The translations under genes were made by a program, and so were the position numbers. A stretch of DNA of 64,000 bases, taken from sequence record OP729297.1; one strand, 5' to 3'. Shown here piece by piece: positions 1-64,000 of this stretch (positions within the stretch are counted from its first letter, which is position 1; each line of letters starts with the position of its first letter). A model generated the notes under the pieces. It saw only the letters and a list, made by a program, of their open reading frames with translations, searched no databases and was not told the origin of the DNA.

Positions 1-310
1 GAGTTTTGATGTTCTCGGCGACAGGGCTATCGAAGCGTTTAAAGAAGATCGAATACGACACGTACTTGCTCGCTCCCCACTCGTCGATCTTTTCGAGTAA
101 CGCATCAGGGTAACAAGCGATAGGCTCAGAAGTACCTGGCTCAATATAGAAGCAGGTGTTAGCGCCAGTCTTGCCGACGATATACATCTGGCCTTTGATT
201 TCCACAGAGTAACGCCAGTCGAACAACGAACGAATCTCAGGCTCGTGATTCGCTTCGGTCGATAGCGCTTTTTTCACTTGCTGTTTTAAAATAGAAAACA
301 GGTTCATCAT
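1..310 (-). CDS. Hypothetical protein, partial (runs off the left edge)
   Basis: Manual translation MMNLFSILKQQVKKALSTEANHEPEIRSLFDW... open to base 1; starts 4 nt after the stop of the 315..578 gene. Confidence 0.6.
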   Translation of the reverse strand, partial: MMNLFSILKQQVKKALSTEANHEPEIRSLFDWRYSVEIKGQMYIVGKTGANTCFYIEPGTSEPIACYPDALLEKIDEWGASKYVSYSIFFKRFDSPVAENIKT

Positions 311-314
311 GCCC

Positions 315-578
315 TCAATCTGCCAACACGTAGTTGGTGTGCAGCTCGGATGCTGTGATTGCATCGAACTTACCATCTTCGCGTTTTATTGCATAGTTGC
401 CAACTGCCACGTTCGCAAGAGTGGGCTTGCCGTACTGGTCAGTCACACCGATTTGAACGTAACGCCCTACAACGTAACCGCTGCCGTTGAGAAAGTTATT
501 CATCTCCTCAACGTTCTCACCGTTCCACTGACAGGCTTCAATCACTGGAACTCGTTTTAACTGAAAGCGATTAATCAT
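315..578 (-). CDS. Small hypothetical phage protein
   Basis: 87-aa ORF with IEACQWNGEN motif typical of small phage proteins; tight operon spacing. Confidence 0.7.
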   Translation of the reverse strand: MINRFQLKRVPVIEACQWNGENVEEMNNFLNGSGYVVGRYVQIGVTDQYGKPTLANVAVGNYAIKREDGKFDAITASELHTNYVLAD

Positions 579-590
579 CGTGCCCTCGCG

Positions 591-1211
591 TTATTGCTGC
601 TGGCGCTTTTCAAGGAACTCTCGCACCAACCCTGCATAGTTGTGATACATGCTGCGCTTCACACCGAGTTTGTGTGCTGCAACAATCATTGACGGACTCG
701 ATAAGAACTTAGGCGTATCGTCCAGTTCTTCACGCGCGCCGTGTTCATCAAACTCCGAGCCTGACGCGAACCGCACTGACTTATCAGCGATAATAAATTC
801 GTGGTCAAGGTCGAAGTGTTTGATACGCCCAGCGATGCGTCCGAGTTGCCGTTGCTTCTTGTAGATGTTTACAGAAATTGAGGAAGCAACAACAGGCGTT
901 GAGCCACACTGCAAATCATCGCAGTAGATGATGTTATGGCTCTGACCGCATTGATCAATCATGCTACGTGCAACAAGAGAGCCTACGTAACTACTGATCA
1001 GGAACAGGCCGCGATAGGTACCCAGCACGTTACCGATATGTTTCTCGATCTCCTGCGCTTCAAAGCCCATAGACAATGAAGGATAAGGAGCATACTGAGC
1101 GCGAATGCGCGGATTGTTTGGAGCGTGAGTGCGGCAGTTGATATTCGACTCACGCAATTTCTCAGCTACATAATTGCAGCCTACGCCACCGTCAATGATG
1201 TGTACTAACAT
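591..1211 (-). CDS. Hypothetical protein, possibly a degenerate Asp/Glu racemase (MurI-like) fold
   Basis: ATG 1 nt after upstream stop; IIDGGVG resembles MurI VFDSGVG; APYP ~ FPYG; LISSYVGS ~ VACNTAS; FLSSPS ~ ILGCTH; Ser replaces both catalytic Cys. Confidence 0.4.
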   Translation of the reverse strand: MLVHIIDGGVGCNYVAEKLRESNINCRTHAPNNPRIRAQYAPYPSLSMGFEAQEIEKHIGNVLGTYRGLFLISSYVGSLVARSMIDQCGQSHNIIYCDDLQCGSTPVVASSISVNIYKKQRQLGRIAGRIKHFDLDHEFIIADKSVRFASGSEFDEHGAREELDDTPKFLSSPSMIVAAHKLGVKRSMYHNYAGLVREFLEKRQQQ

Positions 1212-1212
1212 G

Positions 1213-2082
1213 TTACGTCCTCGTTGACCAATCACGGGCAACATCCATGATACGCTTGCGCCCGTTGAAGTTGATCTCAGGATTATCCAGTAAGCGTTCG
1301 AAGTACGCAGGTACTCCAGCTTCTGTTTGATATCCGCGATGTGGGCGATGCCCTACAATAGCGATGTGGTCAGCCCATGCTTCTGTAATAGGTTGTTTCT
1401 GCTTAGGCTGATTGAGTTCCTGCCATGTGTACTTGATGAAGTAATCAAATACTTTCGGCTGCATCCACGGGTTAACGTGAACGAGGCCGAAGTGGTCACA
1501 CAGCATTTCGTGTTGCAGCATACCGCTTGGGTTATACCCATCAACACCGAGAGACTTCTTACCGTCTTTGATCCACGGGCGGAAGTATTCGGTGCGGTAC
1601 GCGTGATACTTTTCAGCGACTGAGTGCGGGCCACTTACTTTCTGAATGTGTGTATTGCGGTTATACAGGAAGTAACCGTCGGCCACCAGACCACTGAGCA
1701 CATACTTAAACCCAGCTTCTTTGATCGCCTTGTAGCAATACACCATAGGGTACGCACACTCATAGTCACGCTTCTTAATGCAGCGAAACTTTTTATGCAG
1801 CGTCTTCCAGCCCTGAGCAATAGCACTGTCAGACGTAGGCACTTTGACGAGCGTGAACTCCCAGCCCATCTTCTGTGCGACGATTGCAGCGTGTTTGCTA
1901 TCGAAGCTCTGGTTGTCGCCCATCTGGAAAGTAAAGGCATGGACCTTCATGCCGAGATCGTGCGCGGCGAGTGCGCTAACCAAACCGTCGAGGCCGCTCG
2001 AAAGCAGAACGGCCACTTCTTTGGCTTTGACCTCTTTCTTTACGTGCTGTTCAAACAGCTTGCGAAGAGGATGTTTAGCCAT
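1213..2082 (-). CDS. Asparagine-synthetase-like ATP-dependent amide ligase (synthetase domain only)
   Basis: PP-loop LLSSGLDG; LSGLVADGYF ~ LSGEGADELF; no N-terminal Ntn glutaminase domain; start MAKHPL overlaps upstream gene by 8 nt. Confidence 0.8.
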   Translation of the reverse strand: MAKHPLRKLFEQHVKKEVKAKEVAVLLSSGLDGLVSALAAHDLGMKVHAFTFQMGDNQSFDSKHAAIVAQKMGWEFTLVKVPTSDSAIAQGWKTLHKKFRCIKKRDYECAYPMVYCYKAIKEAGFKYVLSGLVADGYFLYNRNTHIQKVSGPHSVAEKYHAYRTEYFRPWIKDGKKSLGVDGYNPSGMLQHEMLCDHFGLVHVNPWMQPKVFDYFIKYTWQELNQPKQKQPITEAWADHIAIVGHRPHRGYQTEAGVPAYFERLLDNPEINFNGRKRIMDVARDWSTRT

Positions 2083-3130
2083 TGGACTCGCTCCTGCACA
2101 TAGCCTCTCGTTCAAGTCGATCAGCAATGTCAGCAACGTAAGACAGATCGCGCGATGGGTCGAACACAGGCATCGAGTACAGGTCCTCCATCTCGCGCAT
2201 AGCATCGTCTTGTTCTTCGATAGTCAGGTCGCTTTCAGAGAAATTGACACTGATACCGAGATACTCAGGAGTAAGACCGTGAATGGCCGCTGCGTCCAGG
2301 TTAGCAGTCAATTCGAATGTCAGGTCAGGCGCACGTTTAACACCGAGCTGGTTCTTACGGCCCCACGCATGACACATGATGAAGTAGTCAGGCTGCGAGC
2401 CAGCAATCAGGCTCATGCTGCCACCAGTATACGCTGGGTGAGTAATAGCACCCTGACCTTCGATCAGATACACACGATCAGCAGGACCATCTGGAGATAA
2501 AGACTCAGCAGCACCTGCAAGGAAGTCAGCCACCAGCGTATCGTTGTTGATGCCGCAGTTACTGATCAGAAAACCAGTCTGGCCAGTAGAGCAGAATACG
2601 GTATCTGGATGACGAGCCTTAAGCGCGTTAAACAGAGTCAGCGTCGTGAACTTCTTACCGCAGGAGCTATCGGTACCAACAGTCAGCAGACGAATGCCTT
2701 TGCGCTTCTCGCCAGTACCGAGAGGGTACGCATCAGGACGGTGGCGGAAGTCATACAGCTTGACGTTATACTGTTCGGCCAACGCAACGTACTCGGCATT
2801 ATCAGCCAGACGATTGTGCATAGCGGCAGCTACGTTCAGGCCACGATAGATAGCACTGCGAATAGTGCGGTCCATGTGCTCGTCAATCTTACCGCCGAAC
2901 GGTGCACAGCCGATTACCAGAGTACGTGCATCTGTGGCATGGACGCTTGCGATGTTGACGTGAGGCACATCAGGGAACAGGCCGTTATCGTCGGCAACAA
3001 CGCAGCAGACTTTCTCTGACGCCCATTCGATTGTGCCTGAGGCAACTTTTGCCTGAGCACGAGTTTCACAGTTGCCACAATACATGGCGAACGGTTGAGG
3101 GATGTTATAAATATCACCACTTACGCTCAT
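2075..3130 (-). CDS. DUF1611 family protein (DgcN-like N-acetyltransferase)
   Basis: Family motifs IPQPF, LVIGCAPFGG, AAAMHNRL, LLTVGTDSSCGKKFT, STGQTG, IEGQGAITHPAY, GSQPD. Confidence 0.85.
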   Translation of the reverse strand: MSVSGDIYNIPQPFAMYCGNCETRAQAKVASGTIEWASEKVCCVVADDNGLFPDVPHVNIASVHATDARTLVIGCAPFGGKIDEHMDRTIRSAIYRGLNVAAAMHNRLADNAEYVALAEQYNVKLYDFRHRPDAYPLGTGEKRKGIRLLTVGTDSSCGKKFTTLTLFNALKARHPDTVFCSTGQTGFLISNCGINNDTLVADFLAGAAESLSPDGPADRVYLIEGQGAITHPAYTGGSMSLIAGSQPDYFIMCHAWGRKNQLGVKRAPDLTFELTANLDAAAIHGLTPEYLGISVNFSESDLTIEEQDDAMREMEDLYSMPVFDPSRDLSYVADIADRLEREAMCRSESNG

Positions 3131-3141
3131 TTCGTTTTACC

Positions 3142-3912
3142 TTATTTGACTGCGATCCATCCAGCAAAGTTCAGGTCGCGGTAGAAACACTCTACACGGT
3201 CGAAGCCAGCTTTACGCAGCAGTTCTTCGTTCCATGCAGCTTTCACAGGCACCAGTACGCCTTCGAGGGACTTACGCTTAGCCGCAATAGATTCTTGCGA
3301 GTAGCCGTTATCGCCTTTCATGCCGTAGTAGGTGTCTACCAGCAGACGGTCAAGGAAGTTGTCGTCACCCAACACTTTCTCAACCAGAATAAACGCGCCG
3401 CCTTTCTGCAACGAGTCGTACACTTTCTCCAGGATGTGCTGACGGTGTTCAATCGGCGTGAACTGTAGAGTAAGCACAGACAGAATCAGTGAGCACTCAA
3501 CCTGCTCGTCGAAGCGGAACGTGTCTACTTCCACCAGCGACTCACTACTGATCTTCGCTTTAGCCGTTTTCAGCACAGGGTTTTCACGCAGACGCTCAAG
3601 CATCGCAGGCGCGACTTCGTAGCAGCAGTACAGGTTACCTACTTCACGGTCTGGCTCAGGACGATCAGCAGCGTGAAGATACAGGTACTCGCCGAACTCT
3701 GCACAGAACGGTTCGACAGCACGACCGAGTGATGCACCAAGATCGACAATGGCCGAGCCGGGTGTTACGAACTGGCGACCAAGACGGTACGTCAGGTCAC
3801 GCATACGGTCATACGATGGGATTGAGTTTTGCAGCATGTTATCGAACACAGAAGCTACTGGCTCATTGAACTCCCAGCGACCTTCTGGCATTGTTTTATC
3901 AACGTTGCTCAT
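3142..3912 (-). CDS. cmoA: CmoA-like carboxy-S-adenosylmethionine synthase
   Basis: Colinear with E. coli CmoA: WEFNEPVASVFDNM, DLGASLG, LTLQF, GGAFILVEK, NGYSQESIAAKRKSLEGV (Arg equivalent to R199), AGF. Confidence 0.85.
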   Translation of the reverse strand: MSNVDKTMPEGRWEFNEPVASVFDNMLQNSIPSYDRMRDLTYRLGRQFVTPGSAIVDLGASLGRAVEPFCAEFGEYLYLHAADRPEPDREVGNLYCCYEVAPAMLERLRENPVLKTAKAKISSESLVEVDTFRFDEQVECSLILSVLTLQFTPIEHRQHILEKVYDSLQKGGAFILVEKVLGDDNFLDRLLVDTYYGMKGDNGYSQESIAAKRKSLEGVLVPVKAAWNEELLRKAGFDRVECFYRDLNFAGWIAVK

Positions 3913-3963
3913 GATTGGATTTCCGTTATTTGTTTTGACGCTCGAAATTACCGTTCGCAGTTA

Positions 3964-4725
3964 TTAAACGCGAAAACGGCGACCGTTAACCGTACTGCGA
4001 GTTTCAGAGGGATCACTGAACCCACGAGTAACGTCACGTGGAGCGATAGAGCCGTTGAACACAGGAGTAAGGTCTGCATAGGAGCGAGGCTCAGCCAGTT
4101 TCTTACCAGCAGCGGCCGCATCTGCTTTTGCTTTCTCACGCGCTTTCTTTGATGCGACGATGCGTGGATCAGTATAGAGTGGCTCACGCTTCATGCCGAG
4201 AATGGACATCATGCGATGTGGGTGCGCCTCAGCAATCTCACGAATCTTATCCATCTCACCTTTGCGTACAGCCATGCGAAGAATAGATTGACCAGTTGAG
4301 ATCTCAGACGTAGTGCCAACACTCACTAGACGACGGCGACATTCACCTAAACCGAACCACGCGTCAGCAGACTTCCACACCGAGTAATCACCACGAGCCA
4401 GTTGGCCGAAGCGTTTGAGTTCAAGGAAGCGGAACTGCCAATCACTGCCATACAGATGAATAGCGGCAGCGATATAGATCGGTTGGATGTTGAGAGACAG
4501 ACCAATCTCCACAGCGTTATACGAGGCAGTACAGAAAGAGCCGACCTGCGAAAGACAGAACTCAAAGTAGCGATCTGAGTCAGCGCACAAATCACTTTCA
4601 GCAGACTTGCTGAGAATGCGAGTGCGTCCGTCTTTCATAAGTCCCTCAAGCATCTCACGATCAGGTGAGGGCCGAGTATAATCCAGTCTGTTTAAACGGG
4701 CTTCAATTTTCTGCACAGTTATCAT
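3964..4725 (-). CDS. Hypothetical protein
   Basis: 253-aa ORF overlapping upstream gene by 4 nt. Confidence 0.7.
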   Translation of the reverse strand: MITVQKIEARLNRLDYTRPSPDREMLEGLMKDGRTRILSKSAESDLCADSDRYFEFCLSQVGSFCTASYNAVEIGLSLNIQPIYIAAAIHLYGSDWQFRFLELKRFGQLARGDYSVWKSADAWFGLGECRRRLVSVGTTSEISTGQSILRMAVRKGEMDKIREIAEAHPHRMMSILGMKREPLYTDPRIVASKKAREKAKADAAAAGKKLAEPRSYADLTPVFNGSIAPRDVTRGFSDPSETRSTVNGRRFRV

Positions 4726-5066
4726 GGCACGTACTCCGACAGCTTATCGTGCGTTGTTACACCCGCAAGGAAGTCACATGCAATCAGCTTCAAGCGGAAA
4801 ACAGTTTTGTCTTTCGGGAATGCGTTAGCATCCAGAGTACGGAAAGAACAGCCGTAGCGAATGCGATACAGGCCTTCTTCCGTCTGAGCGTACAGGACTT
4901 CATTTTCCTGAATCGCTTGAATTACAGGCACCGCCACTCCTGGCTTAACTTCCACCTGCACTGATTTCGTTGCTTCTTCAACAACGACGCTTAAAATAGA
5001 GTGTTGGCCACTATCGGTTCCATCTCCGTAAAAGAGCCAATCAAATCCGCGTATTGTATTCATCAA
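4722..5066 (-). CDS. Hypothetical protein
   Basis: 114-aa ORF in tight operon. Confidence 0.65.
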   Translation of the reverse strand: MMNTIRGFDWLFYGDGTDSGQHSILSVVVEEATKSVQVEVKPGVAVPVIQAIQENEVLYAQTEEGLYRIRYGCSFRTLDANAFPKDKTVFRLKLIACDFLAGVTTHDKLSEYVP

Positions 5067-5078
5067 TACACCCCAGAG

Positions 5079-5672
5079 TTATTGCGCAACGCCCCGCACA
5101 AAGTTAGTGTTGTAGTTGCGTGGTAAGTATGCGTACATGTTGAACTGGTGCTTCTCACAGATAGCATCAAGGACGACACATACTTCTTCCCACGAAACCC
5201 CGCCGAGTCCGCCATAGAAACGCTGAATAGCGATCTGTCGGTCCAATGCAATGTTCAGTTTGTCTGCCTGCTCCAGCAGGTCTTCGAACGCCCGCGTCAG
5301 GAACTTCTCACTGAAACGATTGATAGGTTTGTGATAACCTTCCGAAGAACCATTCTGGCCGAGACCGAAACCGCGAGCGATGTGCATGTTGGCCACAAAC
5401 AGATTGCGGCGGTGCTGAGTGCCCACACGAACCATGTGCGTCTTACCGATAGTGAGTTCGTGTTCGTAGTCGATTGATTCGACCTTGCGCACAACCTCTG
5501 GGAATCGACGTGCAATGCTCTTTTGAATGGGACTACCGTAAGCACCACGAGCGTTGCACTCAACGCCGATAACGCGGAACTTACCTTGAATGAAGTCAGT
5601 AACGAGATTGCCCTTCTCAACGGGGATTACTCGAAACTGCTTCGGAGCGTAACCGATAGCAGACAAATCCAT
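5079..5672 (-). CDS. Macro domain protein (Poa1/DarG-like, divergent)
   Basis: GNL..DF, VECNARGAYGSPIQKSIARRFP, IAIQRFYGGLGGVSWEEV match the macrodomain pattern. Confidence 0.7.
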   Translation of the reverse strand: MDLSAIGYAPKQFRVIPVEKGNLVTDFIQGKFRVIGVECNARGAYGSPIQKSIARRFPEVVRKVESIDYEHELTIGKTHMVRVGTQHRRNLFVANMHIARGFGLGQNGSSEGYHKPINRFSEKFLTRAFEDLLEQADKLNIALDRQIAIQRFYGGLGGVSWEEVCVVLDAICEKHQFNMYAYLPRNYNTNFVRGVAQ

Positions 5673-6214
5673 TACTTCTCTCCCGAGTTATACATCTTAT
5701 TGTACAGGCTATTTACAGTTTCGATATCATCCACCAGGTTTCCGGTGAAGGCTTCACTGTTCCCTTTCTGAATGCTCCACGTAAGGCCAAGAGCATCCTC
5801 GCCAGGGTAACCACTCGGCAGGAAATTCAGCACCATGTCTTGCAGCGAATAGCAGCGAGCAAGGTACAGATATGTCATTGCCATTACCGCACTGCCCGGA
5901 GTTGTGGCCATGAGTGCGATATAGATTTTAACGTCTTCACTGACTTTGATGTGTGGGTACAAGTCAGTATTGAAACGGCGGCAGATCAGGTCGTACATAC
6001 GGAGTTCTTTGCGCAAATCCTCAAGGAACTCTTGCAGATTCAATCGATCTGCGGTCACAGTGTCTTTGTCACCCGAATCTTCGGCAGCTTTCGCCAATCG
6101 CTTATAAATAGCCAGAAGCAGTGCTGCATCACCATCAGGATTGACAGTGCCCATCTTGAACGCGACTTTCGCCGCTCCGTACCATTTCTCCAACTGCGTA
6201 ATCTTATCCGTCAT
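5672..6214 (-). CDS. Hypothetical protein
   Basis: 180-aa ORF, stop overlaps next start. Confidence 0.7.
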   Translation of the reverse strand: MTDKITQLEKWYGAAKVAFKMGTVNPDGDAALLLAIYKRLAKAAEDSGDKDTVTADRLNLQEFLEDLRKELRMYDLICRRFNTDLYPHIKVSEDVKIYIALMATTPGSAVMAMTYLYLARCYSLQDMVLNFLPSGYPGEDALGLTWSIQKGNSEAFTGNLVDDIETVNSLYNKMYNSGEK

Positions 6215-6224
6215 GATATCCTCA

Positions 6225-7253
6225 TTAGACGTGTAATAGATGCGGTAGACCCAAGCGTTTCATAGTTGCTTTCAACGCTTTTATATCAGGTCTGCCTGGC
6301 GCGAACGCTTCGATCTTGCGAGGCAAAGTCGGAACGTTACGGTCGATAGTTACAAGCTCCATTTGCAATTCAATATCCATTGAAGGTACCTTGCCTGTCA
6401 GTGCTTGCGCCCAACGAGCATTCGACTTCAACTTGCCGCTCAACAACGCATCTCGAAGTTCGAGCGCGCCGCCATAACGGTGAATGAACTCGGCCGCAGT
6501 CTTTTCGCCAATGCCCGGAATCCCTGGAACGTTATCAACGCTATCGCCGGAAAGTGCCAGCATATCAATAACGCGATCCGGAGGTACGCCAAAGAATCCT
6601 TGAGCAGTTTTAAGCGTGAAGCGACGCTCGGCTGCATTAGACTGCGCTTGCATGATAAGCTCAACGTTCTTGTGGTCCACAAGTTGCACGTAGTCTTTAT
6701 CACGCGAGTATAGCTTGACCAGATAGTTGTGCTTGAAGCGATCACTCAGTGTGCCTACAAGGTCATCACATTCGTAAGGCGCTTTTATGCCAACGTAGTA
6801 CCCAGCCATTTCAAGAATACGCTGCGCCAGTTCCATTTGCACAGGGAGTTCGACAGTCAGCGAACGATCTCGGTTGCCCTTATAGTCGCTCGACTTCTTG
6901 AAGACCTCCTTAACGTATTTCTTTTTGTTCTCGGCAGCCCATTGTTGAATCGCACGGTAGCGCCATGTTGCGGAACTGCTTGGGTCGAAGCACCACGCAA
7001 TGTACGCACCGTTAGGGTCTTTCGCCGCAATATCAATCAAGTCTTTCGCCATGTTCATGAACTGACGCAAGCCATAGTTGGGCGTACCATCTTTGGCATA
7101 GGTCGGATTCTTGTTTGTGGCAAAATACGCTCGGCACATCCAGTTCGAGGCATCAACGATATGCAGCATAGGCAGCTTACCGTACTTGATTTTCATCTTC
7201 GGTGTCGTGCCAGCAACGGGAGTTTTCCCGATAGAGGCGAACGATCTACTCAT
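6225..7253 (-). CDS. 5'-3' exonuclease / flap endonuclease (Pol I N-terminal type)
   Basis: IVDASNWMCRAYF, WCFD, YKGNR, YECDDLVGTL, YSRDKDYVQLV, LSGDSVDNVPGIPGIGEKTA; start MSRSF after GGAGG. Confidence 0.9.
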   Translation of the reverse strand: MSRSFASIGKTPVAGTTPKMKIKYGKLPMLHIVDASNWMCRAYFATNKNPTYAKDGTPNYGLRQFMNMAKDLIDIAAKDPNGAYIAWCFDPSSSATWRYRAIQQWAAENKKKYVKEVFKKSSDYKGNRDRSLTVELPVQMELAQRILEMAGYYVGIKAPYECDDLVGTLSDRFKHNYLVKLYSRDKDYVQLVDHKNVELIMQAQSNAAERRFTLKTAQGFFGVPPDRVIDMLALSGDSVDNVPGIPGIGEKTAAEFIHRYGGALELRDALLSGKLKSNARWAQALTGKVPSMDIELQMELVTIDRNVPTLPRKIEAFAPGRPDIKALKATMKRLGLPHLLHV

Positions 7254-7747
7254 TGTTCCTCCGCGAATACGAGAGAACGGCCTCGACCGCGTTCGCGTAG
7301 CGCATGATGAAACCCCAAGCCGCAACAGAACATATCAATCGTGTCTGTATCGACTTCGGCAATCTTCGACGTCTGGGCAAGCTCATGCAGATAGCTATCA
7401 CCAGCACAGAAGTAACGAGCGAGTGGATCGACAACTGCACCACCGCGAACGAACTGTAGAACGACCTGACCTGTGAACGTAAGTGTCCTAAGGTCAAGTT
7501 GTGGAGCTTGCGAACAGAGTTTGAAGTTGCGCTTAAAGAGGCGTTTCAAGGCGTAAGCGGCGCCGGGGCCGTCCGTAAACAAAATAATCTGACAATGTTC
7601 AGGAGCAGCCGATAGGAGAACTTTCAGTCCTTCCTTGTTTGAGGAACGAACGAAAGCTGTATCGAAGGGAGGTACTCGTTTCGGCTGCTTGAAGAAAATG
7701 CGATGCCTTGCGCTATTAGGACTTCCGTCCACTGAGTTTGTTTCCAT
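7250..7747 (-). CDS. Hypothetical protein
   Basis: 165-aa ORF with overlapping start and stop codons at both ends. Confidence 0.7.
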   Translation of the reverse strand: METNSVDGSPNSARHRIFFKQPKRVPPFDTAFVRSSNKEGLKVLLSAAPEHCQIILFTDGPGAAYALKRLFKRNFKLCSQAPQLDLRTLTFTGQVVLQFVRGGAVVDPLARYFCAGDSYLHELAQTSKIAEVDTDTIDMFCCGLGFHHALRERGRGRSLVFAEEQ

Positions 7748-7950
7748 TATGCCACCAAGAAGTTATAGAGTGATTCTACTTCCTCATTGTTAAGGGCAGC
7801 AAGCAGACTACGTGCTTCGTCGTCTGTCTTGTTAGTAAGGAACTTTGCTGCATAAGCCACGTTAGTATCAGCAAGATTCGTGAGGACCCGAAGGTCCTCA
7901 CGACAGACGTTAATCGAATTCTTCTTCGTCGGCTTCAACGGAATCATCAT
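7747..7950 (-). CDS. Hypothetical protein
   Basis: 67-aa ORF, stop overlaps next ATG. Confidence 0.55.
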   Translation of the reverse strand: MMIPLKPTKKNSINVCREDLRVLTNLADTNVAYAAKFLTNKTDDEARSLLAALNNEEVESLYNFLVA

Positions 7951-8296
7951 CTTCGTCTTCGTCTTCTTCTTCCATGTCTTCGCCAGTCAGCATACAGTTG
8001 ACGATGGCCATGTTACCGGCAACTACAACGCTGGTGATCACGATCTGTTTCGCTTCTTCGCGCTCTGCTTCTTCCAGCAGTTGCGCTACGTCGGCGTAAA
8101 TCAGTTCGGCTTCTTCTGGATCGCGCACGTCATCGACGGTCAATTCAGAAGGCGCAGTCGGCCAGGCTTCTGCCAGCACTTCTTCGACTTCACGCGCAGC
8201 TTCTACCGCGTCAGGATCGTTGTCGTCAGCGGGCTGAACGATGAACACGAAACCTTCTTTTTGATCGATAACGCGATGCGGGAATAATCCACTCAC
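7910..8296 (-). CDS. Acidic hypothetical protein
   Basis: 128 aa with D/E-rich C-terminus. Confidence 0.7.
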   Translation of the reverse strand: MSGLFPHRVIDQKEGFVFIVQPADDNDPDAVEAAREVEEVLAEAWPTAPSELTVDDVRDPEEAELIYADVAQLLEEAEREEAKQIVITSVVVAGNMAIVNCMLTGEDMEEEDEDEDDDSVEADEEEFD

Positions 8297-8628
8297 GATG
8301 TACTCTCCTGATTTTGATTGTAATAAACGATGCCCCCATTATTAGGGAATAAGGCATCTAGTGAAAGGCTCTGTCTATTTACAGATTCTCTCAGATTGAT
8401 CATACACGTAAAACACCACAGTTGAACATCCAACGGTGCGGTGTGGTCCGTGATTACTTCCAGCTTTGACTGGCCGTCAATAACACCATTAACGATGTTG
8501 CACTCAACGACAGTCATTTCGCCACTACGATCAATCTTCAACCCCAAGCCATAATCGGTAAAGATTGGGTGGCGATAAACAACCACCCCCTCAGTACCGT
8601 CAATTGGACACGTTGAAACGTTGTACAT
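8293..8628 (-). CDS. Hypothetical protein
   Basis: 111-aa ORF translationally coupled to the portal stop. Confidence 0.7.
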   Translation of the reverse strand: MYNVSTCPIDGTEGVVVYRHPIFTDYGLGLKIDRSGEMTVVECNIVNGVIDGQSKLEVITDHTAPLDVQLWCFTCMINLRESVNRQSLSLDALFPNNGGIVYYNQNQESTS

Positions 8629-10571
8629 TAACGGAGTCTCGACATTGCACGAAGCTCACCCGGTGTAGGCTGGAATGAAACCTTGCCGTTATCGAGAGGC
8701 ATCGTTTTGTTGGCTTCATAGTTCTTAGCAGCTTTCCAGATTTGGTCGTTAGCACGGCTGTTCGCCACAGACTGACGGAAGACGTGTTTCTTCTTACCTG
8801 TCTTGGACAGTTCAAAGATTTCAGAACGTTCACCGAAGTCGCGGTTAAGCAGCTTACGCTTCTCACCACCAAGAACAGCAGATGACAGGCCGATACCAGC
8901 GATATGACGACGGCGACGTTGCAGGTCACGGTCACCAGACATGCTACTGACAGAACTAAAGCTGTCACCGTCACCACCAGCACCAGGCTCAGGAGGTGCG
9001 AACTCAGCGTCGATTTCAGACATACGTTTGCGATAGGCCATCAGCTTACGACGCATAGCGAGGTCTTCATCCTGATCCATAAGAATCTGGTCGAAGTTGT
9101 ACCCGCCAGCCGCAGCGATAGCGCGTAACGGAACTGGAACGCCCAGCTCAGTCATCGCACGTAAGTTTTCCATCATCGCTTGATCAACGTCAGGACGCAG
9201 TTGCTTAGACCAATGCACGTTCGGAATAAACAGTTTGCTACCGTCATTCAGTTTGTACATTACTTCGGTCAAGCCGCCGTCCATGAGATTGTTCTTCTTG
9301 ATGATCTTACCGTTACGCTGAACAGCCAAGCCATTCATCATACTGATAAGAGGGAAGACTTTCTCGTAGTAGACTTTACGCGTCAGATGATCACGGAACG
9401 CTCGCATCGCTTCAACGAAAATCGTCAGGCCAGCAGCGCCGGAGTCATAGTTCGCTTCACCGCTGAGGAACGCTTCACTGATACCCATAGCTCGCATTTT
9501 GAATTGAGCAGTCTGGTCCCAGATATCCGTAATCTTCCAGAAGTCACCGCCTTGACGGAACTCGCTGATGTTCACGCCCAAGCGTGTAGTAATGATAGAT
9601 CCAATCGGGTCACTATCCGCAGACAGAAGAAGGTCGGTCATAAAGTCCATTTCTTCTTGCGACGGTTCCCACTGATCACCATCACCCAGCTGGGCGTGTA
9701 AGATACCGCGTTGACGACGGCCCGACTCAATCAGCGTACCACGATACAGGTTCTTTTCGATCAGCCAGATTGGCAGCACACGGCGTAACACCGAGATACC
9801 TTCACCGAAGCTGAACGTCTTACGTGGAATGTAGATTGTGCCGATGGGGTCGAGTTCCATCGTCGTGTCGTTCATCAACTTATCAACGAATCCCGCGCCA
9901 AGTTCTTTTTTCAGCGCGTCAATACGTTTACCTTCTTTGGCGAAAGCAGACTTCACGTACTGAGGGATGCGCAGTTCGAACATCGGGTCTTGGCTGATAA
10001 ACGGCAAAGGCGTCACGTCGATATTGTCGTAACGGTGCGTCATCAGGTCGATGAACTTCTTACGGTCTTTGTTGTAGATCATACTGCCAACGAACGCGCC
10101 AGTAACCTGAATATCGGTTGTGATGTTCGGCATACTGGTGGTCAGTGACAGACGTTCGTTCACTTCGTAATACGGCTCAAGCACACTGTCTTTCGCGCCA
10201 CTGAAACTCACATCGGAGAATGGTAGCGTTGAGAACAAGTCCACGTAAGAGCCGCAGATTGGATCGAAGTGATACATATCGCGGTAGACGTTGAATAGCT
10301 GTCGGTCGTCAGCATCATAGTCCATACCTTCCATCATCGGCTCTAAGTCGATATCAAGAGGCACGGTACCAATTTGCATATTACCGGCAGCCATCCCTGC
10401 GCCACCCGCAGATTGAGATACGAAGTCAGTGTGACGACGCGAACTCTCACTGCGGATTGCTTTGCCTATCTCGCGCGGTAAAGAGGCTGCGCCGAGAGAA
10501 TTGTTTGTTTTCTTCTTTGCAGGCTCCGAGGGTGCAGCGCCCAATTGACGACGCCCGACCTGAATACCCAT
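8628..10571 (-). CDS. Portal protein (T4 gp20-like)
   Basis: 647 aa, next to TerL; segments LFNVYRDMYHFDPICGSYVD and ISVLRRVLPIWLIEKNLYRGTLI resemble gp20-type portals. Confidence 0.7.
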   Translation of the reverse strand: MGIQVGRRQLGAAPSEPAKKKTNNSLGAASLPREIGKAIRSESSRRHTDFVSQSAGGAGMAAGNMQIGTVPLDIDLEPMMEGMDYDADDRQLFNVYRDMYHFDPICGSYVDLFSTLPFSDVSFSGAKDSVLEPYYEVNERLSLTTSMPNITTDIQVTGAFVGSMIYNKDRKKFIDLMTHRYDNIDVTPLPFISQDPMFELRIPQYVKSAFAKEGKRIDALKKELGAGFVDKLMNDTTMELDPIGTIYIPRKTFSFGEGISVLRRVLPIWLIEKNLYRGTLIESGRRQRGILHAQLGDGDQWEPSQEEMDFMTDLLLSADSDPIGSIITTRLGVNISEFRQGGDFWKITDIWDQTAQFKMRAMGISEAFLSGEANYDSGAAGLTIFVEAMRAFRDHLTRKVYYEKVFPLISMMNGLAVQRNGKIIKKNNLMDGGLTEVMYKLNDGSKLFIPNVHWSKQLRPDVDQAMMENLRAMTELGVPVPLRAIAAAGGYNFDQILMDQDEDLAMRRKLMAYRKRMSEIDAEFAPPEPGAGGDGDSFSSVSSMSGDRDLQRRRRHIAGIGLSSAVLGGEKRKLLNRDFGERSEIFELSKTGKKKHVFRQSVANSRANDQIWKAAKNYEANKTMPLDNGKVSFQPTPGELRAMSRLR

Positions 10572-10578
10572 CTGAACC

Positions 10579-10794
10579 TCACTGTAACGGAATGGCGAGA
10601 CTTACGCGGCAACCAGTGCAGAACATGACGTCCTCACCAGAAAGCAGTTTAGTCGGCACTGTTGAGGAACCACATTTAGGGCAGTAGTTAGCGCTATCAA
10701 CAACGAACGCGCTTGTGCTCTCTACTGCACCTTTGGTACCTGACTCTGACTTTACAGAGTTATTGTCCAGCAACGGATTGTAATGCTTGCTCAT
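10579..10794 (-). CDS. Small zinc-ribbon protein
   Basis: CPKC...CTGC in 71 aa, between TerL and portal. Confidence 0.65.
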   Translation of the reverse strand: MSKHYNPLLDNNSVKSESGTKGAVESTSAFVVDSANYCPKCGSSTVPTKLLSGEDVMFCTGCRVSLAIPLQ

Positions 10795-10833
10795 GATCTT
10801 GTTCCTTGTGATAACTGACTCTACTAAATTAGC

Positions 10834-13662
10834 TTATTTACGGCCAATCATTCGAGTACGAGCAGAACCGAGAACACGACCGCCAGTAAGCGCAACACGC
10901 GAGCTACCAGCAGTACCTGAGTTAAGTCTATGCGCTACGCGTCCCAAGCGATTCGGGTCACGGTTCATAGCTATCTCAGGAGCTTTCGTCAGATACTCGT
11001 CATACTCACCACACTCGAAGCCATAGACCATGAGGGCCATAGCACGCCACAGGTCATCGGTTGCCCCTGTGTTCTTGATTACGCTGCGGCCTGTGTCTTG
11101 CACAGTCTGGAGCTGCATAATCAAGTGCTCTGTTGGTTTGTTTTCGAAGCACTGAGGATATTCGTCGCCATCATACTTCAACGTGTCCGCAATAGTTTTC
11201 GCGTGAGTCATGCGAGGCAGACTGATGCGGCTTGGCTGCGATTCGAACATCGTCTTAACAGTCCACATGTCCTGATATTTCAGGCTGTACTGTGCAGACT
11301 CCTCAATCGAATCCACTTTCAGTTTCGCATCTTGCAGCAGCTTGAGGGACTGCCACTGGTCAGCGAGCATCACGCGCACGTTACGCGATTTGCACAACGG
11401 AATTAGGAGTTCATCGAATATGAGGGTGTAGTTCAATGGTATGCCAGGCTTCGGCACGATCTCTACCAGACAATCGACACTGATAATCCCAGCATCATCG
11501 CGTGAGCCTGTGACCAGAGCAAAACTGTTGTTCGAGAAGCCTGCGTCAATTGCAAGTATCGACGCTTTTGTCGTTGAGGCCGCTTTGACGAGACTACCAT
11601 AACGCTGGCGCTCGCCGTCCTTATGTCGAATGATGTGGTGGGTATAGGTACACATCGAACGACCTTTCTCACGAATAGCATCTGCGATAAACGTAGGCTG
11701 CGTGATGAAAGGGTTAGCCGACAACGGTGCTTCTGCTCCATAGTCACGAGCCGCACCTACAGGGTCACGACGAAATGCTTCTAACAGGAACTCGGAGTTG
11801 CGCGGCATGTCTGGGTTCATCTTCCATGTAGGAGCGTGAATCCCAAGCAGCGTCTTCGAGCCAACTGACATACGAAGCAGTTCGTTGATCTTATCACGGG
11901 CGTGTACAGGACTACTGATGTTGCAGAAGTAACCTGTGAACGCTTCATCATAGCCAGCTTCGACCTGGCGTTTTTCTTTAGCGCGAACGGTTGCGAGTGA
12001 ACGGTCAAGTGCTCCGTATACCGCACCAGCACTAACTTTAATCTTCTTCGATTGGGCGTCGTTGTCGAAGTACGCCACTTCGTCGATTACCGCCAGTACA
12101 CGGGTTCGACCACGAAGAATACGACCATCTGGACCTGCTGGGTAGATAACAAAGTTCCTGTGTCCGTATAGCACGAACGTATCACGAATCTTCATCACCT
12201 CGATGCCGTAACGGCGTTCGTGTTTGCGAATCAGATCATGATAGGCTTGGAACCATGGGCTACCCATGATGTAGTTGAAGTACGGAGTCCAGAGTGTATC
12301 GGACGCTTGCTTCTGAGTCAGCGCGACGAACGTGCCGTGCAATACGGTTGTGTTGTCGATGCTCAAGATGCCAGTAGGCGACTGCGACATAAGCAGTCTG
12401 TGCGTCAGATAGGTCGAGATCATTGCTACTACGACCGACTTACCGCTGTTGTGATGTAGGATGCCTGACGCAACGAACTGTGGCAGACCTTCCATCTGCA
12501 AGTCATACGTAACCTGCGGAGTACCATCATCAACGGATATCACTTCGACGTGAACGGAACGACACTCAGGCTGTTCAGTCAAATCATAGACCAAGCTCCA
12601 CATGCGCGTACCGTGAACGATTTGCGGCATATGACCAGCGTTGATCAGAATCGACCACACCATTTGAAGCGCGTCTGTGTCGTCAGTAACGTACTGCATC
12701 TTATCACCAAGAGGCACACTTCTCTCGGCAATGTAACGCAGCGCTTCTTCTCGCGTAGACAGGCCAGCATCGTAGATACTGACAGGCCGTTGAATCTTGC
12801 CCCATGCGTTCGTACCGAGTTTGATTTCGATACGCTCACCACCACGCAGCTTAGACACTTTCTTAAAGCCTTCCTCAGTGCGCACAGGGTGCTCATGAGT
12901 AGCTTCAATCCACATGCCGTTTGCAAGCATGACGACTTTGGTTGGCGCAACGTCGGACACATAGACTTGGCTGACGCTTCGAATCTCACGGCCGTTATGC
13001 GCATTGAAGTTACGCTGCGGCTTGTGGAACCCAGGGCTGTCGTGGCCAATCATCATATGACCGATAGGCATAATACCACGAGAAGTCACAACGGGCGTAG
13101 ATGCAATCACACAACGCTGTCCGGCGTTCACCGCCAGTTCGTTGTAGAAGTTCATCTCACCCTTTTTAATCATCTCAGAACGACGAGCGCCGCAATGAGG
13201 GCACACACCATTGTGTAACAGGTGCAGATGCTTCTCAATCGCGGCTGTGGTTTCTTGCGGCTCGTGGTTCTCTGTGTACATCCATTGCAAGTTAGGACTA
13301 CAGCGTACACAGATCTCACCGAATAGACGAAGGCCAATAAGGGCCTGTTCGAGATACGGTTCTGCTTTTAAGAAGTCAGGACTAGTACACCACTCAAGGA
13401 AGTGTTTCGCCTTGGGCATTGAACTATCATCAAACTTCAAATCGCGCGGCACAAGTGTGCGTTGCTCCAAAGCACCCTCGACGAGATCAACAATGTTGAC
13501 CTCACCCTTTTCGAGAAAGTTAATCGCACTCGAACTATTCTCCGACAAAAAGTCCATGTCGGAAGCGGCAGACACACCTACGTCGTCACCAAGCAGCGCA
13601 TCAAACGCAGCGATTCGTTTCGGACGTATCGTGAATGCTGGGCCCTTTTTAGGCTTGGCCAT
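10834..13662 (-). CDS. terL: Terminase large subunit (intein-containing)
   Basis: Walker A GQR/SGKS split by intein; Walker B LAVIDE; motif C CNISSP; nuclease ILAIDAGFSNNSFA and DDLWRA. Confidence 0.9.
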   Translation of the reverse strand: MAKPKKGPAFTIRPKRIAAFDALLGDDVGVSAASDMDFLSENSSSAINFLEKGEVNIVDLVEGALEQRTLVPRDLKFDDSSMPKAKHFLEWCTSPDFLKAEPYLEQALIGLRLFGEICVRCSPNLQWMYTENHEPQETTAAIEKHLHLLHNGVCPHCGARRSEMIKKGEMNFYNELAVNAGQRCVIASTPVVTSRGIMPIGHMMIGHDSPGFHKPQRNFNAHNGREIRSVSQVYVSDVAPTKVVMLANGMWIEATHEHPVRTEEGFKKVSKLRGGERIEIKLGTNAWGKIQRPVSIYDAGLSTREEALRYIAERSVPLGDKMQYVTDDTDALQMVWSILINAGHMPQIVHGTRMWSLVYDLTEQPECRSVHVEVISVDDGTPQVTYDLQMEGLPQFVASGILHHNSGKSVVVAMISTYLTHRLLMSQSPTGILSIDNTTVLHGTFVALTQKQASDTLWTPYFNYIMGSPWFQAYHDLIRKHERRYGIEVMKIRDTFVLYGHRNFVIYPAGPDGRILRGRTRVLAVIDEVAYFDNDAQSKKIKVSAGAVYGALDRSLATVRAKEKRQVEAGYDEAFTGYFCNISSPVHARDKINELLRMSVGSKTLLGIHAPTWKMNPDMPRNSEFLLEAFRRDPVGAARDYGAEAPLSANPFITQPTFIADAIREKGRSMCTYTHHIIRHKDGERQRYGSLVKAASTTKASILAIDAGFSNNSFALVTGSRDDAGIISVDCLVEIVPKPGIPLNYTLIFDELLIPLCKSRNVRVMLADQWQSLKLLQDAKLKVDSIEESAQYSLKYQDMWTVKTMFESQPSRISLPRMTHAKTIADTLKYDGDEYPQCFENKPTEHLIMQLQTVQDTGRSVIKNTGATDDLWRAMALMVYGFECGEYDEYLTKAPEIAMNRDPNRLGRVAHRLNSGTAGSSRVALTGGRVLGSARTRMIGRK
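12448..13113 (-). mobile_element. Intein (222 aa) in TerL Walker A, no intact homing endonuclease visible
   Basis: Begins Cys (CVIASTPV); block B IEATHEHPV; block F VTYDLQM; ends HHN followed by extein Ser; removal restores AGQR-SGKS. Confidence 0.9.
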
Positions 13663-14476
13663 TTTCGGTCAGCTTTTTCCTGTGTTCAGTATAACCACGC
13701 GTTGTTCCTATCCCAACGCCTTTAGCAACAAGGTCATCGTTACCGTGCATCAAGCGGCGCAGTTTATCACGTAAGGTATTCGTTCCGTGTTTCAACTTAT
13801 ACTCCGCTCGCACATCATCGAACGATTTGATCAGCCAGTCTTTCAGCACGTCAGTACGCACAGACTCTGGAACCGAATCAGACTTAGACAACATCACACC
13901 AATGATGTTTGCCAAGCCAACACGTTCAATGTAAGGCACGAGTTCACTATCAATCTCCAGATCTGTTTTGAGGCAGTCCTTAGAGATTGCTTCGACTTCA
14001 CCCGCTGCGATATCAAACCCAAGTATCGGGCTGAATACCTGATGCAGCAAATAGTCACGGAAGGTTTTCGAGTGTTCGTCTATGCTGTCAAGCGCACCGT
14101 CGATTACTTCACTTTCGACTGAGAAGACGTTTTCTGGACCAACGTGGTCTTTGTTTTTACGGGCTCGGACTTCATTGAGTCGAGGCTTGATAAGAAGTCG
14201 GGACTCAGTTTTCGAGAGCGCTGCGGCTTCTTCGTCGAGGTCGAGTACATCGTCGTGGTCCTCTACAGGGGTACTATGAATAGCATGGATATCATTCACC
14301 ATACGCACAGGCGCTGTGGCGTTTGATAATCTATCGAGTTCCCACGCTTCTACACGACGCACCTGCCCATGCTTAACAGGGTACGTCCAGCGTGGGACCA
14401 TTGAATCAGACTCAACAAGTCCGTACGGGCCTTCGAAGTTACTCACGGGCAAACACGTACTTGTCGGCATGATCAT
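13649..14476 (-). CDS. Hypothetical protein (positional candidate for terminase small subunit)
   Basis: 275 aa overlapping the TerL start; TerS suggested by position only. Confidence 0.6.
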   Translation of the reverse strand: MIMPTSTCLPVSNFEGPYGLVESDSMVPRWTYPVKHGQVRRVEAWELDRLSNATAPVRMVNDIHAIHSTPVEDHDDVLDLDEEAAALSKTESRLLIKPRLNEVRARKNKDHVGPENVFSVESEVIDGALDSIDEHSKTFRDYLLHQVFSPILGFDIAAGEVEAISKDCLKTDLEIDSELVPYIERVGLANIIGVMLSKSDSVPESVRTDVLKDWLIKSFDDVRAEYKLKHGTNTLRDKLRRLMHGNDDLVAKGVGIGTTRGYTEHRKKLTENGQA

Positions 14477-14681
14477 CGAACGTCATCTGCACTGCATAGT
14501 GAGAAACGTCACTCATGTCAGTACGATTAGGTTCACCTGGATTCTGGCAGTGGAACCCATTACCGTTCGGGTACATACCAGAGAGTTCTGCACCCTCCTT
14601 GGTGCGAACGTAATAGACATAATCCTTGTCTATGTTGTTGCGGGCTTCGTCATCAAAGACTAGCCACTCGATATTGTCCAT
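14439..14681 (-). CDS. Hypothetical protein
   Basis: 80-aa ORF after GGAG. Confidence 0.65.
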   Translation of the reverse strand: MDNIEWLVFDDEARNNIDKDYVYYVRTKEGAELSGMYPNGNGFHCQNPGEPNRTDMSDVSHYAVQMTFDDHADKYVFARE

Positions 14682-14689
14682 GAAGACTC

Positions 14690-16198
14690 CTAAGCTACGT
14701 CATAAGACTTACGCTTTTTCTTTTTCTTCGGCAGGTCGTCGTCATCATCGTCATCGCTATCGTTGCCTGAATTGAGGAACGCAGCAGCACCACGACGAGA
14801 CTTCTTAATCTCAATCTTATCACCTTTCTTCTTGAAATTACCTTTTCCGAATTTCTTCTTGGAATCTCCGCCTTCCATATCGTCAGCAGATATCGCTTTC
14901 GACTTCGGTACCTCTGTGCCTTCGTCTGCATCTTCGACGCGCATTTTCTCAAAGAGGTCTTTGAGTGGCATCTCGAACAGTTCACCGTCACGCGCTTTCA
15001 TTACCTGAACAGGAATGATTTTGCCTTCACGGATTTCAGGGTCAGAGTAGTTCCACGCCCACACAACGTCGGCGTGTTCACGCATACCGCCAGAGTAACG
15101 AATACGACCAGACTGGTCATCCAACTGACACAGGATAACAACGAGCTGGCCTGTCGCCGATGCGTGTACTTTCGCTTTACGCACAACGGTAGACAGTTCA
15201 CGCCACTGGTTGTCGTTATCAATACCTTCAAGCAGACCAACGTAGTCGATGAACGTTACGTGTACGCCATATGGAATCGACATATACAGAACGTCATCAA
15301 TCGACATGCCGCGCTCAGGGCTGGTAAACGAGTTACGTCCCTTCGACTTGCTCATGAGCTTGTCGTACTTCTTCGCGGCTTTCAGCAGTTCTTTCTGCTC
15401 ACGCTTCGAGAGTTTACCCTGCTTGATCTTCCAGAAGTCGATGCCACTGATCATGGACAGCATACGCTTCATTTCCTGCTCGGCGGTCATTTCGAGTGTG
15501 ACCTTGAGACAGTGAATGCCATTGATCTTTGCCATGCGGTCTGCGATGTTCATTGACAGCACAGACTTACCACCAGAAGTTGAACCAGCTAACAACACAA
15601 CACCAGTAGTCGGCCAGCCGCCGTTCTTCTTGTCGTAGGAGTTGAAGCCAGTTTTGTACATCACTTCTTTCGGGTTAGTGATTACCTGCTTGGCTAACTT
15701 GGTTGCGTTCGACTTCTTGCCACCAAACGTCCAAACCTTCTCGGTCGTTCGTGTGCCACGCTGCGCCTGCCCGAGCTTATCTGCCAGCTCTTGCATGTAC
15801 GTCTGCTCGTCAAACTCTTCCGGGTCAGCTTCACCAAAGTCTTTGGCAATCATCTTACCCAGGTTCATGATATCACGACGCTGGCGATACTTCTCCAGAC
15901 TGTCATAAATCTTATCGAACCCTTTCATGGTCTTTGCTGGTGTCTCTTCCGCTTCACGCAGACTATCCCTGAACTCCTCGCTCAGGTTAGGGTCTTCCAG
16001 CAAGTCTTCCCATTCAATTATTTCGCTTTTAACTTCCACCAGCTTAGTTATGCGGCGGAATGCCTTGCGAGTGACTTCCGAACTAAAGTGAGAAACGCCA
16101 AGACGGCCCATCATGGCCGTCCTGTATGCTTCCTTAATCTTTGGGTTCGTTACTGTTCGAATGGCCCGAACTTCCAGGCCAAGCGAAAACATTTCCAT
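14690..16198 (-). CDS. dnaB: Replicative DNA helicase (DnaB family)
   Basis: Walker A LAGSTSGGKS, TLEM, FIDYVGLL, ILCQLD, HADVV, MKARDG; K/D-rich C-terminal tail. Confidence 0.9.
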   Translation of the reverse strand: MEMFSLGLEVRAIRTVTNPKIKEAYRTAMMGRLGVSHFSSEVTRKAFRRITKLVEVKSEIIEWEDLLEDPNLSEEFRDSLREAEETPAKTMKGFDKIYDSLEKYRQRRDIMNLGKMIAKDFGEADPEEFDEQTYMQELADKLGQAQRGTRTTEKVWTFGGKKSNATKLAKQVITNPKEVMYKTGFNSYDKKNGGWPTTGVVLLAGSTSGGKSVLSMNIADRMAKINGIHCLKVTLEMTAEQEMKRMLSMISGIDFWKIKQGKLSKREQKELLKAAKKYDKLMSKSKGRNSFTSPERGMSIDDVLYMSIPYGVHVTFIDYVGLLEGIDNDNQWRELSTVVRKAKVHASATGQLVVILCQLDDQSGRIRYSGGMREHADVVWAWNYSDPEIREGKIIPVQVMKARDGELFEMPLKDLFEKMRVEDADEGTEVPKSKAISADDMEGGDSKKKFGKGNFKKKGDKIEIKKSRRGAAAFLNSGNDSDDDDDDDLPKKKKKRKSYDVA

Positions 16199-16206
16199 TT
16201 ACGCCC

Positions 16207-16599
16207 CTACTGCAACAAGCGGGTGATGTGAGGTCGAGTTGATTCTACTTCTGCGATCCAGTTATCAATCGCTTCGTTTGAATTAACACGACATACACGG
16301 TTAGCTTTCAGATCTGCACGAGGCACGAACACAGAAAGCGAGTTGAATGCCGCAGGCGCTTTGAGCGCACTGATAGCAGACTTCACATCTTCTTTGTTCA
16401 GGCCATACTTCTGGCTGAGTTCAAACACCAGACGATTGACTTGCATCATGCCATTACGATTTACAGTCTTATACACGAGGTACAACACGGTACGCTTATA
16501 GTCCTCGTCCAGCTGCGGACGAGTGAACAGGGCGAGAGCGCAACGCTCTACGTCAGTGTTAATGATTGATGCTTGCATAACTATATGGTGACCCCTCAT
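16207..16599 (-). CDS. Hypothetical protein
   Basis: 130-aa ORF overlapping upstream stop. Confidence 0.65.
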   Translation of the reverse strand: MRGHHIVMQASIINTDVERCALALFTRPQLDEDYKRTVLYLVYKTVNRNGMMQVNRLVFELSQKYGLNKEDVKSAISALKAPAAFNSLSVFVPRADLKANRVCRVNSNEAIDNWIAEVESTRPHITRLLQ

Positions 16600-17735
16600 G
16601 CTACCTGTAATGAACCACGTAATGTTTCCAGACCACCTGTTATGGCGTCAACGCTAACCTCTAACCATTTGGCCAGAGTCTTGCGTATGAACTTCGTAGG
16701 CTTTGACATTATCCACTGAGTGGCACATGTCATGGTCTGTTTAAGCATTCCGTTCTCACGCAGATATTCGGTGAACTCAGCACAATCACGGCCGAGTACC
16801 GTTTGATACAGCTTGTGGCGTTTCGTTCCTTCTGAATCTTCCAGCAGACGATTGATGGTCAGATTGTTTTCCATCTGCTCGGTGTGTACGCGAGCATCCT
16901 CACCCAACATGTCTTCGTAAGAGTTAGACGAATCATCTTCTGGATTGTGCCACATCTGATTGTCAGACATAACCACGATCTCATATTTGTCTTCGCCCAC
17001 TTTCTTCATACGCTTGCGCTTCTCAGCGCCGTAGTAGTTGTTCATGTTGTTAATGCGGTTCGTCAGTGACGCACGTAAGTAGTTAAGCTGGTGGCCCTCA
17101 CTAAAACGATTAGGCAGAGACTGATAATACGACAGCAATACCTTACACATGATATCGCAGGTAAGGTCCGCGATAGGAATGTTGTGGCTTACTGACACCC
17201 ACTGCAATTTCTTTCTGCACAGACGCTTGGCGCTGCGATGAATCTCACCGAACAGGCTAGCAGACTGCTCAAGACGCAAGCGCAATTCATTGCTACTGAC
17301 CATAGTGATATCAAGACCACCTTTGGACTTCGCTCGCGCTTTCGCACAACGACGAATCTGTGTACGCTTCGCATCGTCTTTCAGCACCAAGTTCCATGCT
17401 AACACGGCTTCGCGCTTCGACAGGCCATACGAGGCGTATTTCAAAACTGTTTCTTTCGGATTCTTGTGCAAGCATACAGCCAGCACGAAGAAACGCATCT
17501 TCAACGTGAAACGACAAATGGAAGATATCTCAATACGCAAGTCAGGAGCAGTAAATTCGTACTGCTTAAAATCAACGGCTGCTTGCAAGTCGCGGTGATA
17601 GCCCGCGATGGAATTATAACCGCTGCCAATATAACGAATCGTTGCAGCGTATACTCGTTGGAACGCCTCTGAGGATTCCTCAATTCCCAGACGCTGTGCC
17701 AGATAAGCATTAAGACCTAATTCTTCTGTGATCAT
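16596..17735 (-). CDS. Putative phage RNA polymerase sigma-like factor
   Basis: Region-2-like LNYLRASLTNRINNMNNYYGAEKR; C-terminal HTH RKTLAKWLEVSVDAITGGLETLR resembles region 4. Confidence 0.5.
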   Translation of the reverse strand: MITEELGLNAYLAQRLGIEESSEAFQRVYAATIRYIGSGYNSIAGYHRDLQAAVDFKQYEFTAPDLRIEISSICRFTLKMRFFVLAVCLHKNPKETVLKYASYGLSKREAVLAWNLVLKDDAKRTQIRRCAKARAKSKGGLDITMVSSNELRLRLEQSASLFGEIHRSAKRLCRKKLQWVSVSHNIPIADLTCDIMCKVLLSYYQSLPNRFSEGHQLNYLRASLTNRINNMNNYYGAEKRKRMKKVGEDKYEIVVMSDNQMWHNPEDDSSNSYEDMLGEDARVHTEQMENNLTINRLLEDSEGTKRHKLYQTVLGRDCAEFTEYLRENGMLKQTMTCATQWIMSKPTKFIRKTLAKWLEVSVDAITGGLETLRGSLQVA

Positions 17736-17791
17736 GTTTTCCGAGATCCTGTTCGTATAGTTTTGAAGGTATGCTTTGCTTAGATCTTAAA

Positions 17792-18664
17792 TTACAGGTC
17801 GCCGAGTTCGACAACACCGTTCTTACCGACACGGAGTTTCTTTTTCTTCTCTTTAGACTTGTAAGAGTTGCCACCAAGAGTCATTACACCCGACTCGTCC
17901 TGCTCTGCACCCATGTCGTGACCGTTCTCGATCATAGACACAATGTCCACCAGCGTCTGAGTCTTCTTACCCTTACGCTTACCACCACGGCCTTTCGCCA
18001 CATCTTCCATCAGAGGAATAGCGAAGCCATCGAGTGAACTTGGTGCGGAGAAGTTAACGTTGTCTTCTTGTGGAAGATTACGTTTAGCGGTTTTGATCTC
18101 CTGCTCAGGGTCGATCAGCTTACCAGCTTTGATCATCTCTGTGCGCAGTTTAGCAAATTGCTTCTTCGTATATACGGACGGACCATTGAAGCCGTTGTTG
18201 GCGTAAGTCAGAACGATATCACCTTTCTCTGAAATAAGGCGAATCGAATCATCGTCAACGTCCAGCACACGCGCTGCCATGAAGTTGTTCAGGTAGTTGC
18301 GTGTCTCACGACCACGATAACGAACAAATACAGCTTGTCCCATCTTCACGCCATGACGACGAGTTTTAGATTCAGACAGCAGCATACCAGCGACAACGCG
18401 CAGGTCTTTGTCCGAGAATTTACGGAACGTGTTGAAAAGAGCCACCAGCGTATCGCCATGCTCGGTCATCAGCTCGGTCAGTGATTGACTGTCAGAGCGA
18501 TAGTGTTTGCAGATCTTAGAATCCGCCAACTGACCTTGAGTAGCACACGGCTTTTCGGCAGTCGGTAACAAGGCATCACGAGTCAGCCCGCGGCAGTCAC
18601 CACAAGTGAGTTCGCTTTTTACGAGTGCCTTGATGTCCAGAGTGCGTACTTTTGGATTCGCCAT
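17792..18664 (-). CDS. Hypothetical protein with Cys4 N-terminus and Lys-rich C-terminus
   Basis: CGDC...C...C; tail KGRGGKRKGKK...KEKKKK. Confidence 0.7.
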   Translation of the reverse strand: MANPKVRTLDIKALVKSELTCGDCRGLTRDALLPTAEKPCATQGQLADSKICKHYRSDSQSLTELMTEHGDTLVALFNTFRKFSDKDLRVVAGMLLSESKTRRHGVKMGQAVFVRYRGRETRNYLNNFMAARVLDVDDDSIRLISEKGDIVLTYANNGFNGPSVYTKKQFAKLRTEMIKAGKLIDPEQEIKTAKRNLPQEDNVNFSAPSSLDGFAIPLMEDVAKGRGGKRKGKKTQTLVDIVSMIENGHDMGAEQDESGVMTLGGNSYKSKEKKKKLRVGKNGVVELGDL

Positions 18665-19139
18665 TTTTTAACCCCTTTGATTTCAATGTTGTCTCAATGC
18701 AGTACCGCAACACTTGGCTCATATTAGTAATGCCAGGCGTGTCGCGCTTTAGAAGTTCTAGCGCATGTCTGGTTTCCATGTCGACCTTAATCATCGGCAG
18801 CAGGACTTCTTTCTGTCCAGGCTGTACCGGTGGGTTGAGCATAGCATCTACCAGAATGTCTAGCCACGTTTGTGCTCTACGTTCGGCGTCTGGGTCATCC
18901 CAGAACGTACCGATAGGTTGCTTACGGTTACCTGCTAACTTCGCTACCACAGCTTCTGCTTTTGCGTGAAGCGTTGTGTGGCAGTCACCGTCTATTGGGA
19001 TTTGTAGCGAAAGCTCGCCTCCCAGTGAGCGGGGAACGGTGTGGTGATAGTGAATCGATCTACTGAACTTCATGCAGATGATACACTGAGATAAATCACC
19101 TTTCGTTACCGCCGGTAGTCGGTTATCGTTGTTAGCCAT
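18597..19139 (-). CDS. HNH endonuclease with possible C-terminal ribbon-helix-helix
   Basis: CIIC..HYHHTVPRSLGG..DCHTTLH; C-terminal IKVDMETRHALELLK..TNMSQVLRYCIE. Confidence 0.7.
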   Translation of the reverse strand: MANNDNRLPAVTKGDLSQCIICMKFSRSIHYHHTVPRSLGGELSLQIPIDGDCHTTLHAKAEAVVAKLAGNRKQPIGTFWDDPDAERRAQTWLDILVDAMLNPPVQPGQKEVLLPMIKVDMETRHALELLKRDTPGITNMSQVLRYCIETTLKSKGLKNGESKSTHSGHQGTRKKRTHLW

Positions 19140-20406
19140 TTGTCCACGGCAGGAACCAGTTCTGCAACTTCACGTCGCCGCCAGTGTGGCGCAGCAACAA
19201 GTTGATAGCTGATTTCTCCATAAGCCAAGCACAATGCACATCGCTGTCCTTCATCACGCCGCGTAACGGCATGGTGGTGAACAGACCGAGCGTGGAACTG
19301 CTTTTTTCATTGAGCATATCGACAATAGGGTTAAGGTAGTCTAACATCGCGTGATCGTTTGAGGTCTTCATCTGGCGATACACGCGCTCTTTGGAGTTGC
19401 TCGCACGGACTTTCGTTTCCATAGAGTCCAGCTTCGCAGTGATATCGTCGATGTTCTCTTGTGTCTCTGTGATTTGTTCACGGAGAGCACGACGAGCTTT
19501 CAGCGACTTCGCCTGCTCCAAAAGCTGATTGAGCTTCTTGAGGTCACGGCGTTCTGCGTTGCGTTCTTTCTGGAGACGTTTGCGTTCTACGAGGGTACCA
19601 TCGAGCATCTTGTGATCCTTCGCGGCTTCTTCTGCCATACCTTTCGCGTCAGACATGCGGAAGAAAAGCAGAAGCTGGTTTTCAAAGATGATACCTAAGT
19701 CTGAACTTGGGGTTGAGTGCAGACCAGCAGTTTCGATTTTGAAACCCATACGCGATAACGACTCAGGACTCATGGCGAGTGTACCGAATCGAGCCATCAC
19801 AGGAAGTTGGACTATCTGAATAGCGTTCTTGAACGTTCTCGGGACTTTGTGTCCGTACGTGTCCTTGAGGCGCTTGAGCACACGACTTGTTTTAGCAGTC
19901 GCAGCATCTTCGCGTTGCTCACGGCGTACAGCTTTGTCATTCGATTCCTGTTCGTAGATCTCTTCCGCAACTTTCTGGAATGAATCCAGATCGGTGCTAC
20001 CGTCTGCGTTCATCTTCACATCGTCGAGCGTTACGACTTTGCGAGACTCAGGCAGATAACCTAGACAAGACTTCGCCAACGACACGTCGGCTTCAAACGA
20101 CTTCACAATCTCACCGAGCTTTTCCATCAGTTCGCGTGGCTTAATACGTTTAGCGGCCACTTGTTCTGACAGGCTTAGGCAGGTGGTGCAGGTTGCGCGT
20201 ACAGAATCACGCAATTGCAGTACATCGGGGTACGACTTATAAGTATTACTCTTTAATGCCTTGGTCAGGTCTGCCAATACAGAGGTCGGCTGACCTAATG
20301 AATCAACAACGTGCTGGCGTTTCAAATTGGTACCTGAACGGAGGGAGGCCAATGTTCCATTAACCTTCTCTAAACCAGCTTTAAGGTTGCTTACCTGATT
20401 TTTCAT
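19132..20406 (-). CDS. Hypothetical coiled-coil protein
   Basis: 424 aa with heptad-like charged helices. Confidence 0.75.
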   Translation of the reverse strand: MKNQVSNLKAGLEKVNGTLASLRSGTNLKRQHVVDSLGQPTSVLADLTKALKSNTYKSYPDVLQLRDSVRATCTTCLSLSEQVAAKRIKPRELMEKLGEIVKSFEADVSLAKSCLGYLPESRKVVTLDDVKMNADGSTDLDSFQKVAEEIYEQESNDKAVRREQREDAATAKTSRVLKRLKDTYGHKVPRTFKNAIQIVQLPVMARFGTLAMSPESLSRMGFKIETAGLHSTPSSDLGIIFENQLLLFFRMSDAKGMAEEAAKDHKMLDGTLVERKRLQKERNAERRDLKKLNQLLEQAKSLKARRALREQITETQENIDDITAKLDSMETKVRASNSKERVYRQMKTSNDHAMLDYLNPIVDMLNEKSSSTLGLFTTMPLRGVMKDSDVHCAWLMEKSAINLLLRHTGGDVKLQNWFLPWTNG

Positions 20407-20679
20407 CTATGGATTTCCAAACTTCATTAAGAGTTGAGGACCATTGTTGCCAGTCCTAGCGACACTTCGAATGCCGATACGATATCATATTAGCATTACT
20501 TGGGTCGATTATAGTATTGCTCTGCCTCAGTTTATATGTCCGAGGTCAGGCGGTTCGGCTTTTTAAGCTCGGTTTATTTTTAATGCCTGAGTGTGATTTT
20601 GCTGTGACGCTACTTTCCTCCAGTTTAAGTTAGGAGCAGGCTGCCTACTTCCCCATAGACAGCACTACTCAACAGTACC

Positions 20680-20735
20680 ATTATATCATATAAGACTATT
20701 CTGATACAACCGCATTTCGTCCAGGAATATGCTTA
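20680..20735 (-). promoter_or_regulatory. Conserved phage promoter P1
   Basis: Minus strand GCA TATTC CTGGAC, 33 nt, TATAAT preceded by TGA. Confidence 0.8.
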
Positions 20736-20753
20736 GTTGTATTTACAGATTTC

Positions 20754-22403
20754 TCAAAGACTTACAGGCATCTTATCGTCTGGAGACTTGAGATAGGCCT
20801 TAACTTTCGCAGCAGTACCAGCAGCGGCATATTTGCCTGGTTCTTTCAGACCGCCTTTGTACTCAGCAATCTCGGCCTTCAGCTCTTTAACTTTTTGGGC
20901 TAATGCTGCACGTTCGAGTCTTGCCAACTTACGAACCTGACGGTCGAGTATGATCTTGGCGCTCTCAAGTTTAATCTTGAAAATCTTCGCCAGCATTTCA
21001 TCAGGGTCTTTAGCCATAAGAACCTTAGGCAGAGCTTTGAGCAACTTGTCCATGTTATCCACAGCCCACAAATATACCTCATTGAGATACAACTGCCGTT
21101 CTGCTTTGGCCAGCTTGTTTTTGAGCATCGCAGTTTCCAGCTTAACGCGATACGCAACCCATGCTTTGAAGTAGTTCACATACGACAGATACATGAACTT
21201 GTTTGAGGCATCAGCACGGCGAACTGTCACACCGAGCGAGTAGTTGATGGCCGACGTTACTTCACGCTGAATCTTGGTGGCGAGTTCATACAATTGGTCT
21301 TCGCTACCACGACACTTGATCGCAAACGCGGCGCCCCACGGGCCTGCGTCTTTGTTCTTCTTCGAGCTGGCGTTTGATGCAGATACAACACCAGGCCATT
21401 CAGCAATCTTCTCCAGCTTCTTAGTGATGGTGGAGTTGTTTGACATACCGCCGGGCACATACGTTTGAATCGTGATCGTCTTCGCCTTCTCGTCGATCTT
21501 CATCTGCGGTTCGTATGTGACTTTACCTCGCCCAGTAGACATGAGCGCCAGATAGTCTTCGTCTGAGCTTACGTCCAAGCAACCGTACTCGTGGTTAACT
21601 TTGAGCGTGTCTGCCAGTTTCTTCGCGCTGTACTCTTTGCCGTTGAGCATATCGCACACGACTTTCGCAACAGACGTAAAGCTGAACGATGGGTTACCGC
21701 ACTTAACGCCGTATGCTGGTGCAGGCACACTACCGTTGAACAACATGTACGGCAGCAGCGCTGGCAGATACAAAGGTATCTTCATATCGTTCGAGAAGTT
21801 GTCTACCATCGGCGTTACTTCTAGGTAGTCAGGGTCAAGCAAGAAGCTACCTGCGAACTTACTCATTTTCGCTTCGGTGTAACGCATCGCAGCGGCAGGT
21901 GCTACAGGGTCGCCCCAGTTACCTTGACCAGCTACAGCAGGAGGCACTGTGTTTGCAATCGTTACCATTGCACCGTAACAGGCTGCATCGCCGTGCGGGT
22001 GATACTTACCTAACGCATCACCAACGGTACGCGCAGACTTCTTGAATGCTCCGCCTGGACGTAAGCCCAAGTCACACAACGACCAAAGTAACGCACGGTG
22101 TACAGGCTTGAGGCCATCACGGTAGTCAGCGATAGCACGGTCTTCAACAACGTAAGAGCCGTACTGGAAGAGAGCGCGTCGTGTGTAGTCAGCGAGGTTC
22201 TCGTCACGAATGAGAGATTCATCTTGACCCAGCATCGGGTACAATGAAGCGCCTGTGCTGGTTGTTGCTACTTCGCCTTTCTTCTTTTTCTTTTTCTGCA
22301 TGTCATCGACAGCAACAGCTTTCGATTTCAACTTGACCTTTGCAGGCTTCGCTACAGCAGTCGATTTCTTTTCGACTTTTACTTTCTTTGGCTTAACTGC
22401 CAT
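20754..22403 (-). CDS. gyrA: Type II topoisomerase subunit A (GyrA/ParC-like, no C-terminal pinwheel)
   Basis: RAIADYRDGLKPVHR, GKYHPHGD, GQGNWG, AAMRYTEAKM (catalytic Tyr); only 549 aa. Confidence 0.95.
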   Translation of the reverse strand: MAVKPKKVKVEKKSTAVAKPAKVKLKSKAVAVDDMQKKKKKKGEVATTSTGASLYPMLGQDESLIRDENLADYTRRALFQYGSYVVEDRAIADYRDGLKPVHRALLWSLCDLGLRPGGAFKKSARTVGDALGKYHPHGDAACYGAMVTIANTVPPAVAGQGNWGDPVAPAAAMRYTEAKMSKFAGSFLLDPDYLEVTPMVDNFSNDMKIPLYLPALLPYMLFNGSVPAPAYGVKCGNPSFSFTSVAKVVCDMLNGKEYSAKKLADTLKVNHEYGCLDVSSDEDYLALMSTGRGKVTYEPQMKIDEKAKTITIQTYVPGGMSNNSTITKKLEKIAEWPGVVSASNASSKKNKDAGPWGAAFAIKCRGSEDQLYELATKIQREVTSAINYSLGVTVRRADASNKFMYLSYVNYFKAWVAYRVKLETAMLKNKLAKAERQLYLNEVYLWAVDNMDKLLKALPKVLMAKDPDEMLAKIFKIKLESAKIILDRQVRKLARLERAALAQKVKELKAEIAEYKGGLKEPGKYAAAGTAAKVKAYLKSPDDKMPVSL

Positions 22404-22723
22404 TACTGTTCCCCTTTGGCAATCGCGTTAATCTTACTGAGCATTGATTGAGGTATATGCAGTTGCACACGCTCAACAGGCTTGTCGTCAACAATACGAT
22501 GCGCAGACACCGTATGACCAGTGCATCCGTACTTGGCGCAAATCTCTTTGCCGACAAGTTCCGGGTTCAACTCGTTGCCGTCTTTATCTTTAACGGACAC
22601 GGTCTCTGGTGGCACATAACTGGTACGCAGATTCTTGAGTCTGTTTTCGAATCGCGGCTCAATAGCGCCCAGATCGATGAAGCGAACTTCGGTGCCGTTC
22701 GACAAGTTCTCTTTCGTGAACAT
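22403..22723 (-). CDS. Hypothetical protein between topoisomerase subunits
   Basis: 106 aa from MFTKE after GGAGG; stop overlaps gyrA ATG. Confidence 0.7.
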   Translation of the reverse strand: MFTKENLSNGTEVRFIDLGAIEPRFENRLKNLRTSYVPPETVSVKDKDGNELNPELVGKEICAKYGCTGHTVSAHRIVDDKPVERVQLHIPQSMLSKINAIAKGEQ

Positions 22724-22724
22724 G

Positions 22725-24755
22725 CTATTCCTCCAGACCCAACAGACGGCGACGATGGACAGCATCTTCTGCCAGCACACCACGGAAGAAACGTTCTTGC
22801 TCAACGCTAGTGAACGGGTTCACACGAATCAAGCGACGAGTCTTCGGATTGAATGAGATCGCTTCGAGCACGTCAGGTTCAACTTCACCCCAACCTTTTG
22901 CACGAACGATTTCTTTATCTTTTACAGCAGACGGTGCTTTCGCTCGGCATTCTTCAAACGTCATGCCGCCGTAGTGAATGCCTTTGTGCATCACGTTATA
23001 CAGCGGAGCATCTACGATCCACACGCGGCCCTCTTTCATCAGGTCAGGCAGCAGACGATAGATAACGCCGAGGAACAACGTTGCGATGTGGAAGCCGTCT
23101 GGGTCAGCATCCATCAGGAACAGCAGGTTGCCGATACGCAGATTCTTCGTGCTTAACTTCGGCGCTTCTGCTTTCGGGTCTAACGATTTCAGGTCAGCAC
23201 CGACAGACACTAACATGCCCTGCACTTCTTTGTGCTTGAGCACGTCAGCCAGTGAGGCTTTCAGACCGTTGAGCGGCTTACCACCAGCAAGCATAACTTC
23301 CTGATAGTCAGGGTTACGTGCGTGTTTCGCAGTACCACCAGCAGAGTCACCTTCTACAACGATAAGCTCACGCTCATGCGGCTTACACTTGAGCGCAGAG
23401 ATCAGGTCAGCTGGGAGTGAGTTACCTTTCAGCTTCTTCTTCGTGTCAGCCATAGACTTCACGACGGCGCTGAGTTCTTCACGTCCCTTGTTCATCGCTT
23501 CGGCGCGTTTGATGATCGTCGTTGCGACCTTCTTATTCTCTTTGAAGTATTTCACGAAAGCGTCTTTCAGCATTTCGTACACTTCTTTTTCGACACGGCT
23601 CGCCAGCTTGTCTTTAACCTGCGAGGTGTACTGAGCACCGTGCATACGCCAGTCGAACATACCAGTCAGGCCGATAAGCAAGTCTTCCTGTTTGAAGCCC
23701 TGCTTCTTCTTGCTCTTACCTTTCTGCTCTTTCATGAAAGGCTTGATTGCTTCGAACAACGCATCGCGGAAACCAACAACATGCCACCCGCCGTCAATCG
23801 TTGGGCTGGTGTTAACGAAAGACAGGAAGTTGTCTGTGTCTGCATGGTCAGTCCATGTCAGCGCAGCGGTGATGTTGTCGTTCTTGAAGATGAACGGCTT
23901 ACCAACTGAGCCAAGCTCGCGTTCTTCAACCATCGTCTTGACAACGTGCACCAAGTCTTTCTTGTTGAGGAAGGTGAACTCTTTGCGCTTGCCTTTCTTG
24001 ATCAACGTCAGGCGCACTTCAAGGCCTGGGTTGAGCATAGACATGTTACGCAGCCATGAGCCAAGCTGTGCTGGGTCTGGGGCAGCGTGACGATAGTTCT
24101 TCGGCAGCTTCTTACCACGCTGTACGTCAGCAGACACAACAGTCTGGTCGAGGGTCCATGCGACAATCGTACCGTACTTGCTGTGTTTCTTTTCACGCAG
24201 CAGACTCATAACATCTTTGTCTACTGCTTTAACCTGTTTCGGGTCTTTGCCAGACTTGGCGACACCGCACTCCCACATCTGATACGCACAACCGCCTTTG
24301 TACATTGACCACACACGCAGGCGACTTGAGATTGCGTTCAGTGCTGCAACGCCTACGCCGTGAGTACCAGCAGAGGTCTTATATGCTTTATCATCGAACT
24401 TACCACCAGCGTGTGCTCGGCTAAACGCTGCGGTCATGATCGTTTCTTTCGAACCGTCTTTCAGTTTCTTGAAGTCGGTCGGAATACCTTTCGCCATATC
24501 GGCAACAACGTTCAGGTCGTTATCGTAGTCAATGACCACTTCGATAAGTTTGTTTCGACCTGCGATGTATTCATCGTAATCGTTATCGACTGGCTCTTTA
24601 ACCGCACGGTAAGCCATATCGGCACCGCGTTCCCCCATGTACATCCCGGGATTTAGACGAATACCATCAAGGCCTTCGGCAATCATGAATCCTTCTTGTT
24701 CGGACCCATCTCCCGTTTTCTTTTTAACTTTGGCAGCTTTAGGCGCTTTGGCCAT
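22725..24755 (-). CDS. gyrB: Type II topoisomerase subunit B (GyrB/ParE-like)
   Basis: GHKL motifs EPVDN, DMAKGIP, HAGGKF, GTHGVG; Toprim VEGDSAGG and DADPDG; KGWGE. Confidence 0.95.
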   Translation of the reverse strand: MAKAPKAAKVKKKTGDGSEQEGFMIAEGLDGIRLNPGMYMGERGADMAYRAVKEPVDNDYDEYIAGRNKLIEVVIDYDNDLNVVADMAKGIPTDFKKLKDGSKETIMTAAFSRAHAGGKFDDKAYKTSAGTHGVGVAALNAISSRLRVWSMYKGGCAYQMWECGVAKSGKDPKQVKAVDKDVMSLLREKKHSKYGTIVAWTLDQTVVSADVQRGKKLPKNYRHAAPDPAQLGSWLRNMSMLNPGLEVRLTLIKKGKRKEFTFLNKKDLVHVVKTMVEERELGSVGKPFIFKNDNITAALTWTDHADTDNFLSFVNTSPTIDGGWHVVGFRDALFEAIKPFMKEQKGKSKKKQGFKQEDLLIGLTGMFDWRMHGAQYTSQVKDKLASRVEKEVYEMLKDAFVKYFKENKKVATTIIKRAEAMNKGREELSAVVKSMADTKKKLKGNSLPADLISALKCKPHERELIVVEGDSAGGTAKHARNPDYQEVMLAGGKPLNGLKASLADVLKHKEVQGMLVSVGADLKSLDPKAEAPKLSTKNLRIGNLLFLMDADPDGFHIATLFLGVIYRLLPDLMKEGRVWIVDAPLYNVMHKGIHYGGMTFEECRAKAPSAVKDKEIVRAKGWGEVEPDVLEAISFNPKTRRLIRVNPFTSVEQERFFRGVLAEDAVHRRRLLGLEE

Positions 24756-24829
24756 TTTCGTATTCTCCTGAGTGAGTATCGTGTGGACTACTCGATATTA
24801 GCAATTTCAGACACTGCTTGTCTGACGCT

Positions 24830-24883
24830 ATTATATCACATAAGACTATTCTTATATACCCGCAATCTGTCCAGTTATTTGCA
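24830..24883 (-). promoter_or_regulatory. Conserved phage promoter P2 (upstream of gyrB)
   Basis: GCA AATAA CTGGAC, 33 nt, TATAAT preceded by TGA; followed by hairpin TCAGACA-AGCAG-TGTCTGA. Confidence 0.8.
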
Positions 24884-24892
24884 GAGTTTGAA

Positions 24893-25630
24893 TTAGGTAC
24901 GGCGCAGCAGATAGCCCTTAATAAGAGAGCGCATAGTGTGCTCGTGCGCAGTCTTTTCAATACCCCATGCGCCTGCAAGACTAAGCAGTTCTTCCTTAGT
25001 CAGGAGGTCAACTTCTTTGAGGGCGGCATGGTTAGGAAGGCTTTCGAAGCGTTTAACCATTTCGCCAACAACATCGACGAGTCTGACAGGAACATCAGGG
25101 TTAAGACCGTAGTGTTCACACAGAGCTTCCTGCAATTGCTCCGCATCCATGTCAGCAGCTTTGCCTTTTGTACCAAGACCTTCATCTGCAAACATCTGCA
25201 CCAGAGTGGCTTTGTCCGCACAAAGAATTGAGGTGCGCAGATTATCCAGCTCCTGTATGTCGAGATCTTCGTCATCCATTTCAGGCACAGGCTGGGATTC
25301 GTCACGCGTCAGGCTGCGGTACTCGGCATACACATCTTTATCCTGAGTGAACGGATAATCGTCTTGCATACCATTAGCAACCCACTGCTCGGCAGTTTGC
25401 AGATACTGGCCATACGTTATCAGCTCCTGACCAGTCAGACCTTCGATCAGCTTTGCTTCCATCAAAGATGCTTTGCTTACCAGTACGCACTGGAGTGCCT
25501 GGAGTTGTGTGCTGAAACTTACGACACACAAGTAACGGTCACTAACAGGCAGGACGCGGTACATTTGCTCACGGATTTTTTCCATGAGATTAAAATAGCG
25601 GTTGATTTGTTCAGACAGTTTCTGAGTCAT
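24893..25630 (-). CDS. Hypothetical protein with repeated helical module(s)
   Basis: Contains DKATLVQMFADEGLGTKGKAADMDAEQLQEALCEHYG; start MTQKL. Confidence 0.7.
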   Translation of the reverse strand: MTQKLSEQINRYFNLMEKIREQMYRVLPVSDRYLCVVSFSTQLQALQCVLVSKASLMEAKLIEGLTGQELITYGQYLQTAEQWVANGMQDDYPFTQDKDVYAEYRSLTRDESQPVPEMDDEDLDIQELDNLRTSILCADKATLVQMFADEGLGTKGKAADMDAEQLQEALCEHYGLNPDVPVRLVDVVGEMVKRFESLPNHAALKEVDLLTKEELLSLAGAWGIEKTAHEHTMRSLIKGYLLRRT

Positions 25631-26096
25631 GATCGCAATCCCCATTGCAGACGTGTTTAGTTTCGATATGCAGCACTTGAGGCTGAGTGAGAAGTTTGAA
25701 GCCACCAGCGTGGTCAATCAGGTTGCGACACTCACGCTCCAATGCTTCTCGTTGAGCATGTTCCATAACAACAATACGGAACGCTTCGACACATGCAGGG
25801 AGGTCGTTACGGAGCTTGACGTCATTCAGCAGGCCGTTATCGGATGCAGGTATTTGACCCATGCAAATTTCAGCCCAATACTTCTCTGCCTTATCGAGAG
25901 CTTGTTTCAGCAGAGGTTCATTGACGGCATTTGAGATCACGTTAGCAGCACACAGCGTTTTGAGAGAACGAGCAAGACGAGCACCAGCTTCAAGGCGTAG
26001 CGTCATCAGATCGTAATAGGAAGGTTTTTCTGGAGCTTGTTTTGACGGTCGAGTATCGTCAGGCAGGTCGTCGTTAAGCAGATGTTCGGCAGACAT
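25611..26096 (-). CDS. Hypothetical protein
   Basis: 161-aa ORF after GAGGT. Confidence 0.7.
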   Translation of the reverse strand: MSAEHLLNDDLPDDTRPSKQAPEKPSYYDLMTLRLEAGARLARSLKTLCAANVISNAVNEPLLKQALDKAEKYWAEICMGQIPASDNGLLNDVKLRNDLPACVEAFRIVVMEHAQREALERECRNLIDHAGGFKLLTQPQVLHIETKHVCNGDCDHDSETV

Positions 26097-26123
26097 GGCA
26101 TTACCTCAAAAATTCGTGCAGAT

Positions 26124-26160
26124 AAGACAAAAGGGCAAACGCTCGTCAGCGCTGCCCTTT
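26124..26160 (-). terminator. Rho-independent terminator
   Basis: Minus strand AAAGGGCAGCGCT-GACG-AGCGTTTGCCCTTT then TGTCTT, just after the H1-like gene. Confidence 0.75.
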
Positions 26161-26193
26161 CGATCAAGTGACCGCTAGTGCGCGATTACTTGC

Positions 26194-26712
26194 TTATTCC
26201 ATTTCGAAGTCGAAGTCTTCTTCTTGTTTTTTCTGCTTGCCGCCTTTGGCTTTTTTATCGCCTTTCACTTTCTTGGCAGCTTTGTCTGCTTTAGCAGGCT
26301 TAGCGGATTTTTCGGCTTTAGCTTTTTTATCAGCTTTGGCTGGCTTTTCAGCTTTCGCTTTTTTGTCTGCTTTAGCAGGCTTAGCGGCTTTCTCAGCTTT
26401 AGCAGGTTTTTCTGCTTTAGCTTTCTTGCCAGCTTTTTCAGCTTTAGCAGGCTTCTCAGCTTTTGCTTTCTTAGCAGCTTTTTCTGCTTTAGCAGGCTTA
26501 GCGGCTTTCTCAGCTTTCGCTGGTTTAGCAGCTTTAGCTGGAGCAGCACCGTCAGCAGACAGAGCTTCAACCTGAGCGGTCAGACCGGCGCGGCGCTGTG
26601 CGATCGCTTCGGCTTCTTTAGTCAGGCTGGCAGCAGTTTTAACCAGATTTTTTTCAGATTTGTCCAGGGCACGGATTTCTTTGTTCAGGCCGCTGATTGC
26701 TTTCTTAGACAT
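26194..26712 (-). CDS. Histone H1-like / AlgP-like basic repeat protein
   Basis: N-terminal coiled coil, then about eight KPAKA(E/D)K repeats, acidic tail EEDFDFEME. Confidence 0.8.
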   Translation of the reverse strand: MSKKAISGLNKEIRALDKSEKNLVKTAASLTKEAEAIAQRRAGLTAQVEALSADGAAPAKAAKPAKAEKAAKPAKAEKAAKKAKAEKPAKAEKAGKKAKAEKPAKAEKAAKPAKADKKAKAEKPAKADKKAKAEKSAKPAKADKAAKKVKGDKKAKGGKQKKQEEDFDFEME

Positions 26713-26792
26713 ACGATTTCCTTACTTTGTTTTTGATGCGGCGTTTTCACCGCTGGATGAAAAGATAAATTTGTTCAGGTTTGTTTCCCTGT

Positions 26793-26827
26793 AGACGTAC
26801 ATTATTATATTCAACATACGTCTGCAA
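26793..26827 (-). promoter_or_regulatory. Sigma70-like promoter overlapped by an inverted repeat
   Basis: TTGCAG-17 nt-TAATGT; arms AGACGTA (26793-26799) and TACGTCT (26817-26823). Confidence 0.5.
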
Positions 26828-26928
26828 GGAATTTTGAAACTTTTTACAAAAATATTCGAAAAGTTTTCTCGAATATTTGCCCCTCGCTCATTCACAGAGA
26901 ACTAGAGGGGCGCGCCGGTCAGAAGATA

Positions 26929-27732
26929 TTACTCGTCGTCTTCGTCTTCGTCTTCATCGTCGAAGTCTTCGTCGTCTTCGTCTTCATCTTCGTCTTCGTC
27001 GTCTTCACCGCCGAAGTGACTTTCGCAGAGTTCGCGCAGTTCATCTTCGTCCATCTTCTTCGCCTTTTTGGCGGTGGCCAGCTTGTGTTCGATTACCAGG
27101 GCGCGAAGTTCATCTTCGTCGAGAGAGTCGAGGTCGAGTTCGTCATCTTCGTCCTCGTCTTCATCTTCGTCGTCTTCTTCGTCTTCGTCGTCCTCTTCAT
27201 CTTCATCTTCGTCGTCGCCGTCTTCGTCGTCTTCGTCGTCCTCTTCATCAGAGTCTTCGTCGTCTTCGTCTTCGTCGTCGCCGTCTTCATCTTCGTCGTC
27301 CGAGTCGTCTTCGTCCTCGTCTTCGTCGTCCTCTTCTTCGTCTTCGTCCTCTTCGGACTCGCCGCCCAGGTTATCGTTCAGCAGTTCGCGCAGTTCATCT
27401 TCGTCCAGCGCTTTCGCTTTCTTAGCGGTAGACAGCTTGGCTTTGACAACTGCTTCGCGCAGAGTGTCTTCATCGACGCCGGAGATATCCAGTTCGTCTT
27501 CTTCTTTCACAGCAGCGACGATTTCAGCGACGGTTGGTGCCTTAGGCTTTTTGCCTTTAGCAGCTTTACCGCCTTTGTCAGCTTTAACAACTTTGCCACC
27601 AGACACGGTCAGGCCGGCAGAGGTGAGCAGCGCGGCGATTTCTTTGTCGGTCGCGTTTTCCACTACAACACCCAGCATTTTAGCCAGAACCAGAGATGCG
27701 GTGTTAACGGTTGCTTTAGCAGCTTTAGCCAT
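26929..27732 (-). CDS. Basic N-terminus / polyacidic protein with two copies of the ~45-aa module
   Basis: K/A-rich first ~70 aa; module copies at ~27361-27495 and ~27007-27141; long D/E tracts. Confidence 0.8.
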   Translation of the reverse strand: MAKAAKATVNTASLVLAKMLGVVVENATDKEIAALLTSAGLTVSGGKVVKADKGGKAAKGKKPKAPTVAEIVAAVKEEDELDISGVDEDTLREAVVKAKLSTAKKAKALDEDELRELLNDNLGGESEEDEDEEEDDEDEDEDDSDDEDEDGDDEDEDDEDSDEEDDEDDEDGDDEDEDEEDDEDEEDDEDEDEDEDDELDLDSLDEDELRALVIEHKLATAKKAKKMDEDELRELCESHFGGEDDEDEDEDEDDEDFDDEDEDEDDE

Positions 27733-27779
27733 GATATTTATTTCCTGTTTGATTAGAAGCGATGTTGCTTCAATTAAGA

Positions 27780-27847
27780 TTTACAGATTTCGAGAGACAG
27801 GCAGCGAGAACATTTTATCTCGCTGCATACTTAATGTTTACAGATTT
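27780..27847 (-). promoter_or_regulatory. Tandem AAATCTGTAAA motifs (candidate second promoter class) flanking a hairpin
   Basis: Copies at 27780-27790 and 27837-27847 around GCAGCGAGA-TAAAATGT-TCTCGCTGC. Confidence 0.5.
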
Positions 27848-27881
27848 CAGAAAGTCAGTTAAAAGTCTTCGTCAGACTTTA

Positions 27882-28427
27882 TTACTTTTTTACTTTCTTC
27901 ACCAGCTTCGCAGGCTTGTCTGCTTTGTCGCCTTTCTTAGCTTTGGTTGGAGCAGCGGTGCCGTACTTCTTAGCGGCCGCGTTTTCGTTTACAGTAGGAC
28001 GAACGTTGAAGCCAGGCAGAGCGGTGTTGATGTGAATCACTTCGCCGGTTTCGACAGAGGTTGCGTGAATCATGGCGCCGACGTATTTAACGGTGAAGCC
28101 TTTGTACTCACGAACCGGCGCGTTAACCAGAGCAGTAACACTACCGTGCTGACCGGCATCGCCCAGGATAGACAGGATTTGGTTCGGACCGAAGGTTGAG
28201 ATGATCTGCGCAGAAGAACCGTGGCCTTTTTTATGGCGGATGGTCACGCTGTTATCGGTGCGGTCAGTAATGAAACCAATCAGCTCAACAGCCTGAACTG
28301 TTTCGATCAGAATGTCGTGCGGCAGTTCAGCAGGCTTCACTTTAGAGGTGCTAATGGAACCAGATTTTTTAGCGATGCGAGAAGCCAGGGTAGGTGCCAG
28401 TGAAGTGCCTTTAGTTACTTTAGCCAT
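27882..28427 (-). CDS. Hypothetical basic protein
   Basis: 181 aa from MAKVTKG; Lys-rich tail. Confidence 0.75.
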   Translation of the reverse strand: MAKVTKGTSLAPTLASRIAKKSGSISTSKVKPAELPHDILIETVQAVELIGFITDRTDNSVTIRHKKGHGSSAQIISTFGPNQILSILGDAGQHGSVTALVNAPVREYKGFTVKYVGAMIHATSVETGEVIHINTALPGFNVRPTVNENAAAKKYGTAAPTKAKKGDKADKPAKLVKKVKK

Positions 28428-28526
28428 TTGTTTAATGCTCCGGGATTTATAAAGTGTGAGCGTATCGCTCGGTTCGAACTTCAATTAGTGTTTACAGTTT
28501 CGATTGCAGGTAACTTTTACAGATTA

Positions 28527-29357
28527 TTAAAAGCTATCACGAATCAGATGCGTACAAATTTTCAGAAGTGTTTCGCAGAACAATTCTTCGTAATCATCGT
28601 CATCTTCGAGATGGTCAATAGCATCGCTCTCAAATGCGATAGGCAACCAGTCGAAGGCCTGACAAATGTTACGTGCGGCGAAGCCCATGTGGGCAGAGTT
28701 ATTCTTCGCCTCCCACACCCAATGTAACATCTTACGTGACTGTTCATACTGGGTGTCTTTGAGGAACAGGTCGATGTTCGCTCGGATGTAATTATTGAGT
28801 TCCCCCAGCAGCGCAGCGCTTGCAGGAGCGTCGGCACCAACAGCAGAACAATACATTGCGACAGAGCGATACAGAGAAGGCTGTTTGATTACCACGTCGG
28901 TGCGGTTCAAATCAGCAAGCGCTCTGGCCACTTTGTTCGTTTCACGGTTTACAGAACCGTGTGCGAGTTGCTGTACGACATTGTGATAGTGGCTAATGCC
29001 AGCACACATTATCATATGCAGAGCAAACGGCAGCGGATTCGCTTGCTTCTGTTTACTCTTTACAGATTCGTTTTCAGCTTGCAGCTTTTTAAGCTCGGCT
29101 GTTTGTTCGTTGCAGAAGCCAACCACTTCTTTAATGCGTTCATCGCGCAGTGCGATTTCAACGGCGTGTTGGCGTACTTTACGTCTGAGTGCGACACGCA
29201 GCACTGTGCTGCGGCTTACTTCATCCTCTAAGACGTTCTCCACATCTTTCTTATCACCAATAGCTTCTTCAAGCTCGTTGGTCAGTTCGCGGATTTTATC
29301 GTCACGGGTACTAATCATCTGTACGATGTTAGCTTCGTGGTCTACTTCTTGTGTCAT
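28527..29357 (-). CDS. Hypothetical coiled-coil protein
   Basis: 276 aa with heptad N-terminal half. Confidence 0.75.
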   Translation of the reverse strand: MTQEVDHEANIVQMISTRDDKIRELTNELEEAIGDKKDVENVLEDEVSRSTVLRVALRRKVRQHAVEIALRDERIKEVVGFCNEQTAELKKLQAENESVKSKQKQANPLPFALHMIMCAGISHYHNVVQQLAHGSVNRETNKVARALADLNRTDVVIKQPSLYRSVAMYCSAVGADAPASAALLGELNNYIRANIDLFLKDTQYEQSRKMLHWVWEAKNNSAHMGFAARNICQAFDWLPIAFESDAIDHLEDDDDYEELFCETLLKICTHLIRDSF

Positions 29358-29372
29358 GTTTACAGATCCCCA

Positions 29373-29402
29373 AGAAAAGTAAGCGGCCCTTTCGAGCCGC
29401 TC
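29373..29402 (-). terminator. Rho-independent terminator
   Basis: AGCGGCTC-GAAA-GGGCCGCT followed by TACTTTTCTT. Confidence 0.8.
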
Positions 29403-29414
29403 AATCAGACGATA

Positions 29415-32400
29415 TTACTCGTCGTCGCCTTCGTCTTCTGCGGACTCGTCTTCTTCGTCCTCAGGAGAGCACAGCACCAGCACGGTCAGGTCACCGCCGT
29501 TGTCGAACGTTGCAGCAGCCAGACCACCAGACAGCACAGCCAGCGGCAGGTCACGAGAGTCCAGCGCACTTGCTACTTCGATCACGTCTTCGGCATCGTC
29601 GAAGTTCGCAGCGTCAGCAGCAGAGTAGGACTGTACGTTTTCCATGGCGCGCAGTGCGGTCAGCGCTTCGAACAGGCGGTCGTTGTTCAGCAGGGCAGCG
29701 GACTCCATAGTGAAGCCAGCGTACACTTTGATACCTTCGACTGTTTCAGCCAGAGAGATAACGCGGTTAACAGCAGCCTGCACCAGACGTGAAACTTCGG
29801 AGTCACCCCAGAAGCCTGGGACAGCTACGTTCATCACGGTGGTGTGCAGCGCAACGTGTGCGGTGTCAACCTGAACAGGACGAACGCGAGACTTAGCACT
29901 GTACAGGCTAGCCAGCGGCAAATGATCACCCTGCATTTCGTCCAGACCGTCTTCGTCGAGATAGCCCATCTCAGCAGCCTGAGCCATTTCTTCTTCGTCG
30001 ATGAAGTCACCAACAATCAGACCCGCTTCGGTAGGGTCCATACCGTCTTCAATGCGGCCGGCGTACAGGTTCGCATCGAGGTCCTGCTTGATGGTCTGCT
30101 CCAGGCTTTCCGCCCACGTTTCAATATCAAACGTTTTAGGGTTAGCGAGGAAGCGAGTAGTACCGACGCGCTCCAGAATATCCAGAATAGACTGAGCTGG
30201 CAGGTGCATAGAGCCAGGCGCTTTACCAGGTTTACCCAGATTGAACGGGTAGCGGTAGTTGAAGCCGCCAACGTCAGACAGTTCGCTTTCAATCGGACCG
30301 TAGGTGTTACCGTCAGTCAGAGTGAAGTTGATGATCAGCGTCTGGTCCATATCGACAGACAGCATCGGGCCGACGGAGTTGGTGGTGTCAACGTCTTTAA
30401 CGAATTTCAGATGATCGTTAGTTTCAGACTCAGCAGCCTGCTCGGCGCTGTCTTCTTCGTCTTCTTCTTCGTCATCCACGAAGTCGCCTTCTTCATCTTC
30501 GGCTTCTTCGTCGCTTTCGCCTTCGTCTTCCTGATCGGCAGATTCGTCATCGGCCAGGAACTCAGGCAGCACAGCCAGCAGCGCGTCAACAAACGACAGA
30601 CCGTCTTCGTCAGCAATCTCTGACAGGTCAACACCGTAGTTGGTTGCGATTTCTTCAACAGCCGCGAAGTCATCTTCGCTACCGCCGTTAATGATCGCTT
30701 CGATCATTTCGTCAGCAGTTTCGCATTCATCGACCAGAATGCCCAGGCTTTCTGCTACGTGCTGAATTGTAGCGTCGTCGTACTGGCGCAGCAGCTCAAC
30801 AACTTGCTCGGCGTTAGAGGTTTCAACTTCTTCGGCTTCAACTTCTTCGTTGGCCTGACCCTGGATGCGGGTGAACGCTTTCATTACCTGAACGATGGTC
30901 ATCGTTGAGGCGTCTTCGCCCATAGCAGTAACAGCGGCAGCGCGTTGTTCGGCAGTCAGCATACCGCCAGCAAACTGGAAGTAGTCGAGAGGATCGGTAA
31001 CAGCGTCGATCTGGTGCTGCACTTCGTCTTCGTCTTCGTCTTCTTCTTCGCTGTCTTCGGACTCGTCTTCTTCCGATTCTTCTTCATCGGATTCTTCTTC
31101 GTCTTCTTCGTCTTCTTCGTCAGAAGACAGAGCGGCCAGCATGTTAGGGCAGGCGATTTCGTGCTCTTGCAGAGCGCCGACGAAGGTGTTCAGCAGTTCA
31201 ATCATTTCCTGCTCGGTTGCACCTTCAACAACTTCCAGCAGTTTCGCAGTCAGAGTTTCAACGGTGTCTTTCTTCATCACCGGAATATCCTGAGTGCGGA
31301 TCAGAACTTTCAGACCGGCGCGATCAAGCTCTTCGGCGACCAGCACAGAAGCGAGGAACTGAACAGCATCGAAGTCTTCTTCTTCGCCATCTTCTTCCTC
31401 TTCTTCTTCGTCTTCCGCAGAGTCATCGGCGGAGTCGTCACCGCTTTCGCTTTTTTCCAGCCAGATGGCCTGCTCAGTTTCGAACGATTCGCGGATGCCG
31501 TCTTCGTTCATCGCGTCCAGCGTATAGCCGATAGCTTCAAGCGCTTCGGACATTTGTTCGATGCTCAAGGTTTCAGCCTTGTAACCAAACAGGTCCGTGC
31601 CGGCCGCGACTTCTTCTTCGCTGCCTTCGTTCTGATCTACAACTTCGTCTTCGGCATCGAAGTCTTCGTTCAGATTAACCGGCGTTGCGTTAGTAGGTTG
31701 TTTCACGTTCAGTTCTCCGTTATTTGGAATTGCAGCAACGATCTCGCCGCCAATGGTTTGCATGATGAAAGTACGCACAGCGCCGGACAGCACAGTAACA
31801 GGATTGGCCGGCAACGCGCTGTAGTCGATTACTGCTTTATCGAAAGCGCCGTCAGTTTCATCAATGCTTGTGATATTTACAGTTTGCAGATTTTCCACCT
31901 GCGCGGCCAATGCGCGGATGTACGGACCAGCTTTGCTTTCTTCGACAATCGAGATGGAGTGAACGCCAAACTCGGCTGCGAGGTCCGCGAGATCTGTTTC
32001 GCCAGCACTGAACAGAGCAAGCGACAGACTGCCGTGCATCTCCGACACTGCTTTATTTACAGTATACGAAACGATGACTGCATCGCCTTCACCCACTTTG
32101 ATGCGCTCGTCGATACGAGTAGGCACACCGTTGTTTGGATGCAGGATGTAGTACGCGCTGTTTTGGTCAGTCGAAGGACCAGATGCGCGTTCGATCAGAT
32201 TTGGCAGACGGTCCATCACTTTGCCTTCGATCTGCTTTTCGTGCAGTTGCTCACTGGCGCTCATATAAGAGAAGCGGCCGTGTGCGTTAAGCGAAGTCAA
32301 AACAACGATGGTACATTTGTTGATGTGGCCCGACTCAGACGAGTTAGCGCGACGTTGTTCATCAGCGATCTGGCGTTGAGTCTCAGAACCGAATGTTGCA

Positions 32401-32426
32401 GCAGCGCCCAGGTTATTATTAGACAT
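29415..32426 (-). CDS. Large polyacidic protein (1003 aa)
   Basis: Several D/E tracts separating short helix-extension-helix-like segments. Confidence 0.8.
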   Translation of the reverse strand: MSNNNLGAAATFGSETQRQIADEQRRANSSESGHINKCTIVVLTSLNAHGRFSYMSASEQLHEKQIEGKVMDRLPNLIERASGPSTDQNSAYYILHPNNGVPTRIDERIKVGEGDAVIVSYTVNKAVSEMHGSLSLALFSAGETDLADLAAEFGVHSISIVEESKAGPYIRALAAQVENLQTVNITSIDETDGAFDKAVIDYSALPANPVTVLSGAVRTFIMQTIGGEIVAAIPNNGELNVKQPTNATPVNLNEDFDAEDEVVDQNEGSEEEVAAGTDLFGYKAETLSIEQMSEALEAIGYTLDAMNEDGIRESFETEQAIWLEKSESGDDSADDSAEDEEEEEEDGEEEDFDAVQFLASVLVAEELDRAGLKVLIRTQDIPVMKKDTVETLTAKLLEVVEGATEQEMIELLNTFVGALQEHEIACPNMLAALSSDEEDEEDEEESDEEESEEDESEDSEEEDEDEDEVQHQIDAVTDPLDYFQFAGGMLTAEQRAAAVTAMGEDASTMTIVQVMKAFTRIQGQANEEVEAEEVETSNAEQVVELLRQYDDATIQHVAESLGILVDECETADEMIEAIINGGSEDDFAAVEEIATNYGVDLSEIADEDGLSFVDALLAVLPEFLADDESADQEDEGESDEEAEDEEGDFVDDEEEDEEDSAEQAAESETNDHLKFVKDVDTTNSVGPMLSVDMDQTLIINFTLTDGNTYGPIESELSDVGGFNYRYPFNLGKPGKAPGSMHLPAQSILDILERVGTTRFLANPKTFDIETWAESLEQTIKQDLDANLYAGRIEDGMDPTEAGLIVGDFIDEEEMAQAAEMGYLDEDGLDEMQGDHLPLASLYSAKSRVRPVQVDTAHVALHTTVMNVAVPGFWGDSEVSRLVQAAVNRVISLAETVEGIKVYAGFTMESAALLNNDRLFEALTALRAMENVQSYSAADAANFDDAEDVIEVASALDSRDLPLAVLSGGLAAATFDNGGDLTVLVLCSPEDEEDESAEDEGDDE

Positions 32427-32453
32427 TTGTGTTATCTCCTCAGATAAGGTTGT

Positions 32454-33734
32454 CTACAGTGACCAGACGCGACTTGCGCCTTTGCGGTCATACGTAAGGA
32501 TAGACTTCTTCAAACTACTATTAACAGTGTTGACTGTAGTGAATCCCCACCGAGTGAGAATTTTATTCACATCGTCAAGACCAGACGATACCGACATGTA
32601 CGTACTGCGGTCCATGATAGTACCACAATCTACGGCGGCAAACAGAGCACGGGCTGCGGCGAACTTCTTCGCTGCATGGTGGTTCTCTTTCTTCTCGAAC
32701 TTGTCGAAAGCGTCCATGAACTCTTTACGCTTCTGGAAGAAGTCGTTAGCTTTCTGGAGCTTCTCAGCTTGCTCAGGCTTGAGCGTTCGAGTCGTGCTAC
32801 CGTACTTGGCAATCACTGCGTTCCACTTCGGAGCCTGCTCGTTCAACGCAACACGTTCGTCCAGCAGTGCCTGATATTCAGGGCTGCGGCGATCAGCATA
32901 CTTGTCGTTTGACAGCAACGTCAGGTACGGGTCGTCGTCGATATCCTGCAGTTCGCGGAAGTTAGAAACAGAATCACCTTCTGTCCAGTAAACCATGCCC
33001 ATGACCATCGCATACATGCTCTTGCCACGCAGCGCTTTCGACTTGAACTCTTTCGGTGCAGCTTTGAACTCAGGTCGTAACGCTATCTGTGCGAACGGCA
33101 TCGGATAACCAAGCGGGCTTATCGTGAATGCGTCACACAAAGTAAATGTGGCTTGCTCATGATTCGTGTTCTGGTAGATGAACACGACAGGAATACCATC
33201 AGGCACTTTCACCTTGTTCGCATAGCCGTCTTCTTTCAGATGAATGAAGGACTGCATGTTGAGCATGTTCGCCGTGTAAGCGGCAGGCATCAACCAGCGA
33301 CTTCCCGCGAAGCTATGACGATGCTTGCGGTGGTATTCGTTAATCAGTTTGCGGATATACTTGATACCCACACCCTTCTTATCGTTTTCCTGGCAGTAGT
33401 CTTTCAGGTACACCGCAATGTCATGTTGCTTCGGTACACCAAGCCCTAGCTCAAACAGCGCAGCCAGACTGGACGACGCGCTTTTGCTTTGGGTGTCACG
33501 TACTTCACGCACAAGCCGCTGTACGGTTGCGGAATGAATGCGAGGTACGAATGCAGTTGTGATTGTACCGCTACGACGCTGTTCGCCGCGGTTGGTTACT
33601 GTGTGCCGAACTTCAATTGCATGTTTCGACTTTTTCAAATAGTCGGGGCAGTCAAGCCGCACCAGATATTTAGATTCAGCCACAGACAAGAGCAACTGTC
33701 TCTGGTCGTGGTTGAATACGTGGTCATAAAACAT
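32454..33734 (-). CDS. Hypothetical protein
   Basis: 426-aa ORF. Confidence 0.75.
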   Translation of the reverse strand: MFYDHVFNHDQRQLLLSVAESKYLVRLDCPDYLKKSKHAIEVRHTVTNRGEQRRSGTITTAFVPRIHSATVQRLVREVRDTQSKSASSSLAALFELGLGVPKQHDIAVYLKDYCQENDKKGVGIKYIRKLINEYHRKHRHSFAGSRWLMPAAYTANMLNMQSFIHLKEDGYANKVKVPDGIPVVFIYQNTNHEQATFTLCDAFTISPLGYPMPFAQIALRPEFKAAPKEFKSKALRGKSMYAMVMGMVYWTEGDSVSNFRELQDIDDDPYLTLLSNDKYADRRSPEYQALLDERVALNEQAPKWNAVIAKYGSTTRTLKPEQAEKLQKANDFFQKRKEFMDAFDKFEKKENHHAAKKFAAARALFAAVDCGTIMDRSTYMSVSSGLDDVNKILTRWGFTTVNTVNSSLKKSILTYDRKGASRVWSL

Positions 33735-34185
33735 TGTATCCCTCTACTGTTTTCGCATCAGTCACAAACTGCGGATAACCATCGGCTACAACTACTTCAA
33801 ACAGAGATTCGATGGCAGACTGGCTCAATGCGTTTGTGCGCACATGCTCCCAAGGAATCGCTACAACCTCGTCACCAGCATAATCACTGGCCGACGTATG
33901 CGGCATAATTAGTAATCCCAGTGGAATCTTGTGCAATCTACAGAACGCATTAAGTTCTTTTACAGTTTTATGCAATGCGCTCTGGTTCGCTTGATTTGCC
34001 TTACCCGTGTCAGCAATAGACGTCAGGTAATTGTAGTTCGCAACGTTCAATAACATTTGCTGGCTGATAACAGTAGGGTTAACACCGATGGTACCCAGAA
34101 TAAACTCAGCTACCAGCTTCTGAGCTTCTTCTGGTGAAGACGGCCTGTAGCCGCCACGACTAATTACAACTTTCGACTTTTTCAT
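33724..34185 (-). CDS. Hypothetical protein
   Basis: 153-aa overlapping ORF. Confidence 0.7.
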   Translation of the reverse strand: MKKSKVVISRGGYRPSSPEEAQKLVAEFILGTIGVNPTVISQQMLLNVANYNYLTSIADTGKANQANQSALHKTVKELNAFCRLHKIPLGLLIMPHTSASDYAGDEVVAIPWEHVRTNALSQSAIESLFEVVVADGYPQFVTDAKTVEGYNVL

Positions 34186-34562
34186 GATGGCTCCCGAAGA
34201 TCTGGCTCATATGATTTCCACACATGTTCAACGAGTGCTTGCCATTCATCAAGTGTCAGGCGCTTCCCAGTGAGCTTGTAGTATTCAGAGAAGAACTTCT
34301 TCGCAGGAGCCTTCTCGTCGTTTGCCCGCGACACATAAAGAGCAGCTAACGGTGGGCGGCCGTTAGCGATATCAAGACGCATGGTCTTCACTACAAATTC
34401 CCACAGCGCGTGATACTGTGCCGTGCTCACGTTAAGCTGGAGACCAAACACCGCAGGTGACAGGTCAGAGTAGTACACGTAGGTTTTGAGTATCGCGGCC
34501 GTTGTCAGCCGCGAATAGATTTGAGCGAATACACCAGACAAAACGATTTCGTTGTTTGTCAT
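34182..34562 (-). CDS. Hypothetical protein
   Basis: 126-aa ORF with 4-nt overlaps. Confidence 0.7.
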   Translation of the reverse strand: MTNNEIVLSGVFAQIYSRLTTAAILKTYVYYSDLSPAVFGLQLNVSTAQYHALWEFVVKTMRLDIANGRPPLAALYVSRANDEKAPAKKFFSEYYKLTGKRLTLDEWQALVEHVWKSYEPDLREPS

Positions 34563-35791
34563 ACGCTGGCATCCAGTTCAGAGGTTTTGCCCAGGGTCAG
34601 GTTGAACGTGCTGTCAACATTAGCATGGGCCATCACACATTCAGCACCGTCTTTGTCGATGAAGACAGGACCCGTCATATCGCAAGTCAGGAACATCAAC
34701 TCAACGCCGTTCGGCTTGTAGACGATCAGGCCGCGCTTCACGTCAGAAGATTTGATACCCAGCTTTTTGGCGATGACTGCTTTCGATGCTTTCGAATGCT
34801 CTTTCAGCGCTGGCATATCTTTCTTGCCTGGCTTAATGAGCTTGATCGTCATCTTGCGAATACGCTTGGTGATTTCTTTTTCCGAAGCGTATGTAGGCAC
34901 GGCAAGTTTATGCTTTGCCTTCTTTGATTTCACTTTCGGGTTCTCGATGGACTTATCGAGAGACAGCTTGAGGTTGCCCATCAGAGTTTGAATGGCAACA
35001 TCGTAGAATTTCACGTCGAGGTCAAGCGCACTAAGTACGCGCTCAATCTGCGAACGATTCAACGTCAGGGCGCCGTCTTGAATCAGACGTTTCAACGCGA
35101 CAGGCATCTGCTTGATGAACGTGTCTTGCGTTACGCTGGCGTTCAGGCGATTCACTGCGGTCTGTGCAGCTTTGCGGCCCATGTGTTTGATAACACCAGC
35201 ACCGCCGTGTTTCTTCACATCTTTCCAGTCCATGTCAAACGCTTCGCTCAACATCTTGCGGCGGTCTTTCGTATTCGCGTCGGCGATGGTTGCGTCGATG
35301 ATGCCAGCCAGTTCAGCTTTACGATCAACTTTATCAGACGGCAGCATGTCGATTTCGTCTTTCGACGCGGCGACTTCTGCTTTACGCTCTTTCTTGGTGC
35401 GCTTGTCTTTGTTACGTTCGCGGGTAGCTTTCACGCCGCCTTTCACTTTCGCAGTTTTCACAGCAGGCTTGCCTGTCTCAGGGTCGATGTAGACCAGATT
35501 GCCGAAGTCAGGCTTGATAGTGTCAACGTCGATTTCGTCGTTGCGCAGATCTTTCTGCTGGCGCTTGTTCAGCTTAACGGTGATACCGTCAATCAGAACG
35601 TGCTCGGCTTTCGCATACGGCTGTTCGATCTCTTTCAGAGTTTTACCAGCAAGCACGATACGCTTCACCGGAATCTGCGGACCTTTCGCGTCGGTGCTAT
35701 AACCGTTAGCGTTTACTTTGTTGATGAAAGTGGTGGTGCCATCCAGACGACGTACACGGGCATTCAACAGGTTTGCATTTGCGTTTGACAT
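34559..35791 (-). CDS. Hypothetical Lys-rich protein
   Basis: ~410 aa from MSNANA after GAGGA. Confidence 0.75.
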   Translation of the reverse strand: MSNANANLLNARVRRLDGTTTFINKVNANGYSTDAKGPQIPVKRIVLAGKTLKEIEQPYAKAEHVLIDGITVKLNKRQQKDLRNDEIDVDTIKPDFGNLVYIDPETGKPAVKTAKVKGGVKATRERNKDKRTKKERKAEVAASKDEIDMLPSDKVDRKAELAGIIDATIADANTKDRRKMLSEAFDMDWKDVKKHGGAGVIKHMGRKAAQTAVNRLNASVTQDTFIKQMPVALKRLIQDGALTLNRSQIERVLSALDLDVKFYDVAIQTLMGNLKLSLDKSIENPKVKSKKAKHKLAVPTYASEKEITKRIRKMTIKLIKPGKKDMPALKEHSKASKAVIAKKLGIKSSDVKRGLIVYKPNGVELMFLTCDMTGPVFIDKDGAECVMAHANVDSTFNLTLGKTSELDASV

Positions 35792-35879
35792 AGTGTGATT
35801 CCTCAATCAGCTTAGTTGTCAGAGATGCGGCTCTGTCTGAACCGCATCTTACTTCAAGTTTTCGTATTACAGGTCGATC

Positions 35880-37508
35880 TTATTTCAGCAGCTTGCGCAG
35901 TTGTGCGGCTTTCATGTTCTCAGCTTTACGCACAGTGGTCAGGCCGGCTTCAACAACGCGGTCACGCAGTTCGTCTTCGGACAGGTCTTCCAGATCTTCG
36001 GACGGCAGGTCGTTAAACTCGAAGTCGTCTTCTTCTTCGCCGTCTTCTTCTTCGCCATCTTCTTCATCTTCGAAGTCGTTTTCTTCACCGTCTTCTTCTT
36101 CACCGTCTTCTTCTGAATCGTCAGCTTCACCGCTATCGATCACAGGGCTAAAGTCGGTCAGAGTTTTGATATCGGCTTTGCTATACACCAGCACGTTATC
36201 ATCTTCGTCTGCATCATCAGACAGGTCGATAACCAGCAGACCGCCTTTGCTATCGCAGCCGAGGTAAGCGAAAGTAGTTTCGCCGTCAGTTAACATCAGG
36301 CCTGGGGCCAGAGCTTCTTCATCAACACCGAAGCGTTCAGCCAGCGCAGCGTGATACTTGGCGGTTACTTTCTTGTTGACCAGTTCGAGTTGATCAGCAT
36401 CGACTGCGACGAACTCGTATTCGGCATCTTGCGGTTCGCCGTCTTCTTCTTCGCCATCGTCTTCTTCACCGTCTTCTTCGTCTTCGGAGGATTCTTCCTC
36501 TTCTTCTTCCTCCTCGATTTCATCTTCATCTTCAATTTCATCTTCTTCCTCTTCTTCGCTTTCATCAGCGACGATTTCGAAGTCGGCCAGTTTGTCGGCA
36601 CCGAATGATTTGAAGCCGTCAGTGTCGGCGCTATACATCAGCGCTTTGCCTGCATGTTTCGCAGACTCACCGACGAACACGAACTCAGTACCTTCGCTGG
36701 TCAACACGGTACCAGGCAGCAGGTCGTTCGCGTCTTCAAGGTCGAAGGCCGCTTTGATTGCTTTCGCCAGCACTTTGCCAATCTTCTTGGCAGCGAGCTT
36801 GGCCGCACGTTTCGCAACAGCTTCGTCCAGCTCAGGCGCAGCAGCAACAGTTTTAACAGGCGCAGCGTATTGCAGGTTCAGCGTAATCTGGAGCACGTTA
36901 CCTTCAGGCGCATACTCAGCACCGTAAGTAACGTCCAGTGCGTTAGCGATCGGCGTTTTGTTATCAGCGCACACTTTTGCAACGTCAGAGTTAAGCACGT
37001 AATGGGCCAGACGTTGAGCAACTGCATCGGTCAGCGACTCGTCTACAGCTTCGATCTCAACAGCAGGCTTGGCTTTGCCGCCTTTGATGATAGCGTGAGC
37101 CAAATTCTGGTAATCTTCGGATTGCTCTTCGGAAGATTTACGACGAACTTTCGGCTCTTTGTCTTTCGACGGCTTCGCGTCTTTCTTGCCAGAAGTTTTC
37201 TTTGTACCAGCTTTCTTGCCAGACGCTTTCGGCGCGGCAGCTTCTTTCTTGGCAGTTTTCTTACCAGACGCTTTCGCATCTTTCAGCTTAACATAACCTT
37301 CGCCTGTATCTTCCAGCTGGCTCATGTTCATGCGCTCGATTTCGCGGAAGTGAGAGCCTTCTTTGATGATGCAGCGGGTGGCGATACGCTTGGTCAGGCC
37401 CTTCACTTTATAGCCAGACGCGATTGCATCTTCGATTTTAGATTTGGTGCCGTTCAGCAGGACGATAGTTTTGCCAACCAGGTTAGTGTTAGTTTCGATA
37501 CGTGCCAT
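35880..37508 (-). CDS. Basic/polyacidic protein with C-terminal module copy
   Basis: K/A-rich segment, D/E tracts, ends LEDLSEDELRDRVVEAGLTTVRKAENMKAAQLRKLLK. Confidence 0.8.
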   Translation of the reverse strand: MARIETNTNLVGKTIVLLNGTKSKIEDAIASGYKVKGLTKRIATRCIIKEGSHFREIERMNMSQLEDTGEGYVKLKDAKASGKKTAKKEAAAPKASGKKAGTKKTSGKKDAKPSKDKEPKVRRKSSEEQSEDYQNLAHAIIKGGKAKPAVEIEAVDESLTDAVAQRLAHYVLNSDVAKVCADNKTPIANALDVTYGAEYAPEGNVLQITLNLQYAAPVKTVAAAPELDEAVAKRAAKLAAKKIGKVLAKAIKAAFDLEDANDLLPGTVLTSEGTEFVFVGESAKHAGKALMYSADTDGFKSFGADKLADFEIVADESEEEEEDEIEDEDEIEEEEEEEESSEDEEDGEEDDGEEEDGEPQDAEYEFVAVDADQLELVNKKVTAKYHAALAERFGVDEEALAPGLMLTDGETTFAYLGCDSKGGLLVIDLSDDADEDDNVLVYSKADIKTLTDFSPVIDSGEADDSEEDGEEEDGEENDFEDEEDGEEEDGEEEDDFEFNDLPSEDLEDLSEDELRDRVVEAGLTTVRKAENMKAAQLRKLLK

Positions 37509-37564
37509 GATTAATACTCCTCAGTATATGTTTTTGTGTGTGACGCACTATTGCGTCTGAATCT

Positions 37565-37618
37565 ATTATAGCATAGGTGGCCGTCAGATAACAACCACGA
37601 TTTTGTCCAGTTTTCTGC
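37565..37618 (-). promoter_or_regulatory. Conserved phage promoter P3
   Basis: GCA GAAAA CTGGAC, 34 nt, TATAAT preceded by TGC; followed by hairpin GACGCA-ATAG-TGCGTC. Confidence 0.8.
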
Positions 37619-37670
37619 ATACTTCGCAGATAGCAGGGCAGCTATATTTCACTGCCCCGCTCGTTATTGC

Positions 37671-38480
37671 TTATGCGCGGTAGTAGCTATACAGCTTCAC
37701 TACGTCATTGTCAGACAGCTTGACGGCAGCTTCTGGCTTGATGATTTGCGCAGCTACCAGATACTTGCGCATCTTAGCAACAGCAGCGGCGTTATCATCT
37801 TCTTCTTCGTCAGATTCTTCTTCGTCGCCATACTCGACGTTCTCAGGAATCTCCTCTTCATCTTCTTCGAGGTGCGCACCGTCAAGCAGAACTTCTGTTC
37901 TGGTTGTCACGGCAGCAGACGTTTCGCCAATACGATCAGAACTGATATCAGCACGAATCACTTGCGTACTGTTTTCAGGCAGTCGAACGAAAATCCAATC
38001 AGGAGAATCGTGTTCGACATACACCCACTGACCGAACTCTTTGCAGAGGTCCATATCGGTCAGAATATCGTTAACCAGCGACGGGATTTTAGTGAAGCGC
38101 GTATTCTTGAGGTCACGCAAGGCGCCTTCAATCTTACGACGAGACACTTTGATGATACCCGTAGCAGCCGCTTCCGCGTCAGTCGTAACCTTCCATGCTG
38201 ATAAGATTGCGTGAACCAGATTGAACACGCGTTCCTCGTCACGAATTTTCGTCTGCGTGTCCGGGAGACGTTCGCCCGTAGCTTTCGATTTGTAACCGTA
38301 GCCAGGAGGCAGTTGACGTGGTTTAGCGGAAGACGGCCCGCGTGGTGTTGGGCGTTTCTTCTCACCTTCGTTCTCAGGACGCTCGCTAGGCTTTTTGCCT
38401 TTAACGCGCTTTGGCGAGTTCTTAGCGGCGCGAGCGCGGGAGAATTTGTCTTCTGTCTTAGGGCGTGAAGTATTAGGCAT
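37671..38480 (-). CDS. Hypothetical protein with basic N-terminus and acidic C-terminus
   Basis: 269 aa after AGGA. Confidence 0.75.
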   Translation of the reverse strand: MPNTSRPKTEDKFSRARAAKNSPKRVKGKKPSERPENEGEKKRPTPRGPSSAKPRQLPPGYGYKSKATGERLPDTQTKIRDEERVFNLVHAILSAWKVTTDAEAAATGIIKVSRRKIEGALRDLKNTRFTKIPSLVNDILTDMDLCKEFGQWVYVEHDSPDWIFVRLPENSTQVIRADISSDRIGETSAAVTTRTEVLLDGAHLEEDEEEIPENVEYGDEEESDEEEDDNAAAVAKMRKYLVAAQIIKPEAAVKLSDNDVVKLYSYYRA

Positions 38481-38676
38481 ATCTATTTCCTTTGCGGTTT
38501 AGCATGAGAGCACGGCAGGCGGAAACCGCGTAAAGCCCGACGCGCTCAAAGGGTATCGAACCCTTTTTAAAACAGCCTCACAGGAAGCAGCTTTAAAAAG
38601 GACCGTGTGCCCGGGAAAAGATAAACACACGGTCAAGACGTTATAGGAACATCACAGAGAGAACATGTCTCGCTGT
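38481..38676 (-). ncRNA. Candidate structured 5' leader / small RNA
   Basis: ORF-free ~195 nt after P4 with stems GACCGTGTG/CACACGGTC and CTTTTTAAA/TTTAAAAAG, and T-loop-like AAAGGG-TTCGATA-CCCTTT. Confidence 0.35.
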
Positions 38677-38682
38677 CTCTAT

Positions 38683-38735
38683 ATTGTATCACGGACGCTG
38701 TTTTGAGACAATCCTCATTTTGTCCAGATTTATGC
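38683..38735 (-). promoter_or_regulatory. Conserved phage promoter P4
   Basis: GCA TAAAT CTGGAC, 33 nt, TACAAT preceded by TGA. Confidence 0.8.
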
Positions 38736-38951
38736 TTAGAAGCGACGATCTGCCAGAAGCATTCGAACCAGCGCTTCGCGGCTGTAGTTGCTTGCGTCGT
38801 CATCTTCGTCCACAAGCTCGTTAGCTTCTACAGCGTCGGCCAGCTCGTCGTCTGTCCAGTCGTCGTATTGAGCGATTTGCTCATTATAGCGTTGTTCTTC
38901 GGCGGCAGCTATCTGGCCGTTCACTTCATCTTGTGTAGGACATCGGCTCAT
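38736..38951 (-). CDS. Small acidic protein, module-like
   Basis: 71 aa from MSRCPTQ; YDDWTDDELADAVEANEL...SREALVRMLL. Confidence 0.65.
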   Translation of the reverse strand: MSRCPTQDEVNGQIAAAEEQRYNEQIAQYDDWTDDELADAVEANELVDEDDDASNYSREALVRMLLADRRF

Positions 38952-38955
38952 TTGA

Positions 38956-39369
38956 TTACTCCACACGATTGCATTCGCAATGCTCTTTATGGCAGGAGAA
39001 GCAGACTTCATCTTCACCTTCGTCGAGGTTCTGCCAACCGTTTTCATCGGTACGGCCATCATCGTTGAGATTGCCTGGTCGTTCTTCCGCAGTGTCGAGG
39101 TCTTCATCATCGAAGTCATCGTCTGCATCAGCAACACGTACAGCTTTATGCTCACCGAGAATCGCTTCGACCTCAACTTCTACCTCAGGCGCCATATCTG
39201 TCATCAGCACACAGAACTCGTCGAACGTCAGACCTATCTGGCTTAATGCCGTTTCGATCAGCTTTTTGCCTTCGTCTTCTTCGTCGCGTCCGAAGACTTC
39301 AATTACACCAGCGAGTGCACCACCCATGAGAATGACCTGTGCATCTTTACTTGCTTCGTTGAACTTCAT
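38956..39369 (-). CDS. Acidic hypothetical protein with Cys-rich tail
   Basis: MKFNEA after GGAGG; ends CFSCHKEHCEC. Confidence 0.7.
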   Translation of the reverse strand: MKFNEASKDAQVILMGGALAGVIEVFGRDEEDEGKKLIETALSQIGLTFDEFCVLMTDMAPEVEVEVEAILGEHKAVRVADADDDFDDEDLDTAEERPGNLNDDGRTDENGWQNLDEGEDEVCFSCHKEHCECNRVE

Positions 39370-39510
39370 TAACAGCCTCCTGTTTGGTTTTAGGTACTTT
39401 ATGCAGCGCACTAATCAGTACGCTTCAAAAAGGACCCGCGTCGTCACGCCTCTGCGATGGGGCGCCTCATTGGGGGTGAGCATTTCTGGACGGGCGAGCC
39501 AAACTGATTG

Positions 39511-39702
39511 TTAGTGCATGTTCGTCAACTTGATTGTGATAACGCGGCCTCGCTTGGTTGTTTCCACTTCCCGCTTCTTGTATGTGAGACACAGACAATC
39601 AAGCGTGAACGTTAAGTCGGGCACTGCGTCTTTCTGGCGTTCTTCAATAACAAGCTCGCCGCGTTGTCGCAACTCTTTGATCATTTCGTTAGTGGTTTTC
39701 AT
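39511..39702 (-). CDS. Hypothetical protein
   Basis: 63-aa ORF coupled to upstream stop. Confidence 0.6.
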   Translation of the reverse strand: MKTTNEMIKELRQRGELVIEERQKDAVPDLTFTLDCLCLTYKKREVETTKRGRVITIKLTNMH

Positions 39703-40412
39703 TAGAAGTATTTGTCCTTCGCATCAGGTGCGAGTGGCAGTTCAATGTCAGGGTCAACGCCAACTTCAAGGCTATGTACTTCCTGAACCTGATCATCGTT
39801 CAGAGTGATTGCCCAGTCTTCGGCGCGATATCCCCAACTGCAAATCATCATACGCTCGATTTCGGGGTTAGCATCTTCCATGTCGAAGTCTTCTTCATCG
39901 TCGATACATTCATCGTCGTTAAAGTCGTCCTCGTCGTCGATGGCGTCATCATCCTCCTCATACCCGTTATGAGCATCCTCATACAGGGGATGTTTTGGTG
40001 CGAGGGCCACAGCCAGCTTGTCTGCGATTTCAGGGTCAATGTGAATCTCACTGATCATCGGACCGTGTTCATCATACATCGTGCGAATATCGACAGGTAT
40101 GGCAAGACTGGCCGCAATACCCTGCGAGCGAAGCATCAGGCACATGTTGTATCGGTTCATGATAGTATCAGTTGATACCAGCTCACGGGTGAGCGAGACA
40201 ACTAAGTGCTCTACGGTACGGGAGCCGTCACGCCATACAACATCGACTTCTTTCAGACCGTGCTCTTTAACAACTGCCTGGAGAGCTTCCAGAAACTTTC
40301 TAGGTCTGAAAGAGGCGAGCACTTCGTTTTCACGAACGAGTGCAAATACTTCAGGAGCCAGCTTACTGCGTTTCAACATAAACGGTGAGAGTTTCATGTT
40401 ATTTAGCCTCAA
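39702..40412 (-). CDS. Hypothetical protein
   Basis: 236 aa with acidic C-terminal third. Confidence 0.7.
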   Translation of the reverse strand: MRLNNMKLSPFMLKRSKLAPEVFALVRENEVLASFRPRKFLEALQAVVKEHGLKEVDVVWRDGSRTVEHLVVSLTRELVSTDTIMNRYNMCLMLRSQGIAASLAIPVDIRTMYDEHGPMISEIHIDPEIADKLAVALAPKHPLYEDAHNGYEEDDDAIDDEDDFNDDECIDDEEDFDMEDANPEIERMMICSWGYRAEDWAITLNDDQVQEVHSLEVGVDPDIELPLAPDAKDKYF

Positions 40413-40863
40413 CCAGATTCATGACGTAGTTCTTTTTGGCGAAGCGGAAGCAAACTTTGCTAACCGTGCCAGCAAGACCATCGTAGCCGATCATAAACAG
40501 GCGGCCAGAACAAATCGCAAGGTCCATTAGCGAGTGACCATCTTCGTTCGCTTCGGCTGTAGCGAGAATCGCCTCACAGATTTCCATCTGCTTGGCATGA
40601 TCGATATCGTTCGCAACAAACTCAGAACCTTCGGCAACTTCGTTCAAATTGAACTGGAGTTTGCATGGACGGTTGTTGTGTACGAAACGCATTTCAGGAA
40701 TCGGACCACCAAGCTGGTCACACACGGTCAGGTACAGGCGAAGGCCTGCGGCTGCCACGTCAATCCACTCAGGGGTCAGTTCAATAACTTTCTGGACAGC
40801 GGCGTCCATCATGCGGTCCTGCAATTCGATATCAGATGGGGTTGCTTGAGTTTCGTTCATCAT
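40399..40863 (-). CDS. Hypothetical protein
   Basis: 154 aa after GAGGAG, first gene downstream of P5. Confidence 0.75.
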   Translation of the reverse strand: MMNETQATPSDIELQDRMMDAAVQKVIELTPEWIDVAAAGLRLYLTVCDQLGGPIPEMRFVHNNRPCKLQFNLNEVAEGSEFVANDIDHAKQMEICEAILATAEANEDGHSLMDLAICSGRLFMIGYDGLAGTVSKVCFRFAKKNYVMNLVEAK

Positions 40864-40916
40864 TTCGTTGTCTCCTCAGACATATGTTATAAAAGCGCAG
40901 CACAAGCTACGCTTCT

Positions 40917-40969
40917 ATTGTATCATAGGACGCTCTCAGATACTACCGCTGTTTTGTCCAGTTTTATGC
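40917..40969 (-). promoter_or_regulatory. Conserved phage promoter P5
   Basis: GCA TAAAA CTGGAC, 33 nt, TACAAT preceded by TGA; followed by hairpin AAGCGTAGC-TTGT-GCTGCGCTT. Confidence 0.8.
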
Positions 40970-41269
40970 TTACCAGAGCTTCTTGCGGAAGTCTGTCTTT
41001 GTCCACAGCCACGGTCTGTCTGGGTCTGTTTTGACTTCATGACTCAGAGCCAGAACACCCTCGTCTGTCAGAGCGCGTAATTCACGTTCCTCTATCTCAG
41101 AGTATTCTTCGCGGCTGCGGTAGCGCAGGATATGCGCCTCGAATTTATCGAGTGCTTCCTTGCTTGCCAGATAGACAAACCCATCTTCTTTCGGCCCTAA
41201 GAATGCGCGGCGTTCGTTCATCTTCAGGACGATAGCGACATTCGGTACCAATGTCAGTTTATCAGTCAT
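40970..41269 (-). CDS. Hypothetical protein
   Basis: 99 aa after GAGGTG. Confidence 0.7.
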   Translation of the reverse strand: MTDKLTLVPNVAIVLKMNERRAFLGPKEDGFVYLASKEALDKFEAHILRYRSREEYSEIEERELRALTDEGVLALSHEVKTDPDRPWLWTKTDFRKKLW

Positions 41270-41277
41270 AGATCACC

Positions 41278-41712
41278 TCACTGCATATTAGCCGGGATTT
41301 CAGTACGCTTGAACGGGAAGTTAGCAGCCACTGGGAAGACATGGAGGTTAAATCCGTTCTCCTCTGCTACACGTTTGATTGTGTGCAGATGGTTCAGGTA
41401 GTCGTGGTCTTCGACGTGGTTTAATACTTCTTCGTCGGCTGCGGACGCTATGAGGAATAGCGCACTTGTGGTGACTGAGCCATGATCAGTCCAGAGTAGT
41501 TCAGCACGAACACAGGCCTCAGGATTCTCCTCAGCCAAAGCGAAGGTAATCTTATGTTGAAGTTTAGCCATAACGATTGCGGTCGCATAAGCCAGTGACA
41601 TAGCCGATGCGCCACGATCATCACGCGCAGCATCAGTCAGCTTCTTGACCAGCTCGTCGTTCATAGCCAGTTGAATACGATTTACTACCAGAATGTTTTG
41701 TTCGAATTTCAT
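41278..41712 (-). CDS. Hypothetical protein
   Basis: 144-aa ORF. Confidence 0.7.
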   Translation of the reverse strand: MKFEQNILVVNRIQLAMNDELVKKLTDAARDDRGASAMSLAYATAIVMAKLQHKITFALAEENPEACVRAELLWTDHGSVTTSALFLIASAADEEVLNHVEDHDYLNHLHTIKRVAEENGFNLHVFPVAANFPFKRTEIPANMQ

Positions 41713-41747
41713 TTTTGTTCCCTACAATGTTAGGTATGGTTGGACAA

Positions 41748-43283
41748 TTAACGCAGTGCGTGTTTAATTAGTTCTTTCAGGTATTCTGCATCACGAGGAT
41801 AGCGATCACCATCTTTCATTTTTGTCAGAGCGTAAGCGATAGCCTCCAATGAAATTTGAGGCAGTTTATCCAGCAGACCAGCTTCGACTGCATTTGTCAG
41901 AGCACTTATTATGCTTTTACGCACATCACGCACGACGGTTTTCTTGTTTGAGTACAGGTCCCCAGCATATGTAGCGCGAGGAACTTTAGCTTTCATCAGA
42001 GTCTTACGAATCGTTTCGTAGCTGATATTGCGGTCATCACTGACTGCTGGGAATTTACGAGGCTCACGCTCCTGTTCCGGCTCGTCCTCCTCAACTTCAT
42101 CATACCCGAAATGATCTTCACAAAGCTCACGTAACTCAGAGATATCAAGTGATGCGGCTTTCTTGGCTGAGGCCAGCTTATACTGGATGACCAGATCTAA
42201 CAGACCTTCTCTGTCCAGTTTATCCAGATCAACATCACCATCTTCTGATTCTTCGTCTGCATGTGGGTCGAAGTTATCTGCACACGTAACCATGCCACGA
42301 TCGATCTTGTATACGCCAACTTCATTTTGTACATGACGCTGCAAGCTAATCAGCGCGGCACGTACCAACGATTGCTGGTACTCAAACGTTTCTTCGTTGA
42401 TCGTAATCCACGTATAGTCCGGGTACCAACCATAAATAAAGTTGACCACGAATTGCGGATTATCAATCAGTTCAGCCATTTTATCTTTCGCGTCGTGTGC
42501 AAAGATCAAATGCGTTGCATAGTAGCAAGTCAATTGATAACGATTGAAGTTACGACCAGGATGCGGGATATCACCGCGAATACGACACTGACGCAACAGG
42601 TCATTCAGAGTTTGGTCCATCATTTCCTGCGTCTTACCGTTAGCCATCATACGCTTCGTAAGATCACGAATGCGTTCAGGGCGATAGTCAGCAGGAATTT
42701 TTTCGTTGTCGTCCAAGCCGATTGCGTTATGCGTGTACTTGTATTTATCGTCGAAGTCTTCGAGCCAGCGATCATGTAGTTTGATCAGACCTTCTTTATC
42801 TTCACGCGATACGCGCATTGGGCCTACACCAAACGACAGTAACATGCTACGCATTTCAGGCTCTGGCAGATCAGCGAACCAAGTGATCTTTTGTTCTTCA
42901 CGACAGGTTGCCTTGAGATGAATCTTGATTATGCGGCGCAGACTATCTTCAATGAACAGACCATTGATTGGCTTGAAGCCTTCGTGCGCACTCTCAAGCA
43001 TCTCATATGGCAGGAACGTTTTGCAGGACTTGCCTACATGATGGTGAAGCATTAGGTCATTGTTATCATCGAACGACCAAACTTCCAGCGTAGGGTCAGA
43101 AGCAAAACCCCAGTAAGTGTTAGTGCAGAGCGTACCTTCTTTCTGACGCTCAATGATTTCCCGCAGCACATCGCCAGTGAGAACCATCTCACGCCCCATG
43201 GCATTGTAGAAATAAAACAACGGCTTACCTGTCAGGGCAGCGTCACGAACAAGCAGTAAGTTTTGGCGAAGATCGAATGACAT
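41748..43283 (-). CDS. Hypothetical protein carrying one copy of the ~45-aa module
   Basis: 511 aa; VDLDKLDREGLLDLVIQYKLASAKKAASLDISELRELCEDHFG at ~42105-42236. Confidence 0.75.
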   Translation of the reverse strand: MSFDLRQNLLLVRDAALTGKPLFYFYNAMGREMVLTGDVLREIIERQKEGTLCTNTYWGFASDPTLEVWSFDDNNDLMLHHHVGKSCKTFLPYEMLESAHEGFKPINGLFIEDSLRRIIKIHLKATCREEQKITWFADLPEPEMRSMLLSFGVGPMRVSREDKEGLIKLHDRWLEDFDDKYKYTHNAIGLDDNEKIPADYRPERIRDLTKRMMANGKTQEMMDQTLNDLLRQCRIRGDIPHPGRNFNRYQLTCYYATHLIFAHDAKDKMAELIDNPQFVVNFIYGWYPDYTWITINEETFEYQQSLVRAALISLQRHVQNEVGVYKIDRGMVTCADNFDPHADEESEDGDVDLDKLDREGLLDLVIQYKLASAKKAASLDISELRELCEDHFGYDEVEEDEPEQEREPRKFPAVSDDRNISYETIRKTLMKAKVPRATYAGDLYSNKKTVVRDVRKSIISALTNAVEAGLLDKLPQISLEAIAYALTKMKDGDRYPRDAEYLKELIKHALR

Positions 43284-43319
43284 AATGTTTCTCCAGTAGA
43301 GCGCCCGTAAGCGCTCAGG

Positions 43320-43895
43320 TTAGATTGTACGGTAGATAGCGTGTTGTGAGTGTACGCGATACACTTTGCTTTTGTTGATGAAGTGCTCAATCTCGGTGAG
43401 CATCGCCAACGTTTCTTCTGAGGTGACAAGCGGATCGCCGTTCTCTGCAAACACAAGCAGACGGCCGTCGTACACAGTTGCCACAGTAAACAAATGAAGG
43501 GCATTCATGAAGTGGCTCATGAAGTCTTCAAAGTCGCGCATGAACAACGCTACCTTCTCTGTGTGGTTGTACACATTGATCAGGTACTGCGGGTCGGCGT
43601 TGCTCATACGGCGCACGTCGCCCTGATTTTTCAACAAACTGGCTTTCAGTTTATCATGCGTGACGAGCACGAACTCATGAATCACAACCAGCTTCTTGCG
43701 AAACTTCAATTTACCAGGACGCATACTTGGGTACTTAGCAAGATATTCGTCACTAAGTACAGGCTGGCCGAACGCAGCAATCACGCGACGGTCATTGCGC
43801 GTAACCACAGACGGATGCAAACGATCTGAATCAAGTTCGGTGTACTCGGAGATTTCATGCGCACCTTGAGTATCGAACATATCAATCTGTTCCAT
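43320..43895 (-). CDS. Hypothetical protein
   Basis: 191-aa ORF. Confidence 0.7.
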   Translation of the reverse strand: MEQIDMFDTQGAHEISEYTELDSDRLHPSVVTRNDRRVIAAFGQPVLSDEYLAKYPSMRPGKLKFRKKLVVIHEFVLVTHDKLKASLLKNQGDVRRMSNADPQYLINVYNHTEKVALFMRDFEDFMSHFMNALHLFTVATVYDGRLLVFAENGDPLVTSEETLAMLTEIEHFINKSKVYRVHSQHAIYRTI

Positions 43896-44209
43896 TAGAG
43901 CTCCAGTTCAACGATATCTTCGAGGTCAGCAACAGGCTGGAATATCAGCATGTCACCCTTTTTACTGTTATGGACAGTTGCTACGTACCAGCCATACAGG
44001 TTGATGTTTATGGCTTCGCGCAGAATCGCATTGATCAGGCGCAACTCACCTTCGAACAGGCGCTTACCATCTTTGGCAAAAGATGAGGCGAGAAACGAGA
44101 ATGCTATCGGGCCTTCGTTTCTATTGGTTGTTTCATCCCAGCAAGTCTCAAGAGCCTTGCGTACTTTGTTTGTCAATTTGGGTTCGATAGTTATCTCAGC
44201 CATAATCAA
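43895..44209 (-). CDS. Hypothetical protein
   Basis: 104-aa coupled ORF. Confidence 0.7.
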   Translation of the reverse strand: MIMAEITIEPKLTNKVRKALETCWDETTNRNEGPIAFSFLASSFAKDGKRLFEGELRLINAILREAININLYGWYVATVHNSKKGDMLIFQPVADLEDIVELEL

Positions 44210-44436
44210 TCTCTCAGTTTACGTGGGCGGTGCCGTGCGCGTTCTTCTGCTTTTCGCAAACGGCGTTTAATCAGTTCATGTGGCGTTTTCACTTTGGCTA
44301 TCTTCGCCTGTGCTTTCTGCCGCATCTCTTTTATCTTCATCCAGTTCTTCACGAAGCCAACGATATGTGCAAGGAAAGCCATAGCGCCAAGCAGGTAGAA
44401 CAAGACAGCACTTACCTTGTATATATCGTGCATCAT
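44206..44436 (-). CDS. Small membrane protein
   Basis: One hydrophobic helix followed by a basic tail. Confidence 0.65.
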   Translation of the reverse strand: MMHDIYKVSAVLFYLLGAMAFLAHIVGFVKNWMKIKEMRQKAQAKIAKVKTPHELIKRRLRKAEERARHRPRKLRD

Positions 44437-44438
44437 GA

Positions 44439-45143
44439 TTAGCCCCTTCTTTTCTCGAATTGAGAAATACGAATACGCTTGAAGATATGTTCGGGCATGT
44501 ATTCTTCTTCCAGACTCTCCAAGCAGTCTGACAGATCATCGTGCGGAGTGAAGCGCCCTGACGTTGCGGCATCTAAGAACTGCGACCACGTGGTGCCTTT
44601 AGCGTGGTCAATGGTGAGCAGCGCTTCCCACGTTTCATCGTCAATCTGATCGAGTGCAGAAGTACGTAGGTAGTCAGTTCGAATCGTTGCTCCGTAGCGT
44701 GGCACGTTGCGGAAACGTTGAGGCATGTCAGGATGTGGCGGTACTTGGCGTATGTCTACTGGACATACATAACGTTTGTCGCGTACATCGGACTCAGCAA
44801 CATCAGGCAACGAACCAAGATAAGCAATATACGTTCGCTTCTGGTGGTGCATGTCAACATAGCGACTGTTAATGTCGATGAATCCCAGCTCGGTGTGGAA
44901 CCCTTCGTCGCAGGACGGGTCGCAGGCTAACACTGGAATAAACGTTCTGTAATCCACGCCAGGCAAATAAGATTCACGAGAAACGTTAGGATTCATACGC
45001 ACACCGATTTTTATTTCTTTGTCGCCGCGTTCCTGATCGTGAACGGTGACGTCCATGTAGAAGAAGGCCATCGGTATTACGATTCCATTAATCGCAAATA
45101 AGCTGGCGTCTACGTTTGGATGAATGCGCTTCAAGTATTTCAT
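44439..45143 (-). CDS. Hypothetical protein
   Basis: 234 aa, first gene downstream of P6. Confidence 0.7.
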   Translation of the reverse strand: MKYLKRIHPNVDASLFAINGIVIPMAFFYMDVTVHDQERGDKEIKIGVRMNPNVSRESYLPGVDYRTFIPVLACDPSCDEGFHTELGFIDINSRYVDMHHQKRTYIAYLGSLPDVAESDVRDKRYVCPVDIRQVPPHPDMPQRFRNVPRYGATIRTDYLRTSALDQIDDETWEALLTIDHAKGTTWSQFLDAATSGRFTPHDDLSDCLESLEEEYMPEHIFKRIRISQFEKRRG

Positions 45144-45175
45144 TCGAGTTCTCTCTATTATGTGTGTCTATGCGT

Positions 45176-45228
45176 ATTATATCACAGGCACGTGGTTCGT
45201 ATACCGTCTATTTCATCCTATTATTTGC
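45176..45228 (-). promoter_or_regulatory. Conserved phage promoter P6 (variant box)
   Basis: GCA AATAA TAGGAT GAAAT, 33-nt spacer, TATAAT preceded by TGA; box includes the HD gene stop codon. Confidence 0.7.
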
Positions 45229-46189
45229 GTCTTTCGCAGACCACACAACTCTCGCCATTACGCAGATGAACCGAAGTGCCGTCATTGAAATAGACGTTGA
45301 AACCCACACCCATGTCAGCAACACGCTCAATCAAGCGACGAGCTTTCAACGTATCTTCTGGTGTGTCGATAAACAGAACATCGTTCGCTTTGACGCGGCG
45401 AGCACTGGTAACAATAAAATCAATGTTGTCTGTCATCCAGCTTTCAATCTTCGCCTGATGGTTGTGATCGTTTTCTGCATCAAGCAACCAGTCCATAGCG
45501 TCTTTGCCGGTCTGCGTAAACATCTCAACGCTACGCAGGAAGTCAACACGACCAGCAGCCCACTCTTTCTGTGTGAAGGTATAAGGCATATCAGGATTGC
45601 TATTCACTTCTTCACGTAAACCAAACATAACGTGGTCGATAACAAACGGCTGCATGCCGTAGAGAATATCCGCGTCACGAATGCAACGTTCAATCATGTT
45701 TTTCGGCACGCGGTCTTCCGAGTAGGGGAATTGCGTAACACGAATCAGGTCGGCCGCAATATCGCAGTTATCGATCAGCACAGCGTCGGCCAGTTCATGG
45801 TGAGCAGCTTTCTCCAATGCGGCAACAGCTTGCTGGACATTGTACGCATCGTCTTTCTGACCGAGAGTATGATTCATGTCGTGGAACATACAGGCAATAG
45901 CTAATGGGACTGCGCCGTTTCTGTATTGCCAATCGTGAATAGCTTCGCAGTCAAGCAACCAAAGCGCAAGAGCCGTTACGTGCTTCATGTGTACGGTCGA
46001 ATGATAGTGCAGAGCTTCCATTATCTGATCGTCGCCGAACGCAGGACAGTTGTTGCGCTCTACGTATTCCCACACCTTAGTCAGGCCAAGACGTTTGATA
46101 CGCTCGTTGAAGTAGACGTTAAGTGCAACAGAAGAATAGAATGGCAGAAGGGTTTTACCTGCAGGGATTTGTTGGAATTGATTAGTCAT
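45221..46189 (-). CDS. HD-superfamily metal-dependent phosphohydrolase
   Basis: YHSTVH...FHDMNH...IRDADIL...LREE...EW..GRVDFL...FT. Confidence 0.8.
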   Translation of the reverse strand: MTNQFQQIPAGKTLLPFYSSVALNVYFNERIKRLGLTKVWEYVERNNCPAFGDDQIMEALHYHSTVHMKHVTALALWLLDCEAIHDWQYRNGAVPLAIACMFHDMNHTLGQKDDAYNVQQAVAALEKAAHHELADAVLIDNCDIAADLIRVTQFPYSEDRVPKNMIERCIRDADILYGMQPFVIDHVMFGLREEVNSNPDMPYTFTQKEWAAGRVDFLRSVEMFTQTGKDAMDWLLDAENDHNHQAKIESWMTDNIDFIVTSARRVKANDVLFIDTPEDTLKARRLIERVADMGVGFNVYFNDGTSVHLRNGESCVVCERRK

Positions 46190-46200
46190 CGTCGTAGTCT

Positions 46201-46252
46201 CAAAAATTTGCGCAGAAATGAAAAACGGGAAACCAGTTAAGGTCTCCCGTTG
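46201..46252 (-). repeat. Hairpin element copy A (TTAAC loop), possible terminator
   Basis: ACGGGAGACC-TTAACT-GGTTTCCCGT TTTTCATTTCTGCGCAAATTT; similar to 54620-54672. Confidence 0.6.
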
Positions 46253-46256
46253 TGTT

Positions 46257-46943
46257 TTATTGTGTTACTGCATCGAAGCCGTGTGCCGACTTGACACCAC
46301 GCAGACGAGAGATAAGCTGGGCAGCAATTGCTTTCGCTTTCTCGCTCGGCTGTAGAGCTTTAGTGAAGTCCAGACTTCCAGAGAACATATTGTTGTCGCG
46401 CAACATCTCAAACGACAACAGGCGATCATCACGCATAGCCTGCTGGTCTTTCGTAGGACGAATAACCACAGGCAGCACACCACAGTTGTACGCGTCGAGC
46501 ATACTGTCAACGAACTGGCCAAGCAAGAACGGCAGAGCGTCATGGACCAGAATCAATTCAGCGCCTTCACGCATCAGCAATTCATCAGGAGTTTCACGCA
46601 TCATTACAACGCGAGTCAGAGCCTGATACAGAGAATCGCGCAGGTCAGGTGCAACAACCAGAGCGTGATTACGAATGCAGAAGATCTCTTCGGTGACTTC
46701 ATCCGAGTTCAACACAGGTACGATGAATGGCACGGCATTCTCATACTGGTTGGCGGCAGCGAACGCATCATACAGACGCGCAACGTGCGGATAGTCACGA
46801 ACGATTACTTGAGCCAGTGCAGCCACATCGCCATCTTGCACATTGTCACAGAGCAGCACAACAAGCGCATACTCCTGACGAGGTGACAGAGGTTTCAGTA
46901 ACTGGAATTGCATTTTGTACAGCGTGGTGATATTGATGTTCAT
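46257..46943 (-). CDS. Hypothetical protein
   Basis: 228 aa after GAGGA. Confidence 0.7.
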   Translation of the reverse strand: MNINITTLYKMQFQLLKPLSPRQEYALVVLLCDNVQDGDVAALAQVIVRDYPHVARLYDAFAAANQYENAVPFIVPVLNSDEVTEEIFCIRNHALVVAPDLRDSLYQALTRVVMMRETPDELLMREGAELILVHDALPFLLGQFVDSMLDAYNCGVLPVVIRPTKDQQAMRDDRLLSFEMLRDNNMFSGSLDFTKALQPSEKAKAIAAQLISRLRGVKSAHGFDAVTQ

Positions 46944-46957
46944 TATTATGTCCTCTA

Positions 46958-47638
46958 TTATGAAGATGGAGTATGCTTGCGGCGATACTCAGTCTGAACT
47001 TTCGCTAAATATTGCGGGGCACGTACCCCCTTCAAATATGCTCCCCAACCAGTGTTGTAACTTTGGATAACGCAGGCGCGTCGTCCTTTACACTGCTTGT
47101 TTAGTAACGCAACAATCTGGGCTGCCTGATCAACGTTGATACGGTAATCTTGCAGTTCCTTAACAGTACGTCCGTGCATGTTAGGCATGATTTGACACAG
47201 GCCTGTAGCGCCGGATTTATTTCTGACCTTTGCACGAAGATGCGACTCGGAGACGCAGATCGATAGAAGCAGTTTTGCATCTACGTTGTACTTCTCTGCG
47301 GCCAAATCAATCTGCTTGCCTAAGTCAGAAGGATGAGGCAAGTGAGCATAGAGTTGTCGGAGGCGCTCGCGTGTTACATAGCGTTTTGGCCTTCGTTCCT
47401 CTTTTGCAGCTACTGCCTTTTCTATCTCCTTGTATTTGGTTGCCACGCGATTGGAGGGATCGAGTGACACGGAAGATGAAATATCAATGGCGTTGTCAGG
47501 GCCTGTAGACATACTGGCAGATGCAGGCGTTAAGAGCACTGCGGCAAAGATTGCCGATGCAAACGCTACGCAAATCCATACTGCTACGTTCAGGCGGTTA
47601 ATTACCTCGTCGGTACGATTGTTAAGAACAGTTATCAT
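46958..47638 (-). CDS. Lytic transglycosylase (SLT domain) with N-terminal membrane anchor/signal
   Basis: AAEKYNVD..VSES (catalytic Glu), ATGLCQIMP, SYNTG; hydrophobic N-terminal segment. Confidence 0.85.
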   Translation of the reverse strand: MITVLNNRTDEVINRLNVAVWICVAFASAIFAAVLLTPASASMSTGPDNAIDISSSVSLDPSNRVATKYKEIEKAVAAKEERRPKRYVTRERLRQLYAHLPHPSDLGKQIDLAAEKYNVDAKLLLSICVSESHLRAKVRNKSGATGLCQIMPNMHGRTVKELQDYRINVDQAAQIVALLNKQCKGRRACVIQSYNTGWGAYLKGVRAPQYLAKVQTEYRRKHTPSS

Positions 47639-47675
47639 CGGAAGATTCCCCTAGTGTGAAGGCGCTAGGACCCAA

Positions 47676-47990
47676 CTATAAAAGCAGGCCATAAAGGTTT
47701 TTAAACTCTACTTCTCTCCTTTGATGGTTTAGAACAAGACAGTCGTAGTTGTATGGGTCAATCCAGACAACCGTGTATGCGAGCTTGTTCGATTTCGTAT
47801 ACACCTTGTAGCCAAAGAGCTTACCTACAAAGAAACGGCCGCGCGCCATTTGTGCCACACTTGCTTTGCAATACGATTCTAATACTGCGCGATTAGCATT
47901 AGGCTTCCGGGCGAGAAACGCGAGATAGGCTCGTAGATTAGGCAACGGGCTTGGGCGCTCACGAGGTAGCAGATAAGTTTTCTTTGCCAT
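47676..47990 (-). CDS. Hypothetical basic protein
   Basis: 104 aa from MAKKTY. Confidence 0.6.
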   Translation of the reverse strand: MAKKTYLLPRERPSPLPNLRAYLAFLARKPNANRAVLESYCKASVAQMARGRFFVGKLFGYKVYTKSNKLAYTVVWIDPYNYDCLVLNHQRREVEFKNLYGLLL

Positions 47991-48048
47991 AGTGTTTATA
48001 TTACGATAATGAGGAGCCCACGTAAGGCTCCTCGTGTGAGTAGCGTCA

Positions 48049-48264
48049 CTATACGCGGAATATCCAGCAAGGAATGTGGATAAACACAACGAATAGCACA
48101 ACACGGATAAGTTCAATCGCCAGACCTGTGTTAGAGGTCTGTTCGAGTTCTGCATCGAACGCTGTACGTAAATCCGTGTCTTCAACTGCGCCGAGTAGAT
48201 CGCGAATGAATATGATAACGCCCACAATATAGTAGGCGATAAGCACTATCAGCAAATCATCCAC
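48049..48264 (-). CDS. Small two-helix membrane protein (holin-like candidate)
   Basis: GTG start overlapping the dUTPase stop; two hydrophobic segments. Confidence 0.45.
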   Translation of the reverse strand: MDDLLIVLIAYYIVGVIIFIRDLLGAVEDTDLRTAFDAELEQTSNTGLAIELIRVVLFVVFIHIPCWIFRV

Positions 48265-48751
48265 GAGCAGGTGTGGTGGAACCGAAACCACCCTCACCAC
48301 GTTCAGTGTCGTCCAGCGCGGCAACCTGCACGATTTCCATCAGAGGCACTTCGAAGAACAGCACCTGTGCATACGCTTCGCCGCGTTTCACGTCGATGTA
48401 ATACTGTGGAGTATCGCCCTGGAAGAAGTGCTCAGTTGTGTCTGCTTTCGTACCCTTACCGCCGAGGTGCAGTGCGGCCATCCACTGACCACGATAGTCG
48501 CTGTCAATCACACCGAGCGTGTTAGACAGTTGGCAGTTGAACTTAGCTCCCAGGCCACTACGAGGGAAGATGATGCCGACGTAACCTTCAGGTACAGCCG
48601 CCTTGAAACCCAGCTCGAACAAACGAGTCTCGCTCGTAATGTGCATATCTTCCTGCGCGAACAGGTCAACACCAGCAGCCTGACCAGAAGCACGTTTCGG
48701 CATAATGAAGTCTGGGAAGCGGTAGAGATCTGGCATTACTTTGAATTGCAT
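48257..48751 (-). CDS. dut: dUTPase (trimeric)
   Basis: AAGVDL, FPRSGLG, GVIDSDYRG, AQVL, RGEGGFGST. Confidence 0.95.
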   Translation of the reverse strand: MQFKVMPDLYRFPDFIMPKRASGQAAGVDLFAQEDMHITSETRLFELGFKAAVPEGYVGIIFPRSGLGAKFNCQLSNTLGVIDSDYRGQWMAALHLGGKGTKADTTEHFFQGDTPQYYIDVKRGEAYAQVLFFEVPLMEIVQVAALDDTERGEGGFGSTTPARG

Positions 48752-48761
48752 TCTTATATCC

Positions 48762-49220
48762 TTAGTTGTCGATTAGTTCTTTGGTGGAGCGAGGTCGCGG
48801 AGCATACTGACATTCTTTGCCAGTGACGTAGCGACCTGAATGTGGGCCTGTGGTAATAAGAATTACCAAAAGCAAATCACGATGCGTCACAACAACGCCT
48901 TCGCATTTATTTTGCGTGTCGTAGTCAAACACAACATCGACGAACTGACCTTCGTACTCACCTTTAGCACAGATAGGTGAATGCTTCGCGTAGTTCTCAA
49001 TGTAGTGGCGAGACACGAACAGGTCATCGCTTTCAGCGAAGTAACGACGAGGAAGATTCTTTGCATCGATCTTCCATATCTCATTGTACGGCTGGTCGTT
49101 ATCTTGTCGCACAATGACCGCTGGATAAATTCCCCAGCGAGTCTTGAGAGCAATCTTCTGGCCCTCGTCACGTCCCCGTGAAGGGAACGTGGTAGCGGTT
49201 ATGCCTTTAACAACTCCCAT
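48762..49220 (-). CDS. Hypothetical protein
   Basis: 152 aa after GGAG. Confidence 0.7.
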   Translation of the reverse strand: MGVVKGITATTFPSRGRDEGQKIALKTRWGIYPAVIVRQDNDQPYNEIWKIDAKNLPRRYFAESDDLFVSRHYIENYAKHSPICAKGEYEGQFVDVVFDYDTQNKCEGVVVTHRDLLLVILITTGPHSGRYVTGKECQYAPRPRSTKELIDN

Positions 49221-49232
49221 GAGCGTTGTCTC

Positions 49233-49787
49233 CTAAAACAGAGGCAGATGTTTGAATTGCTCAGGAATATCGTTTTTGCCATAAGCCTGAGCAGGAAGCA
49301 GACCGTAAGTTCTGGCTGTCTGCGTCACTTCCCCGTGTGCGCACGAATGCGCGAAGCTGGTCAGCTTACCATCAAGGAAGACAGCTTGATCTTCCATGAG
49401 CATGTGTCGCAGATAGTAGGGCACGTTAAGCGCTTCACCACTATCAAAGAAACCGAACTGCTCGGTCAGTTGTTCTTTCGTGTACGCAAACGGCACGAAG
49501 AAGCGAATACCACCAACGATAGATTTGAGTTCTTCATCGTGCAGCGCTTTCACCAACATCATACGCTGCGCAACAGTCGGATGAATATCGGATGCCGGTG
49601 GATAGATTGCCTGAGTTAAGTCACGCACAAGTTTAGCAGCGCGAGGCTCTGCGTCAGGTCGAGCAAAAATAGATGCGCGATTGAGCATGTCCAGTTCAAT
49701 CAGAGCTTTAAATCCGACGTCCTTGTCGGGTGCATCTACGGCCATAGCGATGTGATTCAGAATGAAGAAGTAACCGTAGCTTTTCAT
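49233..49787 (-). CDS. Hypothetical protein
   Basis: 184 aa after AAGGA. Confidence 0.7.
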   Translation of the reverse strand: MKSYGYFFILNHIAMAVDAPDKDVGFKALIELDMLNRASIFARPDAEPRAAKLVRDLTQAIYPPASDIHPTVAQRMMLVKALHDEELKSIVGGIRFFVPFAYTKEQLTEQFGFFDSGEALNVPYYLRHMLMEDQAVFLDGKLTSFAHSCAHGEVTQTARTYGLLPAQAYGKNDIPEQFKHLPLF

Positions 49788-49795
49788 TTTAATCC

Positions 49796-50107
49796 TTAAA
49801 GGTTACGGAGCATCTCACGCATTTCATCAGTCAGCACGTCAGCGATTTTCGGATTATAGTCATTGCTGGTGCGACGACGAACCTGAGTGACGCGGATTGC
49901 AGTATCGATCATGTCATCGACCACTTTAGTTGGGTCTTCACCAGATTGAATCTTGGCTATTACCATTTCACGAAACTCAAACAGGTGAGTCGAGTCCATA
50001 TCTTCGGCCAACAGGCGAGGCAGGTACTCAGGGTGTTTCGCGTTGTAAGTGGTGGACATGAGGTTAACTGCTTTCTTGCGTGAAATAGTGCGTGACATAA
50101 ATGACAA
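49796..50107 (-). CDS. Hypothetical protein
   Basis: 103 aa downstream of P7. Confidence 0.65.
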   Translation of the reverse strand: MSFMSRTISRKKAVNLMSTTYNAKHPEYLPRLLAEDMDSTHLFEFREMVIAKIQSGEDPTKVVDDMIDTAIRVTQVRRRTSNDYNPKIADVLTDEMREMLRNL

Positions 50108-50165
50108 TTCCCGTTATAAACGTATGGTTAAAAGTGACGTTGAGAGCGATATTGCTCTAGCTATG

Positions 50166-50218
50166 ATTATAGCAGAAAAGCGCCTCAGATCGAAGCGCTA
50201 GTTTGACCAGTTATTTGC
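50166..50218 (-). promoter_or_regulatory. Conserved phage promoter P7
   Basis: GCA AATAA CTGGTC, 33 nt, TATAAT preceded by TGC; followed by hairpin AGAGC-AATATC-GCTCT. Confidence 0.8.
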
Positions 50219-51413
50219 TACTTTCGTCCATAAGCACGGCAGCAACTGCGAGTGCTTCACGGGCTGTGGCGATTGCATGACTTACGCCGCACGTGTGGCG
50301 TGATACGAGCGTAATAGCAAAACGACGATCACCGAACTCTTTGTTATCAGTATCAATCGTGTGCCAGATTTGTTGCTCACGGGTAAGGAGCAATTTAGTA
50401 CGCGATGTTTTCTGAACTGGCTTCTTGTAGCGAGAAGGCGCTCGGCCTACATAAGCATCCGGCGCAGGACGCGGTAACGTTACGGCAGGCAGATCGATTT
50501 CGACTTCCATGAGCGATACGTCAGGCTGCCAGATATCTTGTTCTGGTTCTTCGTCGTCGTCAGGGTCACCGAACTTACCGTAAAAATCTTCAAGCAGTTC
50601 TTCGGTGTCGCCTTCGTAATCTTCGCGGCTGCGGTAATCATCGTCCTCACATTCGCAATCTTCATCATCACAGCTACATGAGTGTTTTGGCACAGAGTTA
50701 GGACCAATAACATTCAGGCGCTCACACAGATCTGCGAGTTGATTGAACGACATTCCACGAACCTGATCGTATTCTTCAGGACGATTCGCACGACGCGCCG
50801 CTTTCAATGAAGCGATATATTCATCAGGTAGCACGTTGCAGGAATAGATGTTGCCTGTATCTTGATGCGGATGATAAAGCGTGAAGTGACGCAGCGCACC
50901 TTCGTCTTTACCTGCAACCTGCGTTGCGATCAGGAACTGCGCCAGACGCGTATGGCTCACTACAGAAGTGTCTTTGACCAGAATGTTCTCCAGACCTTCC
51001 TGAGCAACCAGCCAGATAAAAGCGCGGGTCAATAGCAGATTCAGATCGTTGTTGTTCTTTGGCCAATAACCGCGACCAGCAGTACGTGGGTCAGTGCAGT
51101 ACATAGTCAGTGCTATGTTTTCTACGGCGCGCATGAACGTGGCTTTCTTGCCTTTACGCAGCAACGTGTCGAGTGCGTAGATTTCATCGGCAGGTAGCAT
51201 TTGTTGGCCATCGCCAGAGAATTGAATCTTAGACAGCAGACGATAGGTAGTTTCAACATCAGGCTCGGTGCCTTCGTAAGCTAGCGCAGCAGAACCAGCA
51301 AGCACCGTGTTGGCTACAGCACGAAGTGCATCACGCTGTTCAGCGGTACCAGAACGAAAAATGGTTTTAGCGGCGTTTGTTACTTGGTCGATGTTCATCT
51401 CAGCTTCGGTCAT
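50211..51413 (-). CDS. Hypothetical protein with Cys/acidic patch
   Basis: 400 aa; CSCDDEDCECEDDD. Confidence 0.75.
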   Translation of the reverse strand: MTEAEMNIDQVTNAAKTIFRSGTAEQRDALRAVANTVLAGSAALAYEGTEPDVETTYRLLSKIQFSGDGQQMLPADEIYALDTLLRKGKKATFMRAVENIALTMYCTDPRTAGRGYWPKNNNDLNLLLTRAFIWLVAQEGLENILVKDTSVVSHTRLAQFLIATQVAGKDEGALRHFTLYHPHQDTGNIYSCNVLPDEYIASLKAARRANRPEEYDQVRGMSFNQLADLCERLNVIGPNSVPKHSCSCDDEDCECEDDDYRSREDYEGDTEELLEDFYGKFGDPDDDEEPEQDIWQPDVSLMEVEIDLPAVTLPRPAPDAYVGRAPSRYKKPVQKTSRTKLLLTREQQIWHTIDTDNKEFGDRRFAITLVSRHTCGVSHAIATAREALAVAAVLMDESSK

Positions 51414-51715
51414 TTGATTGGTCCTTCCTCAAGGTCAATGTAGAGCGCGATCATTTCTTCAAGCGTTTGGTTCGCTTTCTTCAACGTCATCAGTTTTAAA
51501 AGCGTGGCCTGACAGACAGGGAGCGCATATTTCTTTTCCGCGTGCCAAGTGCGAGCTAAGTGTCGCACCGCAGCATCGGGTCGTGGTTCAACAGCAACGG
51601 CAAGCCGTATGTTCAACAGCATTTCTTTATAAGTCTGCCAGTCTTGTGGACTTGAGGCGACCTTGTTTATTGCCGTGCGTTGTTGCAGGAATACGTCTAA
51701 CTTCTTTCCTTTCAT
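51410..51715 (-). CDS. Hypothetical protein
   Basis: 101-aa coupled ORF. Confidence 0.65.
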   Translation of the reverse strand: MKGKKLDVFLQQRTAINKVASSPQDWQTYKEMLLNIRLAVAVEPRPDAAVRHLARTWHAEKKYALPVCQATLLKLMTLKKANQTLEEMIALYIDLEEGPIK

Positions 51716-52227
51716 TAGTTCAGCACCGCCACCATGTCATCTTGAATAGTGGCCGCATAGCAATCAAGCAACCAGTCTTTAACGGCGGACTGTTCTTCGT
51801 AGCCCATCGCATTCATATCTCCGACCTGAACGATCTGATACGCAGGTGCATCATCGTCGTTCTCAGACTTAACGCGCTGCAATACCAGCGTAAGTTTTGG
51901 CAGTTTCACATCGTTGTTGATGTAGGTGATCGTCAGGTCGGCGCCTGTACGCTCAACGTTGATTGATTTGGTTTCAACAGTCGGCGCACAGACCAGAGGC
52001 CAGAGCGGCACGGTGTCGATAGCGTCACGCGACACGGCAAAGTCAACAACGGCACCACGCAGGTCAATGGCCTGAGCCAGCTTAGTTTGGCAGGAGTCGT
52101 CCAGTTTGTCAGAGATAGACATGCCAGAAGACTCCATGCCCGCAGCAGGTGCTGGCGCTTTGTAGTTTGCAGCGTTAGCGGAAGAAGCGGCCATAACCAG
52201 TGCGATAGCGATGGAAGTGAATTTCAT
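51715..52227 (-). CDS. Secreted/periplasmic protein
   Basis: Signal peptide MKFTSIAIALVMAASSANA after GAGG; three Cys in the mature part. Confidence 0.7.
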   Translation of the reverse strand: MKFTSIAIALVMAASSANAANYKAPAPAAGMESSGMSISDKLDDSCQTKLAQAIDLRGAVVDFAVSRDAIDTVPLWPLVCAPTVETKSINVERTGADLTITYINNDVKLPKLTLVLQRVKSENDDDAPAYQIVQVGDMNAMGYEEQSAVKDWLLDCYAATIQDDMVAVLN

Positions 52228-52301
52228 TCTGAACCTCATTAGATAGTGAATTTGTGTGTTGCCCGTAAGCGCCACATTAAGAATAGGTGCAGGCGAGGCT
52301 G

Positions 52302-52553
52302 CTATGTATTTACAGACTCGCCTTGCTCTGTGCGGGTATCGTACATCGCTCTTTCAGAGAAGGCGTTGTATACGATCCACCCTATATCGCAAACCTCATG
52401 CAGCTTGTCCGCGCATTCCTTTGCGCTCTCGAAGTCTTTAAACTCGGCTGAGGTAACTTGATGGCCGTTGAGAGTGATCTCTTTCAGCCACGTACCTTCG
52501 TATGCTTCGCCGTAGTATTTATGGGTTGCGCTAAACACATGATAACGTGCCAT
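52302..52553 (-). CDS. Hypothetical protein
   Basis: 83 aa after GGAGG. Confidence 0.7.
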   Translation of the reverse strand: MARYHVFSATHKYYGEAYEGTWLKEITLNGHQVTSAEFKDFESAKECADKLHEVCDIGWIVYNAFSERAMYDTRTEQGESVNT

Positions 52554-52908
52554 GTAAACCTCCGAAGTTTGTCTCTACGTATTTCAGACCAGAGAGTCTG
52601 TGTTCGAAGTGCGGATTGCGGAACGCGATTGTTCCGAATACGCGGCTATTGAACTGAGGACATGCTGCGTTGAGTTCAAATGGCTTAATCTGGGCGAACG
52701 CCCGGATTTTAATCACATGCGTCGCACCCGTAAGCTCGGGAGCCCAAACAACATCAGATTTGCGTACTACATAGAAGCAATTGTTTTTGTCGGTCAGGAC
52801 GATAAAGTCCGCACGTAGCAACATGCGAGTTTTACCAAAAACAAAAGCATCCCCGTGTGCCAGACGATCAGCACAAAACTGTTTTGAACTGTTACAAATG
52901 ACGATCAT
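52531..52908 (-). CDS. Hypothetical protein
   Basis: ~125 aa; start uncertain. Confidence 0.55.
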   Translation of the reverse strand: MIVICNSSKQFCADRLAHGDAFVFGKTRMLLRADFIVLTDKNNCFYVVRKSDVVWAPELTGATHVIKIRAFAQIKPFELNAACPQFNSRVFGTIAFRNPHFEHRLSGLKYVETNFGGLHGTLSCV

Positions 52909-52981
52909 TTTAAGACACCCCACGATAGGTCAGCACATGAATTTATTGTTGGTTATTCTATGGCTTCTGGTTGTGAGCTTG

Positions 52982-53245
52982 CTAGGGCGCCGTTTTATTC
53001 GGTTCGCTTTCCTTGCTGTCACGCACTTCGAACGTTGATTGTGGTACTTGTGTTCCATACACAGCACGGCCAAAACGGTCGTAACCCACAACCACACGTT
53101 CATGTATATCGTGTGATAACCGTTGTAATCTAACCTCCGTACCATCGAGATATTTTGATTCGACAGGACGGAAGCCACGTTTCTCCACAAGCGGAGTATT
53201 GGTATTCGTAGTACCGTATACGGCTTCCAAACATTGGACTTTCAT
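52982..53245 (-). CDS. Hypothetical protein
   Basis: 87 aa from MKVQCL after GAGG. Confidence 0.6.
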   Translation of the reverse strand: MKVQCLEAVYGTTNTNTPLVEKRGFRPVESKYLDGTEVRLQRLSHDIHERVVVGYDRFGRAVYGTQVPQSTFEVRDSKESEPNKTAP

Positions 53246-53246
53246 T

Positions 53247-53549
53247 TTACGCCTCAGTGATAGTTGCGAGAATACGAACTGCCAGCTCAGGATTATTCGG
53301 AGCAAGGTGTTTAGTCACCAGGTTCAGAATATCTGCGCGGCGACCTTTAAAGCGAACACGCATGTAAGCATCAAGGTCGTTGGTGATTTCGTTTACACGG
53401 CACCAACGTTTAATATTCGCAGGAACTTCCAGAGCGCCAGGCCAAATGCAGGAGATACGGTTAGTAGGTGTGATACCTGTAATACCGAATGAATGGTTGG
53501 CGGACTGAACAACAGGTGCTTTCTTTGCGATAGTGGTTGTTGTGAACAT
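53247..53549 (-). CDS. Hypothetical protein
   Basis: 100 aa after GAGGA, first gene downstream of P8. Confidence 0.7.
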   Translation of the reverse strand: MFTTTTIAKKAPVVQSANHSFGITGITPTNRISCIWPGALEVPANIKRWCRVNEITNDLDAYMRVRFKGRRADILNLVTKHLAPNNPELAVRILATITEA

Positions 53550-53605
53550 TGTCTTATTTCCTCTGTCTAGTTATATGAGAAAAACGAGCGATAGTGCTCA
53601 TAAAC

Positions 53606-53659
53606 AGTGTATCACAGGTCGAATATCGCAAACAAGCCTCATTTTGTCCATTTATTTGC
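53606..53659 (-). promoter_or_regulatory. Conserved phage promoter P8
   Basis: GCA AATAA ATGGAC AAAAT, 34-nt spacer, TACACT preceded by TGA; box lies in the last uvsE codons; followed by hairpin GAGC-ACTATC-GCTC. Confidence 0.7.
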
Positions 53660-54619
53660 AGAGTTGACGCTAAAACACGCCAGTTTGACTCTAGCCCTGT
53701 TTTTAGCTTTTGACTCACACATCAGGTCAAAATCAGTGAAGCTGAGGGCCCAGTCGTTTACATCGTCATTGTGATAGTAGTCAGAGTGTGCGCGTAACTG
53801 CATACGATTAGCGGACAGCTTGTTCTGATCAGGCAGACCACGCGAAGGCACGAACTCAGGCTTCGACACAGAGTAGTGAGCAGTCGGTCGAACGCCACGC
53901 CAAGAGTCAATGACACGCTTAACACGATCATCGGTCGGCTGTATGTACTCGTTAGTCATAACCCAGTGATGATGAATGTCGAGGACGATCGGGCATATGT
54001 CTGCCAGCTCTAAACAGTCTTCGAGGCTGGAAGTGATCTCGTCGTTCTCAACGGTCAACATCTTGCGGCAGTGGTCAGAAAGTTTCTGGTGTGCAGCACG
54101 AAAGCCTTTTGCACCAAGTTTACCACTGAGGTGAATGTTGATCTTGAAGTCTTGAAAGCGTCGGCCATATCCCATGTGGTAGGCACAGTACGCATGGTAC
54201 TCAAGTTCACGAATGGAGTTCTCAACCACGTCAGGACGATCAGATGCAAGTACCGTGAACTGACCTGGGTGAAAAGATAGTCGCACATCAAGCCGACGTG
54301 CCGCTGCACCACAGAGTGCTAACATCTTTTCGGTTAAGGCTGCGACGTCATGGCGCATGTACATGTGGAACACTTTCGGGTGAGTGTACAACGGAAGTAA
54401 CTCACTTGTGATTCGAAACATACGCAGGTCGGTACGCAGACGACCAACGTGCTTTATCATGTCGAGTAACGAAGTCAGGTTGTGTGCGACAACGGCCAAA
54501 AGTTTTTCATGCTGGTCAGGTGCGGATAGCGCCGAGAAATGTTTATAGCTAAGGCTCTTGTTGGTGTATGGTTGTTTGTCGTTTGCGTCAAGCAGCTTAC
54601 AGGCGAATCCGAATCTCAT
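53639..54619 (-). CDS. uvsE: UV-damage endonuclease UvsE/UVDE
   Basis: RFGFAC, MFRITS, LSFHPGQF, VENDE, LDIHHHW, HYS, AHSDY, MCESKAK. Confidence 0.9.
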   Translation of the reverse strand: MRFGFACKLLDANDKQPYTNKSLSYKHFSALSAPDQHEKLLAVVAHNLTSLLDMIKHVGRLRTDLRMFRITSELLPLYTHPKVFHMYMRHDVAALTEKMLALCGAAARRLDVRLSFHPGQFTVLASDRPDVVENSIRELEYHAYCAYHMGYGRRFQDFKINIHLSGKLGAKGFRAAHQKLSDHCRKMLTVENDEITSSLEDCLELADICPIVLDIHHHWVMTNEYIQPTDDRVKRVIDSWRGVRPTAHYSVSKPEFVPSRGLPDQNKLSANRMQLRAHSDYYHNDDVNDWALSFTDFDLMCESKAKNRARVKLACFSVNSANKWTK

Positions 54620-54672
54620 GCGAAATTTGCTCCAGAAATGACTAATGGGAAACCCTGTTAAGGGCCTCCCAT
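54620..54672 (-). repeat. Hairpin element copy B (TTAAC loop)
   Basis: ATGGGAGGCCC-TTAACA-GGGTTTCCCAT TAGTCATTTCTGGAGCAAATTT directly before the uvsE start. Confidence 0.6.
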
Positions 54673-54677
54673 GATTG

Positions 54678-55229
54678 TTACTTGCTCTTACGTGCTTGCA
54701 AATAGTTTTCGAGTTGATACAGGTTGTTTACAACATACGGCTGCGCCAGCTTCAACATCGGGTCAACTTTGATTAAGTTTTCCAGAGTGCGGAAGTGTTC
54801 GATACACAGCTTGAGGTCGCCATCGGACAAAGGCTTGGCCGAGTTGTAGGTCTCAAGCGCTTTCTGCGTGGCACCTTCTTTGGTCATCATGTGCACCACC
54901 TTTTTAATCTGAGTAGGATTAGGCTCTTTGCCGTAGTTACGGAATTTCAGACTGGCAGCAGTACGCAGAATGCTGTCGAGCGTGTCGCCGCTAATCATGC
55001 CGCAGTTACGCCATGACACTTTCTTTGATTCGCGCAGTTTGTCGCGGGACTTCTTATCGAACTCGGCGTACCAGCCACCCTGCGTTTCACCACGGTCATC
55101 GGTGTACACAGTTTCGTAACCAACATCACCTTCATTACAACGCAGACCAACTTGCAGCAATGCGTGATTGATCTTCTCAATGCCGTCTGCAATCTCTTCG
55201 GCACTCAGTACGATTTCATTTTTTCTCAT
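54678..55229 (-). CDS. Hypothetical protein
   Basis: 183-aa ORF. Confidence 0.7.
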   Translation of the reverse strand: MRKNEIVLSAEEIADGIEKINHALLQVGLRCNEGDVGYETVYTDDRGETQGGWYAEFDKKSRDKLRESKKVSWRNCGMISGDTLDSILRTAASLKFRNYGKEPNPTQIKKVVHMMTKEGATQKALETYNSAKPLSDGDLKLCIEHFRTLENLIKVDPMLKLAQPYVVNNLYQLENYLQARKSK

Positions 55230-55419
55230 TGTCTTTTCCGTAACTAGGCTTACATGCCCAAGTAGCGAAGAAGTACACAGCCACGATAACAGCCACCAGC
55301 ATAGTCAGCTTAGGGTTGCGCACTTCAAAATAAGGTAAAGCGAAGGCGATGACAACTAACACGATCAGTATCACCACCTCGCGCCAATAACGTTTAGCCA
55401 CGCAGCGCAAAGTTTTCAT
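55216..55419 (-). CDS. Small two-TM membrane protein
   Basis: Two hydrophobic helices in 67 aa. Confidence 0.6.
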   Translation of the reverse strand: MKTLRCVAKRYWREVVILIVLVVIAFALPYFEVRNPKLTMLVAVIVAVYFFATWACKPSYGKDNEKK

Positions 55420-56152
55420 CGTCAGCCGCCTGTTCGTCGTCGAACTTAGGACCAGAAACGAATTGAGAATACGGCATAGACAATTCGTTAATGCTGCCCA
55501 TGATCAGTTCACGGAGATTCTTTATGCTTTTAGACGAGCCGAGAATCAGGCCGTGTACACAGTCTACCATCTCGTCGTGCGTCATCTCGCCGTAGTTATC
55601 GTGGGCGTCAGAGTCCAGCTTCTTGGTAAGCAGAACGCAGAACTCGAACGTCGATGCAGCAGAAGAAGCCAGGTCGATGTAGTGACGAACGCTATCAGCC
55701 AAAATGAGATGCGGGTTATTGCTACGCGTTTTGCCAAGACCAACACGCAACGTTACTTCACGCGTAGCTGTGTCAGGTTGAATACTGATCATCGCGTCAG
55801 CCTGATGTTGGTGCACACCTTTCAGGCTCAGGGCTTCACGGGAGAGTTCGATGTGCTGTTCAATCAGATCAGCAATCTCAGTTACCTTGCCTTCGGTGTC
55901 TGCATCGAAGTAGATAGACGCATGACGAAACTCCTCCAGACAGGAGGCAGGGTGATCGTTCATGAGATTGCGAAACACAAGCCACGGGCCGTGGAAGGTA
56001 TTCGTTTCGTTCTTGGCCTGTTCGCCAATTGAATCACGCAACATGCGATACGCGTCAGCGATCATCGCGCGAATCTCACAGATGCGGTCACGGCTGTCGA
56101 GATCAGAAAAGCGAACGGTGTTTGGATGGCTGCCTACGAATAACTGTTTCAT
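55394..56152 (-). CDS. Hypothetical protein
   Basis: 252-aa ORF. Confidence 0.7.
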   Translation of the reverse strand: MKQLFVGSHPNTVRFSDLDSRDRICEIRAMIADAYRMLRDSIGEQAKNETNTFHGPWLVFRNLMNDHPASCLEEFRHASIYFDADTEGKVTEIADLIEQHIELSREALSLKGVHQHQADAMISIQPDTATREVTLRVGLGKTRSNNPHLILADSVRHYIDLASSAASTFEFCVLLTKKLDSDAHDNYGEMTHDEMVDCVHGLILGSSKSIKNLRELIMGSINELSMPYSQFVSGPKFDDEQAADDENFALRG

Positions 56153-56153
56153 C

Positions 56154-56525
56154 TTACTTCCCCTTAATATCGTCGAGTGCGGTAGTGTTGCCCATGCGTT
56201 TCTGTTCTTTTACAGCTTTGACGCGAGCACGGTGTTCTTTCTGCATACGGCGTAAGTCATTGCGATGCAGACCGAGAGCCAGCAGTGCGTCGATATCAGA
56301 GAAGCCAGCATGAGTCAGAATATGCACACCGGTCAAATCAGGATTGATTTTATAAGGACCGATAAGTGCTATGCGAGGTTTACGATCTGCGCCATTGCCG
56401 CAAATCAGTTGCCAATCACCACGAACGATTATCGTATAGTTAGTGAGGCCGAGACGCGCTGCGGTCGATTGTGCTGTTACATCTGGATCTTTGCTTAAAA
56501 GCTGCAACGGCATTTGTCTGATCAT
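56154..56525 (-). CDS. Hypothetical protein
   Basis: 123-aa ORF. Confidence 0.65.
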   Translation of the reverse strand: MIRQMPLQLLSKDPDVTAQSTAARLGLTNYTIIVRGDWQLICGNGADRKPRIALIGPYKINPDLTGVHILTHAGFSDIDALLALGLHRNDLRRMQKEHRARVKAVKEQKRMGNTTALDDIKGK

Positions 56526-57151
56526 TCTTCTTCACCCTCTTCTTCAATTTCAGTTTTGGTTTGAGGCAGGTTGCGTGTGAACTGAGTGTCCACCATCTGA
56601 GTGATGGAGCGCAGACAACCTTCATGCTCACCCTCAATCACATAACGATTAATCATTTTGTAGAAGACTTCAACATCTTCGTCCAAAGGTAAATTGCCTA
56701 CCTTACGCATAAGGTCACGCATGGACGAATCAATGCCGTCCAGCGTTTTGGATTCTAACGCCAAATCATAGAATCCCCAGAGAATAGGAATACGGTACGA
56801 GTACCATTCTTCTGGATCGAATCGAACATACACCGCAGAACTACCTGCTTCGTGTATTCTGTCCACAACGCGCTTGGCCAATTTAGCAGTGGCCATAAGA
56901 GTCTTGTCAAACTCATTGCCAAAAGTAGCGTAAGGTTTGAGGGCTGGTTCGCTTCTGAGTGTAGTCACAGACGGTACGAATATGATTCTGTGTGGCTCAG
57001 GTGCTACGTTCGGTTTGGGTGCGTTTTTCGCTTCACTCAAAATCGTTTCAATCACACGACGTTTGTTTTCATCGGTAGGGTCAGTGTGGTACGAGGTGAG
57101 TGCATCTTCTATCTCGTTCTCATCCATGAGAAATTGAATTGTGGTGTTCAT
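56522..57151 (-). CDS. Hypothetical protein
   Basis: 209-aa coupled ORF. Confidence 0.7.
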   Translation of the reverse strand: MNTTIQFLMDENEIEDALTSYHTDPTDENKRRVIETILSEAKNAPKPNVAPEPHRIIFVPSVTTLRSEPALKPYATFGNEFDKTLMATAKLAKRVVDRIHEAGSSAVYVRFDPEEWYSYRIPILWGFYDLALESKTLDGIDSSMRDLMRKVGNLPLDEDVEVFYKMINRYVIEGEHEGCLRSITQMVDTQFTRNLPQTKTEIEEEGEEE

Positions 57152-57504
57152 TACTTGAATCCTTTGTCTACAAGTTGATGAAGTGCCACAAAGTAATTCG
57201 GCACAGGACCTACTGCAACGCCGTTTTGGTTAAGCAAGCGAATCAGATCGCGCTTAGGCCACAGGTAGGGAAGATTATGCTTCACACCGCGAGGGCGCTT
57301 CAACTCCTGAAAGAACGAAAGCACCTTGATGCAGACCATAGTTCCGTTCTGCATATCGCGCTCAGTGAGATCGTGCAGAGCTTTGAGCACTTCGGCTTCA
57401 TGCTCCATAGCAGCGAGTTCACGATTCGCTTTAAGCAGCTTGAAGAAGTACGTTACCTGTGTGCATGTAAGCCAGAAGTAACGCGGCAGTTTTGTCAGTT
57501 TCAT
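57151..57504 (-). CDS. Hypothetical protein
   Basis: 117-aa coupled ORF. Confidence 0.65.
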   Translation of the reverse strand: MKLTKLPRYFWLTCTQVTYFFKLLKANRELAAMEHEAEVLKALHDLTERDMQNGTMVCIKVLSFFQELKRPRGVKHNLPYLWPKRDLIRLLNQNGVAVGPVPNYFVALHQLVDKGFK

Positions 57505-57818
57505 ACGCGGCGCTCCATAGTAGGCGCATCAATTGCAATTGCAGAGAAGCCATCGTCAGCAAAAACAACAACGCACGGATAGTCCATACGCTGTGCCTTG
57601 GCCGCTACTTCTTCATGCTTGTGTTTATTGAGCACAGCCAGCGAAGGACTGGAGTCACGGTACTCATGCAGGTGGTGAGTAAATGCCTCTGCGAATCCAG
57701 CACGATTCATAACGCAGTAGCTCTTATAGCCAACGCGTGTACATGCCTGACGTTTACGCATAGCATCAGCCACAGTAGGAAATTTGAATCCAATAGCTAC
57801 CCAAAGTTTACGCAGCAT
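57501..57818 (-). CDS. Hypothetical protein
   Basis: 105-aa coupled ORF. Confidence 0.65.
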   Translation of the reverse strand: MLRKLWVAIGFKFPTVADAMRKRQACTRVGYKSYCVMNRAGFAEAFTHHLHEYRDSSPSLAVLNKHKHEEVAAKAQRMDYPCVVVFADDGFSAIAIDAPTMERRV

Positions 57819-58018
57819 TATGTTGGCTCCCCTGAGTCTTCACGATCAGCACAGCAATTCTCACACAGGTCATCAAATTCACCGTACACCTCATCTTCTG
57901 CTAGAGGTGTACGGCAGTCTTCGCAACGTGAGTAAGGTTCGGCGCGTTCTTCGCTACGCTTACCTAAGCGTTCGAGGAACTGTTTGCGTTCTTCTTCGTT
58001 CACCACATCTCTCCCCAC
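57818..58018 (-). CDS. Small zinc-finger protein
   Basis: CEDC...CENCC in 66 aa. Confidence 0.6.
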   Translation of the reverse strand: MGRDVVNEEERKQFLERLGKRSEERAEPYSRCEDCRTPLAEDEVYGEFDDLCENCCADREDSGEPT

Positions 58019-58428
58019 AGTTCTTCTACTTCGCTGCGCACAACACGCACAACACGGAAATGAGTAGCAGACTCTGGCTTGTTGTACTTGAGATTAAGGC
58101 GATCAACCAGACCAGTAACTTCTTCTGGCGTTGCGATACCGCTACGAATAACTACCCAGTCGTTAGCAGTCTTAACGAACGCTTCGAGAGAATACGTCAC
58201 GTTCGGATCAACTACTGGCTGGACGTCAGGGTAGGTGCCTTTCTTCACTTCGATAGTCAGCGTCTGAACAACGTTCACTTCTACCGTGTAGTCGTTCTTA
58301 TGCAAGTCCATCCACTTCTGATATTCCTCTTCGGAGCGATACACATCAGTGAACGTGTTGCTTGGCTGATCTTTCTGCGTAACCTTAACGCGCCACTCAG
58401 TGGCAGACTGCAATACTTTAGTTTCCAT
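58000..58428 (-). CDS. Hypothetical protein
   Basis: 142 aa after GAGGT. Confidence 0.7.
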   Translation of the reverse strand: METKVLQSATEWRVKVTQKDQPSNTFTDVYRSEEEYQKWMDLHKNDYTVEVNVVQTLTIEVKKGTYPDVQPVVDPNVTYSLEAFVKTANDWVVIRSGIATPEEVTGLVDRLNLKYNKPESATHFRVVRVVRSEVEELWGEMW

Positions 58429-58430
58429 AG

Positions 58431-58694
58431 TTACCTCAGCTGGGAATCTTTTGAGCCACGACGATTGTAGCCGACGTTAGCAGTGCCATCGTGCGCTGCC
58501 TGACAGTTAACACAGTAACGCGCATTCGGCATAGCGAGCTTACGCATTACAGGAATCTTTTCACCGCAGTCAGGGTTGACGCAGTAGTCGGAACCTACGC
58601 CTTGAAGTTCTGAACGAGCGCGGTCAATCTCGTTCAGCACGTTTGTTTCGATGGTATCGTTCACGCCATCGTCTTTGACAAAACCTACTGCCAT
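58431..58694 (-). CDS. ybiI: DksA/TraR-family C4 zinc-finger protein (YbiI-like)
   Basis: MAVGFVKDDGVN, CVNPDC..IP..R...P.ARYCVNCQ; C-terminal GYNRRGSKDSQLR matches enterobacterial YbiI as recalled. Confidence 0.9.
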   Translation of the reverse strand: MAVGFVKDDGVNDTIETNVLNEIDRARSELQGVGSDYCVNPDCGEKIPVMRKLAMPNARYCVNCQAAHDGTANVGYNRRGSKDSQLR

Positions 58695-58695
58695 T

Positions 58696-59163
58696 TTATT
58701 TCTTTTCCTCGTAGCGATTAATTGTAGCGCCAAGCCCTGAACGTAGTTTACAGTGATTGGCCGCATCATAGGTTACGAACAAATCAACGCGATTACCATC
58801 TGCGTCTTTCACTTCGAGTCGCATAGGATCGCCATGTCTACGGCAATGCTCTTCGGTGTATGCAATACGCAGTGACTTCAATCGGGCCGCCGACAATTTG
58901 AATTGAGCGCGTAGATAATACATATCGTGACGCTCGCCACGTGACTGACAAAGTTGATCCCACGTCTTAGGCTCAACCAGACGACGCACACGATGTGGGC
59001 TACTGCGGCGCTTCAACGCGATAGCAGCCTGATAGTATTTCAGGTCTTTCAGCGTCTCCATACCTTCAAGGTGGATGCGCTCGCACACATCACCGTGATA
59101 CTCAGGATGATTGCGATCACGGAAATACTTGGTGCGGTGAGTTTCAGTAAACATGCGCGGCAT
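58696..59163 (-). CDS. Hypothetical protein
   Basis: 155-aa coupled ORF. Confidence 0.7.
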   Translation of the reverse strand: MPRMFTETHRTKYFRDRNHPEYHGDVCERIHLEGMETLKDLKYYQAAIALKRRSSPHRVRRLVEPKTWDQLCQSRGERHDMYYLRAQFKLSAARLKSLRIAYTEEHCRRHGDPMRLEVKDADGNRVDLFVTYDAANHCKLRSGLGATINRYEEKK

Positions 59164-59519
59164 CAGTCAATACTCCATGTGTTAGTTTTAGGTGGCTTGT
59201 GACCGAACTTCTTTTCGTACCAGACAGCGTGGCGCCGTTCGATCTTATCGAAGTTCAACGAACCAATAACAGTGCTGTTATCTAGTGGACCCATTGCAGC
59301 AAGCAGATAGCATTCATAGGACCACATACGAATATAGCACACACCACCTACGACACCGAAGATAATGCCAGTCCAGAACCACATGTCTTCGACAGCAGGA
59401 GCGGAGCGACCGTGCATGACCAGGATAGCAATCAACATCGCACCGACAATGGCAAGACGTCTACGCCACACAATAAGCCCGTAATAGAAAGGGCTGTCAT
59501 AGTAATAGTTACGACGCAT
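59163..59519 (-). CDS. Two-TM membrane protein
   Basis: Two hydrophobic helices; start MRRNYYY after GGAG. Confidence 0.65.
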   Translation of the reverse strand: MRRNYYYDSPFYYGLIVWRRRLAIVGAMLIAILVMHGRSAPAVEDMWFWTGIIFGVVGGVCYIRMWSYECYLLAAMGPLDNSTVIGSLNFDKIERRHAVWYEKKFGHKPPKTNTWSID

Positions 59520-59520
59520 G

Positions 59521-60138
59521 TTATTCTCCAAGCTCGGCCAGCGCTTCGGTAAGTTCAAACGCACTACTCGTAATAGTGAGGCCAGCAAACTTCTCAGGGA
59601 ACGGTCGACCCGCAGCAAGACGTTGCAGTTTGCGTACGGTTAACATGCCGTACAAACGATGCGTTTCTGGACCTGTGCATTCACGCACAATGTCAGCCAG
59701 AGCTTTCAGGTCATCTTGTGAAACGACGATGGTGGCCAGAGGCTCCGTGATAACCTCTGGGTGTTCTTCGAGAATATCCATCTCTTCCATGACGTCGAAC
59801 ATCACCATCTCAAGTTCTTTGATGGTGCCTTGCCAGTCTTTCAGCGCCAGATACAGGACGCGGAAGACGTGCGAGCGATCAAGCTCTGCATCAATGCGGT
59901 CAAGCACGGCCTCTTCATCTTCGCCGTCGATAACATCGTCATCCTCGTCTTCGTCAAACTCACCTTCCTGGTCGTACATGTCAAACACATCTTCATCGAG
60001 ATAGCCGATGAAAGAACCACGATTGGTTTGCTCAAGGACGTTAAGACCAAACTCGTCTTCGTCCGTGATAGGAATAGAGAGACCGTAGTTCTTTTCGAAC
60101 TCGATCAGAAAATCGTTTACTTCTTTTTGAGTAGCCAT
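59521..60138 (-). CDS. Acidic hypothetical protein
   Basis: 205 aa with D/E tract. Confidence 0.7.
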   Translation of the reverse strand: MATQKEVNDFLIEFEKNYGLSIPITDEDEFGLNVLEQTNRGSFIGYLDEDVFDMYDQEGEFDEDEDDDVIDGEDEEAVLDRIDAELDRSHVFRVLYLALKDWQGTIKELEMVMFDVMEEMDILEEHPEVITEPLATIVVSQDDLKALADIVRECTGPETHRLYGMLTVRKLQRLAAGRPFPEKFAGLTITSSAFELTEALAELGE

Positions 60139-60153
60139 TTTAGTTTTTCCTTA

Positions 60154-61653
60154 TTAGCACATGCCGCTGCCGAAATTGCAAGACGAACCACGCGAGTAAC
60201 TGCACGGAGAAGAATAGTTGCAGCTATCTGGGTAGCCTTGTGGCTCAGTCTTCTTCGCTTTCTTAACGCGAACAGGTTTGGCTTTCTTACCCTGTTCAAG
60301 TTTAAGCGCAGCACCGTTAGGTGCATCATGTTCGCCTTTTTGCTCGAACTCGAAGTCGAAACGCTTCGTCTTTTTAGTCTTCGCCTTCATTTCTGGCACA
60401 GGCTCTTTGCGTGACCAGTCGAAGTACAAGTTGCCGTCCATGTGGAATACCATCTCGGTATATTCTTCTTCGTCTTCGTTCGGTTCGTATGAAGACGCTT
60501 TCAGGTATGCGAAGCTATTACCCAAGTCAGTGCTGCGGTGCGTGAAGCAGGACGGACATGCGGTTGTAAACGTATCGCCAAGTCCACGCATAGTCTCTTC
60601 GGTCACATCGTCATAGAAGCTACCGTCGAAGATAGAGTTAAACAGCTTGATCAGCGCAGGCTCTTTAACTTTCGGAGGCGTATACTTGATGCTCTTATCA
60701 CGTGGTCGTTTTGCTTCACGCGCAGCCTGTACTGCCAGACCGTACTTACGCAGTTCTTTGTTGAGCTTCTTGTTGTTGTAATCAACACGGAACACAACGT
60801 CAATCCACTGGTTCTCTTTCATGAACTCGTTGGCCTGACGGAACTCCCACTCAATGTTATCAATGTTTTGTTCGTTGATAACGAAGTTGATGTGGAAACT
60901 CAGCTTGCGGCCTAACTGACGGCGGAAGCGAGCAAGGTCTTCGAGAGTCCACGTATAGTTGGCGCCCATGATCTTGTTTGCTTTCTCGCGGTCGAACGAG
61001 TGCATACTGATATTCAGATGCGACAGTTTGCTTTCCAACATCTCGTTGGTGTTCAGGTCGAGGAACGTCAGCAACTGATTAGGTTTCTCAAGGAACTGGC
61101 CGTTCGACGTCAGACCGACTTTATACATATGTGCTTTGGTCTGAATCTGGTCGATCGTTTCGAACAGGTACTTCATACGCAGCGTAGGTTCGCCGCCTGA
61201 GATTGATACGTGGTCAACGCGATGCCCGTGCGTCTTAATCGCAGCAATCAGTTTGTCTTGCCACTCTTTCTGAGGCGCCTTGTTTTCCATCTCCTTCTCA
61301 GGACAGAACGAACAATCGGCGTTGCAGGTCACAGGCAGAATAGCAGTGAAGTTACGCAGCACGTTAGGGATCTCGCGCTCTTTCTTTTTCTTCTTGCCGT
61401 ACTTACCAGCTTCCCACTTGTCGAGCATCTCACCCTGATTGCGCTTAATGAGCGACAAACATTCTTCTGGGTATTGCATGTGATGAACGCCAACACCTTC
61501 GATGTGAAGATCGTACATTTGACAGTCAAGCTCACGACCAACAATGATAGCACGTTTACCGTGATGCAATTGGGAATAATCAACGGTATCGACTTTTTCA
61601 ATATTAACCAGGTCGGTCAGACGGAAAGCGTGTTTAATCTTTTTCATATACAT
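60154..61653 (-). CDS. Radical SAM protein with Cys-rich C-terminal tail
   Basis: CNADCSFC (CxxxCxxC), SISGGEPT, LTSNG, NISMHS; tail SCNYSSPCSYSRGSSCNFGSGMC. Confidence 0.85.
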   Translation of the reverse strand: MYMKKIKHAFRLTDLVNIEKVDTVDYSQLHHGKRAIIVGRELDCQMYDLHIEGVGVHHMQYPEECLSLIKRNQGEMLDKWEAGKYGKKKKKEREIPNVLRNFTAILPVTCNADCSFCPEKEMENKAPQKEWQDKLIAAIKTHGHRVDHVSISGGEPTLRMKYLFETIDQIQTKAHMYKVGLTSNGQFLEKPNQLLTFLDLNTNEMLESKLSHLNISMHSFDREKANKIMGANYTWTLEDLARFRRQLGRKLSFHINFVINEQNIDNIEWEFRQANEFMKENQWIDVVFRVDYNNKKLNKELRKYGLAVQAAREAKRPRDKSIKYTPPKVKEPALIKLFNSIFDGSFYDDVTEETMRGLGDTFTTACPSCFTHRSTDLGNSFAYLKASSYEPNEDEEEYTEMVFHMDGNLYFDWSRKEPVPEMKAKTKKTKRFDFEFEQKGEHDAPNGAALKLEQGKKAKPVRVKKAKKTEPQGYPDSCNYSSPCSYSRGSSCNFGSGMC

Positions 61654-61674
61654 GTTCCTCAGATAAAATTCAGA

Positions 61675-62004
61675 TTAGTTGGAAGCAGTTTCAACGTAGG
61701 CAATAAATTCTGCGGACGGCTTTACGTTGTGGTGTTCGATCATGTGCTGGTAAGAATAAGACCAGAGCCAGTTGTCTTTGGTATATTCACCAAGCATCAT
61801 CATCTCACCGCAGTATGGACAGCAGGACATACCACGAATGCGTTCCAGCCTAGAACTTTCCTGAACTCTACGTAACAGAGGAAGGAAGGAATCACGATCA
61901 GCAAACGGCGTAGTCGATTCAGGCGGAATTTGCTCGGCACTGAAAAGAGTAAAAACGCGACCTTCGATTGTAGGTTGAGCAGCAGTTTTCTTTTTCATAT
62001 ACAT
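61675..62004 (-). CDS. Hypothetical protein with Cys/His motif
   Basis: CCPYC...WLWSYSYQHMIEHHNVKPSAEF; start MYMKK after GAGGA. Confidence 0.7.
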   Translation of the reverse strand: MYMKKKTAAQPTIEGRVFTLFSAEQIPPESTTPFADRDSFLPLLRRVQESSRLERIRGMSCCPYCGEMMMLGEYTKDNWLWSYSYQHMIEHHNVKPSAEFIAYVETASN

Positions 62005-62047
62005 GTCCTCATGTAAGTAGCTAAACGAGTGTCTAGCGTTCATCTCT

Positions 62048-62100
62048 ATTATATCACGAACGATATCTGCTTGTAAGACCTATTTCGTCCAGAATTGTGC
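62048..62100 (-). promoter_or_regulatory. Conserved phage promoter P9
   Basis: GCA CAATT CTGGAC GAAAT, 33-nt spacer, TATAAT preceded by TGA; inside the 3' end of the upstream gene; followed by hairpin GCTAGAC-ACTC-GTTTAGC. Confidence 0.8.
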
Positions 62101-62467
62101 TTAGTTGCTGTACCTTCTGTCCGTAGAAAGTCTGTCTAAGCGCTTCGAGCATCTCAGCAAGCTCCGACGTGTGCGGGTTCTTTTCTTCTTCTGACTGACG
62201 AGCAATCGCAAGCACTACCTTACCCCAGTGGTTGTACTTGTTCTTATTATCCTTGAAGTCATTGCGAGTTCGTTTGAGAAACTCACGCTCCAGATTCCTA
62301 CAAGAGGCAGGAGATATGTCTCGCCACACCTCTGTACCACTGCGATAGAACGAAGTGCCGTAGCGATTCGTCACCCAAGCACCTTCACGTCCATGAACAG
62401 AATACCACTTGCCTGTTGGAGATCTCACATAGCGCGATCCCCAGTGTGTCATGTACGTCTTCTCCAT
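62054..62467 (-). CDS. Hypothetical protein
   Basis: 137-aa ORF 2 nt after the kptA stop. Confidence 0.7.
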   Translation of the reverse strand: MEKTYMTHWGSRYVRSPTGKWYSVHGREGAWVTNRYGTSFYRSGTEVWRDISPASCRNLEREFLKRTRNDFKDNKNKYNHWGKVVLAIARQSEEEKNPHTSELAEMLEALRQTFYGQKVQQLSTILDEIGLTSRYRS

Positions 62468-62469
62468 AA

Positions 62470-63003
62470 CTACACCAGTCGAATATAACGGGACGGTACG
62501 TACTCGGTCAGGATGACTCCGTTCTCAGCACGGTAGAACTTATAGCCGTGAGTAATCATGGACAGCGTGTCGATCTGAAACACAACAGGTACGCCGTGAC
62601 GTTGACCAACACGTCGAGCAGTTTCGATATCGTTGCTCAAATGGACGTGCTTGCGTTTGCGCTTGAGGATGCCGTCATGTTGAATAGACGAGATGTTCTT
62701 TTCGGCCGTACCATGATATAACGGCGACCAGTCTGTCCACGCCTGCATGTTCAAAAGCACATGCTCAACCGAGTGACCCTGAACACAACGAATGCGCGAT
62801 TTGTTTTTGTTGAACTCGAAGCGGCCTTTGTTGTCTGCCTCCACTTCGGCTGTCAGTGATTCAAGAGTGACTGGTTTTACATAACGCGCCTTCTCAAGAA
62901 GTTCATGCACAGACACCCAACCCTGAGTGTCCATTGCGATGCCAATATCTTGTGGCTTATGACGCAAGATATACGTCAGGTAAACACCAAGTGATTTAGC
63001 CAT
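62470..63003 (-). CDS. kptA: RNA 2'-phosphotransferase (KptA/Tpt1)
   Basis: YILRH, DTQGWV, DNKGRF, IRCVQGHS, LYHGT, HVHLS, VGQRHG, NGVILT. Confidence 0.95.
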   Translation of the reverse strand: MAKSLGVYLTYILRHKPQDIGIAMDTQGWVSVHELLEKARYVKPVTLESLTAEVEADNKGRFEFNKNKSRIRCVQGHSVEHVLLNMQAWTDWSPLYHGTAEKNISSIQHDGILKRKRKHVHLSNDIETARRVGQRHGVPVVFQIDTLSMITHGYKFYRAENGVILTEYVPSRYIRLV

Positions 63004-63205
63004 TCTTTTCTTTTCCTTTCTTAACGCAGTAATCCCATGTGGCCGCGTCTAAGCACTTCACGCAGATAACGAGGCCAACGCCGAATACGATTGTGAGCAA
63101 CGTGCTCAACAAGAAGCTGTAGTGATTGAGTGCGACGGTGGAAGCAACCACTCCCACCACGCAGAAGATCACCAAAGCTGCCCAGGCGATCATCTTTCTA
63201 TTCAT
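62996..63205 (-). CDS. Small two-TM membrane protein
   Basis: Two hydrophobic helices. Confidence 0.6.
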   Translation of the reverse strand: MNRKMIAWAALVIFCVVGVVASTVALNHYSFLLSTLLTIVFGVGLVICVKCLDAATWDYCVKKGKEKNG

Positions 63206-63993
63206 TCATCTTCATCCAGTGCATCGTCGTTTGCCTGATAGTCAAACTGCGGGTCAAACTGACGAGTTTCAAAGTTAAAGCCAAGCGCTTCTGCAACAGC
63301 AACGAAACACACCCACGCGTTTACTTCTGACCAGCTCTTAACACCTTCAGGCATTTTAGCATCATCAGCAACAGCAACTGCCGCCGTTCGCCAGTCATGT
63401 TCAGTCAGGCGACCAATGCCGTCAACTGACGTAGGCTCTTTATGATCGAGCACACCTTTGAAGTGTGCCACCAGCTCTGCTTTCACATGAGGGCTGAGGC
63501 TACGCAGGAACATGAAGATGCGATGGGTGTCGCTTACACCAGATAACGGAATCGCTTTCTGTGCGGCCTTCACGTTCGGACTATGCCATTCTGCCACCAG
63601 CACCCAATGACTAAGTAACGTCATAGGCAGATCGTCATCGTCACGATTTCCAGTAGAGTCACTGAACCACATAGTGGATTCACTTCCTTCATAGGATTCT
63701 ACGAAGGTCATGCCGTCAGCACTGTTAGGGAACAGGCGACCGTAACGAACCTGTTCGTGTTCGTCGAGGCACAGATACATACCAGAGATATCTGGTGCGT
63801 AGTCAGTACCAGCGTGAGTCAAATCAATATTACGCAAACCGCAAATCCACTGATTGAGTGCTTTGATCACATCACCACGAGAGCTATCACCACCAAGCAT
63901 GTTTTTACGGCGCTCGTCGGCAAAGGTGCGTTTGATCATGATAGGGCTATTCAATTCAGGCAGACTGTATTGAATGATACCACACGCATTCAT
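63202..63993 (-). CDS. Hypothetical protein
   Basis: 263-aa ORF. Confidence 0.7.
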   Translation of the reverse strand: MNACGIIQYSLPELNSPIMIKRTFADERRKNMLGGDSSRGDVIKALNQWICGLRNIDLTHAGTDYAPDISGMYLCLDEHEQVRYGRLFPNSADGMTFVESYEGSESTMWFSDSTGNRDDDDLPMTLLSHWVLVAEWHSPNVKAAQKAIPLSGVSDTHRIFMFLRSLSPHVKAELVAHFKGVLDHKEPTSVDGIGRLTEHDWRTAAVAVADDAKMPEGVKSWSEVNAWVCFVAVAEALGFNFETRQFDPQFDYQANDDALDEDE

Positions 63994-64000
63994 GGCCAGA

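Follow-up and report, generated by a model that had tools for sequence, protein, structure and literature searches.

We propose that four tightly spaced genes of the Erwinia jumbo phage vB_Ea_2910A belong to a cytosine hypermodification system of the CmoA-CmoX-CmoY type. They would be the part of this system that lies in the window, a 64,000-nucleotide stretch of the phage genome (record OP729297.1), and the product would be an undescribed amide of 5-carboxymethylcytosine (5cxmC). We give this reading a probability of about 0.7. The type is known from Synechococcus phage S-B43, where CmoA-CmoX-CmoY lead through 5cxmC to 5-glycylcarboxymethylcytosine (Yang et al., Nat Commun 2025, PMC12783734). 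That paper makes no mention of DUF1611, racemases, oxygenases, chorismate-pathway genes or these phages. An earlier note on this DNA described the CmoA, CmoX and CmoY enzymes accurately and considered the locus a candidate new hypermodification pathway. In our reading the locus is a variant of the published system and not a new type of pathway.

The genes are arranged as follows, with positions counted in the window unless the record is named:

3142-3912, minus strand: cmoA-like gene, 256 aa
2075-3130, minus strand: DUF1611/DgcN-like gene, 351 aa
1213-2082, minus strand: predicted PP-loop amide ligase gene, 289 aa
591-1211, minus strand: g4, 206 aa
315-578, minus strand: g5, 87 aa
1-307, minus strand: g6, cut by the window edge with the N-terminal two thirds inside; complete gene at record positions 123852-124307, 151 aa, phrog_23597

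The cmoA-like and DUF1611 genes are separated by 11 nt (3131-3141), the DUF1611 and ligase genes overlap by 8 nt (2075-2082), and a single nucleotide (1212) lies between the ligase gene and g4. These open reading frames and gaps were exactly as the earlier note had given them and agree with the GenBank CDS of the record. The gene string also runs past the left edge as claimed, with g5 followed by g6 reaching the edge. The window holds no tRNA genes. The family matches given below for the cmoA-like, DUF1611 and ligase products are far too strong to be due to chance.

The cmoA-like product is a predicted carboxy-SAM (Cx-SAM) synthase, which would make Cx-SAM from SAM and prephenate. It matched TIGR00740 with an E-value of 3.5e-42, although its 144.7 bits are below the NCBIfam equivalog cutoff of 193.3, and it matched phrog_4752 (E 6.6e-80). 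Its nearest solved structures are CmoA proteins (4GEK, 4IWN and 1IM8, at about E 1e-30), whereas other methyltransferases follow at about 1e-7. Alignment with E. coli CmoA confirmed that the R199-equivalent Arg is retained (IAAKRKSLE against ISQKRSMLE), so by its sequence the protein appears to combine the CmoA fold with the key Arg of this system. It differs from the E. coli enzyme by an insertion of ~30 aa at residues ~67-98. The identity is 43% to PaBG CmoA and 30% to CmoA of cyanophage S-B05; the enzyme that was assayed is SpCmoA, the S-B43 counterpart of the latter (PMC12783734).

The window lacks both CmoX and CmoB, as noted earlier, and DNA as the target had been left unproven. A search of the rest of the genome for a C5-methyltransferase-like gene with a Cx-SAM-selective Arg found a CmoX ortholog at record positions 107846-109975. 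It lies on the same strand as the cassette, ~14.6 kb downstream and ~27 genes apart. The nearest solved structure of its product is SpCmoX (8YF3, E 5.6e-54), while HaeIII gave 1e-16. Its GSPPC and ERLGR segments align with S95-C98 and R350 of SpCmoX, and the Arg that replaces Asn at position 350 and selects for Cx-SAM is kept. An intein of ~357 aa is inserted exactly at the catalytic Cys, with boundaries that appear canonical (GSPP/CFTED...VVHN/CKGFSTAG, junctions marked by slashes). The adjoining gene is ParB-like (phrog_620, E 2.7e-32), which agrees with the published ParBc association (PMC12783734). DNA is now strongly indicated as the predicted target, as vB_Ea_2910A itself carries this CmoX ortholog, which has both SPPC and the Cx-SAM Arg and adjoins a ParB-like gene.

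The third protein is probably an AMP-forming amide ligase homologous to SpCmoY. It matched PF00733 (Asn_synthase, E 1.2e-13) over residues 6-138, which is the ATP-binding part only, and its alignments spanned just model positions ~235-387 in TIGR01536 and 2-132 in PF00733. Pfam and NCBIfam profile searches found no glutaminase domain. Asparagine synthetase B (glutamine-hydrolysing) was ruled out, as the N-terminal glutamine amidotransferase domain is missing. The protein is 34% identical to the CmoY-like protein of S-B05 (E 1e-50) and 33% identical to CmoY of the S-B43 genome (H127). The SxGxD PP-loop is invariant in the ligase alignment, and a C-terminal RKR(I/V)MD motif is common to the ligase and cyanophage CmoY. 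An AsnS ATP-binding domain without glutaminase, together with homology to SpCmoY, is what characterises CmoY, and the glutaminase-less amide ligase of the earlier note can thus be named a CmoY homolog.

Gene neighbourhoods in other phages link the same functions. Records with CmoA and records with a CmoX-like gene coincided in Erwinia (48/48), Dickeya (2/2), Yersinia (1/1), PaBG (2/2) and Synechococcus (6/6) phages. With E. coli CmoB as the tblastn query, CmoB was not found in vB_Ea_2910A or its relatives, nor in 50,697 phage records save one 3.4-kb fragment resembling host DNA. The CmoA-CmoX-ligase linkage is contiguous in PaBG (ParB-CmoX-CmoA-g6-ligase) and in three metagenomic or IMG/VR phage contigs, L032 (ParB-CmoX-chorismate mutase-CmoA-DUF1611-ligase-g6), L033 and L044 (both ParB-CmoX-DUF1611-ligase-CmoA-g6). 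Chorismate mutase, or DAHP synthase (TIGR00034, 180 bits, cutoff 173), occurs in phage cassettes, and we count this as support since both are routes to prephenate, the co-substrate of CmoA. Co-occurrence of the four genes in relatives, on which the earlier proposal depended, held up, with DUF1611 tied specifically to the ligase. Proposed as swapped accessory genes among closely related Erwinia jumbo phages are DUF1611, an Alr-like racemase, a 420-aa GT-like protein, a 2OG-Fe(II) oxygenase and MurI-like paralogs.

Both domains of the DUF1611 protein exceed the Pfam gathering scores: DUF1611_C (PF07755) with E 5.9e-46 and 156.9 bits (cutoff 25), and DUF1611_N (PF17396) with E 1.4e-17 and 64.2 bits (cutoff 22.6). 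They form a Rossmann-like N domain and a P-loop C domain. The nearest solved structure is 7XRJ (E 1.6e-51), which we take to be DgcN. The full-length two-domain architecture is the same, and the core motifs GTDxxxGK, TGQTG, ADFxAG, IEGQG and CH are common to both. DgcN, which makes N-acetyl-D-glutamate, is the only characterised member of the family and is described as the D-glutamate N-acetyltransferase of the DgcN-DgcA D-Glu catabolic pathway (NF041892; Yu et al. ISME J 2023, cited in PMC12363236). The phage protein, however, is not a DgcN equivalog. Its match to NF041892 (E 3.6e-83) reached 279 bits, below the equivalog cutoff of 480 (NCBIfam), and in the tree 22/22 sampled cellular-type DUF1611 sequences formed a clade with 100/100 support, while every phage-context sequence fell outside it.

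The neighbours of phage DUF1611 are CmoA, CmoX and the CmoY-like ligase, not cellular genes. In 10/10 phage lineages DUF1611 is followed directly by the ligase gene or by an Alr-like racemase gene and then the ligase gene; the latter arrangement occurs in 4 of them. In contrast, none of 80 cellular-type DUF1611 loci had CmoA, CmoX, the ligase or g6 within 7 kb. DUF1611 is absent from the siblings SNUABM_30, Y3 and fHe-Yen9-02, which keep CmoA, a ligase and g4, and we therefore regard it as accessory and not core. Within the Erwinia phages, cassettes with and without DUF1611 also differ in the type of ligase. The ligase of SNUABM_30 is only 25% identical, whereas the flanking genes are 84-93% identical.

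The fourth gene, g4, was called racemase-like. This holds at the level of the fold, but not of the sequence family, as g4 had no match in Pfam, NCBIfam or PHROG, and its family counts no more than 5 representatives in a library of 1.8 billion proteins. The AlphaFold2 model (pLDDT 91, pTM 0.87) suggests a two-domain fold like that of MurI of the Asp/Glu/hydantoin racemase superfamily (PF01177). The top 8 Foldseek matches in the PDB were all glutamate racemases (E 1e-4 to 1e-3, probability 1.0, TM 0.53-0.63), and in a viral structure library the first match outside its own family was an Asp/Glu/hydantoin racemase. An N-terminal hhhhD(S/G)GxGG motif is in register with E. coli MurI. On the other hand, g4 is ~60 residues shorter than MurI. 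The paralog Yen_190 of Yersinia phage fHe-Yen9-02, which keeps FDSGxGG, FPFGxKT and CACNT and has LGSTH, bridges g4 to MurI. Mapped through this paralog and the secondary-structure register, both positions of the MurI catalytic Cys pair (ACNTA and GCTH) appear to be Ser in g4 (S74 in LISS74YVGS and S172 in FLSS172PS), and both are invariant in A3. Two-thiol racemisation is therefore unlikely, and the probable role of g4 is to bind a Glu-like amino acid without racemising it.

From these data a reaction sequence may be drawn. CmoA would turn SAM and host prephenate into Cx-SAM, as its homology and retained Arg suggest. The CmoX ortholog, with SPPC and the Cx-SAM-selective Arg, would carboxymethylate C5 of cytosines in the phage DNA. 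Given the homology to SpCmoY and the common C-terminal RKR motif, the ligase would then adenylate the 5-carboxymethyl group and couple it to an amine, for which an alpha-amino acid is the most likely candidate. DUF1611, translationally coupled to the ligase, would work with it, either setting which group is appended or completing that group. We prefer a role in forming an N-acyl-D-amino-acid bond, since, in formal terms, linking D-Glu to 5cxmC as an amide yields a substituted N-acetyl-D-glutamate. Alternatively, DUF1611 could acetylate a free amine remaining on the adduct; the N-acylation of the adduct proposed earlier is thus one among several possible roles. The resulting 5cxmC amide would shield the phage DNA from host nucleases.

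The product may be a D-amino-acid amide of 5cxmC. In its full form, which we put forward tentatively and consider possible but rather doubtful, DUF1611 and the CmoY-like ligase would be a two-component amide synthase that puts a D-amino acid (e.g. D-glutamate) on 5cxmC, with swaps of accessory genes diversifying the bases. The host pool would supply the D-amino acid, or in sibling phages a PLP racemase encoded in the cassette would make it; the Alr-like gene of the sibling cassettes carries the PLP-lysine motif VVKGNFYGHG. The possible D-form had already been raised in the earlier note, and the DgcN-like protein, the MurI-like fold of g4 and this Alr-like gene now lend it support. If true, this would be the first DNA base with a D-amino acid, and the swaps would yield at least 5 chemically different cytosine hypermodifications among closely related Erwinia jumbo phages.

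Several findings count against the proposed cytosine system with its undescribed amide: the distance of CmoX from the cassette, the CmoA and DUF1611 scores below the equivalog cutoffs, the low ligase identity to SpCmoY (33-34%), the siblings without DUF1611, the apparent loss of both catalytic cysteines in g4, and the use of free D-Glu and acetyl-CoA, not DNA, by characterised DgcN. Some of them would fit the same DNA system with an ordinary product, in which the ligase alone makes a plain amide such as 5-glycylcarboxymethylcytosine and DUF1611 and g4 act elsewhere, in D-Glu/peptidoglycan-precursor metabolism or host takeover. Some bacterial MurI proteins inhibit gyrase, and a catalytically dead MurI-like g4 might do the same. 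An ordinary product also draws support from the RKR(I/V)MD motif that the ligase has in common with cyanophage CmoY (a glycine-ligating enzyme in S-B43), from the siblings that do without DUF1611, from the free D-Glu substrate of its characterised relative and from the apparently missing Cys pair. We nevertheless find an ordinary product unlikely: DUF1611 is immediately upstream of the ligase in all ten phage lineages, with the 8-nt overlap in vB_Ea_2910A, in L033 and L044 it has CmoX on one side and the ligase on the other, cellular-type loci have no such neighbours (0/80), and the ligase type covaries with it.

Two readings without DNA hypermodification are less probable still. The classical role of CmoA is in cmo5U synthesis, a pathway that the Gram-negative host has, and both RefSeq and PHROG label the gene a tRNA methyltransferase, so the phage CmoA could boost cmo5U34 in host tRNAs. 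This is very improbable with no CmoB homolog in vB_Ea_2910A or any real phage record, no tRNA genes in the window and CmoA linked to a DNA C5-methyltransferase homolog that bears the Cx-SAM Arg; the cmo5U pathway also has no place for the ligase or DUF1611. Membership in the tRNA cmo5U34 pathway (CmoA plus CmoB) was accordingly rejected. A small-molecule or cofactor pathway would instead make a Cx-SAM-derived or N-acyl-D-amino-acid metabolite, or CmoA would mainly drain SAM to weaken SAM-dependent host defences. The cassette does not adjoin CmoX in vB_Ea_2910A, DgcN and racemases work on free amino acids, and Cx-SAM also serves natural-product biosynthesis, with SAM depletion raised as a possibility (PMC12783734). 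We consider such a pathway improbable, because orthologs of every cassette gene share an operon with CmoX in PaBG, L032, L033 and L044, CmoA and CmoX co-occur perfectly in the phage group and the characterised ligase homolog works on DNA-borne 5cxmC (PMC12783734).

Compared with the S-B43 system, vB_Ea_2910A likewise has CmoA with the key Arg, CmoX with SPPC and the R350-equivalent, a glutaminase-less ligase, a ParB-like gene and no CmoB. It differs in the distant, intein-interrupted CmoX, in a ligase with an insertion of ~20 aa and in a cassette that adds the ligase-coupled DUF1611, the MurI-fold g4 and the small proteins g5 and g6. The proposed scheme also resembles post-replicative thymidine hypermodification, in which the tailoring includes amino-acid adducts and an N-acetylation step. 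In both, a reactive handle on pyrimidine C5 in DNA would be followed by cassette-encoded tailoring enzymes that vary between related phages, as in the 5-hmdU-derived bases of phages M6, ViI, SP10 and PaMx11 (PMC8989533). However, the handle here would be a carboxylate on cytosine from Cx-SAM and there it is a hydroxymethyl on uracil, activation would proceed by adenylation instead of phosphorylation, and the enzyme families are unrelated.

The small proteins are conserved as well. g5 (phrog_36935, E 1.9e-43) comes after the cassette in every Erwinia and Yersinia relative, and its orthologs are 53-97% identical in all compared cassettes. g6 matched its PHROG with E 1.6e-75 and had no match in the PDB. 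In PaBG an ortholog stands within the contiguous operon, where it separates CmoA from the ligase, and the contiguous operons of L029, L032, L033 and L044 contain one as well. g6 is a conserved companion of CmoA, CmoX and the ligase.

The stretch 591-3912 matches Erwinia phage vB_Ea_2910A of the genus Alexandravirus (OP729297.1, 262,854 bp; record position 124001 is window position 1) at 100% identity. Both the ORFs and the GenBank CDS features show four genes in it, and the string continues leftward:

Genes of the cassette and its continuation, in window positions
3142-3912, minus strand: cmoA-like gene
2075-3130, minus strand: DUF1611 (DgcN-like)
1213-2082, minus strand: PP-loop ligase (CmoY homolog)
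591-1211, minus strand: g4
315-578, minus strand: g5
ends at 307, minus strand, running off the left window edge to record position 123852: g6 (151 aa, phrog_23597)

The gap of 11 nt between cmoA and DUF1611, the 8-nt overlap of DUF1611 with the ligase and the 1-nt gap before g4, as read in the earlier note, agree exactly with both sources. All four cassette genes are annotated as 'hypothetical protein' in OP729297.1, and the RefSeq name of the cmoA-like gene in relatives is 'tRNA methyltransferase'. Scans for promoters and terminators near the cassette gave chance-level results.

A system of this type is known from Synechococcus phage S-B43, where CmoA makes carboxy-SAM (Cx-SAM) (Yang et al., Nat Commun 2025, PMC12783734). 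CmoX, which is homologous to C5-methyltransferases and has an SPPC motif and an Arg350 touching the carboxylate, then forms 5-carboxymethylcytosine in DNA. Glycine is joined to this base in an ATP-driven reaction by CmoY, an asparagine-synthetase homolog that lacks the glutaminase domain (PMC12783734). The scheme given in the earlier note agrees with this. ParBc-domain proteins are frequently associated with the system; its ligases fall into clusters with different pockets, and the authors left amines other than glycine open (PMC12783734). It was first described in December 2025 and has one characterised product, the glycine amide (PMC12783734). By sequence comparison, 2910A has the parts of such a system, which are contiguous in some relatives, with a Cx-SAM-type Arg in CmoA and CmoX, a CmoY homolog and a DUF1611 gene coupled specifically to that of the ligase. 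The system type is already published and the predicted cassette product would probably be new chemistry.

The closest solved structures to the cmoA-like protein are those of CmoA (4GEK, 4IWN and 1IM8), and the R199-equivalent Arg is kept. In the NCBIfam search its match to TIGR00740 (E 3.5e-42, 144.7 bits) was split and below the cutoff of 193.3 because the phage CmoA carries a ~30-aa insertion (EPFCAEFGEYLYLHAADRPEPDREVGNLYCCYE, residues ~67-98) which is absent from E. coli CmoA. A role in tRNA modification, as the RefSeq name implies, was rejected, since these phages have no CmoB and the window contains no tRNA genes. Across the phage records, the only homolog of E. coli CmoB was on a 3.4-kb host-like fragment. 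This fragment, OR851014.1 (Salmonella phage S.Kent 1-2-1, 3,445 bp), holds cmoA and a cmoB 93.5% identical to that of E. coli, and looks like host chromosomal DNA, not like a true pair of phage genes. The database name is hereby corrected for the cmoA-like gene in dozens of phage genomes.

CmoA homologs were found in 70 phage records and CmoX-like genes (E<=1e-30 to the CmoX of Pseudomonas jumbo phage PaBG) in 63. The two sets of records agree fully for Erwinia (48/48), Dickeya (2/2), Yersinia (1/1), PaBG (2/2), Synechococcus (6/6) and Streptomyces (2/2) phages.

Two metagenomic phage contigs carry further enzymes in their cassettes. In L029, an AroFGH-type DAHP synthase without the N-terminal ~50 residues (L029:10943-11806; TIGR00034 180 bits, cutoff 173) lies just after the ligase, and in L032 a chorismate mutase (CM_2, PF01817; L032:4622-5089) is directly upstream of CmoA. 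Both enzymes act en route to prephenate, the co-substrate of CmoA. They look like auxiliary genes which raise the prephenate supply. Their occurrence is independent support for the view that the phage CmoA serves to make Cx-SAM. If this is true, phages bring along a chorismate mutase or DAHP synthase so that CmoA is supplied with prephenate.

The earlier note saw no CmoX-like gene in the window and suggested searching the rest of the genome for a C5-methyltransferase with a Cx-SAM-selective Arg. Such a gene is present. The annotation of Dickeya phage AD1 lists two genes downstream of its cassette, one 'ParB-like' and one for a 709-aa 'DNA-cytosine methyltransferase', and 2910A has orthologs of both outside the window:

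OP729297.1 109978-110688, same strand as the cassette: ParB-like ortholog
OP729297.1 107846-109975 (L006:7846-9975), same strand as the cassette: CmoX ortholog, 14.6 kb beyond g4

The closest solved structure to the CmoX ortholog is 8YF3, the S-B43 enzyme SpCmoX (E 5.6e-54; HaeIII 1e-16). Its LDLLDGSPPC aligns with LDILDGSPPC of SpCmoX and its QWERLGRICVP with TERVGRMVPP. Therefore, the Cx-SAM-selective Arg is present where ordinary C5-methyltransferases have Asn. The PF00145 domain of the 709-aa protein is split by Hint/intein domains. The intein of ~357 aa sits directly before the catalytic Cys (GSPP/CFTEDT...TVVHN/CKGFSTAG, slashes marking the junctions) and has canonical junction residues, so splicing of the precursor would restore GSPPCKGFSTAG. 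The gene size of 2130 nt (2109 nt in Yoloswag) is kept among the Erwinia and Dickeya relatives examined. PaBG CmoX (335 aa) and those of L032 and a further metagenomic contig, L033, have no intein and read straight through the junction; the latter two keep both SPPC and the Arg. The gene adjoining CmoX matches ParB-like phrog_620 (E 2.7e-32), and PaBG has the genes for the ParB-like protein, CmoX, CmoA, the g6 ortholog and the ligase in one uninterrupted block. The interval from the cassette to CmoX includes genes for a Dam-type methyltransferase and for a dCMP deaminase, the latter as annotated in AD1. The 'thymidylate synthase' at L001:4656-5762 (OP729297.1 112655-113761) has 368 aa with ~80-100 extra residues; its Pfam match spans residues 25-366 for a profile of 266 positions.

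Of asparagine synthetase, the ligase has only the ATP-binding PP-loop portion. It is 34% identical to the S-B05 CmoY-like protein over the full length (E 1e-50) and 33% identical to the product of the S-B43 CmoY gene. In an alignment of 15 cassette ligases the SxGxD PP-loop was invariant and two subtypes were seen. Lig1, the window subtype, has a ~20-aa insertion and a C-terminal N..G-RKR(I/V)MD motif common to cyanophage CmoY, and Lig2 has YKSVVGVYN at that position. As judged from sequence, Lig1 would also bind an alpha-amino-acid carboxylate.

In the DUF1611 protein both Pfam domains scored well over threshold, and the NCBIfam DgcN model gave 279 bits (cutoff 480). Of the solved structures, 7XRJ is closest (E 1.6e-51), with core motifs common to both. 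The cultured phages that have DUF1611 are all Erwinia/Dickeya jumbo phages (34 records), and context searches with the single sequence or with close-relative alignments recovered only the Erwinia phage group. Intermediate homologs (41-67% identity) looked up in metagenome assemblies led to phage contigs:

Gene order on metagenomic phage contigs
L026: DUF1611, ligase
L027/L028: DUF1611, alanine-racemase-like (Alr-like), ligase
L034: 406-aa protein, DUF1611, Alr-like, ligase
L029/L030: CmoA, 84-aa protein, 398-aa protein, DUF1611, Alr-like, ligase, DAHP synthase, g6
L032: ParB, CmoX, 78-aa protein, chorismate mutase, CmoA, DUF1611, ligase, g6
L033 and IMG/VR contig L044: ParB, CmoX, DUF1611, ligase, CmoA, g6

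The neighbourhood survey proposed in the earlier note thus found the ligase, or the Alr-like racemase and the ligase, directly downstream of DUF1611 in 10/10 lineages. At 80 control metagenomic DUF1611 loci (35-40% identity), none had CmoA, CmoX, ligase, ParB-like or g6 genes within 7 kb. In the maximum-likelihood tree all 22 sampled controls formed one clade (100/100 support), and all ten phage-context sequences fell outside it. Strict co-occurrence with Lig1 was rejected, as L032, L033 and L044 pair DUF1611 with Lig2. If true, the coupling would give DUF1611 a second, very different role, only the second functional assignment of the family.

Among the cultured relatives the genes after cmoA vary:

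Genes following cmoA
2910A, AD1, Alexandra: DUF1611, Lig1, g4, g5, g6
SNUABM_17 group: 420-aa protein, DUF1611, Alr-like racemase, Lig1, g4, g5, g6
SNUABM_13, SNUABM_7: 420-aa protein, DUF1611, Lig1, 84-aa protein, g5, g6
SNUABM_30: Lig2, g4, g5, g6
Y3: ligase, 49-aa protein, 2OG-Fe(II) oxygenase, g4, g5, g6
Yoloswag: ligase, 44-aa protein, 2OG-Fe(II) oxygenase, 80-aa protein, g5
SNUABM_5: ligase, g4-like, two small proteins, g5
fHe-Yen9-02: ligase, 190-aa protein, g4, g5, g6

The flanking genes of SNUABM_30 are 84-93% identical to those of 2910A, the ligase only 25%, and DUF1611 is missing, which indicates module replacement. Since siblings swap or add the 420-aa protein, the Alr-like enzyme and the 2OG-Fe(II) oxygenase, these cassettes suggest several different final bases inside one phage group. 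In the Alr-like protein the PLP-lysine motif is conserved as VVKGNFYGHG. In pEa_SNUABM_17, the 420-aa protein (L010:1968-3230) has faint glycosyltransferase-like matches only, and the Alr-like PLP enzyme (4258-5202) is truncated. The oxygenases are at L011:3095-3733 (Y3) and L012:3105-3746 (Yoloswag). Such near-isogenic relatives, differing only in tailoring genes, lend themselves to side-by-side nucleoside mass spectrometry, and vB_Ea_2910A, AD1, Alexandra and the SNUABM series offer a concrete, testable case in culturable phages.

A PDB profile search with g6 returned nothing meaningful. The gene is found together with CmoA, CmoX and the ligase in each examined lineage with a readable region, and in PaBG it is part of the operon. 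Such systems may thus far have had g6 as an unrecognised core member.

The product of g4 had no match in Pfam, NCBIfam or PHROGs, and a PDB profile search gave nothing meaningful. Its family is confined to the phage clade of 2910A (17 clusters in a 5.8-billion-sequence set), and a profile search of 1.8 billion representatives returned 5, its own small clade only. An AlphaFold2 model from a shallow close-relative alignment (pLDDT 44) was discarded; a diverse 14-sequence alignment gave pLDDT 91 and pTM 0.87. With this model, the top 8 Foldseek matches in the PDB were all glutamate racemases (E 1e-4 to 1e-3, probability 1.0, TM 0.53-0.63), with an aspartate-racemase homolog further down. Once its own family is set aside, the top match in the viral structure library was an Asp/Glu/hydantoin racemase.

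Against E. coli glutamate racemase MurI, hhalign aligned the N-terminal motif only, placing VHIIDGGVGCNYV on VLVFDSGVGGLSV, and a global pairwise alignment was meaningless. A homolog search with E. coli MurI recovered relatives of >85% identity only and no diverse MurI profile. The 190-aa protein of fHe-Yen9-02 (L003:6522-7094, minus strand) is a g4 paralog (hhalign probability 93.7%, E 2e-7) which adjoins the g4 ortholog. It matches E. coli MurI in BLASTP (E 8e-4), and the motifs FDSGxGG, FPFGTKT/FPYGEKS and CACN/VACN line up. Of the two catalytic Cys, it keeps the first (CACNT), and LGSTH replaces LGCTH. The two proteins may form a heteromeric pair. The g4 positions matching the catalytic Cys would be LISS74YVGS78 and FLSS172PS, with S74 and S172 invariant. 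The earlier note's racemase-like label for g4 therefore holds for the fold; a two-thiol mechanism is unlikely because Ser appears to take both Cys positions. The PaBG 203-aa protein, considered as a g4 relative, had no detectable relationship to it.

We infer the order CmoA, CmoX, ligase, in which the ligase substrate would be an alpha-amino acid. A D-amino acid may be involved, because DgcN-like, MurI-like and Alr-like families occur in these cassettes; this would link D-amino-acid enzymology to DNA modification. DUF1611 could cooperate with the ligase in attaching a D-amino acid through an amide bond. With D-Glu joined in this way to cytosine-5-acetic acid, the compound would formally be a substituted N-acetyl-D-glutamate, the product type of DgcN. 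Alternatively, DUF1611 could acetylate a free amine left on the adduct, which would need a diamine or diamino acid. We slightly prefer cooperation with the ligase because of the invariant DUF1611-ligase adjacency and the translational coupling. PMC12783734 with its supplements and the AD1, PaBG and jumbo-phage papers searched make no mention of the DUF1611 coupling, racemase-family accessories, the g6 companion, prephenate-supply genes, the CmoX intein or cassette swapping in Erwinia jumbo phages.

Two other window genes have annotations in relatives. The one at 5079-5672 is an O-acetyl-ADP-ribose deacetylase (macro domain) there and had no Pfam match here. The one at 6225-7325 is named 'DNA polymerase I', and the syntenic L029 gene has 5'-3' exonuclease domains only.

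Follow-up and report, generated by a model that had tools for sequence, protein, structure and literature searches.

Upstream of the -35 region, bacterial promoters can carry additional elements that engage RNA polymerase (RNAP) directly or by way of a dedicated protein. UP elements of the rrnB P1 type offer the alpha C-terminal domains (alpha-CTDs) subsites centred near -42 and -52. Early promoters of phage T4 contain A-rich blocks near -42 and -52 as well, and the injected ADP-ribosyltransferase Alt acts on alpha and boosts their use. Phage activators occupy sites in the same region: P2 Ogr and P4 Delta bind near -55, Mu Mor and C between -33 and -56, and phi29 p4 is a further example. T4 MotA middle promoters share with the promoters described here a sigma-70 -10 element (often with TGn), a phage-specific box and a poor -35. 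However, the MotA box takes the place of the -35, with its centre at -30. The box reported here has its centre near -50 and leaves a -35 T or TTG at 17 bp, which rules out a MotA-type middle promoter.

Jumbo phages that lack their own RNAP have been described as dependent on the host enzyme (PMC13282480), and how they capture it in the first minutes of infection is largely unstudied. Here, we analysed a window of 64,000 nucleotides, corresponding to bases 124001-188000 of the Erwinia jumbo phage vB_Ea_2910A (Alexandravirus; genome 262,854 bp). A sequence-only reading of this window had pointed to nine copies of a promoter with a far-upstream box and had suggested an early or middle regulon.

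Results

A promoter family confined to one strand and 52 kb

All nine sites were found again on the minus strand, at the coordinates given before (Table 1). Nine is the count for the window and not for the family, as a position-weight scan of the 262,854-bp genome yielded 12 boxed sites with box scores of 18-34 bits, three of them past the window end (genome 191981, 196002 and 196816). The 12 sites share one strand (minus) and lie inside 52 kb; the runner-up, at 13 bits, lacks a -10. Six matches to the exact pattern GCA-N5-CTGGAC were counted where 0.49 would be expected, and six or more matches occurred in none of 100 shuffled sequences. Searching with the extended -10 (TGNTAYAMT) gave 29 sites genome-wide, 11 with a box and 18 in ordinary coding context. 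Apart from two weak box-less candidates elsewhere in intergenic DNA, the 263 kb contain no credible promoter of sigma-70 type beyond the 12 boxed sites, and the rest of the genome is served by two other promoter-like motif classes. A generic -35/-10 scan found sites no more numerous than in shuffled sequence and recovered only two to three family members, so that the -35/-10 pair alone is insufficient to define the boxed promoters.

Table 1. Boxed promoters of the window. Coordinates are window positions and run from -65 to the predicted +1.
Promoter	Position	Strand	Box G	Sequence features	Context
P1	20673..20738	-	20732	TGATATAAT ends at 20680	upstream of gene 19132-20406; 267-nt leader between, without ORF
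P2	24823..24888	-	24882		upstream of GyrB-like gene 22725-24755 and topoisomerase IV A-like gene 20754-22403
P3	37558..37624	-	37618	18-bp spacer	upstream of gene 35880-37508 and an operon containing a 1003-aa gene
P4	38676..38741	-	38735	-35 TTGTCT; -10 TACAAT	box G immediately past the TAA stop of gene 38736-38951
P5	40910..40975	-	40969		box G immediately past the stop of gene 40970-41269
P6	45169..45234	-	45228	core variant TAGGAT	within 3' end of gene 45221-46189
P7	50159..50224	-	50218	core CTGGTC; terminator-like hairpin 50199-50179 occupies the -35 and spacer region	box within 3' end of gene ending 50211
P8	53599..53665	-	53659	core ATGGAC; 18-bp spacer	box within 3' end of UvdE gene 53639-54619 (Pfam UvdE, E=2e-46)
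P9	62041..62106	-	62100		entire promoter within 3' end of gene 62054-62452

The persistence of the box inside coding 3' ends, proposed earlier, holds for the UvdE gene and the genes ending at 45221, 50211 and 62054, but the label 'HD' given to gene 45221-46189 was not confirmed by Pfam. Among 20 regulon and flanking proteins, Pfam recognised UvdE, radical SAM, GyrB-like, topoisomerase IV A-like and SLT lytic transglycosylase proteins, while most had no family. An Rfam search of the whole window gave no match. The literature searched, which did not include the Y3 genome paper, mentions neither the box sequence nor promoters of Alexandra, AD1 or Y3. The best of the public runs labelled as RNA consist of low-depth metagenome contigs of relatives, without usable 5' ends.

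Promoter anatomy

In the window, GCA and TGn are present in nine of nine copies. Seven of these have 33 nt between the core hexamer and the -10, and the two at 37565 and 53606 have 34 nt, equal to 44 or 45 nt between GCA and TG. The -35 hexamers, which had been called weak, indeed share only one to four of their six bases with TTGACA. The proposed extent of the box (-59 to -41) stands as a minimum, but on the upstream side conserved bases (AAcT) continue as far as -65, and a near-invariant T belongs to the pattern at -35.

With relatives included, the collection comprises nine phages from five genera and 93 copies, and the layout is fixed throughout. From -65 to -41 it consists of AAcTct-GCA, an A/T run, a 6-bp G/C core and RAAAT, followed by five free bases, the -35 T, a spacer of 16-18 bp and TGnTAYAMT. 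Six of the phages together supply 64 unique copies. Little or no variation is seen among these at G-59, C-58, A-57, A-55, G-49, G-48 and A-43, and 63 of them have T-35 (+24 from the box G). The bases from -40 to -36 and in the spacer are unconstrained. The gap of 5 bp between the box and the -35 T is invariant. The two halves of the box form a direct repeat, with the conserved G/C patches one helical turn apart. TGnTAYAMT occurs in nine of nine window sites and in 11 of 12 genomic sites, the twelfth having CGTATTAT at the same offset.

In all 93 copies, from nine genomes, the spacer between the -35 T and the -10 stays within 16-18 bp, the range typical of sigma-70: 68 copies have 17 bp, 18 have 18 bp and 7 have 16 bp. 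This supports the view that the 12 boxed sites act as a single sigma-70 type promoter class. The fixed position of the box relative to the -35 likewise supports a role as an activating upstream element, for which such spacing would be expected.

Host polymerase and timing

Pfam searches for RNAP beta and beta-prime families detected none, though a very divergent RNA polymerase could escape them. A search for T7-type RNAP also found nothing and is uninformative, since its controls gave nothing either. The clade has been described with a sigma-like gene only (PMC7412058). As no RNA polymerase gene was detected, the boxed sites are most likely early promoters for the host polymerase that launch infection. 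Of the two labels offered before, 'early' is preferable to 'middle', because other intergenic DNA holds only the two weak box-less sigma-70 candidates.

The core hexamer follows the phage lineage

The core is genus-specific and independent of the host. Alexandravirus uses CTGGAC (TGGAC), Y3 TAGGCT (AGGCT in 7 of 11 copies), Yoloswag TGGTC (GGT[CT] in 10 of 11) and JA11 TGTCC (TGTC[CT] in 8 of 8). E. amylovora is the common host of Alexandravirus, Y3 and Yoloswag, and Dickeya solani MK10 is the host of both AD1 and JA11. At orthologous promoters, the core has changed in concert. Since genera that share a host differ in the core, a phage-encoded reader is favoured over alpha-CTD or a host factor alone, and the comparative data thus lean towards a putative reader specified by the phage. 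Core variants also coexist within one genome (CTGGAC, CTGGTC, TAGGCT), which indicates loose specificity, and descent together with weak selection could mimic a lineage-specific preference. The composite of box and extended -10 was found in no Enterobacterales genome in a search over 185,579 species.

Resemblance to UP elements

The consensus that Estrem et al. reportedly derived in 1998 for UP elements (nnAAAWWTWTTTTnnAAAAnnn) is said to consist of A/T only. The box matches it at 7-10 of 15 positions (mean 8.75, versus 4.57 +/- 1.6 for random windows, of which 1.1% reach nine matches). All of these matches fall in A-tracts, and at about -51 to -47 the box has its G/C core where the UP consensus has a T-tract. 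With its extent of -65 to -41, the box sits at the UP location (-59 to -38), and its register relative to the -35 is fixed.

Candidate readers

In family searches covering six to eight genomes, members of the OmpR-type winged helix, HU/IHF and Arc families were not found. An HTH protein of Xre type is confined to the closest clade and was rejected as reader for that reason. A ribbon-helix-helix-like protein, discussed below, is the one DNA-binding candidate with wider conservation, and it is a weak one, scoring under the Pfam cut-off and not found in two genera that have the box. To our knowledge, the box matches no consensus of Fis, IHF, CRP, PhoB or sigma-54, and all five were rejected. A sigma-54 promoter would have GG and GC 10 bp apart at -24/-12 and no TATAAT at -10, but neither strand shows this spacing and orientation, and the sites do have a canonical -10.

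Discussion

With a probability of roughly 0.5, we read the boxed sites as early promoters for the host sigma-70 holoenzyme, equipped with an activating or selectivity box that a putative protein of the phage lineage would recognise. The holoenzyme would recognise TGnTAYAMT as extended -10 and, 17 +/- 1 bp upstream of it, a minimal -35 that consists of a T, often of TTG, and the 25-bp element from -65 to -41 would serve as the module locked to this -35. The A-tracts of this module, at -57 to -52 and at -45 to -41, are in phase with each other and coincide with the two UP-element subsites, where the alpha-CTDs would dock, whereas GCA (-59 to -57) and the core hexamer (-51 to -46) would be read base-specifically by the lineage-specified protein. 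Such a protein, arriving with the DNA or made very early, would aid or later modulate the recruitment of host polymerase to phage DNA. Of the activator site and the sequence-specific alpha-CTD contact that had been considered for the box, a phage-specified reader thus gains weight from the differing cores of same-host genera, and alpha-CTD docking would fit the A-tracts; both functions are inferred.

A point against an activator is that promoters with a near-consensus extended -10 should fire unaided. In an alternative reading, the box is a specialised UP element with host alpha-CTDs as sole readers, in which the G/C bases shape or phase two A-tract docking sites. Such an element would work at time zero without an extra factor; its position at -59 to -41 locked to the -35, the A-tracts at both subsites together with the significant consensus match, and the direct-repeat halves that suit two identical alpha-CTDs are all in line with it. 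Yet alpha-CTD contacts A/T runs through their minor groove, which leaves G-59, C-58, G-49 and G-48, all 100% invariant, unexplained. The concerted change of the core at orthologous promoters of same-host phage genera and the absence of the design from the host genomes searched also tell against it, and we regard this reading as less likely than a phage-specified reader. A host transcription factor or nucleoid protein, whose regulon signal the phage would borrow, would also be present at time zero, and direct repeats one helical turn apart resemble response-regulator sites; but the core follows the phage genus and not the host, and box plus extended -10 occur in no Erwinia, Dickeya or other Enterobacterales genome, so that we consider such a factor very improbable.

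Two further readings assign the box to a phage protein in a different role. It could be the operator for a repressor that silences the early promoters at the early-to-middle switch, since G/C patches one helical turn apart in a direct repeat would fit tandem ribbon-helix-helix dimers. The candidate is a ribbon-helix-helix-like protein of 81 aa (genome 193208-193453), whose gene lies in the early arm behind the motif CTGTAAATA, is preceded by a terminator and a second-class promoter motif and is kept in Alexandravirus, Snuvirus and Sasquatchvirus. However, its match to Pfam RHH_3 (E=0.0019) is under the cut-off, no orthologue was found in the box-bearing Yoloswag and JA11, and a repressor has no need of a fixed 5-bp distance to the -35, which makes this role unlikely. 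Sequence comparison of the candidate with solved structures gave no match, and its AlphaFold2 monomer model is all-helical with a low pLDDT of 64, uninformative for an obligate dimer. Hardly any credence can be given to a phage sigma-like factor that would read the box as a displaced -35. A 345-aa protein with weak similarity to sigma-70 region 2 is conserved across the clade, but the motif ahead of its own gene is of the other class. The boxed promoters have a -10 that follows the host consensus and includes TGn, a T or TTG is found at the proper 17-bp distance, and the core hexamer, 33-34 bp from the -10, is out of reach for any sigma.

This clade offers a clean handle on the takeover of host polymerase, with about a dozen, nearly exclusive, presumably early promoters and a single common upstream element. 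Because the core differs between related phages on one host, the question of what reads the box is directly testable. A phage protein as reader would represent a new kind of early-gene activator, whereas alpha-CTD as reader would make the box an unusually sequence-specific UP element. Besides, the boxed promoters are compact, strong-looking parts for genetics in Erwinia and Dickeya.

Among the known systems, the box resembles the UP element of rrnB P1 in its position (-59 to -41), its fixed distance to the -35 and its two A-rich subsites, but differs by a G/C hexamer in place of the T-tract, the invariant GCA at -59 to -57, the genus-specific core and its reach to -65. The class I type sites of Ogr/Delta, Mor/C and p4 are comparable in that a phage protein upstream of the -35 acts through RNAP alpha on dedicated promoters with a poor -35. 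Those sites, however, are dyad-symmetric, serve promoters of the middle or late class and have a known activator gene, in contrast to the boxed promoters, which would form the earliest set, carry a direct-repeat box and have a putative reader only. T4 early promoters likewise form a phage-specific early class that has A-rich blocks upstream and is served by host RNAP in unmodified form, although we know of no invariant G/C box in them. A protein that comes with the virion and tunes the use of alpha-dependent promoters has a precedent in Alt. It is conceivable, if rather unlikely, that a virion-packaged and injected protein binds the G/C core on each early promoter and, together with A-tract-docked alpha-CTDs, recruits host RNAP preferentially to phage DNA, its specificity co-evolving with the box in each genus. 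Such a protein would be the bacterial counterpart of VP16, the immediate-early activator of herpesvirus.

Boxed promoters in 2910A

The window proved identical at every letter to bases 124001-188000 of OP729297.1 (Erwinia phage vB_Ea_2910A, 262,854 bp, genus Alexandravirus), and every gene in it lies on the minus strand. All genome-wide tests were run on the complete 262,854-bp record. The nine promoters that the sequence-only reading had described, each carrying a conserved element far upstream (the box, -59 to -41 in that reading and conserved as far as -65), were found at the claimed positions and with the claimed spacings. The exact pattern GCA-N5-CTGGAC occurs six times against 0.49 expected, a number that none of 100 shuffles reached. 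The whole-genome motif scan proposed by the same reading enlarged the set: a weight-matrix scan returned 12 members and not only nine, scoring 18-34 bits. Every one is on the minus strand at 144.7-196.8 kb of the genome, and three lie past the window end. The best non-member scored 13 bits and lacked a -10. In the member at genome 196002, TATTAT stands at exactly the usual offset and is preceded by CG, not TG. The extended -10 (TGNTAYAMT) has 29 matches genome-wide, 11 of them with a box and the other 18 within ordinary coding sequence. Intergenic DNA holds just two weak candidates for classical -35/-10 pairs without a box. Since a generic promoter scanner called no more sites than in shuffled sequence, box and extended -10 together are the defining feature of the class, which would be essentially the sole host-type promoter set of the phage.

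Six phages (2910A, AD1, SNUABM_1, SNUABM_3, Alexandra and the Snuvirus SNUABM_7) contributed 64 unique copies to an alignment. Conserved positions are A-65, A-64, T-62, G-59, C-58, A-57, A-55, W-54 and A-53 in the upstream half of the box and T-50, G-49, G-48, C-46, R-45, A-44, A-43, A-42 and T-41 in the downstream half. Five free bases separate it from a T at -35 (63 of 64 copies), beyond which the -35 hexamer is weak and matches TTGACA at 1-4 of six positions. Among 93 copies from nine genomes, the spacer from this T to the -10 is most often 17 bp long (68 copies) and otherwise 18 bp (18 copies) or 16 bp (7 copies), which is the distribution of sigma-70. The distance from box to -35 is constant and the one-base length difference arises in this spacer, so that the box is locked to the -35, as would be expected for an element acting with sigma region 4 and the alpha subunits, unlike a freely placed operator.

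Polymerase and possible reader of the box

Searches with the Pfam families of RNAP beta and beta-prime gave no match in up to eight clade genomes, and their controls responded; a T7-type polymerase family search gave no match in clade genomes either, but it is uninformative, as its controls gave none. For this clade, the PaBG-group paper reports only a sigma-70-like gene (PMC7412058), and according to a 2026 review RNAP-less jumbo phages rely on the RNAP of the host, used together with sigma factors of their own (PMC13282480). The 345-aa sigma-like gene of 2910A is kept in five relatives and has a CTGTAAATA motif upstream.

To explain the box, the sequence-only reading had offered either an activator site or a contact with the alpha-CTD. 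The box lies at the position of a UP element, and its A-tracts coincide with both alpha-CTD subsites. The UP consensus used for scoring is reportedly that of Estrem and colleagues from 1998; against this consensus, the box matches at a mean of 8.75 of 15 positions vs 4.57 +/- 1.65 for random windows. These matches are confined to the A-tracts, and TGGAC stands where the T-tract core would be. An alpha-CTD contact would fit the A-tracts; the invariant G/C pairs are not predicted by its minor-groove reading.

The comparison of phage genera also bears on this choice. In 2910A, the core (-51 to -46) contains TGGAC in 7, TGGTC in 3 and AGG[CA]T in 2 of 12 copies. Distant relatives retain the frame of GCA, A/T run, hexamer, RAAAY, five bases and T, and have an altered core: AGGC[TA] in Y3 (Sasquatchvirus, 7 of 11 copies), GGT[CT] in Yoloswag (10 of 11) and TGTC[CT] in JA11 (Salmondvirus, 8 of 8, where the -10 elements are weaker). 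Judged by the leaders transcribed from them, orthologous promoters have CTGGAC or ATGGAC as core in Alexandravirus vs TAGGCT or CAGGCT in Y3. Dickeya solani MK10 is the host of both AD1 and JA11, and E. amylovora that of Alexandravirus, Y3 and Yoloswag. Because the core shifts in concert at many promoters and tracks the genus, not the host, the alpha-CTD or a host factor alone is hard to reconcile with the pattern, which points to a phage-specified reader. As several variants share one genome, core tolerance must be broad, and common descent may contribute to the pattern.

No protein of the OmpR-type winged-helix, HU/IHF or Arc families turned up in family searches over the clade genomes. One Xre-type HTH protein was rejected as the reader: only the closest clade (2910A, SNUABM_33, AD1) has it, and searches of four further genomes (SNUABM_1, SNUABM_3, Alexandra, SNUABM_7) did not find it. 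A ribbon-helix-helix-like protein of 81 aa, whose N-terminus bears a strongly conserved SLGASLGARFAV motif, is kept in Alexandravirus, Snuvirus and Y3 and was undetected in Yoloswag and JA11. Its gene is the second after a terminator and CTGTAAATA motif in the early arm; the monomer structure model is poor.

Features of 2910A and its relatives discussed in the text
Feature	Location	Strand	Remarks
345-aa sigma-like gene	OP729297.1 206034-207071, outside window	minus	weak sigma-70 region 2 similarity, E about 0.002, below cut-off
Xre-type HTH protein	L036 (G001:212513-212665); AD1 210549-210701		Pfam HTH_3, E=6e-13
81-aa ribbon-helix-helix-like protein	OP729297.1 193208-193453 (L037:655-897), outside window	minus	RHH_3 E=0.0019, below Pfam cut-off
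Gene labelled HD	window 45221-46189	minus	
Start hairpins (examples)	window 24800-24822, 37535-37556		
P1 leader	window 20407-20673	minus	267 nt, before gene 19132-20406
Hairpin and T-run in P7	window 50179-50199	minus	terminator-like
aaT-CTGTAAATA	window 20742-20751, 27780-27789, 27837-27846, 28516-28525, 29059-29068, 8378-8387	minus	
cg-CTAATTT	window 10826-10832	minus	

Regulon and transcript leaders

Genes downstream of boxed promoters include topoisomerase II subunits, UvdE, a radical-SAM enzyme, a dUTPase and a lytic transglycosylase, together with many small family-less proteins. The label HD given earlier to one gene was not confirmed: Pfam finds no HD domain at E <= 0.01 and only a sub-threshold PhiKZ_gp91 match. 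Most likely, the boxed promoters mark an early regulon.

A small hairpin stands at the predicted transcript start in 10 of 11 copies in 2910A. Over 63 copies, whose orthologues are not independent, the first ~25 nt have a median structure z of -1.56 vs 0.13 in random windows (Mann-Whitney p = 4e-8). Stem-loops at the 5' end are known to act in mRNA stability, a role that the predicted hairpins would fit. The leader of P1, the first boxed promoter of the window, has a very stable hairpin (z = -4.8) at its start, contains no minus-strand ORF and has no Rfam match; it may serve as a regulatory leader or yield a small RNA. Inside P7, the seventh, a terminator-like hairpin kept in orthologues lies between box and -10, and a similar hairpin occupies the -35 place of the copy at genome 196002. 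Both copies look like overlapping terminator-promoter units.

Other motif classes and a possible cascade

Two further motifs are over-represented, direction-specific and placed some 30-50 nt 5' of start codons. The strand-specific aaT-CTGTAAATA has 27 copies genome-wide vs 0-6 for each of three other CTGNAAATA variants and lies at 35-50 nt, among others upstream of the genes for ligase, Dam methylase and the sigma-like protein. The motif differs by one base from the T4 late promoter TATAAATA and is probably a class used in the middle or late phase with the help of a phage factor. The second, cg-CTAATTT (about 20 copies, mostly plus strand, genome 2-77 kb and 219-249 kb), lies 30-55 nt 5' of start codons in plus-strand blocks, taken as structural, and is probably another temporal class. 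We propose that the phage runs a cascade of three tiers, of which the boxed class is the one readable by the unmodified host holoenzyme.

Distribution and relation to known promoters

Box plus extended -10 was searched for in prokaryotes using one genome per species (185,579 species). The 11 matches, none in Enterobacterales, comprise seven singletons in Firmicutes or CPR and four Alexandravirus-like contigs. The latter, JAVWLC01 contigs L056, L057, L059 and L061 from a MAG labelled Raoultibacter sp., carry boxed promoters and are 52-78% identical by tblastx; they are contaminating phage DNA mis-binned into this MAG. Matches in IMG/VR are chiefly clade isolates and a few multi-hit metagenomic contigs of 210-268 kb, next to smaller contigs with a single hit.

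The papers that could be searched give no description of the box or of boxed promoters, and the variant is apparently undescribed. The boxed promoter is a real, clade-wide variant of a known design, in which an extended -10 is combined with an upstream element where UP elements lie; we infer the function of the box from sequence. With the UP element, the box shares position and A-tracts, but it differs by its G/C core.

Follow-up and report, generated by a model that had tools for sequence, protein, structure and literature searches.

A predicted SAP/Rho-N/LEM-like helical module recurs in four unrelated proteins of Erwinia phage vB_Ea_2910A and on SSB-like and RecA-like proteins of other phages

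The window, by which we mean the whole 64,000-nucleotide stretch of record OP729297.1 that was analysed, belongs to Erwinia phage vB_Ea_2910A, an Alexandravirus jumbo phage with a genome of 262.8 kb whose host is the fire-blight bacterium. We observed a module of ~45 amino acids that occurs in five copies in four of its proteins; all features given here with coordinates lie on the minus strand. The product of g26929 (26929..27732; 267 aa; annotated CDS WAK44474.1; phrog_30618, E = 1.2e-90) carries two copies. It runs from a small N-terminal helical part through a Lys-rich linker to module a (27364..27492; residues 81-123; HMM i-E ~1e-25; net charge -4), a poly-D/E stretch, module b (27010..27138; residues 199-241; HMM i-E ~2e-27; the sequence that heads A3, the alignment used for folding) and a poly-D/E tail. 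The 511-aa product of g41748 (41748..43283) has its module (42105..42233; residues 351-393) in an acidic linker between a conserved N-terminal domain (~1-320) and a C-terminal domain, while g35880 (35880..37508; 542 aa; phrog_33433, E = 3.8e-211) combines a basic N-terminal region and several acidic tracts with a module that forms its last ~40 residues (35883..36002; residues 506-542). The fourth carrier, g24893 (24893..25630), is annotated as a 245-aa CDS (WAK44471.1), and a TTG-start ORF reaches 25717. Behind its alpha/beta N-terminal part come an acidic linker, which holds the most divergent copy (25106..25231; residues 134-175 in the CDS and 168-204 in the long ORF), and a predicted second domain of helix-extended-loop-helix (HeH), SAP-like type at the C-terminus (24896..25042; residues ~197-245). 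Two conserved neighbours flank g26929: upstream g27882 (27882..28427; 181 aa with a Lys-rich tail; phrog_22271) and downstream g26194 (26194..26712; 172 aa with Lys/Ala-rich repeats; phrog_38087). Two topoisomerase II subunit genes lie directly downstream of the module carriers, and synteny of the whole carrier cassette up to the topoisomerase is kept in a distant 222-kb phage contig.

All five stretches quoted in a preliminary description of this DNA were present in the genes it named. Run against the 728 six-frame ORFs of the window, an HMM seeded only with the g26929 family of vB_Ea_2910A and four related phages recovered the copies of g41748 (E = 3.6e-16) and g35880 (E = 5.6e-8), and the latter was also found by an HMM that omitted every g35880-type seed (E = 1.1e-8). 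Leave-one-out HMMs also detected the g24893 copy, with E = 1.6e-5 from extended seeds and 8.4e-5 from the g26929-only seeds. Independently of the HMMs, PHROG cross-matches connected g41748 to phrog_30618 (1.2e-13) and g26929 to the C-terminus of phrog_33433 (9e-10). The g41748 module is 63% identical to copy b of g26929, with a Smith-Waterman Z of 22.8. Across all ten copy pairs, Z against 2000 composition-keeping shuffles was 5.7-22.8 (5.7-7.9 for the g24893 copy), and 0-2 of the 2000 shuffles matched the observed score. The similarity between copies, which was to vanish if composition alone explained it, therefore survives compositional correction. Bias-corrected HMMER E-values between paralogues went down to 1e-16, and once the modules were masked the four carriers had no further mutual similarity. 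At the sequence level, these comparisons show that the five copies are homologous.

The preliminary description had placed the module in at least five unrelated proteins. The module itself, its five copies and the unrelatedness of the carriers stand; the number of carriers is four. Two scans of the whole 262.8-kb genome revealed no sixth copy, leaving exactly five copies in four proteins. Looser copies had also been suggested in two further genes, and neither was borne out. With the 59-sequence family HMM, g38736 (38736..38951) reached only E ~0.2-1.4, over the acidic lead-in and first helix, and is unsupported as a family member; g29415 (29415..32426; 1003 aa with several poly-D/E tracts) gave zero HMM matches at E<=20-50 with every profile tried.

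Among the 59 family sequences, the core positions are Leu13 (57/59), Leu22 (49/59), Ala28 (55/59) and Leu37 (56/59), and a Lys-rich loop spans module positions 25-31, with surface lysines that are kept across carriers. The net charge of the module is acidic (-2 to -6; family mean -7.6 including flanks). A 25-aa flank with at least 40% D/E was present in 39 of 47 family instances, as expected from the earlier remark that the module usually sits next to acidic tracts.

We modelled copy b of g26929 with AF2 as a 47-aa construct, which gave a pLDDT of 85.9 and a helix, a short helix and a helix (10-19, 25-30 and 33-44). When the module model was compared with 48,161 PDB representatives by VIA-align, the top rows were dominated by SAP/Rho-N/LEM-type domains, namely SAP, Rho N-terminal, SLX4-SAP, PIAS1-SAP, LEM, Ku70-SAP, FAN1-SAP and T4 endonuclease VII C-terminal. 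These fold matches ranged over Z 3.5-5.9 and rmsd 1.9-3.2 Å (38-44 residues); fold Z values of 4-6 are modest in absolute terms, which is usual for a helical domain of 45 residues. With Foldseek the model had no significant match, and searches of the module against Pfam, NCBIfam and PDB families gave zero matches above threshold. No Pfam HeH-clan model reached its cutoff on the module copies, and the Pfam Rho_N and SAP models had zero matches in the phage genome. The sub-threshold Pfam matches all belong to one clan: SAP (3.6e-4), Ish1 (3.3e-3) and Rho_N (0.047). Divergent folds among the copies would have spoken against a shared module; AF2 on an orthologue-only alignment of g24893 placed helices at 140-149, 155-159 and 163-174 with moderate pLDDT (~65-69), the same predicted pattern as in the g26929 model and from an independent alignment. 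The SAP/LEM/Rho-N-like class suggested at the outset is thus upheld, as a prediction, by the AF2 model, the VIA-align matches and the Pfam clan. We predict that the module is an autonomous ~45-residue domain with the HeH fold of SAP, Rho-N and LEM, built from an acidic lead-in with two conserved hydrophobics, helix 1, a conserved Lys-rich loop that folds into a short middle helix, and finally helix 2.

AF2 modelled the g24893 C-terminal domain at pLDDT 83-89. By VIA-align it matched DEK (Z 6.7), PIAS1 SAP (Z 6.1; rmsd 1.9 Å, 49 aa), the T4 endonuclease VII C-terminus (5.9), SLX4 SAP (5.5), Ku70 SAP (5.5) and the Rho N-terminus (5.4), and hhalign aligned it in register with the module profile (P = 0.007) with a loop 5 residues shorter. 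This domain is outside the module HMM family, yet its model is of the same fold class.

Among known HeH domains, SAP (PF02037; 1zrj, PIAS1 1v66, Ku70 1jjr, Tho1 1h1j, SLX4 7bu5) shares with the module a length of ~40 residues, two main helices and an extended Lys-bearing loop, and is its best small-domain fold match (1zrj; Z 5.5, rmsd 2.1 Å, 42 residues, 24% identity). Both are appended to DNA-repair or replication proteins, often near acidic regions. However, the module copies stay below the Pfam cutoff for SAP (best window copy E = 0.011; best family member 20.5 versus 23.9 bits), the module loop is ~5 residues longer and makes a short third helix, and the module is net acidic and phage-restricted. 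The Rho N-terminal helix bundle (PF07498 Rho_N; 1a62 residues 1-45) is bacterial, equal in length and also three-helical, matching the module with Z 5.0 (rmsd 2.8 Å, 44 residues) and the g24893 C-terminal domain with Z 5.4 (rmsd 1.7 Å). Its Pfam model, in contrast, is silent in the phage genome and only one module family member reaches E = 0.047; the module also lacks Rho's OB-fold domain behind it and lies C-terminally or in linkers, often in tandem. The T4 endonuclease VII C-terminal domain (1e7d ~105-156), which mediates dimerisation, is a phage helical domain of equal size that likewise ends a DNA enzyme (Z 4.0 for the module, 5.9 for the g24893 C-terminal domain). Positions 46-103 of phrog_3281 'endonuclease VII' are matched by the modules of two family members, P0025 and P0019 (E = 4.9e-12 and 1.7e-4); the window's own copies gave no match to it at E<=0.01. 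LEM domains (emerin, LAP2; 7ndy, 2odc, 1h9f) belong to the same fold class (Z 3.5-4.3) and show by precedent that an HeH domain can dock to BAF, a DNA-bound protein, and not to DNA, but they have no sequence match to the module, BAF is eukaryotic, and loop length and charge are unlike. On these predictions, we read the module as a new sequence family with a known fold.

Although g26929 and g35880 are full-length members of phrog_30618 and phrog_33433, and both profiles contain the module, these are unannotated whole-protein families and not domain-level definitions; the module common to them and to SSB-like and RecA-like tails is undefined as a domain in the libraries searched. We found ~24 carriers among 1.84 billion (1.84e9) representative proteins, all uncharacterised and mostly metagenomic. 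Judged by these searches, the module is a phage-restricted sequence family without a curated model.

Alexandra, Yoloswag, Yersinia phage fHe-Yen9-02 and Dickeya phage JA11 each encode a two-module orthologue of g26929, as does a metagenomic phage of 222 kb. The C-terminal module of g35880 is kept in 4/4 related phage genera that were tested and likewise in P0008, P0014 and P0015, its relatives from metagenomes. Orthologues of g41748 were found throughout the clade by tblastn, and their module is an indel, present in 2910A, AD1, SNUABM_3 and Alexandra and cleanly missing from SNUABM_28 (83% identical overall), Y3 and SNUABM_7. The g24893 orthologue alignment (A5) has the module in four relatives and cleanly lacks it in two; indel boundaries are precise in both sets. 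In its spread the module acts like a cassette inserted into poly-D/E linkers and tails; in the vB_Ea_2910A lineage g26929 and g35880 are old carriers, and g41748 and g24893 are lineage-specific gains.

Elsewhere, SSB-like and RecA-like proteins carry the module on their acidic C-terminal tails, and acidic proteins with two modules are encoded beside SSB genes. P0017 and P0025 are DUF669-type SSB-like carriers (Pfam 2.6e-13 and 1.7e-5), and P0025 also matches phrog_378 'SSB'. P0009, which has no Pfam DUF669 match, is related to P0017 via phrog_3724, and each lies inside a PolA / PD-(D/E)XK / AAA_24 block. In L026 the SSB gene is followed by that of a two-module acidic protein and then by that of a RecA_N (UvsX-like) protein, which has a module of its own at the C-terminal end (i-E 3.9e-8). 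P0023 is encoded directly downstream of the same SSB family, and the SSB of vB_Ea_2910A is homologous to those of L026 and of the P0023 neighbourhood; P0018 adjoins a clamp-loader-like AAA protein. These data show that in other phages the module is associated both with replication gene clusters and with proteins of SSB-like and RecA-like type. The four carriers of vB_Ea_2910A bear no functional annotation, and it is their gene neighbourhood and the carriers of other phages that tie them to replication.

We lean, with slightly better than even confidence, towards the module being a docking adaptor, one that recruits its carrier to the replisome or to phage DNA undergoing replication or recombination. 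It is less probable, though worth weighing, that modules act as 'stickers' in a charge-driven, chromatin- or condensate-like compartment around phage DNA, supplying valency and not one specific dock; the basic loop and the acidic flanks of g26929 and g35880 would then engage the Lys-rich g26194, the g27882 tail and the basic topoisomerase N-termini. The trio g27882, g26929 and g26194 is indeed kept in different genera as well as in L029 and L044, two distant contigs. The g27882 homologue lies directly upstream of the g26929 orthologue in L044 and of the distant two-module protein P0010 (E = 6.6e-14), and in L044 the g26929 orthologue also adjoins a g26194 orthologue (E = 5e-20). In L027, P0019, a two-module protein, has an analogous protein of Lys-rich repeats nearby; members of the family commonly hold 2-4 modules; and of only three ORFs with near-pure D/E tracts genome-wide, two are in the carrier cassette and the third is the SSB. 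However, g41748 and g24893 are otherwise folded proteins with one module each, and the single-module tails of the L026 RecA-like protein and P0017 are better explained by a plain recruitment tag. Less probable still is an intramolecular regulator that folds back on its own carrier and gates DNA binding, with no shared external target. E. coli SSB, T7 gp2.5 and RecA have acidic C-terminal tails that are known to be autoinhibitory, and the module occupies this very site in SSB-like and RecA-like proteins; yet it is found on at least six unrelated carrier types, g26929, P0011 and P0016 are little beyond modules and acidic sequence and have no obvious domain to regulate, and the conserved loop lysines point to a common ligand. 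We dismiss as highly improbable that there is no real domain and that the similarity is a by-product of charged, low-complexity, helix-prone sequence near poly-D/E, since, despite the compositional bias of the region and the lack of significant Pfam and PDB sequence matches, this is contradicted by the shuffles, the HMM E-values, the near-invariant hydrophobic positions, the confident AF2 fold and the precise indel boundaries.

Returning to the docking adaptor, the basic loop might touch DNA directly and weakly, or the module might bind a DNA-bound replisome protein. Non-specific DNA binding is disfavoured because the module is net acidic and set in poly-D/E. The acidic flanks, flexible and self-repelling, could provide spacing, or they could tune the binding by competition. 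A common docking tag, as first proposed, would fit both the cassette-like gain and loss of the module and its fusion to the tails of SSB-like and RecA-like phage proteins.

We found the ~45-residue helical module five times at four genes of the window, which are named here by their window coordinate: twice in g26929 (copies a and b) and once each in g41748, g35880 and g24893. Every one of the five stretches cited in the preliminary description lies at the gene given there. HMMs were seeded with the g26929 family only (2910A, Alexandra, Yoloswag, Yersinia phage fHe-Yen9-02 and Dickeya phage JA11) and searched against the window's 728 six-frame ORFs. They recovered g41748 (E=3.6e-16), the C-terminus of g35880 (5.6e-8) and g24893 (8.4e-5). 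Leave-one-out HMMs, each omitting the carrier's own family, agreed with these results, and PHROG profiles, which were made by others, cross-match at the same sites in the carriers. Similarity also survived compositional correction: Smith-Waterman scores against 2000 composition-keeping shuffles gave Z=5.7-22.8 for all ten pairs of copies, which rules out a loss of similarity on this ground, and we consider a compositional artefact instead of a real domain extremely improbable. With the modules masked, no other similarity was detectable among the four carriers. Two scans of the whole phage genome, one with the profile of alignment A1 and one with a broad HMM on the genome as reassembled from its loci, both yielded exactly five copies in four proteins. 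The preliminary description had placed the module in at least five unrelated proteins; the sharing holds, for four proteins.

Looser copies had additionally been proposed in g38736 and g29415, and the HMMs support neither. Both were rejected as family members with 3-, 5-, 18- and 59-sequence HMMs; g29415 was never matched, including by the 59-sequence family profile, and the match of g38736 was limited to the acidic lead-in and helix 1, at E of about 0.2-1.4 even with that profile. The N-terminus of g26929 was likewise not accepted as an extra copy (hhalign P=0.03 over 18 columns).

The anatomy of the family was derived from 59 non-redundant module instances. These share a near-invariant hydrophobic core of Leu13 (57/59), Leu22 (49/59), Ala28 (55/59) and Leu37 (56/59), with further core positions at 17, 18, 32, 40 and 41. 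A conserved acidic N-cap run stands ahead of each main helix, the acidic lead-in carries conserved hydrophobic residues at positions 5 and 8, and positions 25-31 form a Lys-rich loop. Net charge is negative, from -2 to -6 in the window copies and -7.6 on average when flanks are included. As had been described, the module usually lies next to acidic tracts: in 39 of 47 instances, D/E make up at least 40% of a flank. Of these 47 instances, 13 end at most 12 residues from the C-terminus.

All structural statements on the module are predictions. AlphaFold2, run on a 14-row alignment with g26929 copy b as first sequence (A3), gave a model of the 47-residue construct with a mean pLDDT of 85.9, in which a short turn is followed by helices at 10-19, 25-30 and 33-44. 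Foldseek returned no PDB match at E<=0.001 for this very small query. An exhaustive VIA-align comparison with 48,161 PDB representatives placed domains of the helix-extended-loop-helix (HeH) class among the top rows: the SAP domain of E1B-AP5 (1zrj; Z 5.5, rmsd 2.1 A over 42 residues), Rho residues 1-45 (1a62) and the SLX4 SAP (7bu5) at Z 5.0 each, the PIAS1 SAP (1v66; 4.5), the emerin LEM and SAP structure 2do1 (both 4.3), T4 endonuclease VII residues 110-155 (4.0), SAP structures 2kw9 and 1h1j (Tho1) (both 3.8) and the Ku70 SAP (1jjr; 3.5). The top rows include the SAPs of Hcc-1, MANF, FAN1 and MKL1 and the LAP2 LEM. These Z-values are modest in absolute terms because the module has 45 residues; what counts is rather the recurrence of one fold class. 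At its pLDDT of 85.9, and with several SAPs among the top rows, the predicted model fits the SAP fold, a helix-extended loop-helix of about 35-45 residues. The model and its neighbours thus support the SAP/LEM/Rho-N-like fold suggested initially.

The complete g24893 protein was also folded from an alignment of its orthologues only (A5; mean pLDDT 66.5). Its module is predicted with moderate confidence (pLDDT 65-69) to form helix, short helix and helix at 140-149, 155-159 and 163-174, as in the A3 model; different folds among the copies were therefore not seen, as far as a model of this confidence can tell. The same protein ends in a second HeH domain (residues ~197-245; 24896-25042, minus strand) that is better predicted than the module (pLDDT 83-89). 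Its VIA-align neighbours are DEK (Z 6.7), the PIAS1 SAP (6.1, rmsd 1.9 A), the C-terminus of T4 endonuclease VII (5.9) and SLX4, Ku70 and Rho-N (5.4-5.5). In hhalign this canonical-looking SAP-like domain and the module profile align without a shift in register, the loop of the domain being five residues shorter (P=0.007). Every orthologue keeps the domain, whether or not it also has the shared module.

In sequence, no Pfam, NCBIfam or PDB sequence family scored above threshold for the module, and a profile search of PDB sequences with the module gave nothing significant. For SAP (PF02037, gathering score 23.9 bits), one of the five window copies matched, at E=0.011, the whole carrier proteins gave nothing at E<=0.1, and the model found no match at E<=10 in the 262.8-kb phage genome while controls responded; the best family member, P0019, reached 20.5 bits over 13 residues. 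The conserved Lys-rich loop would be compatible with DNA binding of the SAP type, and the net charge of -2 to -6 would not be favourable to it. Rho_N (PF07498, 24.9 bits) likewise left the phage genome unmatched at E<=10, with controls matched, and one of the 26 family proteins reached E=0.047. The N-terminus of Rho is a three-helix bundle packed on an OB-fold RNA-binding domain; the predicted fold of the module is similar, whereas the module is C-terminal or internal, often in tandem, flanked by poly-D/E and without an OB fold, which sets it apart from Rho_N. Against Ish1 (PF10281, cutoff 26.6 bits), a window copy gave E=0.015 at 16 bits and P0025 gave E=0.0033. LEM (PF03020) and HeH (PF12949) were absent from the module hmmscan at E<=10.

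The recurrent sub-threshold matches are confined to the HeH clan (SAP, 0.011 and 3.6e-4; Ish1, 0.015 and 0.0033; Rho_N, 0.047), and members of this clan recur among the structural neighbours, so that the module can be placed at clan level by predicted structure and by sporadic weak profile matches. Two carriers match PHROG families over their full length: g26929 matches phrog_30618 at E=1.2e-90, its residues 4-267 aligning to profile positions 2-269, and g35880 matches phrog_33433 (E=3.8e-211). Window proteins did not match phrog_3281, which corresponds to the T4 endonuclease VII C-terminal domain, at E<=0.01; the C-terminal half of this 'endonuclease VII' profile was matched only by the modules of the metagenomic proteins P0025 and P0019. 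The ESM Atlas offered no usable lead for g27882 and g41748, and we found no description of the module in the literature on SAP/HeH modules in phages and on these phages. Since no family scored above threshold, weak matches fell only in the HeH clan and the SAP and Rho_N models were blank in the genome, we call the module a new phage-specific sequence family with a predicted HeH fold rather than assigning it to SAP, Rho_N or LEM.

A tblastn search of 50,697 phage genomes detected the module solely in Erwinia, Dickeya and Yersinia jumbo phages. Both modules of g26929 and the C-terminal module of g35880 are kept in all four related genera tested and in L044, a 222-kb metagenomic contig. For g41748 and g24893 the module is facultative among orthologues. 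The g41748 proteins of 2910A, AD1, SNUABM_3 and Alexandra have it, and those of SNUABM_28 (83% identical protein), Y3 and SNUABM_7 lack precisely this piece; for g24893, four relatives have the module and two lack it cleanly, and the L044 homologue is a short protein without it. The module therefore behaves as a cassette whose gains and losses take place within acidic linkers. In 2910A the g41748 module is identical to g26929 copy b at 27 of 44 residues, and to its positional orthologues at 12-15 residues. Recent DNA-level copying between copy b and the g41748 module was rejected (57% nucleotide identity, the same codon at 9 of the 27 identical residues), with no sign of recent gene conversion, and because of these codons we draw no conclusion from their closeness.

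The window matches Erwinia phage vB_Ea_2910A (OP729297.1; Alexandravirus) at 100% identity. The vB_Ea_2910A genome has 262,854 bp, and window positions equal record positions minus 124,000. From 24.8 to 43.3 kb every gene is on the minus strand and carries the annotation 'hypothetical protein', and the standard genetic code sufficed for the window genes. This block is just upstream of two topoisomerase II subunit genes (20754-22403 and 22725-24755, minus strand), both of whose products have Lys-rich N-terminal extensions of ~20-45 residues before the conserved enzyme domains. The two-module acidic protein g26929 is invariably adjoined by g26194 (26194-26712, minus strand; 172 aa), which has a coiled-coil-like N-terminal part, Lys/Ala/Glu/Pro repeats and a short acidic-aromatic C-terminus; its stretch of short repeats (about 100 residues) resembles a histone H1 or AlgP tail. 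The unrelated contig L027 encodes an analogous Lys-rich repeat protein near its own two-module protein. The conserved upstream partner, g27882 (27882-28427, minus strand; phrog_22271), is beta-rich-looking with basic N- and C-terminal tails, and an SSB gene occupies the same slot in two other phage contigs. In the distant jumbo phage L044 the whole cassette is syntenic (10001-21755), with orthologues of g35880, g34559, g34182, g32454, g29415, g27882, g26929, g26194 and g24893 followed by a GyrB-like topoisomerase II. We also observed an apparent internal duplication in g35880 (35880-37508, minus strand), with two similar ~50-residue segments (about 265-315 and 395-450), each preceded by an acidic tract; its distant orthologue P0008 has one additional internal module.

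Beyond this clade, HMMER profile matches at E<=0.001 numbered only 26 among 1.84 billion representative proteins. Two of these, the archaeal HTH-repeat/HNH proteins P0020 and P0021, have partial matches to positions 9-33 only and are treated as false positives. The other family representatives are uncharacterised and mostly metagenomic; among ten for which names were retrieved, two are 'hypothetical protein' and the remainder nameless. P0017 and P0025 are DUF669 proteins (Pfam 2.6e-13 and 1.7e-5) with one to three C-terminal modules, and P0025 additionally matches phrog_378, 'single strand DNA binding protein'. P0009 has four modules and shares phrog_3724 with P0017; each of the two is encoded inside a PolA / PD-(D/E)XK / AAA_24 block. 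On L026, a 137-kb metagenomic phage contig, an SSB gene (phrog_15004) is followed by that of the two-module acidic P0016 and then by a RecA_N (UvsX-like) gene (8766-10337, plus strand) whose product ends in one module (i-E 3.9e-8), with a PolA gene and a clamp-loader-like gene nearby. P0023 directly follows the same SSB family (phrog_15004), and P0018 adjoins a clamp-loader-like AAA protein. P0004 carries three modules after a 280-residue domain; a gp32-like SSB assignment of that domain was dropped, as Pfam, PHROGs, NCBIfam, PDB sequences and tblastn were unsupportive. The SSB of 2910A itself (OP729297.1 204742-205983, outside the window; L038:16742-17983, minus strand) is homologous to the phrog_15004-type SSBs of the L026 and P0023 contigs (E about 1e-30). 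Its tail of ~145 residues alternates poly-Asp with poly-Lys/Ser blocks and contains no HeH module.

A small folded domain with a conserved surface loop, shuffled among unrelated carriers, would most simply be read as an adaptor for one shared ligand. Because modules elsewhere sit on SSB-like or RecA-like tails, or are encoded between the genes for such proteins, this ligand would be located at the phage's replicating or recombining DNA, and the conserved Lys loop would be the obvious candidate binding surface. On balance we lean towards the module being a docking adaptor for the replisome or for replicating DNA, with either DNA or protein as ligand. HeH domains are known to do both: the SAPs of Ku70, PIAS1 and Tho1 bind DNA directly, and LEM docks to BAF, and the SLX4 SAP to MUS81, as DNA-bound proteins. 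Both the net acidic charge of the module and its poly-D/E setting speak against strong DNA binding of a non-specific kind, and make binding to a protein, or a weak and tuned contact with DNA, at least as likely.

In the main rival reading the modules would act as multivalent stickers, joining the adjacent Lys-rich g26194 and g27882 in an assembly driven by charge. The adjacency of these two genes to g26929, kept even in the distant contigs L029 and L044, speaks for this reading, which we nevertheless regard as unlikely. A wider and quite doubtful possibility is that the module serves as a common address label of a phage-encoded chromatin- or condensate-like organiser. The SSB, the recombinase and a set of poly-acidic scaffolds would then all bear the same HeH sticker, both in PaBG/Alexandra-group jumbo phages and in unrelated ones. 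On phage DNA they would assemble with histone-H1-like Lys/Ala-rich neighbours, and the resulting charge-patterned compartment for replication would be the counterpart, in a bacterial virus, of acidic and SAP-domain chromatin factors, for example DEK. A role as an autoinhibitory tail seems very unlikely.

A docking adaptor thus remains our preferred, plausible reading of a domain whose fold class is well known and whose sequence family is new; the domain is undescribed in the curated libraries searched (Pfam, NCBIfam, PHROG annotation and PDB sequences). As the module is small and predicted to fold alone, work on its binding, localisation and structure should be straightforward. It offers a first handle on four of the 'hypothetical' proteins in a so far unstudied cassette that Erwinia, Dickeya and Yersinia jumbo phages conserve next to their topoisomerase genes. 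Identifying the ligand would reveal how phages with this tag on SSB-like and RecA/UvsX-like tails gather replication and recombination factors, and would put to the test an organising role of the acidic/basic cassette for phage DNA. The main value of the module lies in the access it gives to this cassette and to the tagging of replication and recombination proteins in diverse phages.
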